DNA from: a virus | Strand: one strand, 5' to 3' | IMG/VR virus record: IMGVR_UViG_3300011738_000001 | DNA length: 14,893 nt | Shown here: positions 1 through 14,893 of the stretch, one piece after another | Layout: each line of letters opens with the position of its first letter | Position numbering within the stretch: position 1 is the stretch's first letter | Position numbers and translations under genes: made by a program | The notes under the pieces: generated by a model | The model's database searches: none | Told to the model about the DNA's origin: nothing | The model's input: only the letters and a program-made list of their open reading frames with translations

Positions 1-77
1 GTTATTGCTTGTGGTGTCATCAGCAAACGCTACGAATTGGCGAGAATCCTCGTTACCCAACTTTGCGCGTACTGAGT
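1..77. repeat. Terminal direct overlap, copy 1 (identical to 14817-14893)
   Basis: Compared base by base: 1-77 equals 14817-14893. The copies are in direct orientation and flush with both window ends. 77 is a common assembler k-mer, so this looks like a circular-contig overlap rather than a biological repeat. Confidence 0.97.
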
Positions 78-693
78 GTTCCAAGTATGTAGCTTTGTCC
101 ACGATTGGAGAGCGTGGGCGGGTGTAAGTCAAAGGCTGAGCAACTGGAGCTGCTGCCTTTACTTCTGCTGCCTCTACCGATACCTCAGTATCAGCGGCAA
201 CTTCTGGAGTATCGGTCATATCTGACCCTTCCTTTTCTGTGTTTGGATCATCTGAGGCAGCTACCTCAGAAACTCTTGCGCTGTCGATTGCAGGGCTTTC
301 AACTAGCGAAACTTCCTCAAGTGTGCTGGCAGTAATTACCATTACACCGTCTTTAATTTCATATTCATCAACCATAATGCCTACACTAAAGCCGTCGCGT
401 AATCCTTCGGCTGCCTCTACTAACGCGTCAGATCCAGCATTAGTTTTGCCTATCTTAAATACAGCATCAATACCCGTTTGGGTTTCGTTGTATTCTAAAA
501 CTTTACCTATGGCTCCGCGTGGCCTATCGTGTTCTAAAAATAATTTAACGTTTTTTAAAGCTATCGAGTTAGGTGCAAATTTAGTGCGACCTGCTGATGT
601 TCTACCTTCTTCGTTCCAGGTAACTATTGTGCCTGATATTGTGCGTGAATCGCTATCGGCAGCTGTAACTGCTACTGGGAATGTTAATTTCAT
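1..693 (-). CDS. N-terminal part of a protease-major capsid fusion ORF: HK97-type prohead protease domain plus acidic linker; continues across the junction into 14816->13986
   Basis: The ATG at 693-691 overlaps the portal stop (ATGA). My own translation is MKLTFPVAVTAADSDSRTISGTIVTWNEEGRTSAGRTKFAPNSIALKNVKLFLEHDRPRGAIGKV...GLRDGFSVGIMVDE...LEEVSLVESPAIDSARV, followed by an Asp/Glu/Ala-rich linker. LEHD, GFSVG and EVSLVxxPA are the hallmark His, Ser and C-terminal motifs of prohead protease family S78/U35. There is no stop codon before base 1. 693 nt is exactly 231 codons, and the frame matches the capsid ORF in the second repeat copy. The ORF track missed it because it is cut by the window edge. 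Confidence 0.85.
   Translation of the reverse strand, partial: MKLTFPVAVTAADSDSRTISGTIVTWNEEGRTSAGRTKFAPNSIALKNVKLFLEHDRPRGAIGKVLEYNETQTGIDAVFKIGKTNAGSDALVEAAEGLRDGFSVGIMVDEYEIKDGVMVITASTLEEVSLVESPAIDSARVSEVAASDDPNTEKEGSDMTDTPEVAADTEVSVEAAEVKAAAPVAQPLTYTRPRSPIVDKATYLEHSVRAKLGNEDSRQFVAFADDTTSNN
217..234 (-). promoter_or_regulatory. Candidate internal ribosome-binding site plus in-frame ATG (Met159) inside the protease-capsid ORF
   Basis: The minus strand reads GAAAAGGAAGGGTCAGATATGACC. AAGGAAGG (234-227) sits 7 nt upstream of the ATG at 219-217, just after the protease domain ends. Initiation here would give a 349-aa capsid precursor without the protease. Confidence 0.4.
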
Positions 694-1826
694 AATACTA
701 AGTCCTCTGCTCTGCGTATTTCATCAACTGATAAGACACCTATTCGGTTTAGTACCTCATAGACTTGGGCGCGCTCTAGTGGGTTACCACGCAAGAAGTC
801 ATCTAGCGCATATCTGACTGTTTGCGTCTGTGGCGTAAAGTCTGGCTGATCTAAACGCTGTTCGATCTGTGTAAGTATTGGGCGAAGGCTAAAGTCAACC
901 AAAGCCCTACGTTCTGACGTTACGTTTGAGTAAGTCATAGAATTAGTGTCTGCTGAAACGTACCAGGCAGGTATGTTCATAAGTCTAGCGATCTCAGTTG
1001 CAAGGTATTGACGTGCTTCGGTAAGTTGCAAAGACTTAGGATCAAAGCCAACAGATGTCATTTCAATGTCAGCATTAAGAAACGCTGTACCGCGTGTTTG
1101 ACGTGATTGTTTCCAGGCTTCCAGCAATTTGCTAATTCGCTCAGCTGGTAAATTAGCGCCAGTTGATTTAAGCGCGATAGTTGGTGTTGGCTCTAAAGCA
1201 AAATTGTATGCAGCCTTTTCTAATTCTAGGGCTGTCTTAATTGTGCGACCACCTCGAGTCAAGATACCTTCGTCACCACTAAAGACGACTAGCGATCCGA
1301 CACCTTGAGTAGGTAACTTGCCAACTAAATCTAAATCGTATGCAACGATCTCTGTACCTTGAGCGTTTAACTCAGGCACTACTCTAATTGGGTCAATGCG
1401 AGTCCAAGACTTAATACGGTTTGGATATTCCTCGTACACTTCAAGCACTTGACCATAAGCAACGCCGTAAAAAATTAAATCCTCAACTAGTAATCTGTAA
1501 ATTGTTTGTCCAGGCACTCTAGGATCAGGCTGGTTAATAACTTTAGGTGGCATTAGTACAGATCCGTCAATGCGTGACCGTACTTCAAGCGGAATAGAGC
1601 TAATAGTGCCTGCAATTATGTTTTTGGCTCTAGCAACTGCTGGAACTTGGACTGCAAGATCACGACTAATAGTCGGAGCTAGTCCGTAATTAAATACTGC
1701 CTGCTGTATTAGATTTGCAGGCGCAAGAGCTGCCACTAGATCGGCAGTTGATTGACTGTCAATATGTGACATAGTTTGAGTTGCGCGTAATGCGTCAAAT
1801 AATCCCATTGTAAGAGATTGTAACAT
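690..1826 (-). CDS. Portal protein (HK97-type)
   Basis: 378-aa ORF between the large terminase and the protease, which is the canonical position. Its size and general sequence character fit the Phage_portal family. Its stop overlaps the protease start (ATGA). Confidence 0.8.
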   Translation of the reverse strand: MLQSLTMGLFDALRATQTMSHIDSQSTADLVAALAPANLIQQAVFNYGLAPTISRDLAVQVPAVARAKNIIAGTISSIPLEVRSRIDGSVLMPPKVINQPDPRVPGQTIYRLLVEDLIFYGVAYGQVLEVYEEYPNRIKSWTRIDPIRVVPELNAQGTEIVAYDLDLVGKLPTQGVGSLVVFSGDEGILTRGGRTIKTALELEKAAYNFALEPTPTIALKSTGANLPAERISKLLEAWKQSRQTRGTAFLNADIEMTSVGFDPKSLQLTEARQYLATEIARLMNIPAWYVSADTNSMTYSNVTSERRALVDFSLRPILTQIEQRLDQPDFTPQTQTVRYALDDFLRGNPLERAQVYEVLNRIGVLSVDEIRRAEDLVL

Positions 1827-1837
1827 ACTGCAAGCGG

Positions 1838-3304
1838 TTACACCACAATAATATCTACGTCAGAATATTGGCGTGTCGCAACAGATACGACCATAGCAGT
1901 AGCAACCGCAGCTGTGACGTTTTCGTTACTTGCTCGTCTGCCAATAATCCAGCCACCGTCTGCAAAGTTAATCCTGGCACTTGACGCGATATGACGATTG
2001 AGTACCTGCTGGTCACCGTGTCTTAATCTGCCAGCTTCCATAGCGTTAAGTAACTGATCACAAGCCAAAGCAAAGTCTCGTCCGTCAATAGCTTTAGCCA
2101 ATATGCCACCTGAATTAAGGCGACTAGCTACGGCACTACCTGTATTCTTACTAAACTGAATCTCGGTCACGTCATAAGCCCTGCACCAGTCAGCAACACC
2201 GTTAGCCATTTCAAGATCGTCAATACTTGTTTCAGATTTCCATTCTTGGACTAAGCCAACCGCTATCTTGCCGTCATCTAGGACTTGAGCGCCAACTAGA
2301 GCTGCGTGATTTCGTCTAGGCGTAATGTCAAAGGCAAAGTAAGTAGGTTTGCCAGGCTCTAGCGATAATTCGAGATCAGCGCAATTAGTCCAGGCAGCAG
2401 GTGACCAAGGCGACTGCAAAGTTTCAACAAATTGGCAAAGGCACTCAGTACGCACGACCGCTTCAGGCTCATTCTTTGTAGCCATTAGGTTATCTATGTG
2501 AATTGTTCTACCCAAGGCAGGGTTAGCCGATTGCCAGGCGCTCATATCGTCAAGACTGCAACCCATAGGAGCTGACCACTCAAGCCAAAGCAAAGAATCT
2601 TTAGCACCTGCCATAGTTGCCATACCGCGTTCGCGTAATTGGTTAAGCACGATTGAGGTAGAGTCGCCTGCGTTGCTAAAGCCCATAAGCATAGGATTTG
2701 CAGCTGCTAGTTGAGTCTTAGTGATCGCAGACCAAGCGGCATAGTCTTTATGTTCTCGTAATTCGTCGAGGTAGATTGTTTCAGCACCGGCATATCCTCT
2801 ACCAGCTGAGTTATTAGCCACTACCTTAAACCTAGCGCCCGATAGCATTTGGATTTCCTCTTGCCCATTAGCCCGGCGCAGCTTCTTAACCTGTTTGGCT
2901 AAGTGATCGTAATTCTCAAAAAGTTCTACTACCTGGTTAAAGTGTTCTAGCGATACTGCCAATTTATGAGCTGAGAGGATCTGCAACTTCTCGCCCCATT
3001 CGGTCAAACCAAGCGCTATTCGTAATCTCATTAGGTGCGACTTGCCGTTTTGCCTAGATACTAAAGCAACTACCTGACTATTAGCCCACCGACCGTCAGG
3101 CTTGACTCGATGTGCCTCAGTTGCCACTAATTCTTGCCAGGGCATTAACGGCATATCCAAACTATTAGCAAAGTCGATCAACTCTTGACCCTTTGTAGGT
3201 AGATCATCTGTAAAGGGTGTGTGCAACCTCGGTTTTGTTTGTCCTAATAGGAGTTCGTTCGTACTACTAGGTGTCGTCAGGCTTTGATCGGTTTCTTTAA
3301 GCAT
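1838..3304 (-). CDS. terL: Terminase large subunit
   Basis: 488 aa. Carries a Walker A-like VSRQNGKS, a Walker B-like IYLDELREH, and the PWQ motif typical of Terminase_1 N-termini. Lies directly upstream of the portal gene. Confidence 0.9.
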   Translation of the reverse strand: MLKETDQSLTTPSSTNELLLGQTKPRLHTPFTDDLPTKGQELIDFANSLDMPLMPWQELVATEAHRVKPDGRWANSQVVALVSRQNGKSHLMRLRIALGLTEWGEKLQILSAHKLAVSLEHFNQVVELFENYDHLAKQVKKLRRANGQEEIQMLSGARFKVVANNSAGRGYAGAETIYLDELREHKDYAAWSAITKTQLAAANPMLMGFSNAGDSTSIVLNQLRERGMATMAGAKDSLLWLEWSAPMGCSLDDMSAWQSANPALGRTIHIDNLMATKNEPEAVVRTECLCQFVETLQSPWSPAAWTNCADLELSLEPGKPTYFAFDITPRRNHAALVGAQVLDDGKIAVGLVQEWKSETSIDDLEMANGVADWCRAYDVTEIQFSKNTGSAVASRLNSGGILAKAIDGRDFALACDQLLNAMEAGRLRHGDQQVLNRHIASSARINFADGGWIIGRRASNENVTAAVATAMVVSVATRQYSDVDIIVV

Positions 3305-3314
3305 TTAACGGATC

Positions 3315-3623
3315 TTAGTCCGGTTGCTTGAACGGCGAAGGAACGCGCTCAGTTTGATTTGGGGGTAAAAAGGAAAGGGGGGGTCGTGGGTGTCCTTTGC
3401 TCCTAAAAAAAGCCCCAGGGGCTGTTGTACGGTCTTTCTTGCCACTATTACAGGATATGCAAGCGGCCACTAGATTGTTCTCGTCGTGCATAGCACCGCC
3501 CTTAGATATGGGCTGTATGTGATCCACAGTTGTAGCTGTACCACCACAATAGTAGCAGCAGTAATCATCACGCTTTAATACTATGAGTCTTATCTTGCGC
3601 CAACGCTTATCGTATGTTGCCAT
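3315..3623 (-). CDS. HNH endonuclease (packaging-associated)
   Basis: Contains RDDYCCYYCGG...VDHIQPISKGG...NLVAACISCNSGK, i.e. the CxxC / DH / N / CxxC HNH zinc-finger pattern. The ORF track starts at 3656. I prefer the ATG at 3623-3621 (MATYDKRWRKIR), which forms a TAATG overlap with the upstream gene stop. The C-terminal ~40 aa are Pro-rich and of low complexity. Confidence 0.85.
   Translation of the reverse strand: MATYDKRWRKIRLIVLKRDDYCCYYCGGTATTVDHIQPISKGGAMHDENNLVAACISCNSGKKDRTTAPGAFFRSKGHPRPPLSFLPPNQTERVPSPFKQPD
3405..3423 (-). terminator. Terminator-like hairpin plus T-run embedded in the 3' part of the HNH ORF
   Basis: The minus strand reads AGCCC-CTG-GGGCT followed by TTTTTT. On the plus strand this is A7 at 3405-3411 and the palindrome agccccaggggct at 3411-3423. 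It lies inside coding sequence (APGAFFRSK), so function is uncertain. Confidence 0.25.
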
Positions 3624-3967
3624 TAGTACCAATTGTGGCGCTGATGATGAACCCAAGCATTACACCAGTTCTGGTATCTATGCTGTATGTATTCACTAAC
3701 CAACCTAAGCTGCCTTCGCATTGTCCAATTATCGGATTGAGTATGACCCAATTGGAATACACCCCAGTATTGCTTGTCCCTAGATAAAGCGAATTGGTTA
3801 AATCTTGATTCTTTGTATGCGATTGATAAAGCGCAATTGGCATTAGTACGATCATAGCTTCTACTTACATACCGTTCTATGCGTTTATCCACAGGTAAGG
3901 GTTGTTCAATACTAGGCTTTTGTGAGTAAAGCATTATGGTTATCAACATATCCACAAGCATAAGCAA
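3623..3967 (-). CDS. Lysozyme-like / SLT-type lytic transglycosylase domain protein
   Basis: LSIAYKESRFNQFALSRDKQYWGVFQLGHTQ matches the ES-x-F-N-x-x-A-x-S...G-x-x-Q signature of SLT and c-type lysozyme folds (catalytic Glu in KES). The start is uncertain: TTG at 3967, or ATG at 3961 preceded by AGGG. The stop overlaps the HNH ATG (TAATG). Confidence 0.6.
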   Translation of the reverse strand: MLMLVDMLITIMLYSQKPSIEQPLPVDKRIERYVSRSYDRTNANCALSIAYKESRFNQFALSRDKQYWGVFQLGHTQSDNWTMRRQLRLVSEYIQHRYQNWCNAWVHHQRHNWY

Positions 3968-4125
3968 ACCCTAATTAAATCGCTTAGGCAAGAGTTCGCC
4001 CTTCGGGGCGCTCTGCCTGGCCTCGGAAGCCGCTGACGCTGCCTGCTGAGTGTAATGCTTTGTCAAGTTTAAGCAAGTGATACACGGTTTATTCGCGTGT
4101 CGCCACGCACCGCACACACATCTAC
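3968..4125 (-). promoter_or_regulatory. GC-rich structured non-coding region between the early module and the packaging module (candidate regulatory / cos-pac region)
   Basis: No ORF on either strand. It is visibly more GC-rich than the flanks. On the minus strand it holds two hairpins, duplicated CAGGCAG motifs, and a weak promoter-like pair: TTGCTT (4076-4071), a 16-nt spacer, then TACACT (4054-4049). Confidence 0.4.
3987..4017 (-). terminator. Long bulged hairpin with UUCG/CGAA tetraloop
   Basis: The plus strand folds as ggc-a-agag-tt-cgccc-ttcg-gggcg-ctct-gcc, giving 12 paired positions with two small bulges. On the coding strand it lies about 110 nt downstream of the nuclease-like gene stop. 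There is no clean U-tract, so the terminator role is tentative. Confidence 0.35.
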
Positions 4126-4545
4126 TTATCTTAAAATCGGAAGTTCCCATATCTTTTCAGCCTCACTTGTATGTAAGTAGCCAATCATTTTAGGTATCTT
4201 GGTTTGGTTGCCGAAGGTAGTTGCTGGCATAAGCTCAGACACCCACTCAGGGCTATGGTTAATTAGATTAAATGCAAATACTCCGTTTGGTGTTGAGCAT
4301 ACATAGTATGGCACATATCTGCCTAGAAAGGCAGTAGTAACCAACCTTTGATATTTGGTGTATTCGATCAGCAGCTTGTCGTAATGGGTGCGCCTGCATT
4401 TAAGTTCAACATACATATTAAAGCGCTTAGACCAGCAGTCATAGACTGAGTATGGATTAGGGCTGGCAGTTAAATCGGGAACTATGTTTCTTAGGTAGTT
4501 AAATAGGTCGTATTCAGTCTGTATCATCATCACTCCAATCGTCAT
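4126..4545 (-). CDS. PD-(D/E)xK nuclease-fold protein (possible resolvase/endonuclease)
   Basis: 139 aa. VYDCWSKRFNMYVELKCR gives D-x11-E-L-K, the core PD-(D/E)xK arrangement, and a nearby KYQRL is reminiscent of the QxxxY motif. The start may instead be the ATG at 4527, which is preceded by GGAG at 5 nt. Confidence 0.45.
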   Translation of the reverse strand: MTIGVMMIQTEYDLFNYLRNIVPDLTASPNPYSVYDCWSKRFNMYVELKCRRTHYDKLLIEYTKYQRLVTTAFLGRYVPYYVCSTPNGVFAFNLINHSPEWVSELMPATTFGNQTKIPKMIGYLHTSEAEKIWELPILR

Positions 4546-4577
4546 AATATGGACGACTAGGTATTATCTCTATTGGT

Positions 4578-4718
4578 TCATTGGGCGTAATAGTCACAAG
4601 CCACCTCTTTCAACGCCTGTTTCATAACCAGTAATGCGTTTAGCTGCTGCTGTTGCATTTCAATCATTGTAGCTATTATTGACTCCATTGAATCTAGCTT
4701 TTCACTTATTGTCATCAT
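4578..4718 (-). CDS. Small 46-aa helical protein (not in the ORF track)
   Basis: My own translation is MMTISEKLDSMESIIATMIEMQQQQLNALLVMKQALKEVACDYYAQ. The ATG at 4718 follows a GAGAGAG purine run and overlaps the end of the zinc-finger gene. The ORF fills an otherwise empty 156-nt gap in a genome with almost no non-coding DNA. Confidence 0.35.
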   Translation of the reverse strand: MMTISEKLDSMESIIATMIEMQQQQLNALLVMKQALKEVACDYYAQ

Positions 4719-4911
4719 CACTCTCTCTCATTTCTTGTCTAAATAGACCATTACCTAAGCAACGATCACAGGTTTCTTTGGTTTCTTTGATCTCGCCATT
4801 GTCATTGTCAAACTTGAGCCAATAGCCCATACCTACACAGGCTGGACACTCATTGGCGTCAGCAAACTCATTAGGTAACGTGTACATAAGCGGCATACCC
4901 TCTAGGCTCAT
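4702..4911 (-). CDS. Small DnaJ-type zinc-finger protein (two CxxCxGxG motifs)
   Basis: 69 aa with CPACVGMG and CDRCLGNG, both exact matches to the CxxCxGxG repeat of the DnaJ cysteine-rich domain. Has an acidic C-terminus. Its start overlaps the upstream stop (ATGA). Confidence 0.65.
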   Translation of the reverse strand: MSLEGMPLMYTLPNEFADANECPACVGMGYWLKFDNDNGEIKETKETCDRCLGNGLFRQEMRESDDDNK

Positions 4912-5579
4912 TTAAGGCTCTCAATCAGCTGTGAAGCATTAGCCCTAGATAACTGGTTAAGGCTTTCAACTTTGTAGCCTAGCTCTTTAGTTGCATATTC
5001 GTATGCGTCTAGTGCCTTTTCTGAACATAACTTTCGAATAAACCCTAATTGCTTAGGTGTTGCTGGCATATTGGTTGAGTTAATCACCGCTTTAGGCTCA
5101 GGTGGATTATCTGAAGGTGTCCAGGTATTCCAATCGCCAAACGGATCATCTAGTGGCTCGGGTGGTAATGGCAGGTCACTACCCCAGTCAAGCGGATTAG
5201 CGTCTTTGACTGCCTGGATCTCAGGCTTTACCATTTGCACTACCTTTGCCATTTCAGTACGGCTAGGGCGTGTTTTCTTAGGATCGCTGCCCTGGTAACC
5301 CATATTGGCTAATGCTCTACCTACTGCTGATGTTTCGCAATTCTCTAACGCAGCTGTGCGATTAACTGGACTGCTCCCGACTATTTCCTCAGCCCAACCA
5401 GTTGCCTTTAGCAGATCACCTATCCATATCTCCGCTTTGCAGACATACTGAATAGGCATACCCTCTTTGTTGCGTTCTATGTGGATCAGGGAAGTAACCA
5501 CACGAAGGTTTAGGTATTCTTTATGAGCTGCGTCTAAGCGTTCGGCTACTGTTTCGTAGTTATCAAGATTAAAGCCCAT
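4908..5579 (-). CDS. Rad52-family single-strand annealing protein (Sak-like recombinase) with C-terminal helical module
   Basis: NRTAALENCETSAVGRALANMGY aligns in spacing with the conserved Rad52 helix KEAVTDGLKRALRSFGN (T-x4-RAL-x3-G). The N-terminal NYETVAERLD and the beta-rich stretch fit the family. The C-terminal TPKQLGFIRKL...LSRANASQLIESL is a separate small helical domain. Confidence 0.6.
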   Translation of the reverse strand: MGFNLDNYETVAERLDAAHKEYLNLRVVTSLIHIERNKEGMPIQYVCKAEIWIGDLLKATGWAEEIVGSSPVNRTAALENCETSAVGRALANMGYQGSDPKKTRPSRTEMAKVVQMVKPEIQAVKDANPLDWGSDLPLPPEPLDDPFGDWNTWTPSDNPPEPKAVINSTNMPATPKQLGFIRKLCSEKALDAYEYATKELGYKVESLNQLSRANASQLIESLK

Positions 5580-5757
5580 AGCGTGCCCAATCGTAAATAA
5601 TCTTGCTGTGTGCTTGCTTCTCTCGGCTTATGTCGCCTAGTAATTGCTGATACTTTTCAGCTTCCATTTGACCCTTTAGCTTGCCTAATGCAAACCAAGT
5701 ACCAGTCCAGATAAATAAGATCACTAGCCATAAAGCCAGCTGTAATACTTCTAGCAT
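5569..5757 (-). CDS. Small membrane protein, first gene of the early module
   Basis: 62 aa. One clear hydrophobic helix (LQLALWLVILFIWTGTWFALG) is followed by a charged helical tail. GGAG lies 5 nt upstream of the ATG. Confidence 0.55.
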   Translation of the reverse strand: MLEVLQLALWLVILFIWTGTWFALGKLKGQMEAEKYQQLLGDISREKQAHSKIIYDWARYGL

Positions 5758-5883
5758 ATCTACTCCGTCTCTTAGTAGCGGCGATTTACCGCCTAGACAG
5801 ATCTAAGCACTTATGGGAGACACTTGCAAGGTGGTTAGTCAAACACTATGATTTGGCGTGTCGGAACCGTCTCAATTCTGACG
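5758..5883 (-). promoter_or_regulatory. Intergenic region upstream of the early module (candidate early promoter)
   Basis: One of only two non-coding gaps over 100 nt. The minus strand contains TTGACT (5842-5837) without a good -10. It also has TTGCAA (5829-5824), a 17-nt spacer, then TTAGAT (5806-5801). Both are weak matches. Confidence 0.3.
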
Positions 5884-5914
5884 CCCCCTAGTGACTCTCT
5901 GCTAGGGGGTTTTT
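5884..5914. terminator. GC-rich hairpin at the end of the late operon; T-tract lies on the plus strand
   Basis: ccccctag (5884-5891) pairs perfectly with ctaggggg (5902-5909) around a 10-nt loop, followed by ttttt (5910-5914) on the plus strand. On the minus (coding) strand it sits immediately after the phosphoesterase stop, preceded by A5 and followed by CGTCAG. Confidence 0.55.
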
Positions 5915-6656
5915 AGTTTCCGTAAACTTTGCCCTCAACCACAAACGATCCGTTTTTATGTACAGGGATCATTGACGGCGTTACCAATTTGTTATCAACG
6001 TAAAGTATGCCGAAGCCTTGCTGCCAGTTGCCTGATCCGGCCTTTAGGTAGTGAGCGCTACTAAAGTTCATTAGGTTGCCAATTTCAAAGCCTGTAAGGA
6101 TACGCCCTAAAACGCCCCCAGAAGCCTCTGTAACGTGCGTTAGCCCTAGCCTATGGGTGTGACCACACACCACACTCTTTCCGTGCCTCTTAGCCAATCC
6201 TAGGGCTGTTAAACCGGGGGTAGAGTTTGTGCTGCCTTCGTCACCGTGAAGCGCTACCCAACCAGGTGCTAACTCAAACGGCTTGCGGTGATATTTGATA
6301 CCAAGCTCCTTAAAGCGTAAGAAGTTTGGCAGCTCTAACTCAGGCACTCCAAGTAAACCAGGCGCTTTAAGTGCAATAGTGGTAAATAAACGATCTGTGT
6401 GGTTTGACCTAATTACGTCTGTGACTTTCAGCGCTTCAAGTATGCGTACGGTTTCGTCACGATCTTGAGCTAGTGTGCCTGTGTATGCCCCAGCTGTGCC
6501 AGCAGTCCAGCGACTAATAGTAGGCATATCTATCTCATCACCAATAGTGACTACTTGATCGGGCTTGTAACGCTTAACGAAGTCGATCAGATTAGCAACT
6601 GCCCTCTTATCGTGGTAGGGAATTTGCAGATCGGATACGATCAGTATGCGCTTCAT
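5913..6656 (-). CDS. Calcineurin-like metallophosphoesterase
   Basis: All the ordered motifs are present: VSDLQIPYHD (DxH), IGDEID (GD), RSNHTDR (GNHD/E-like), LHGDE and CGHTHR (GHxH). Its start overlaps the upstream stop (ATGA). Confidence 0.85.
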   Translation of the reverse strand: MKRILIVSDLQIPYHDKRAVANLIDFVKRYKPDQVVTIGDEIDMPTISRWTAGTAGAYTGTLAQDRDETVRILEALKVTDVIRSNHTDRLFTTIALKAPGLLGVPELELPNFLRFKELGIKYHRKPFELAPGWVALHGDEGSTNSTPGLTALGLAKRHGKSVVCGHTHRLGLTHVTEASGGVLGRILTGFEIGNLMNFSSAHYLKAGSGNWQQGFGILYVDNKLVTPSMIPVHKNGSFVVEGKVYGN

Positions 6657-6847
6657 TTATTAAGTTGAGCCTCTAGGACTGCTAAACGCTTATCTATGCT
6701 ATTAACTTTGTCGCTGATACTAGATCCGCTGTTGGGTAGTACCTGGGCTTCTATCTTTGCCAGTTTTCTAACTATGCTACCTAGTATTGCCATTAAGGAT
6801 AATAGTAGCGTAGCAAACGACAGAATTAGGTTAGCGTCAATAAACAT
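6653..6847 (-). CDS. Single-pass membrane protein with coiled-coil tail (holin-like / lysis accessory)
   Basis: 64 aa. An N-terminal hydrophobic helix (LILSFATLLLSLMAILGSIV) is followed by RKLAKIEAQ...LAVLEAQLNK. It lies in the lysis cluster downstream of the M23 peptidase. Confidence 0.5.
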   Translation of the reverse strand: MFIDANLILSFATLLLSLMAILGSIVRKLAKIEAQVLPNSGSSISDKVNSIDKRLAVLEAQLNK

Positions 6848-7008
6848 TATGGCTTCTTTTGGGGTGCTATCAGGCCAGTTATTGCAGCTGCAAGTGATCC
6901 AAGTAGTGCCTGTGCTGTTAATTCATAATTGGCAGCAGTCCAAGCAGCAAGAAACGCTCCTAGTGCTAGGCCGATTTGCTTACCCTCTTTACTCGTCATC
7001 TTCGTCAT
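6847..7008 (-). CDS. 53-aa two-transmembrane-segment protein, holin candidate (not in the ORF track)
   Basis: My own translation is MTKMTSKEGKQIGLALGAFLAAWTAANYELTAQALLGSLAAAITGLIAPQKKP. It has two hydrophobic helices separated by a short polar turn and a basic C-terminus. In-frame ATGs occur at 7008 and 6999. The stop forms a TAATG overlap with the next gene at 6847. Confidence 0.55.
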   Translation of the reverse strand: MTKMTSKEGKQIGLALGAFLAAWTAANYELTAQALLGSLAAAITGLIAPQKKP

Positions 7009-7243
7009 TGTCTTCACTTTCGTCTGATAGGTTTTCTATTGCGTAATTTACTAAGCCTTGGGTGCGCCATATTGGTTGCTCATCACTACTTAACATATCT
7101 ACAAAGTAATCGCCTGTTTCAGTAAAGTACTCAACGACTAAAACGTAGTTAGTAGCAACCGCGGGTACATCACACGCCAGGGCTGCTATCTGTGCGAGTA
7201 GCCTTTGTATTTGCAGGCTTGGGCTTTCCTGGGCTTTTGGCAT
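6989..7243 (-). CDS. Highly acidic 84-aa protein of unknown function
   Basis: The ATG at 7243 is preceded by GAAGG. There are roughly 18 Asp/Glu against 3 Lys/Arg, and the protein ends DESEDNDEDDE. The first 74 nt overlap the 3' end of the M23 gene in another frame. There is no alternative ATG, GTG or TTG start downstream of the M23 stop until Met50. Confidence 0.5.
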   Translation of the reverse strand: MPKAQESPSLQIQRLLAQIAALACDVPAVATNYVLVVEYFTETGDYFVDMLSSDEQPIWRTQGLVNYAIENLSDESEDNDEDDE

Positions 7244-7691
7244 TAGCTACCTTCTTTGCAGTTGCTTTCTTGGCTACTTCTTTATCCTCGTTTGTCAGCA
7301 GTATTAAATCAGTTGGGTCTAAGTGATCGTCATATTTGTACGGCGATTCGCGCAACTCAAAGTGCAAGTGGTTGCCCGTGCTATTGCCAGTCGTCCCTAC
7401 CTTGCCCAACATAGCGCCCTCAGCTAGATCCTGGCCTTGGATTACTGTCGTTTTAGATAAGTGAGCATAGATAGCCCTAAGTCCGTTCCTAAACTCCACA
7501 ATAACTGCTGTGCCGTAAGACTCGCCCCAGCTCGGGTAATTGCTTACTTCAACTACTTTGCAAGGTCTAACCGATACGACAGGCGTACCAGCAGGCGCTT
7601 TAATATCTATGCCTGTGTGGTAGCCAGCTTTGTAACGATCGTTCTTAACCCCAAAGTGGTTGCTTATTGTGTAACCCTGTACTGGAAACAT
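7170..7691 (-). CDS. M23-family metallopeptidase (endolysin) with Lys/Ala/Pro-rich C-terminal tail
   Basis: YHTGIDIKAPAGTPV (HxxxD), YAHLS and GTTGNSTGNHLHFE (HxH) are the canonical LytM/M23 motifs. Small membrane proteins follow it. Confidence 0.9.
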   Translation of the reverse strand: MFPVQGYTISNHFGVKNDRYKAGYHTGIDIKAPAGTPVVSVRPCKVVEVSNYPSWGESYGTAVIVEFRNGLRAIYAHLSKTTVIQGQDLAEGAMLGKVGTTGNSTGNHLHFELRESPYKYDDHLDPTDLILLTNEDKEVAKKATAKKVANAKSPGKPKPANTKATRTDSSPGV

Positions 7692-7897
7692 TAGCCAAAC
7701 AACAATTTCGCTTCATCAGCACTAATACCTAGTTTGTCTAATAATGCTTGTTTAGCTTCCTGTTTTGCTTGTTCAGCTGCAAAGTGTTCGGCAGCTGCTT
7801 TTTGCCTTGCAGTAAAATCTGCTATTTCCTCTTTTGTAAAAGGCTTTTCAATTATTTCACCTGTTGTAACGTCGTGTATTCTGTGAATTAAGTCCAT
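7691..7897 (-). CDS. Hypothetical 68-aa helical protein between the tail fibre and endolysin genes
   Basis: GGAG lies 5 nt upstream of the ATG. The protein is Ala/Glu/Lys-rich and helical, with a C-terminal LGISADEAKLL motif. No family recognised. Confidence 0.5.
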   Translation of the reverse strand: MDLIHRIHDVTTGEIIEKPFTKEEIADFTARQKAAAEHFAAEQAKQEAKQALLDKLGISADEAKLLFG

Positions 7898-7906
7898 TAT
7901 TGCTCC

Positions 7907-8671
7907 TTATGCTCCGTAAACGTAAAGTGTGCCAGCGTCAAAATTGCCTACCGTCGAAATTAGTGATATTGAACTGATAGTGCTGCCACCTAAATAAGCA
8001 CCATAACCGCCACCAGTTTGAAAAGCACCACCTTCGGAACCGCCAAAAACTTGTACCATTTTCGGCCCTGTTGAATTAGCGCCGTCTACTGACGCCCCAG
8101 CAGCAACTAAAAAAGCAGCGTTTGAACCTTGTCTAGCAATTTGTATTTCGCTTCCTGTTGCGGAGTTTAATTGTTGTGAATTGCTTGGCGGATACAAAAA
8201 CGCTAGTGAATAAAGGTAATTTGTTCCACTATCACCATTTAATCTTAATTGAATAAAAGAGGCTGCATCAGCGGAGCCACCAACTGCAATAATTCTTAAT
8301 TGGTTTTTTCCACTAATACCGCTGACTGTAATTGTAGTTGCACCTGTAAGCGCTGTGCCACCTGCGTTGAGTAATGTGAAAGCTTGTGCAGGCGCTCCAC
8401 CCGCAGCCCACTTTAAGCCAGTTGCAGTAGAACTATCAGCAGTTAAAACTGTGTCATTTGCACCAACTGCTAAACGAGCTACGGTGTCTGCTGCTGTTGC
8501 AGCGATAATGTCACCTTTAGCATCTACTATTGTTTTTGCTATTGCTGCTCCTGCGTTGCTAAATACGGTTGCGTCAACCGCGTCAGCAAAAATCTCAAAG
8601 TCAGCTGGTAGATCTGTTACCAAGTCAGTTGGCGCAGGTGTTACCCAACTGTAATTAGGCGTAATTGCCAT
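7907..8671 (-). CDS. Minor tail protein / tail fibre (probable receptor-binding protein)
   Basis: 254 aa. The N-terminus MAITPNYSWVTPAPTDLVTDLPADFEIFADAVDA resembles the conserved anchor of many phage tail-fibre proteins. The rest is Gly/Ala/Ser/Thr-rich. It is the last gene of the tail block and has a strong SD (AAGGAAGG). Confidence 0.55.
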   Translation of the reverse strand: MAITPNYSWVTPAPTDLVTDLPADFEIFADAVDATVFSNAGAAIAKTIVDAKGDIIAATAADTVARLAVGANDTVLTADSSTATGLKWAAGGAPAQAFTLLNAGGTALTGATTITVSGISGKNQLRIIAVGGSADAASFIQLRLNGDSGTNYLYSLAFLYPPSNSQQLNSATGSEIQIARQGSNAAFLVAAGASVDGANSTGPKMVQVFGGSEGGAFQTGGGYGAYLGGSTISSISLISTVGNFDAGTLYVYGA

Positions 8672-8683
8672 TTGTTACCTTCC

Positions 8684-10018
8684 TTATGCCACGACTTGAG
8701 CATTTGCCCAGTCTAGTGTACCTGAAACCGTGTTCCAAGCCTCTAAAGGCGAAACCTGATCCCAATTCTGTGCTAGTACGCTTAGTGCGTATTCTGTCAG
8801 ATAAAGCGTTAAAAATACTTCATATTGGTTAATTGTCCAAGATATGCCTTCAACAAACCCAGCAAAGTTATTGACATAGATAGTGTCAGGTGGGTTTATT
8901 TCCAAAGGTACGCCATTATGAATCTTAATTAAAAAATCCCGCAAACCATTAGCCATAGAGTCTAATTGCAAAGGTATTGTAATTGCACTTAAAGATCTGC
9001 GAGGATACCCTCTGGTTGTCAAATAAAGATCTAAAACTGCTTCCGCAGCTGCTTGTTCCTCTAAGAGGGTACTGACCGATACTGCTAACTGACCATATTC
9101 ACTTATTGAACCAGCATTTGTATCGCTTACGGTTTGATTATTTTTGTAAATAACGGTCACGTCATTAGCCAGGTCAGACATACGTTCAATACTGGATAAG
9201 TTACTGGCTAGTATTACATTAGTTGGAATAGTAGTAAATCCATAGGTAGCCACATAATCTGATCTTGAGGCTGCGTCTGTGTAATTTAATCTACCGTCAC
9301 GACCTTCATAAAGCACACCCCTAGCGCTGTTGGCTACTTGTCCAGCAAGATTAAAGGCATTAGTTTCGCCTGAACTGTAAGCAACTATCTCATATTGGCC
9401 AGGTGTATCTATGCCACCTTCAACTGGGTCATAATTAAACCAAAATAAAGAGGGGTCAATATTATTCCAAGCAACAGGATTAGTGTCTTGATAAGTGTCT
9501 AAACCTGAACTGCCAATGTAAGGGTTGTAAGTATTCCAAGTTAAAGTAGGGTCAATATCTTGCCAGGCTACACCTGCTGGACTATCTTCCCAGCGCTCAG
9601 CTGTAGCTTCTTGAATTATGTTTAGAATACGGTCGCCGTCGAACTCTTTGGCAAAGCCTGTACCACCAACCAAACGCCTATTTAATCTAGCGAGTGTTCC
9701 AACGCCTGTAATAGTAGTTTTTGTAGCAAAGCCAACTGCTCCGTAAGAGTCAATAGTCCTAGCAATATCTGATACAAAGCCTGCAAAGATAACTATTGGG
9801 GTGCCAGTTGTATCGTCTATCTCTACCTGTACTGAGTGATCTATTTCAACTACTGGGATATTGTTGCCAAAGGTTATTAGATCTATTGTGCAATACCCTG
9901 CGCGTGGCTGATCGTCGACGCTAGTACGTCCAGTAGTAATTCTTACACCGTTCAGCGTGTTGCCTGTGTAAGAAACTCCGTCAATTAAGACTGCTGGGTT
10001 AGGTGTGTAAGCTGGCAT
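8684..10018 (-). CDS. Minor tail protein (distal tail / baseplate-hub position)
   Basis: 444 aa, immediately after the tape measure with a TAATG overlap. The N-terminal VLIDGVSYTG...VRITTGRTSVDDQP is typical of siphovirus distal tail proteins. It contains repeated Trp motifs. Confidence 0.6.
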   Translation of the reverse strand: MPAYTPNPAVLIDGVSYTGNTLNGVRITTGRTSVDDQPRAGYCTIDLITFGNNIPVVEIDHSVQVEIDDTTGTPIVIFAGFVSDIARTIDSYGAVGFATKTTITGVGTLARLNRRLVGGTGFAKEFDGDRILNIIQEATAERWEDSPAGVAWQDIDPTLTWNTYNPYIGSSGLDTYQDTNPVAWNNIDPSLFWFNYDPVEGGIDTPGQYEIVAYSSGETNAFNLAGQVANSARGVLYEGRDGRLNYTDAASRSDYVATYGFTTIPTNVILASNLSSIERMSDLANDVTVIYKNNQTVSDTNAGSISEYGQLAVSVSTLLEEQAAAEAVLDLYLTTRGYPRRSLSAITIPLQLDSMANGLRDFLIKIHNGVPLEINPPDTIYVNNFAGFVEGISWTINQYEVFLTLYLTEYALSVLAQNWDQVSPLEAWNTVSGTLDWANAQVVA

Positions 10019-11700
10019 TACTGGGCAATAAACTCTGATACTAGTGGCAAGTTACCGTTTCGAGCGCCTTCATTTCTGATTACTTCTGCAATTGCTCTAG
10101 CTGCGCCTGCTGGGTCAATTAGGTTGCCAGTCACATTAACATTAACTGTTGGTGTGGTTTTTGGGTTCCTATTTGTTACGGGTATGCCAGTTCTAATAGA
10201 TTCAGCTACGTTAAATCCTTTGCCAAAGCCAAAAAAAGGATCGCCAAACTTTTCATTAAGACCTTCAATTACGCCGCCAAATTGGCTAATTAAGCCTAGG
10301 TCATCACTTAACGTTTGTATTTGTGATTTTGATAAACCTCTAATAGTAGGTACGGTTGCAGCTCCGCCAGTACCAGCACCGCCAGCACCAGGAGTAAAAG
10401 TTGGCAAAAAACTGCCACCACCACCACCACCGCCGGTAGGAGCTTTGCTTAAATTAACTAATTGGCGGTATTGGTTAGCCAAACCGTCATTAACATTATT
10501 TAACGCTCTGTATTGATCCTCTAAGCCTTTAGTAACTACTTTATTATCTTCAGCAAACACTCTAAACGCAGCTCTTAGATCTCCTTGCACAATTAAAACT
10601 AAAGCCTGCATACTCTTTATGATTAGGTTTATTAACTCTAGTATGGCTCTAAAAAATACAATAGGAGCATTTAAGGTAGCCAAACTTATTTCCTTAAATA
10701 CATTTTTCAAGAGTACGGCAACGTCGTTTTGTTCTCTAGTTGCGTCAGCTGCAAATCCTAGTCTTATTGTTAATTCCTTAAAACTTTCCTTTAAGGCGTC
10801 AACATTTTTAATAGAATAGTTTTTAATTTCTACGCTAGTATCTTTAAGACTTTGTATGAACTCTTTAACTCTAGGTACTAATTGAGTTCGTATGATTGGT
10901 ACTAAACTCTCGTTAAAAAATCTAAATAGATCAACTGCTACTGGTAATAATTGCTCGCCAATTTCTATCTTTGTGTTTTCTAACTCAGCAGTTAGTATTC
11001 TTTGCTGGTTTGCAAGTCCGTCTGATGTTCTAGCAAAGTCACCTTGAGCAGCACTTGTTTGTTCGTAAATAACTTTTTGGGCTGCTAATACTTTTTGCTG
11101 TGGGGTTAAAGCATTTTTAGTAGTGCTAATTAAACCAAGTTCTAATGCTGCGTTACGCAAAGTAGCGTCATCTAGTAATACACCAAACTGACGAAGTGGC
11201 TCAGCTTCTCCACGCAAAGCAGATCCAATAGCGTTAATAGCTTGCTCGGGGGTCGTGTTATTAAAAGAAGCAAGATCAGACGCTAAGCCTACAAAGTCAG
11301 TAGAGAAAGTTACTAATTCCTCACCTGCTAAGCCAGCAGCTCTACCAAAGGTTGCAAAGGTAGCTGACGCGTCTAAGGCTTGTTGCTTACTTTGACCAAA
11401 TTGTGCAGCTGCGGTGTCTGCAAACTTTTGTACTGCAACACTACCTTCGCCAAAGAGTACGTTTGTTTTGGCTAAGGTTTCGCTAAAGTCACTAGCAGCT
11501 CTAGTAGCGTCTATGCCTAACTTAACTGCAAAGGCGGCAGCAGCAATACCAGCAGCAGCGGCAGCTGCGCCAACTTTCTTAAAGGTATCACCAATTCGAT
11601 TGCCGGAGTTACCAGTTTCGTTTTCGGCTTTTTTTAAGCCTTTAACTAAATCATCTGTATCAGCAAGGATAGATAGTTTAAGAGTACGATTGCCTGCCAT
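10018..11700 (-). CDS. Tail tape measure protein
   Basis: This is the largest ORF (560 aa) and sits downstream of the chaperone. It has an N-terminal Ala-rich hydrophobic segment and the conserved FG..S...AL.A.A.F..FGRAAGL...F..DFVGLASDLASFNN core. It also has long helical stretches and a Gly-rich segment. Confidence 0.9.
   Translation of the reverse strand: MAGNRTLKLSILADTDDLVKGLKKAENETGNSGNRIGDTFKKVGAAAAAAGIAAAAFAVKLGIDATRAASDFSETLAKTNVLFGEGSVAVQKFADTAAAQFGQSKQQALDASATFATFGRAAGLAGEELVTFSTDFVGLASDLASFNNTTPEQAINAIGSALRGEAEPLRQFGVLLDDATLRNAALELGLISTTKNALTPQQKVLAAQKVIYEQTSAAQGDFARTSDGLANQQRILTAELENTKIEIGEQLLPVAVDLFRFFNESLVPIIRTQLVPRVKEFIQSLKDTSVEIKNYSIKNVDALKESFKELTIRLGFAADATREQNDVAVLLKNVFKEISLATLNAPIVFFRAILELINLIIKSMQALVLIVQGDLRAAFRVFAEDNKVVTKGLEDQYRALNNVNDGLANQYRQLVNLSKAPTGGGGGGGSFLPTFTPGAGGAGTGGAATVPTIRGLSKSQIQTLSDDLGLISQFGGVIEGLNEKFGDPFFGFGKGFNVAESIRTGIPVTNRNPKTTPTVNVNVTGNLIDPAGAARAIAEVIRNEGARNGNLPLVSEFIAQ
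10415..10435 (-). repeat. Trinucleotide repeat (CCA)5(CCG)2 encoding a Gly7 run in the tape measure
   Basis: Read directly from the sequence: ccaccaccaccaccaccgccg. On the coding strand this is GGC GGT GGT GGT GGT GGT GGC. Confidence 0.9.
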
Positions 11701-12158
11701 TAGAACCTATCCAGTATTTTTTCAAAGCCTTTTTCCCATTTTTCAATAAGTTCAGGCTGTTCTTGTCTTAGTGTTGGATAAATAAAATATCCAGCATTAC
11801 CACGACCTTTATTTGGTGATCGTCCAGGAAATTGTTTGTAACGCCTAGATCCAAACTCTAAACCATAGAGAATATCTTGAGTGTTACCGCCACCGCTTAA
11901 TTTTTGACTAGCAAACCCATACTTAAATTCACCGATCTTGCTAGACTTAGCAATACGAACACCGTCAGCAACTTTAATAGATCCTTTAGGATATTTGCTA
12001 TTGCGTCTAGCAGCAGCTTTAATTTGGTCAGCAGCATACTCAGCAAGTTCACCTGATAATTTTTTAGTTTGATCTATTGCTTCATCGTCCATAGCCTTGA
12101 AAGATTTAAGGATTTGGCGTAGGTCGGCTTTGTTGTATTCAACTTTAACGTCAGCCAT
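11700..12158 (-). CDS. HK97 gp10-family protein (tail completion / head-tail joining), in an unusual position
   Basis: 152 aa. MADVKVEYNKADLRQILKSF..., YGLEFGS and YFIYPTLRQEQPELIEKW mirror the family pattern (N-terminal I-x-G-x-x-E-L, Y-G-x-x-x-EFGT, PF-x-x-P). AAGGAG lies 5 nt upstream of the ATG. Confidence 0.55.
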   Translation of the reverse strand: MADVKVEYNKADLRQILKSFKAMDDEAIDQTKKLSGELAEYAADQIKAAARRNSKYPKGSIKVADGVRIAKSSKIGEFKYGFASQKLSGGGNTQDILYGLEFGSRRYKQFPGRSPNKGRGNAGYFIYPTLRQEQPELIEKWEKGFEKILDRF

Positions 12159-12533
12159 TACGCTCCTTTAATATCTCTAATGCGGTTAAAATATCCTCTG
12201 CATTATCCCAATACTGCATAGGTATCTTTGTTGCGATAGCAAGTTCAACTATTAGTCGTCCGAGGCTACCGCTTGGGTGGGGTTTACTGCTGTTTCCTCT
12301 ATTTCAATATCTGCAACTGTGGCGCACCAGTTATCTAAACTTAGCGCTGCCTTGTTTGGATTTTCTCGCTTCATAGCGTGATAAGCCAAGAACATAAGAT
12401 CGCTAATGCCAAGTGAAGGATCTTTGCTGATCTTTTGACCAGTTTCTAGTTCCCACTTGCGCCACTCAGGCGGTGCAGCTACATAAGTAGCTTGATCGCC
12501 TGTGTTTGTAGTTATTTTAATATTTAGTTTCAT
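12151..12533 (-). CDS. Predicted -1 frameshift product of the tail assembly chaperone (G-T-like, about 127 aa)
   Basis: After A_AAC_CCC (12285-12279) the -1 frame stays open for 42 codons (HPSGSLGRLIVELAIATKIPMQYWDNAEDILTALEILKERNG). It ends at the TGA at 12153-12151, which overlaps the next gene's ATG. This extension explains the otherwise empty 93-nt gap. Confidence 0.5.
12252..12533 (-). CDS. Tail assembly chaperone (G-like, frame 0 product)
   Basis: 93 aa and acidic, between the major tail and tape measure genes. A slippery heptamer lies near its 3' end, with an open -1 frame downstream. Confidence 0.65.
   Translation of the reverse strand: MKLNIKITTNTGDQATYVAAPPEWRKWELETGQKISKDPSLGISDLMFLAYHAMKRENPNKAALSLDNWCATVADIEIEETAVNPTQAVASDD
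12279..12285 (-). promoter_or_regulatory. Candidate -1 programmed ribosomal frameshift heptamer A_AAC_CCC
   Basis: The plus strand reads ggggttt at 12279-12285. On the coding strand the frame-0 codons are GTA AAC CCC, which is the X_XXY_YYZ register. Confidence 0.5.
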
Positions 12534-12557
12534 TGTGTTCTCCCGATTGTATTTTGT

Positions 12558-12968
12558 TTAGCTAAAGGTTTCTGTTACTGTGCCTTTGGATACCTTGAAG
12601 GTAAAAGATACTGTTTGTGCGTCAGTTCCAGCGCCACCTGCACTTGGAAACTCTGGTAGGCAGTCAAACGCAAATACTGCGCCTGTTGCTGCTGTCATAG
12701 TTACGGTAAAGGTTGCGTCAGGTGTTTCTGCTGCTGTCCATAGAGCTTCACATACTGAGCTAGTCTTGCCCCAGTCTGCCAAGATCTCTAATGCAAACTC
12801 AGCTTCTACGTTTGTGGTTTTGTAAGCTTCGCCGTCAAGAGTTTGGTATGTCTGACGATCGTTTGTTTTTGTTAGTACAGCAGATGTCGCTTGTGCGTCA
12901 ATATCGGTTCCCAAAGAGCCCGAGAAAGATAAAGATACGTCCCTGCCTGTGATTACTGTTGTTGCCAT
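12558..12968 (-). CDS. Major tail (tube) protein
   Basis: 136 aa, Thr/Ala/Gly-rich with beta-type composition. Located directly upstream of the chaperone and tape measure genes. Confidence 0.7.
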   Translation of the reverse strand: MATTVITGRDVSLSFSGSLGTDIDAQATSAVLTKTNDRQTYQTLDGEAYKTTNVEAEFALEILADWGKTSSVCEALWTAAETPDATFTVTMTAATGAVFAFDCLPEFPSAGGAGTDAQTVSFTFKVSKGTVTETFS

Positions 12969-12976
12969 ATTGCTTC

Positions 12977-13348
12977 CTAGTTTGTGTAGTAGGTTGATAC
13001 ATTAAAATCAGCCACGAGTAAGTCACTCGCACCGACTTGCGTAATTGACGGGCGATCTACTGCCCCAACTACATAATTAGCAGGCAGAGCTGCTAAGACC
13101 GATAGTAGCAGCGTTTCTAGATTGTCTAGGGCTGCTTCGTTGCTGTAATAACCAACTGCAACGGTAATAGTAAAATTAAGTTTGCACCTAATAACAGATT
13201 TGCTTATGGTTTCGAACTCTATGTACGGGCTGTCCGGCACAATAACGATAGCCGGTGGAATAACAGACTCAGGTACAGAATTGTAAACGTTAGCGGCAAT
13301 ACCGCTTAAAGCTGTTTCTAGAGCAGTACGGGTTGCACTTATTGGCAT
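12977..13348 (-). CDS. Tail terminator-like / neck protein
   Basis: 123 aa between the adaptor and the major tail protein. The N-terminal pattern ALETALSGIAANVYNSVPESVIPPAIVIVP resembles the DUF3168 tail terminator-like family. Confidence 0.45.
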   Translation of the reverse strand: MPISATRTALETALSGIAANVYNSVPESVIPPAIVIVPDSPYIEFETISKSVIRCKLNFTITVAVGYYSNEAALDNLETLLLSVLAALPANYVVGAVDRPSITQVGASDLLVADFNVSTYYTN

Positions 13349-13914
13349 AGCGACTCGACATCAATGAACGGCGCAAGTAGAGCCTGGACACGATTGACGA
13401 GGCTTCTGCCCATACGGTACGGAGTTGGTGCAAAGTCCACGCCCTCTATCTGCCCACCTGCTGCGGTACGTGATTGGAATACTTCAACGCTTACTACATA
13501 AACTGCGGACTCTATTGCGTCGTTGCCTACATAAGTAGAAGCTCCCGATAGGGTGGCTAGACCACTTGGAATTACGTTTGCTTCGTTAATATCGGCGTTT
13601 GTGATCGCAGCAGCAAACGAATACTCGCCTAAATTATCATCATCTAAGATCGTGCGAGTGCCATTGTAAGGTGAGCCACAACCTGTAATAACTACTGATT
13701 GACCAGCGCTAAATACGTTCTCGCCAAGAGTAGTAAAGATTGCTACGTTATCTGAAAGTTTAGTACTCCCGATTGGGGCAGCATATTTTTCTAGCATAGG
13801 CAGAATAACGGCCTCAGCTGTATCTATTATTTGATCTAAATATGCGTCATTGTAAAGTGATGAGGATACGCCAAGAACAGATCGCAGCTGAGTGGCTGTG
13901 ATTATTGAAGGCAT
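13339..13914 (-). CDS. Head-tail adaptor (gp6-like), unusually long
   Basis: 191 aa, the first gene after the capsid gene. The N-terminal ITATQLRSVLGV...DAYLDQIIDTAEAVILPML resembles the gp6-like connector family. The C-terminal RVQALLAPF is typical of adaptor C-termini. AAGGAG lies 5 nt upstream of the ATG. Confidence 0.5.
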   Translation of the reverse strand: MPSIITATQLRSVLGVSSSLYNDAYLDQIIDTAEAVILPMLEKYAAPIGSTKLSDNVAIFTTLGENVFSAGQSVVITGCGSPYNGTRTILDDDNLGEYSFAAAITNADINEANVIPSGLATLSGASTYVGNDAIESAVYVVSVEVFQSRTAAGGQIEGVDFAPTPYRMGRSLVNRVQALLAPFIDVESLCQ

Positions 13915-13929
13915 ATCTACTCCTTTAAT

Positions 13930-13965
13930 GAGAGGTGAGCGCTCGGGAGAACACGCCCACCCCTC
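13930..13965 (-). promoter_or_regulatory. 12-bp hairpin immediately downstream of the capsid gene (mRNA stabiliser or attenuating terminator)
   Basis: On the minus strand, GAGGGGTGGGCG pairs with CGCTCACCTCTC around a 12-nt loop. Two of the pairs are G-U, so they are A-C mismatches in the plus-sense fold. No U-tract follows. Confidence 0.5.
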
Positions 13966-13985
13966 GATCTAGTTTGTGTTACTTA

Positions 13986-14893
13986 TCAGGTTAGGTTGAA
14001 CCAGTTTGCGCCAGCAGCGATCTTGGTTGCTAGTGCGCCATATCCGTAGTATGAAACCTCGATCTGACCATTTAGGGCAACGTTGGTTTGTAGGCGAATA
14101 CGTGGAGATTCGTACCAGGTGTAAGCGTCTGGGTTTACTACGACCATTGAATAGTCAGCAGTACCAACACCGCCTGAACCTGTAAAGTTACGATCTACAT
14201 ACAGATCCAAACCTAATACGTTTCCGCGTAGGCTTGTTGGGCTTACGGCACCAGCAGCGTTTTGTGGCTGTGAGGCTGTGTAGATTGGACGACCTGCGTC
14301 GTTGTATCCCATAATGTTTGCCCATTGGTCAGGTGTAACTACCAAGTTACGAGCAAAGCCAAGAGAAGCTGCATAAACGGCAGCTGAGGCACTTGCTACA
14401 TAAGCAACAATACCCTCTTTGTCATTGTCTTGAGCGCTTGCGTTTAGAGTTCCGTCAATTTGGATCTTGTTTGCTACGAAAGCGTCTGTGGCTTTTGCAT
14501 ATGCAAACTCCATTTGCTTTACCAATTCAGTAAAAAATACTGGGTTGGAGCGATCTAGTAATTCTACTGAAAAAGTCTGTCCGCCTGCATACTTGTTTAC
14601 GTTTACAGTTATGAAAGAGTTTGTCATACCTGTTTCGCCAATTGCATCAGCTTCGTTTACGTCTGCAACAGTTGGTACTGCTGTAATCTTTGGAATCTCA
14701 AAGCTCATACCTGCGTCAGGTAGTGCGCCTGTTGAAATAGCAGAAATCATTGGCCTATCAGCGTTTGATAATGGGTTAATAATCTCTGTTAGCTGACGTG
14801 TTGGGATCAAGCCTGAGTTATTGCTTGTGGTGTCATCAGCAAACGCTACGAATTGGCGAGAATCCTCGTTACCCAACTTTGCGCGTACTGAGT
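13986..14893 (-). CDS. Major capsid protein domain (HK97 fold), C-terminal part of the protease-capsid fusion ORF
   Basis: Motifs such as FEIPKITAVPTV and FITVNVNKYAGGQTFSVELLDRSNP..F.ELVKQM.FAYAKATD fit the Phage_capsid (HK97-like) pattern. The ORF is open to the window edge. The start at 14876 in the track is a TTG that is internal to the longer ORF reading in from 693->1. Confidence 0.85.
   Translation of the reverse strand, partial: SVRAKLGNEDSRQFVAFADDTTSNNSGLIPTRQLTEIINPLSNADRPMISAISTGALPDAGMSFEIPKITAVPTVADVNEADAIGETGMTNSFITVNVNKYAGGQTFSVELLDRSNPVFFTELVKQMEFAYAKATDAFVANKIQIDGTLNASAQDNDKEGIVAYVASASAAVYAASLGFARNLVVTPDQWANIMGYNDAGRPIYTASQPQNAAGAVSPTSLRGNVLGLDLYVDRNFTGSGGVGTADYSMVVVNPDAYTWYESPRIRLQTNVALNGQIEVSYYGYGALATKIAAGANWFNLT
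14817..14893. repeat. Terminal direct overlap, copy 2 (identical to 1-77)
   Basis: Same comparison as copy 1. The capsid ORF reads straight through this segment in frame. Confidence 0.97.

What the first reader, a model, noticed from the sequence alone, without database searches (positions are those of the whole stretch)
1..14893. Complete, circularly closed ~14.8-kb tailed-phage genome with every gene on one strand
The two window ends share an exact 77-nt direct overlap, and a 507-codon ORF reads in frame through the junction. That argues the closure is real rather than chimeric. The 14,816 unique bases hold a full packaging, head, tail and lysis set plus a 5-6 gene early module, about 27 genes in total. 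Only three non-coding gaps exceed 70 nt. From memory, the smallest described siphovirus-type genomes are about 14-17 kb (Rhodococcus phage RRH1, small Arthrobacter and Microbacterium phage clusters), so this sits at the lower size limit. By eye the GC content looks mid-40s percent, which would be atypical for those high-GC hosts. I cannot assign a host or test novelty from sequence alone.
Basis: partly seen in the sequence, partly recalled or inferred. Interest (0 to 1): 0.75.

Follow-up and report, generated by a model that had tools for sequence, protein, structure and literature searches.

The report
Complete small cos-type freshwater-style siphophage genome
The window is the whole 14.8-kb genome of a very small tailed phage from an abundant uncultured lineage that is already heavily sampled in public metagenomes, so it is a tidy new member of a known kind, not a new kind of virus.

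Summary
The window ends share an exact 77-nt overlap, leaving 14,816 unique bases at 44.0% GC. A 507-codon fused protease-capsid ORF crosses the junction, and all credible genes lie on the minus strand.

The junction is native. Eight independently assembled contigs run collinearly across it. A roughly 90%-identical 15.5-kb relative closes on itself at a different position.

"Circular" describes the assembly, not the virion. At least 11 contigs of this lineage start at window base 3378 and four end at 3390. These ends flank an 11-nt CCACGACCCCC that lies inside the 3' tail of the HNH ORF, 75 nt upstream of terL. The site aligns with the mapped termini of Microbacterium cluster EE phages, which have 3' overhangs. 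The virion DNA is therefore most likely linear with cohesive ends.

No replisome genes are present. The early region carries a Rad52/Sak-like annealing protein, an Hjc-like resolvase and a Bxb1-gp47-type metallophosphoesterase.

The closest cultured relatives are small actinophages at 23-39% amino-acid identity. IMG/VR holds at least 600 related contigs, and a JGI contig is 100% identical. Freshwater "miniphages" of this size were described in 2019.

The parts
1..77 (.). Terminal overlap, identical to 14817-14893. It marks assembly closure. It lies inside the protease-capsid gene.
   Evidence: Exact 77-nt match. Contigs L001-L007 and L082 run collinearly across 14816|1 at 84-93% identity.
1..693 (-). 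5' part of the 507-aa prohead-protease / major-capsid fusion gene (start codon at 693).
   Evidence: ORF wraps the junction. Peptidase_S78 covers aa 9-145 and Phage_capsid_4 covers aa 263-493. phrog_2263, E 2e-67. [quoted passage not shown]
13986..14893 (-). 3' part of the protease-capsid fusion gene (stop at 13986).
690..1826 (-). Portal protein (378 aa).
   Evidence: Phage_portal, E 1e-38. Best cultured hits are 14-16 kb actinophages: Penoan, Adaia, RRH1 and the ~15.5-kb Arthrobacter phages such as Maggie (cluster AN from memory).
1838..3304 (-). Large terminase (488 aa). It is the first gene after the inferred left genome end.
   Evidence: phrog_9, E 1.5e-66. 32% identity to Arthrobacter phage terminases.
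3379..3389 (-). Inferred cohesive-end (cos) core, CCACGACCCCC on the coding strand. The left genome end starts at 3378 and the right duplex end stops at 3390.
   Evidence: Left end, family-wide: 35 of 77 IMG/VR contigs with a true 5' end begin 40-120 nt upstream of terL.
Left end, this lineage: 9 of 17 contigs carrying the left-end motif start exactly at 3378, and Logan contig L203 also does.
Right end: contigs end exactly at 3390 in L094/L223, L214, L217 and L221, plus L121-123 and L127 at the homologous position.
Contigs that keep the 11-mer: L100 (followed by Illumina adapter), L205 and L200.
The site aligns with the mapped termini of phage PoRanda.
3315..3656 (-). HNH endonuclease. The HNH domain is aa 34-79. 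The last ~24 codons lie beyond the cos core, so the ORF is whole only in circular or concatemeric DNA.
   Evidence: PF01844, E 2e-10. Sequence read. JGI gene calls give the same stop. The ORF crosses the cos core in L010 and L116 as well.
3623..3967 (-). Small SLT-like protein (114 aa; start codon uncertain).
   Evidence: phrog_35836, E 1e-20. SLT domain weak, E 0.007.
3971..4150 (-). 59-aa Cys-rich protein, function unknown.
   Evidence: ORF conserved at 86-100% in close relatives. No family hit.
4126..4545 (-). Hjc-like PD-(D/E)XK nuclease, a putative Holliday-junction resolvase (139 aa).
   Evidence: AF2 model with pLDDT 87.5. Foldseek top hits are Hjc 2wcw, E 2.7e-4, prob 1.0, TM 0.54-0.60. 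D36, E47 and K49 are invariant. JGI names one homolog 'Holliday junction resolvase'.
4578..4721 (-). 47-aa ORF, function unknown.
   Evidence: Conserved in close relatives only.
4702..4911 (-). 69-aa protein with two CxxCxGxG zinc-finger motifs.
   Evidence: DnaJ_CXXCXGXG, E 3e-5, below the Pfam cutoff.
4908..5579 (-). Putative single-strand annealing protein (223 aa). It has a Rad52/Sak-like N-terminal domain and a Red-beta-CTD-like C-terminal helical domain.
   Evidence: PF27148 Slr1353_N in precomputed hits. AF2 pLDDT exceeds 80-90 over residues 11-100. Foldseek hits: 80alpha Sak 8qe9, Mgm101 and RAD52 (prob 0.98-1.0, E 2e-3 to 3e-2), and Red-beta CTD with TM 0.67. The evidence is weak but consistent.
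5569..5757 (-). 62-aa protein with a hydrophobic N-terminus. It is the first gene after the main intergenic gap.
5758..5912 (-). Main non-coding region. A GC-rich hairpin (5883-5910) follows the metallophosphoesterase stop directly. Promoter-like hexamers and a strong Shine-Dalgarno sequence follow it. This is the likely late-terminator / early-promoter boundary.
   Evidence: No iterons or repeats were found.
5913..6656 (-). Metallophosphoesterase of the Bxb1 gp47 / mycobacteriophage cluster A type (247 aa).
   Evidence: phrog_221, E 3e-73. 44% identity to mycobacteriophage MPEs, and about 1,100 of 1,111 records hit are actinophages. The family's role in phage DNA replication and its nuclease activity come from PMC11795197 and PMC12287305.
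6653..7017 (-). Two small membrane proteins (64 aa and 56 aa), putative holins.
   Evidence: Hydrophobic segments visible in the translations. They sit after the endolysin. PoRanda has the same arrangement.
6989..7243 (-). 84-aa DUF7213-like ORF that overlaps its neighbours. It is probably real, but its start is uncertain.
   Evidence: DUF7213, E 8.5e-6. phrog_4307, E 4e-7.
7170..7691 (-). M23 peptidase endolysin (173 aa) with a Lys/Pro-rich tail.
   Evidence: PF01551, E 1e-25.
7691..7897 (-). 68-aa protein downstream of the fibre gene, function unknown.
   Evidence: Conserved at 38-55% across the family.
7907..8671 (-). Tail fibre / receptor-binding protein (254 aa). It is a swapped cassette in near relatives.
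   Evidence: phrog_38058, E 2e-12. The region is replaced in the ~90%-identical contig L116.
8684..10018 (-). Minor tail protein (444 aa), inferred as distal tail / tip from its position after the tape measure. It contains an internal W-rich repeat.
   Evidence: Position. No family hit. Internal 96-nt-spaced repeat.
10018..11700 (-). Tape measure protein (560 aa). It is hypervariable between close relatives.
   Evidence: phrog_7025, E 1e-21. Only 29% aa identity to the TMP of L116, while the flanking genes are 79-89% identical.
11700..12158 (-). 152-aa protein between the chaperone and the tape measure, function uncertain (weak Neck1 / tail-completion hit).
   Evidence: phrog_5, E 5e-5. Conserved across the family.
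12151..12533 (-). Tail assembly chaperone. The G form is 93 aa (12533-12252). The -1 frameshifted GT form is 127 aa, with slippery A_AAC_CCC at 12285-12279 and its stop at 12153-12151.
   Evidence: The -1 frame stays open through the 'gap'. In 45 of 45 distinct relatives the -1 frame is open for 33-42 codons, and an in-frame AAACCCC or CCCAAAA lies 24-33 nt before the stop. Coordinates.
12558..12968 (-). Major tail protein (136 aa).
   Evidence: phrog_4574, E 9e-6. Position.
12977..13348 (-). Tail terminator-like protein (123 aa).
   Evidence: phrog_22278 and phrog_17840.
13339..13914 (-). Probable head-to-tail adaptor (191 aa).
   Evidence: Position. Weak Phage_connect_1 hit, E 0.055. Conserved at 34-69% across the family.
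13915..13985 (-). Intergenic region after the capsid gene, with a GC-rich hairpin and a strong Shine-Dalgarno sequence.
   Evidence: Sequence read.

Best explanation
The window is the complete genome (14,816 bp) of a small, probably virulent, siphovirus-type tailed phage. It belongs to a large uncultured lineage distantly related to the small-genome actinophages: Microbacterium cluster EE (Orlajensenviridae), the ~15.5-kb Arthrobacter phages (cluster AN from memory), Curtobacterium phage Penoan and Rhodococcus phage RRH1.

Shown:
- The assembly closes on itself and the junction is native.
- All genes are on one strand, in this order: terL, portal, fused protease-capsid, adaptor, terminator, major tail, chaperone (G/GT by -1 frameshift), g152, tape measure, minor tail, fibre, M23 endolysin, two membrane proteins, metallophosphoesterase. 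A 155-nt intergenic region follows, then seven small early genes, then HNH.

Inferred with good support:
- Virion DNA is linear. It is cut by terminase plus HNH at a cos site whose 11-nt core, CCACGACCCCC (window 3389-3379), lies inside the 3' tail of the HNH ORF.
- The ends are most likely 3'-protruding.
- After injection the ends anneal and are ligated, which restores the HNH ORF. Circular or concatemeric forms explain the closed assembly.

Inferred with moderate support:
- The phage encodes no polymerase, helicase or primase.
- It relies on the host replisome, helped by a recombination toolkit: a Rad52/Sak-like annealing protein, an Hjc-like junction resolvase and a Bxb1-gp47-type Mre11-like phosphoesterase. 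These would make and resolve concatemers for packaging.

Inferred host: a monoderm, most likely a low-GC aquatic member of the Actinomycetota.
For: Closure:
- Exact 77-nt overlap, with a 507-codon ORF through it.
- Eight independent contigs are collinear across the junction.
- IMG/VR contig 3300005528_000380 (15,484 nt) aligns over about 85% of the genome in blocks of 80-93% identity. It has its own 286-nt terminal overlap at a different position and the same gene set.
- JGI and Logan contigs are 100% identical.

Family and synteny.

Cos site:
- Pile-up of contig ends upstream of terL.
- Nucleotide-exact left ends.
- Nucleotide-exact right ends.
- Illumina adapter directly after the 11-mer in L100.
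- Alignment with the experimentally mapped termini of PoRanda. Cluster EE has 3' overhangs (PMC9671004).

Frameshift.

Recombination genes; PMC11795197 and PMC12287305.

Host:
- Structural homologs among cultured phages come almost only from actinophages.
- About 1,100 of 1,111 phage records hit by the metallophosphoesterase are actinophages.
- MPE, g139 and M23 are shared at 40-65% identity with whiB-encoding contigs at 43-47% GC, many of them 38-41 kb.
- No spanin-like gene pair was seen by eye. Shine-Dalgarno sites are strong.

No tRNA or Rfam hit. No integrase or repressor appeared in any family scan.
Against: - No reads were available, so termini and coverage are inferred from where other people's contigs stop.
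- Overhang polarity is not settled. Most ends lack the 11-mer, as expected if 3' overhangs are trimmed in end repair. However L100, L200, L205 and L008 keep it, and L082 and L205 start 5 nt further out.
- No small terminase was identified.
- The SSAP assignment rests on Foldseek E-values of only 2e-3 to 5e-2.
- The host has no direct evidence. No member of the lineage carries whiB. The three GTDB MAGs that hold related contigs are Saprospiraceae, Rhodoferax and Terrimicrobiaceae.
- The habitat of the source samples could not be looked up.
Confidence: 0.85

Rival explanations
1. The genome is truly circular in the particle, or is packaged by a headful mechanism as circularly permuted, terminally redundant DNA. 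In that case the closed assembly reflects the physical form and there are no fixed ends.
For: The window, L116 and several other contigs read straight through the proposed cos site. The assembly closes.
Against: At least 11 contigs of this lineage start at the same nucleotide, 3378. Four end at 3390. Other sub-lineages have homologous exact ends. An HNH gene sits next to terL, as in HNH-dependent cos phages. The site aligns with mapped cos ends of cluster EE phages. Read-through contigs are expected from replicating or annealed DNA.
Confidence: 0.07
2. The window is a fragment or excised form of a larger integrated prophage, and the closure is an assembly artefact or an excision product. The 144 nt of bacterial-looking sequence on the JGI contig would then be a host flank.
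For: JGI contig Ga0120090_100150 carries 144 nt of an HMGL-like cellular gene fragment fused to the phage sequence.
Against: The fusion point is exactly the first base of the cos 11-mer (3389). That fits a chimeric tip at a free DNA end. No integrase, excisionase or repressor was found. None of roughly 140 related loci shows cellular flanks. The contigs in the three MAGs are phage-only. Two independent closures exist. Related contigs top out at 13.5-17.5 kb.
Confidence: 0.03
3. It is a satellite or phage-inducible island that depends on a helper phage, not an autonomous virus.
For: Very small size, and no DNA polymerase, primase or helicase.
Against: It encodes its own terminase, portal, capsid with protease, a complete tail set with tape measure and fibre, an endolysin and holin-like proteins. 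The cultured relatives of 14-17.5 kb in the GenBank collection have the same layout, and from my own knowledge they are plaque-forming, autonomous phages.
Confidence: 0.02
4. The description of the genome is right, but the host is a Gram-negative freshwater bacterium (for example Bacteroidota, Burkholderiales or Verrucomicrobiota), not an actinobacterium.
For: Related contigs were binned into Saprospiraceae, Rhodoferax and Terrimicrobiaceae MAGs. No whiB occurs in any of 143 lineage loci. A few portal and MPE hits are to phages of Gram-negative hosts.
Against: The three bins disagree with one another and the contigs carry no cellular genes, which is typical of mis-binning. Capsid, terminase and MPE homologs are overwhelmingly from actinophages. 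Three genes are shared with whiB-encoding phages. No spanin pair was seen by eye. Strong Shine-Dalgarno sites argue against Bacteroidota.
Confidence: 0.2

Closest known systems
Microbacterium cluster EE phages (Orlajensenviridae, e.g. PoRanda MT498065, 17.5 kb)
   Same: The structural and lysis gene order is the same. Both have a fused major capsid-protease protein, an M23 endolysin followed by two membrane proteins, and an HNH gene at the right end next to cos. Neither has replisome genes. The cos sequences are alignable: a C-rich overhang followed by a TTTTCACC-like element. Cluster EE has 3' overhangs (PMC9671004).
   Different: Only 6 genes show detectable similarity, at 23-39% aa identity, and there is no nucleotide similarity. 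GC is 44% versus 69%. There is no reverse-strand regulatory block (Lsr2 or HTH genes). No gene lies between cos and terL, whereas EE has gp1 and gp2 there. The HNH ORF runs across cos. The genome is 2.7 kb shorter. It carries the MPE, SSAP-like and Hjc-like genes that are not annotated in PoRanda.
Other cultured small-genome actinophages: Rhodococcus phage RRH1 (14,270 bp), ~15.5-kb Arthrobacter phages such as Maggie (cluster AN from memory), Arthrobacter phage Adaia, Curtobacterium phage Penoan (15.3 kb)
   Same: They give the best portal matches, at 29-33% identity. They also appear among the capsid-fusion matches. Size class is similar.
   Different: Sequence relationship is remote. Their hosts are soil actinobacteria, which are high-GC from my own knowledge. 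RRH1 is smaller than this genome, so the window sets no size record.
Freshwater 'miniphages' (Kavagutti et al. 2019, PMC6802176) and the small actinoviral clade of Lake Biwa / G4 actinophage (Okazaki et al. 2019, bioRxiv 10.1101/655167)
   Same: These are circularly assembled tailed-phage genomes of 13.5-20 kb at roughly 42-62% GC. They are abundant and recurrent. Tail genes such as the tape measure diversify between near-identical genomes, which is what is seen here between the window and L116.
   Different: Those actinophage calls rest largely on whiB, which this lineage lacks. I could not obtain their sequences, so membership in the published clades is untested. The habitat of the window's own sample could not be verified.
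HK97-type HNH-dependent cos packaging
   Same: An HNH endonuclease is encoded next to the terminase across the cos site. The portal is HK97-family and the prohead protease is S78.
   Different: No small terminase was recognised. The cos core sits inside the HNH ORF instead of in an intergenic region.
Bxb1 gp47 / mycobacteriophage cluster A metallophosphoesterase
   Same: 44% aa identity over the full length, phrog_221. The family is needed for phage DNA replication and has nuclease activity (PMC11795197, PMC12287305).
   Different: There is no serine integrase partner here, so a recombination-directionality role is excluded. The gene sits at the end of the late operon.

Membership tests
Caudoviricetes (HK97-fold tailed phages) | Large terminase, portal and HK97-fold major capsid protein | tested here: met
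   phrog_9 E 1.5e-66; Phage_portal E 1e-38; Phage_capsid_4 and phrog_2263 E 2e-67. PF05065 appears in the JGI annotation.
Siphovirus-type long non-contractile tail | Major tail protein, G/GT chaperone with programmed frameshift, tape measure; no sheath or baseplate wedge genes | tested here: met
   phrog_4574 and phrog_7025. Conserved -1 frameshift in 45/45 relatives. No sheath family hit in any scan. Morphology itself is not observable.
Small-genome actinophages with fused capsid-protease (cluster EE / AN / RRH1 type) | Prohead protease and major capsid protein in a single ORF | tested here: met
   S78 covers aa 9-145 and the capsid domain covers aa 263-493 in one 507-aa ORF. 96% query coverage against EE fusion proteins.
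Orlajensenviridae (ICTV family of cluster EE phages) | Monophyly and substantial shared orthologous gene content with family members | tested here: inconclusive
   6 of about 25 genes are detectably homologous, at 23-39% identity. That is below the 35% gene-content cut-off used for clusters (PMC9671004). Synteny and the cos site are shared. No proteome tree was built.
Orlajensenviridae genera | At least 70% nucleotide identity over the genome with a member | tested here: not met
   No megablast hit. blastn finds only a 97-nt patch, to mycobacteriophage MPE genes.
cos-packaging phages with HNH accessory nuclease | Fixed genome termini with a short single-stranded overhang; HNH gene adjacent to terminase across cos | tested here: met
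   Nucleotide-exact contig ends at 3378 and 3390, flanking an 11-mer. HNH stops 10 nt before terL. This is indirect evidence, since no read-terminus data or virion DNA were available.
Freshwater miniphages / small actinoviruses (Kavagutti 2019; Okazaki 2019) | Circularly assembled genome of about 13.5-20 kb | tested here: met
   14,816 nt, closed.
Freshwater miniphages / small actinoviruses (Kavagutti 2019; Okazaki 2019) | whiB gene, used as the actinophage hallmark | tested here: not met
   The regex for the WhiB Cys cluster + GxWGG found none in the window or in 143 lineage loci. It found 39 in non-lineage loci that share the MPE. Pfam scans also gave no Whib hit.
Freshwater miniphages / small actinoviruses (Kavagutti 2019; Okazaki 2019) | Freshwater origin and sequence relatedness to the published genomes | not testable with these tools
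   Sample accessions were not found in the paper library. The published genomes are not in the phage collection.
Temperate phage / prophage | Integrase, repressor, att site or cellular flanks | tested here: not met
   No such family in any scan. No tRNA. Related contigs are phage-only.
Rad52/Sak-type single-strand annealing proteins (for g223) | Beta-beta-beta-alpha core fold with ssDNA-binding groove; ring oligomer; annealing activity | tested here: inconclusive
   The model has H11-21, three strands and a long helix 71-92, at pLDDT above 80-90. Foldseek top hits are Sak, Mgm101 and RAD52, but with E of only 2e-3 to 3e-2. No sequence-level hit in PDB. Activity is untested.
Hjc-type Holliday junction resolvases (for g139) | PD-(D/E)XK fold with catalytic D...E-x-K | tested here: met
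   pLDDT 87.5. Hjc hits with E 2.7e-4, prob 1.0. D36, E47 and K49 are invariant in 19 homologs. Junction cleavage itself is untested.

The most novel reading that the evidence does not exclude
This lineage would be a family-level group of near-minimal autonomous siphoviruses of low-GC aquatic Actinomycetota with two unusual features.

1. The cos cleavage site is embedded in the coding sequence of the HNH packaging nuclease. That gene is then split in the virion and rebuilt only when the genome circularises. This would couple expression of a complete HNH protein to genome circularisation or concatemer formation.

2. Replication runs without any phage replisome gene. It would be driven by a three-part recombination kit: a Rad52-like annealase, an Hjc-like resolvase and an Mre11-like phosphoesterase.
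Probability: 0.3. Interest if true: 0.55.

Novelty: new member of a known kind. Interest (0 to 1): 0.33.

Why it matters
Genomes of 14-15 kb sit close to the minimum for an autonomous tailed phage. That makes them useful for asking which functions are indispensable.

This one shows how tightly such a genome can be packed. It is 97-98% coding, the capsid is fused to its protease, and the cos site lies inside a gene. A chaperone frameshift fills an apparent gap, and replication is outsourced to the host with only recombination helpers kept.

The lineage is very common in public metagenomes but has no cultured or formally described representative. A clean reference genome with mapped ends and a gene map has practical value for annotation and for host-linkage studies. 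It does not change any concept.

Tried and rejected
- Megablast and blastn against 50,697 GenBank phage records found nothing except a 97-nt MPE patch.
- tRNA and Rfam scans were empty.
- The search of GTDB representative genomes for a host or prophage context gave only three phage-only, inconsistently binned contigs.
- Profile searches of g223 and g139 against PDB sequences gave nothing significant. Only fold comparison helped.
- Pfam at E up to 1 for the unannotated structural proteins g152 and g444 gave nothing usable. g191 gave only a weak connector hit.
- The repeat search found no iterons or origin-like repeats.
- The sigma-70 promoter scan found fewer sites than the shuffled controls, so no promoter claim is made beyond position.
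- I could not learn the habitat from sample or run accessions, reach the G2/G4 actinophage records or open Ghai et al. 2017.
- I considered that the pile-up of contig ends might be an assembly break at a conserved/variable boundary. I rejected this because the ends coincide to the nucleotide across samples and sub-lineages. One end is also followed by an Illumina adapter, and the site aligns with mapped EE termini.
- I considered the 144-nt cellular fragment on the JGI contig as a prophage flank. I rejected it because it joins exactly at the cos 11-mer.

Full report
OBSERVATION

The two window ends share an exact 77-nt direct overlap. This leaves 14,816 unique bases at 43.96% GC. On the circularised sequence, a 507-codon ORF on the minus strand starts at 693, crosses the junction and stops at 13986. 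All ORFs with family support lie on the minus strand. The five longest plus-strand ORFs have no PHROG hit. Coding density is 97.1%. From my own knowledge, 77 is a common final assembler k-mer length. I therefore read the overlap as a cycle in the assembly graph, not as a physical terminal repeat.

IS THE CLOSURE REAL?

Yes.
- Eight contigs assembled from other samples (L001-L007, L082) align collinearly across 14816|1 at 84-93% identity.
- The closest full-length IMG/VR relative is 3300005528_000380 (15,484 nt, 44.4% GC). It aligns over about 85% of the genome in blocks of 80-93% identity.
- That contig has its own 286-nt terminal overlap (98.3% identity) at a different position, window ~13349-13634. 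It has the same genes in the same order.
- JGI contig Ga0120090_100150 (14,979 nt) and several Logan contigs are 100% identical to the window over the parts held.
- Related contigs in IMG/VR reach at most 13.5-17.5 kb.

GENE CONTENT

In the direction of transcription the genes are:
1. terL (3304-1838).
2. Portal (1826-690).
3. A single ORF fusing an S78 prohead protease to an HK97-type capsid protein (693 to 13986).
4. A probable adaptor (13914-13339).
5. A tail-terminator-like protein (13348-12977).
6. Major tail protein (12968-12558).
7. A 93-aa chaperone (12533-12252).
8. A 152-aa protein (12158-11700).
9. Tape measure (11700-10018).
10. A 444-aa minor tail protein (10018-8684).
11. A fibre (8671-7907).
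12. A 68-aa protein (7897-7691).
13. An M23 endolysin (7691-7170).
14. A small DUF7213-like ORF and two membrane proteins (7243-6653).
15. A metallophosphoesterase (6656-5913).
16. The 155-nt gap.
17. Seven small early ORFs (5757-3623).
18. An HNH endonuclease (3656-3315), which ends 10 nt before terL.

No tRNA or Rfam family was found. No integrase or repressor appeared.

A 'GAP' THAT IS CODING

The -1 frame relative to the 93-aa gene is open from 49 nt before its stop, through the whole 93-nt 'gap'. It ends 8 nt inside the next gene. A canonical slippery heptamer, A_AAC_CCC, lies in frame at 12285-12279. The predicted GT product is 127 aa. In 45 of 45 distinct relatives (35-100% identity), the -1 frame is open for 33-42 codons past the stop. 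In each, an in-frame AAACCCC or CCCAAAA lies 24-33 nt before the stop. The +1 frame is usually closed within a few codons. This is the classic tail-assembly-chaperone frameshift.

PHYSICAL ENDS

Left end:
- Among 77 IMG/VR contigs with a true 5' end, 35 begin 2,600-2,799 nt before the capsid gene. That is 40-120 nt upstream of terL.
- Within sub-lineages these starts coincide to the nucleotide.
- For the window's own lineage, 9 of 17 IMG/VR contigs carrying CTTTCCTTTTTACCCCCAAATCR begin exactly one base before it, at window 3378. So does Logan contig L203.

Right end:
- L094/L223, L214, L217 and L221 stop exactly at ...GGACAC, window 3390.
- L121-123 and L127 stop at the homologous base in another sub-lineage.

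Between the two ends lies an 11-mer, CCACGACCCCC (3389-3379). It is conserved in divergent sub-lineages.

Homology with a mapped cos site:
- Joining the deposited right and left ends of Microbacterium phage PoRanda gives ...CCGACACCCCGCCCCA|GTTGGCATTTTCACCAGATCAG.
- This aligns with ...GGACACCCACGACCCCC|xTTGGGAAGATTTTCCCTGAAAATGG and places the PoRanda junction at the same position.
- Cluster EE termini are 3' single-stranded overhangs (PMC9671004).

Polarity:
- Most ends lack the 11-mer. This is what end repair does to 3' overhangs.
- A few ends keep it: L100 (followed directly by AGATCGGAAG, the Illumina adapter), L205, L200 and L008.
- L082 and L205 start 5 nt further out.
- I therefore regard the 3' polarity as likely, not proven.

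Position in the gene map: the 11-mer lies in the codons for PRPP in the HNH tail. The HNH domain is complete upstream of it. About 24 codons and the stop lie on the other genome end. The ORF is therefore whole only after circularisation. No ORF lies between the left end and terL, and no small terminase was recognised.

THE CELLULAR FRAGMENT

The JGI contig begins with 144 nt unrelated to the phage. These encode part of an HMGL-like enzyme. They are joined exactly at base 3389, the first base of the 11-mer. I read this as a chimeric tip on a free DNA end, not as a prophage flank. No other contig shows cellular flanks.

REPLICATION

No polymerase, primase or helicase is present.
- The metallophosphoesterase is 44% identical to those of cluster A mycobacteriophages, including Fromanvirus records, the genus that from my own knowledge contains Bxb1. 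Bxb1 gp47 is required for phage DNA replication, is Mre11-like and has limited exonuclease activity (PMC11795197). A related mycobacteriophage protein degrades host DNA (PMC12287305).
- g139 folds with pLDDT 87.5 into an Hjc-type resolvase fold. The top hit has E 2.7e-4, prob 1.0 and TM 0.54-0.60. D36, E47 and K49 are invariant.
- g223 has a confidently modelled N-terminal domain. Its best fold matches are the 80alpha Sak annealase, Mgm101 and RAD52. Its C-terminal helical domain matches the SSB-binding domain of Red-beta. E-values are weak, at 2e-3 to 5e-2.

Together these suggest recombination-assisted replication on the host replisome, with junction resolution before packaging. This step is inference.

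RELATIVES AND HOST

Cultured relatives:
- The capsid fusion matches cluster EE phages best, at 27% identity and 96% coverage.
- The portal matches Penoan, Adaia, RRH1 and the ~15.5-kb Arthrobacter phages (cluster AN from memory) at 29-33%.
- terL matches Arthrobacter phages at 32%.
- PoRanda shares the structural gene order, but only six genes are detectably similar, at 23-39%.

Uncultured relatives:
- The exact g223 protein occurs in 43 blocks of the contig collection.
- The 90%-identity clusters of terL, portal and g223 have 60-149 members from JGI, NCBI, ENA and Logan. All are unnamed beyond automatic labels.

Host clues:
- The lineage spans 39.5-48% GC.
- None of 143 lineage loci has a whiB-like gene. 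However, 39 non-lineage contigs that share the MPE (60-65%), g139 (40-43%) or M23 (42%) do.
- Many of those whiB-encoding contigs are 38-41 kb. The 18 large loci I tabulated have 43-47% GC.
- The three MAG assignments (Saprospiraceae, Rhodoferax, Terrimicrobiaceae) disagree, and those contigs are phage-only.
- I infer an actinobacterial, probably low-GC aquatic host, with moderate confidence.

WHAT IS ALREADY KNOWN

- Kavagutti et al. 2019 (PMC6802176) reported a pronounced ~15-kb peak in freshwater phage genome sizes. They found 155 complete 'miniphages' under 15 kb, the smallest 13.5 kb.
- Okazaki et al. 2019 (bioRxiv 10.1101/655167) described a monophyletic clade of 14.0-19.8-kb actinoviruses, with tape-measure diversification between near-identical genomes.
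- The same pattern is seen here. The tape measure is 29% identical between the window and L116, although neighbouring genes are 79-89% identical. The fibre cassette is swapped.
- RRH1, at 14,270 bp, is smaller than this genome.

VERDICT

The window is a complete, one-strand, 14.8-kb siphovirus-type genome. It is not circular in the particle and it sets no size record. Its kind and its near-identical copies already exist in public data, though without a cultured or named representative.

The added value is:
- a nucleotide-level cos site embedded in the HNH gene;
- the chaperone frameshift;
- a minimal recombination-type replication module.

Interest is modest.

Noticed in passing
window 3315-3656 with 3379-3389: The HNH ORF runs across the inferred cos core. 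Its last ~24 codons and stop lie on the opposite genome end. No non-coding DNA surrounds cos. The same holds in L010, where the HNH stop even overlaps the terL start.
   Followed up: partly
L200 1-144 (JGI Ga0120090_100150): A 144-nt fragment of an HMGL-like cellular gene is fused exactly to the first base of the cos 11-mer on a contig that is otherwise 100% identical. It is probably a chimeric tip at a free DNA end.
   Followed up: partly
L100 3' end (IMGVR_UViG_3300046010_001510): This public IMG/VR contig ends with AGATCGGAAG, the untrimmed Illumina adapter, directly after the cos 11-mer.
   Followed up: no
window 10018-11700 and 7693-8565 versus L116: The tape measure is only 29% identical, and the fibre region is replaced, between genomes that are ~93% identical elsewhere. 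These are localised hypervariable tail cassettes.
   Followed up: partly
window 4908-5579; alignment A1: g223 homologs keep the N-terminal domain but swap the C-terminal domain between sub-lineages. One form is a helical KQxxFIRxL domain (Red-beta-CTD / GemA-like). The other is a Cys-rich zinc-ribbon-like domain.
   Followed up: no
L124-L186 (loci): The metallophosphoesterase, and sometimes g139 and M23, are shared at 40-65% identity with whiB-encoding phage contigs of two size classes, about 16 kb and about 38-41 kb. This suggests a common gene pool among aquatic actinophages.
   Followed up: partly
L083, L084, L085: Phage-only contigs of this lineage are binned into Saprospiraceae, Rhodoferax and Terrimicrobiaceae MAGs in GTDB representative genomes. 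This is likely mis-binning.
   Followed up: partly
window 5883-5910: An 11-bp GC-rich hairpin follows the metallophosphoesterase stop directly. On the coding strand it has no U-tract.
   Followed up: no
window 9426-9572: The 444-aa minor tail protein has an internal repeat spaced 96 nt apart (W-x-x-I/V-D-P-x-L-x-W motifs), with a third degenerate copy near the C-terminus.
   Followed up: no
L207 7321-7929; L214 1367-1498; L215 562-693: Some close relatives carry extra early genes that the window lacks. One is a faint N6_N4 methyltransferase hit. Another is a 43-aa NikA-like ORF inserted after g223.
   Followed up: no
L205 7889-8337: In one relative that shares the window's exact g223 protein, the automatic gene calls skip the M23 endolysin and call the overlapping 84-aa DUF7213 ORF instead. 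The coding status and start of that ORF deserve a check.
   Followed up: no

Follow-up and report, generated by a model that had tools for sequence, protein, structure and literature searches.

The region between positions 4126 and 5757 contains five genes, all on the minus strand, encoding products of 62, 223, 69, 47, and 139 aa, and we propose with moderate confidence that it represents a DNA-processing (recombination) module. In this reading, the phage is a minimal cos-type siphovirus that lacks a replisome and must rely on that of its host to be copied. The replication mode that we infer is priming by recombination on host machinery. The window, i.e., the whole analyzed stretch of 14,893 nucleotides, is a complete genome in a circular assembly; removal of a 77-bp exact terminal repeat gives a genome length of 14,816 bp, with a G+C content of 44%. 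The conserved gene set of this lineage comprises a metallophosphoesterase, a membrane peptide, an annealase-like protein, and a zinc-finger protein, and the order of these four genes is kept across genomes at 43-50% annealase identity. The first-pass annotation had suggested a search for a triad of annealase, zinc finger, and nuclease in other phages; the annealase-like and zinc-finger genes do recur together in sister genomes, but the nuclease, which we describe below as Hjc-like, is missing there.

The phage is tailed and falls into a known class, the small-genome actinophages in which protease and capsid are fused in one gene. Its genome is smaller than 20 kb, and a fused ORF with a product of roughly 500 aa spans the ends of the window; the 506-aa product of the close relative L001 matches both Peptidase_S78 and Phage_capsid. 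The class used for comparison includes the Arthrobacter clusters AN/AX/FE, Microbacterium EE, Gordonia CW/DM, and Rhodococcus RRH1, with which the present phage shares the siphovirus gene order, the genome size below 20 kb, the protease-scaffold-capsid fusion gene, an HNH nuclease, the lack of integrase and repressor, and the lack of most non-structural genes. Tiny siphoviruses of this kind have already been described. The phage differs from the class in its G+C content of 44% and in its likely host, a freshwater actinobacterium (Nanopelagicales or Ilumatobacteraceae) and not a soil genus; in addition, the cultured small actinophages were described with DNA-binding proteins and regulators, and in Arthrobacter or Microbacterium phages tblastn detected no member of the 223-aa family and no gp47-type phosphoesterase. 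Judging from sequence relationships, the host is probably a freshwater actinobacterium: the terminase large subunit TerL is closest to those of Arthrobacter phages, the phosphoesterase is closest to mycobacteriophage proteins, WhiB genes are present in related loci, and homologs are located in metagenome-assembled genomes of Nanopelagicaceae and Ilumatobacteraceae. A megablast search of 50,697 phage records gave no nucleotide match to the whole window, and no Rfam families or tRNAs were found in the genome.

The five early ORFs are present at the positions previously given, on the minus strand. Comparison with three relatives that are 93-95% identical (L001, L005, and L006) shows that substitutions in each of the five ORFs are almost all synonymous, indicating purifying selection; thus, they are real genes and not chance ORFs. 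For the 223-aa gene, the only comparison without gaps is that with L005, and it gives 28 synonymous and one non-synonymous changes. The 139-aa gene has 11-13 synonymous and 0-1 non-synonymous changes relative to the close relatives, and changes in the 62-aa gene are mostly synonymous. The 47-aa micro-ORF (4578..4721, minus strand), which is predicted to be helical, encodes a protein that is 100% conserved in the three relatives, with 4-7 nucleotide changes, all of them synonymous; it has no family match in Pfam, PHROG, or NCBIfam. The end of the 139-aa gene overlaps an ORF for a Cys-rich protein of 59 aa (3971..4150, minus strand; CVC...CITC) taken from the ORF list, which is conserved in L005 and L006 and truncated in L001 by a 142-bp deletion.

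When the ORFs taken as genes were scanned against Pfam and PHROG, none was identified as a polymerase, helicase, primase, initiator, SSB, integrase, or repressor. The initial description of a phage with no recognizable replication genes therefore holds for the replisome and the initiator; however, it is only partly right, because the metallophosphoesterase across the intergenic gap (247 aa; 5913..6656, minus strand) is homologous to the replication-linked proteins Bxb1 gp47 (38% identity) and L5 gp54. The other DNA-metabolism candidates named at that stage are likewise present, but an HNH endonuclease (3315-3656) had been left out. The phosphoesterase matches phrog_221 (E 3e-73) and, in BLASTP, Bxb1 gp47 (E 2e-57; residues 2-245 against residues 3-253 of gp47), with full-length homology and aligned GDxxD, NH, HG, and GHTH motifs; the L5 gene 54 region is matched with 36% identity. 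A tblastn search detected full-length homologs with 36-44% identity in 1111 phage records, most of them from cluster-A mycobacteriophages, and the phosphoesterase gene, 54-71% identical in related genomes, is the best-conserved non-structural gene. A phmmer search against PDB sequences returned chance matches only.

The Bxb1 gp47 / L5 gp54 family is needed for mycobacteriophage DNA replication according to a passage of PMC11795197 that cites Savinov 2012. The same paper describes for gp47 an Mre11/DP1-like structure and weak exonuclease activity (PMC11795197). Besides its part in replication, the gp47 / gp54 protein is a recombination directionality factor. In addition, phage A10ZJ24 depends on a metallophosphoesterase to replicate its DNA in M. 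tuberculosis, and this phosphoesterase, gp48, was reported to disrupt host genomic DNA, permitting phage replication (PMC12287305). The present phage has no serine integrase, and the directionality role is thus inapplicable here; the retention of the gene in so small a gene set can be explained only by its proposed primary function, that of a replication protein or nuclease.

The phosphoesterase gene closes a long operon and lies just upstream of a 155-bp intergenic gap (5758..5912, minus strand), which was characterized by a consensus scan and direct reading. A G+C-rich hairpin (5883-5910) directly follows the phosphoesterase stop codon, and past it the consensus scan detected a promoter-like TTGAGA-16 nt-AATCAT element at 5875-5848. 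As read from these sequence features, the gap likely contains the end of a late transcript and the start of an early one. Neither the gap nor the rest of the genome yielded iterons, tandem repeats, or significant structure in a search for an origin.

The 223-aa product (4908..5579, minus strand) is a putative single-strand annealing protein, as suggested by its AF2 fold, Foldseek matches, and gene context. In the AF2 model, the N-domain (about 5235-5579; pLDDT about 90) is composed of a helix (residues 11-21), three long strands (25-36, 42-53, and 56-66), and a long helix (71-92), and a disordered linker connects it to a C-terminal three-helix bundle (about 4911-5072). Residues G87 and R88, within the long helix, are invariant. 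Foldseek matches in PDB include the 80alpha Sak protein (8qe9, E 9e-4), Mgm101 (9yi9, E 3e-3, rmsd 3.0 over 89 columns), and RAD52, and matches among BFVD structures include ERF, RAD52-named, and "recombination protein" entries (E 6e-7 to 1e-3). The small three-helix C-domain matches that of Red-beta (E 0.08), which binds Exo and the SSB tail. The general layout, with a sheet-plus-helix core at the N-terminus, a flexible linker, and a small variable C-domain, is like that of the annealases in the lambda Red Exo/Beta, RecET, 80alpha Sak-SSB, and P22 Erf systems.

Two structural motifs characterize the Rad52 annealase superfamily, a three-stranded antiparallel beta-sheet with a bridging alpha-helix and an N-terminal beta-hairpin (beta1-beta2) that wedges into DNA (PMC11783212). 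The sheet and the bridging helix are present in the 223-aa model, whereas the hairpin is absent: a single helix 11-21 precedes the sheet, and the first 24 residues leave no space for a hairpin. At the sequence level, the protein is not similar to Red-beta, RecT, ERF, Rad52, or Sak. No match to the Pfam families Rad52, ERF, RecT, and DUF1071 was obtained at E<=1, and hhalign comparison of two family profiles (A1 and A4) with the Sak (DUF1071) profile A3, derived from homologs of 80alpha Sak, gave probabilities of 0.1-0.5%; the low diversity of the Sak alignment makes this a weak test, compatible with remote homology. Profile A4 had no matches among PDB sequences, and phmmer and profile searches of the same sequences with the protein, its helix segment, and the profiles found nothing or chance-level unrelated proteins. 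Thus, the early assignment to the Rad52 family stands for the fold, which supports a Rad52/ERF type, and for the position in an annealase slot beside exonucleases, but not for the hairpin or for membership by Pfam and hhalign. The family itself is large and almost unannotated, with 3307 representatives at E<=1e-3 after clustering at 50% identity. Precomputed matches to PF27148 (Slr1353_N) cover nearly all homologs, including those with 91-99% identity, with a match marked as weak for the 223-aa product of L001; the NCBIfam model slr1353_fam scores far below its cut-off (E 0.043), and full-text literature searches on PF27148 and Slr1353 returned nothing useful.

Genomic neighborhoods of the 223-aa family resemble those of exonuclease-annealase modules, with relatives adjoining YqaJ or lambda-Exo, Cas4-like nucleases, and SSB. 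For example, the homolog in phiPsal1 follows a lambda exonuclease and an HTH gene, with an archaeal-type resolvase close by; MW202512 encodes an "mgM101-like protein", an exonuclease, one further ORF, and an SSB; in HTVC028P a putative nuclease and one ORF precede the homolog; and in Ld17 the homolog follows Cro, with SSB and resolvase genes located later. Among 82 IMG/VR loci of the family, YqaJ is found immediately upstream in five and a Cas4-like nuclease in 10, and VRR-NUC is encoded up to three genes downstream in 43. In contrast to such modules, the window has no lambda-Exo/RecE/YqaJ-type enzyme and no phage SSB. In place of the exonuclease and/or SSB neighbors seen in relatives, it offers only the phosphoesterase and the Hjc-like nuclease as candidates, of which the phosphoesterase is the sole candidate for end processing.

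We suggest that the 139-aa product (4126..4545, minus strand) is a putative Hjc-like resolvase of Holliday junctions or branched DNA, based on its AF2 model (pLDDT 88, pTM 0.81), Foldseek matches, and conserved residues. The best 16 PDB matches are all archaeal Hjc/Hje proteins (probability 1.0, TM 0.42-0.63), with DpnI and RecU ranking after them. The model contains the alpha-beta-beta-beta-alpha-beta core of PD-(D/E)xK enzymes that is found in Hjc/Hje, and the size of the protein is similar to those of archaeal Hjc/Hje and of gp40 from the Pontimonas phage phiPsal1 (about 125-140 aa). Candidate catalytic residues are E11, D36, E47, and K49; the latter two are invariant and the former two nearly invariant (at least 90%) in 25 homologs, one of which is labeled "Holliday junction resolvase" by JGI. 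The E...D...ExK spacing is almost that of Hjc. The previously proposed nuclease fold is therefore retained, although its D-x11-ExK motif was miscounted by one residue and reads D36-x10-E47-L-K49. Unlike Hjc, the 139-aa family has extra C-terminal strands and a strictly conserved ELKCRRTHY block. Pfam (including its Hjc model), PHROG, and NCBIfam gave no match, the family profile retrieved nothing relevant from PDB sequences, and hhalign with phiPsal1 gp40 was not significant, though the ExK motifs align. The gene is missing in the sister genomes and partly deleted in L001, and it is thus dispensable, or accessory, in the lineage; in most relatives its slot holds VRR-NUC or no nuclease. On these grounds an obligate partnership with the annealase was rejected, and the protein is not the uncharacterized annealase partner once envisaged, since its resolvase type is recognizable.

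The remaining genes of the module encode small proteins. The 62-aa membrane peptide (5569..5757, minus strand; hydrophobic N-terminus MLEVLQLALWLVILFIWTGTWFALG) has one N-terminal transmembrane segment and is encoded by the first gene past the gap, which overlaps the 223-aa gene by 11 nt; in sister genomes a gene for 62-63 aa occupies the same position, with 34-39% identity. The 69-aa protein (4702..4911, minus strand) contains two exact CxxCxGxG motifs, CPACVGMG and CDRCLGNG, as had been noted, and its description as a DnaJ-type zinc finger can be kept in the form of a DnaJ/anti-TRAP type with sub-threshold scores. Its match to Pfam DnaJ_CXXCXGXG (E 3e-5) has 24.5 bits against a cut-off of 32.7, the anti-TRAP and DnaJ chains are within the top three matches among PDB sequences (E 0.6-1), and a paralog from L002 scores 27.1 bits against Anti-TRAP (cut-off 32). 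The protein shares with the DnaJ zinc finger and anti-TRAP (RtpA) the presence of two CxxCxGxG motifs in about 50-80 aa, enough for one zinc center; it differs from DnaJ in the absence of a J-domain, and all its scores are under the curated cut-offs. One or two zinc-finger paralogs directly follow the 223-aa homolog in L002, L086-L091, and L095, and this synteny with the annealase-like gene occurs in the present lineage only. The most likely function of the 69-aa protein is that of a small protein-binding adaptor or inhibitor. Weak matches to PHROG families of Q-like antiterminators (E 2e-4 and 0.02) span little beyond the Cys motifs, leaving the antiterminator role as a minor possibility.

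In the proposed recombination-primed scheme, injection and cos circularization would be followed by transcription of the genes for the membrane peptide, annealase-like protein, zinc finger, and resolvase from the gap promoter. The gp47-type phosphoesterase, as an Mre11/DP1-like enzyme, would generate single-stranded DNA, which the 223-aa protein would coat, possibly being recruited to the host SSB tail by its Red-beta-like C-domain, and would anneal to complementary single-stranded DNA at ends or forks. Host restart machinery would then take over the branched, primed intermediates formed in this way and convert them to concatemers, and the Hjc-like nuclease would remove junctions ahead of HNH-terminase packaging. 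The zinc finger would most likely act as a small protein-binding adaptor or inhibitor.

A possible, though somewhat unlikely, alternative is that the module serves recombination and repair only, and that replication starts from an unrecognized cis origin using host factors alone, through DnaA, transcription/R-loop priming, or an HNH-terminase nick at cos that leads to rolling circle; the annealase-like protein and the resolvase would then only raise the yield, by forming concatemers, repairing DNA, and clearing branches ahead of packaging. Many phages indeed have an annealase and a resolvase besides a separate initiator: phiPsal1 encodes RepO and a replisome organizer, and Ld17 a replication protein and DnaC. 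Winged-helix initiator-like genes are present in a few small relatives, and the dispensability of the Hjc-like gene fits this alternative as well. However, the search for an origin found neither repeats typical of one nor a structured element; a replication phenotype of the gp47 family is stated in the cited passage of PMC11795197; and dozens of genomes of 13-17 kb retain hardly any DNA genes besides the annealase-like gene and a small nuclease. Rather unlikely as the main function, but compatible with the recombination module, is a host-takeover and anti-defense kit, in which the phosphoesterase would degrade host DNA, thereby silencing defense genes and supplying nucleotides, the zinc finger would inhibit a host protein as anti-TRAP does, and the membrane peptide would block superinfection. 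The reported disruption of host DNA by A10ZJ24 gp48 (PMC12287305), the resemblance of the zinc finger to anti-TRAP, a protein-binding inhibitor, and its weak antiterminator matches are in line with such a kit, whereas the phosphoesterase is not an early gene, as it stands at the end of the late operon, ahead of the putative terminator hairpin, none of the zinc-finger scores reaches a family cut-off, and the annealase-like gene and the resolvase are left unexplained.

The annealase assignment itself has an improbable competitor, namely that the 223-aa protein is a dsRBD-like nucleic-acid binder, either an origin-binding/replisome-organizing factor or an RNA-binding regulator, and that its likeness to Rad52 reflects the common helix-sheet-helix fold only. 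Domains of dsRNA-binding proteins fit this topology about as well as annealases do: the dsRBDs of Loquacious and Staufen are matched at a probability of about 1.0 with target TM values of 0.47-0.71, above those of Mgm101 and RAD52; the missing hairpin, the lack of profile similarity to Sak or PDB annealases, and a weak Pfam GemA match of the C-domain point in the same direction. On the other hand, the Rad52 core is classed as dsRBD-like by SCOP and Pfam, and such matches are thus expected of an annealase. Moreover, relatives of the 223-aa protein repeatedly adjoin exonuclease and SSB genes, no other annealase is annotated near them, and the BFVD matches include the recombination proteins listed above.

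The mode by which the smallest tailed phages replicate without replication genes is not given in the descriptions of the cultured small actinophages considered here. With the present genome, the list of candidates shortens to four conserved proteins: the gp47-type phosphoesterase, the membrane peptide, the annealase-like protein, and the zinc finger. The occurrence of a gp47 homolog in an integrase-less phage favors the published view that the directionality role of this family is secondary to its replication or nuclease role, and the 223-aa family may provide compact proteins for recombineering in actinobacteria. As a speculation that we consider unlikely, PF27148-type proteins may constitute a sixth, hairpin-less branch of the Rad52 superfamily that, together with the gp47-type, Mre11-like phosphoesterase, forms a self-sufficient recombination-primed replication start. 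If true, this start system would free a large clade of tailed phages with genomes of 13-17 kb from the need for an initiator, a helicase loader, a primase, and a polymerase.

The window carries an exact 77-bp direct repeat at its ends (1-77 = 14817-14893), so the assembly is circular and the genome measures 14,816 bp. All genes lie on the minus strand. The first in transcription order runs from about 690 down to 1 and continues from 14893 down to 13986; this ORF of ~500 aa fuses a prohead protease (S78), a scaffold-like linker and an HK97-type major capsid protein, and only its 296-aa capsid part appears in the ORF listing because the window boundary splits the gene. It is followed by head-tail adaptors, major tail protein, tape measure, distal tail protein and fibre, then by an M23 peptidase, small membrane proteins and a metallophosphoesterase (5913-6656). 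Five small ORFs lie 3' of a 155-bp gap, and a 59-aa Cys-rich ORF, transglycosylase, HNH nuclease (3315-3656, unmentioned in the first-pass annotation), large terminase and portal complete the map. Searched at nucleotide level against 50,697 phage records, the window finds no match; its terminase is ~32% identical to Arthrobacter phage terminases. No tRNAs, Rfam families or small terminase subunit were recognised in the window; given the HNH-terminase pair, a cos site is expected as the physical genome ends. The HNH gene end is separated by 10 bp from the large terminase gene (region 3305-3656), and the 3' end of the HNH ORF contains a short hairpin resembling a terminator, with a T-run (3411-3423, minus strand). 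The end of the M23 peptidase gene (7170-7691) is overlapped by 74 nt by an 84-aa ORF in another frame (6989-7243), which matches Pfam DUF7213 slightly under the cut-off; either the overlap is genuine or one of the two starts is wrongly assigned. Despite the co-directional genes, cumulative GC skew drops steadily from position 1 to a minimum at ~12 kb (about 11500-12500) and then climbs, turning near a 93-bp gap (12159-12251) between a presumed tail chaperone gene and the following gene.

The five ORFs encode a membrane peptide (62 aa, 5569-5757), a putative annealase (223 aa, 4908-5579), a zinc finger (69 aa, 4702-4911), a micro-ORF product (47 aa, 4578-4721) and a nuclease (139 aa, 4126-4545). 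They had been placed correctly, and all are genuine genes, since in the three closest related contigs (L001, L005 and L006; 93-95% DNA identity) nearly all differences across them are synonymous. The micro-ORF shows 4-7 nucleotide differences and no amino-acid change, and the 223-aa gene differs from that of L005, the sole ungapped comparison, in 28 synonymous codons and 1 non-synonymous codon. Among the ORFs taken as genes, Pfam and PHROG scans detected no polymerase, primase, helicase, initiator, SSB, integrase or repressor, in line with the first-pass view of a genome without recognisable replication genes; however, the phosphoesterase is homologous to the replication-linked gp47 of Bxb1, and that view therefore needs qualifying.

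The 247-aa phosphoesterase is 36-44% identical over its full length (tblastn) to metallophosphoesterases of ~1,000 cluster-A mycobacteriophages, among them L5 gene 54 and others that carry the annotation recombination directionality factor; identity to Bxb1 gp47 is 38% (E 2e-57). Bxb1 gp47 is reported as necessary for phage DNA replication (PMC11795197, citing Savinov et al.); its predicted structure resembles Mre11 and the PolD DP1 exonuclease, and the purified protein has weak exonuclease activity (PMC11795197). A related phosphoesterase, gp48 of A10ZJ24, is reported to damage host DNA, and phage DNA replication in M. tuberculosis depends on it (PMC12287305). As the phage studied here has no integrase, retention of the phosphoesterase is explicable solely by its proposed primary role, in replication or as a nuclease. 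It is conserved better than any other non-structural protein in the lineage (54-71% identity in related genomes vs 43-50% for the 223-aa protein).

Sequence searches with the 223-aa protein returned only families of unknown function: phrog_11717 and, by hits on its homologues, the recent Pfam family PF27148 'Slr1353_N'. With the N-domain alone as query, 3,307 cluster representatives are retrieved at E<=1e-3 and 698 at E<=1e-10; the matching segment is almost invariably N-terminal, in proteins of 100-320 aa (most of them 160-250 aa) whose C-termini vary, and the putative annealase family is large and barely annotated. In the AlphaFold model, built on 43 homologues, the N-domain is confident (pLDDT ~90) and runs from a helix (11-21) through three long strands to a second helix (71-92); a disordered linker connects it to a C-domain of three helices. 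Its top Foldseek PDB matches are 80alpha Sak, yeast Mgm101 and human RAD52, and the named matches among predicted viral structures include ERF ('essential recombination function'), ERF-superfamily, RAD52-named and 'recombination protein' entries (E 6e-7 to 1e-3). The C-domain resembles the C-terminal domain of Red-beta, the part binding Exo and the SSB tail; this match spans 56 columns at rmsd 1.7 but has an E-value of 0.08. The Rad52-like assignment of the first-pass annotation thus holds for the sheet-plus-helix fold and finds no counterpart in sequence: comparisons of the family with Rad52, ERF, RecT, Red-beta and Sak revealed no sequence-level link, the Pfam scan gave no match, hhalign against a low-diversity Sak profile stayed below 1% probability, also when the family profile drew on 73 diverse sequences, and family profiles against PDB sequences produced empty or chance-level matches to unrelated proteins. 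Moreover, dsRNA-binding domains match the model about equally well, with a helix-sheet-helix topology common to both. Such matches are expected because the Rad52 core is placed in the dsRBD-like fold class by SCOP and Pfam, but they make the fold evidence non-specific. In a recent structural survey the annealase superfamily is defined by a sheet with a bridging helix plus an N-terminal beta-hairpin (PMC11783212); the model contains the former and lacks the latter.

Gene context, the main support for an annealase, agrees with that function. The homologue in Pontimonas phage phiPsal1 comes after genes for a lambda exonuclease and an HTH protein; that in record MW202512, named 'mgM101-like protein' by its depositors, has an exonuclease and SSB downstream; that in Pelagibacter phage HTVC028P is preceded by a putative nuclease; and that in Lactobacillus phage Ld17 is first in an early operon containing SSB and a resolvase. 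Across 82 related IMG/VR and other loci, a YqaJ exonuclease lies directly upstream in 5, a Cas4-like nuclease is a neighbour in 10 and a VRR-NUC nuclease lies within three genes in 43. We consider the 223-aa protein probably an annealase; a non-annealase role of a dsRBD-like protein, with which the equal dsRBD matches are compatible and the exonuclease and SSB neighbours less so, appears unlikely.

The 139-aa protein had been described as a PD-(D/E)xK nuclease, and its confident model (pLDDT 88, pTM 0.81) bears this out: archaeal Hjc/Hje Holliday-junction resolvases fill the first 16 places among its PDB matches (probability 1.0, TM 0.42-0.63), ahead of DpnI and RecU. The proposed motif D-x11-ExK is one off, as the sequence reads D36-x10-E47-x-K49. 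E47 and K49 do not vary among 25 homologues, E11 and D36 are conserved in at least 90% of them, and the ELKCRRTHY block is strictly conserved; one homologue is annotated by JGI as a Holliday junction resolvase, and the protein matched no curated profile searched. The 69-aa protein contains exactly the two CxxCxGxG motifs reported, and matches DnaJ_CXXCXGXG and anti-TRAP solely under curated cut-offs; the anti-TRAP analogy suggests a protein-binding role.

Both proteins had been proposed as annealase partners in a gene triad. The zinc-finger gene is tied to the 223-aa gene by synteny: one or two paralogues (53-69 aa, 80-83 aa) directly follow the 223-aa homologue in every sister genome examined, so the link is conserved down to 43-50% annealase identity. 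The Hjc-like nuclease is not a fixed partner, being present only in the three closest relatives among 84 loci; an 88-89-aa Cys-rich protein fills its slot in sister genomes, and a VRR-NUC nuclease takes the nuclease role in most other small relatives. L001 (JGI Ga0114349_1000852, 14,765 bp) represents a naturally occurring variant whose resolvase gene is not intact: a 142-bp deletion (window 4083-4224, around L001 10303/10304) removes the last 33 residues of the Hjc-like protein and the start of the 59-aa gene, fusing the truncated gene to another frame. The membrane peptide gene keeps its position in relatives (34-39% identity), and the micro-ORF has no relatives found outside the closest genomes. 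Within the gap, a G+C-rich hairpin (5883-5910) immediately after the phosphoesterase stop and a promoter-like TTGAGA-16 nt-AATCAT (5875-5848), ~90 nt upstream of the membrane-peptide start, would fit a terminator followed by an early promoter, as judged from consensus matches.

As the likeliest mechanism, we propose that the host replisome copies the phage DNA, that the phosphoesterase would provide single-stranded DNA, and that the 223-aa protein would anneal it to complementary strands, possibly docking to host SSB via its C-domain. Host restart functions would turn the branched products into forks and concatemers, and the Hjc-like nuclease would trim junctions ahead of HNH-terminase packaging. 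The identities of the module parts are supported to the degree stated above; we infer the sequence of steps and their connection with the start of replication. The module might instead act in recombination and repair only, with replication starting at an unrecognised host-served origin; against this reading, a search of the gap and the rest of the window found no iterons or origin-like repeats, and gp47 is reported as required for phage DNA replication (PMC11795197). We regard it as a possible but minority explanation. Slightly less probable still, the phosphoesterase and zinc finger may serve host takeover, which would accord with the host DNA damage reported for A10ZJ24 gp48; this reading does not account for the annealase-like gene and the resolvase. 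Some related small contigs of the same size class look like initiator carriers: L014 (4275-5045) and L024 (2793-3566) encode winged-helix proteins of ~260 aa resembling replication initiators or replisome organisers.

The phage probably infects a low-G+C freshwater actinobacterium. Homologues occur in Nanopelagicaceae and Ilumatobacteraceae MAGs, the best on a 14,860-bp contig whose phosphoesterase, annealase-like and zinc-finger genes correspond to those here. N-domain homologues also lie on 64-140 kb contigs (L100, L103, L106, L109, L113) from MAGs of Candidatus Nanopelagicaceae and further freshwater Actinomycetota, which suggests prophages or islands in acI-type genomes; such genomes are usually said to have few of either. 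In the tail region (window 10018-11700 and 7907-10018) the tape measure is only ~26% identical to those of L001, L005 and L006, and fibre and distal tail genes are 74-84% identical, though the early region is 93-95% identical; tail modules have been exchanged sharply. Sister genomes carry additional non-structural genes missing from the window, such as one for a 140-aa P-loop kinase-like protein (AAA_33) that comes next after the phosphoesterase gene (L086 8921-9343; L090 and L091 9235-9666) and one for a 168-aa adenine methyltransferase-like protein (L002 11487-11993).

A class of small-genome actinophages has been described (Arthrobacter AN/AX/FE, Microbacterium EE, Gordonia CW/DM, Rhodococcus RRH1), with fused protease-scaffold-capsid genes and most non-structural genes missing (PMC7302621, PMC5513430). 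The window genome shares this architecture but differs from the cultured members in its non-structural gene set; tblastn turned up no member of the 223-aa family and no gp47-type phosphoesterase among Arthrobacter or Microbacterium phages. Of moderate interest are the compact conserved gene set, the extensive, scarcely annotated family of putative annealases, and the retention of a gp47 homologue without an integrase.
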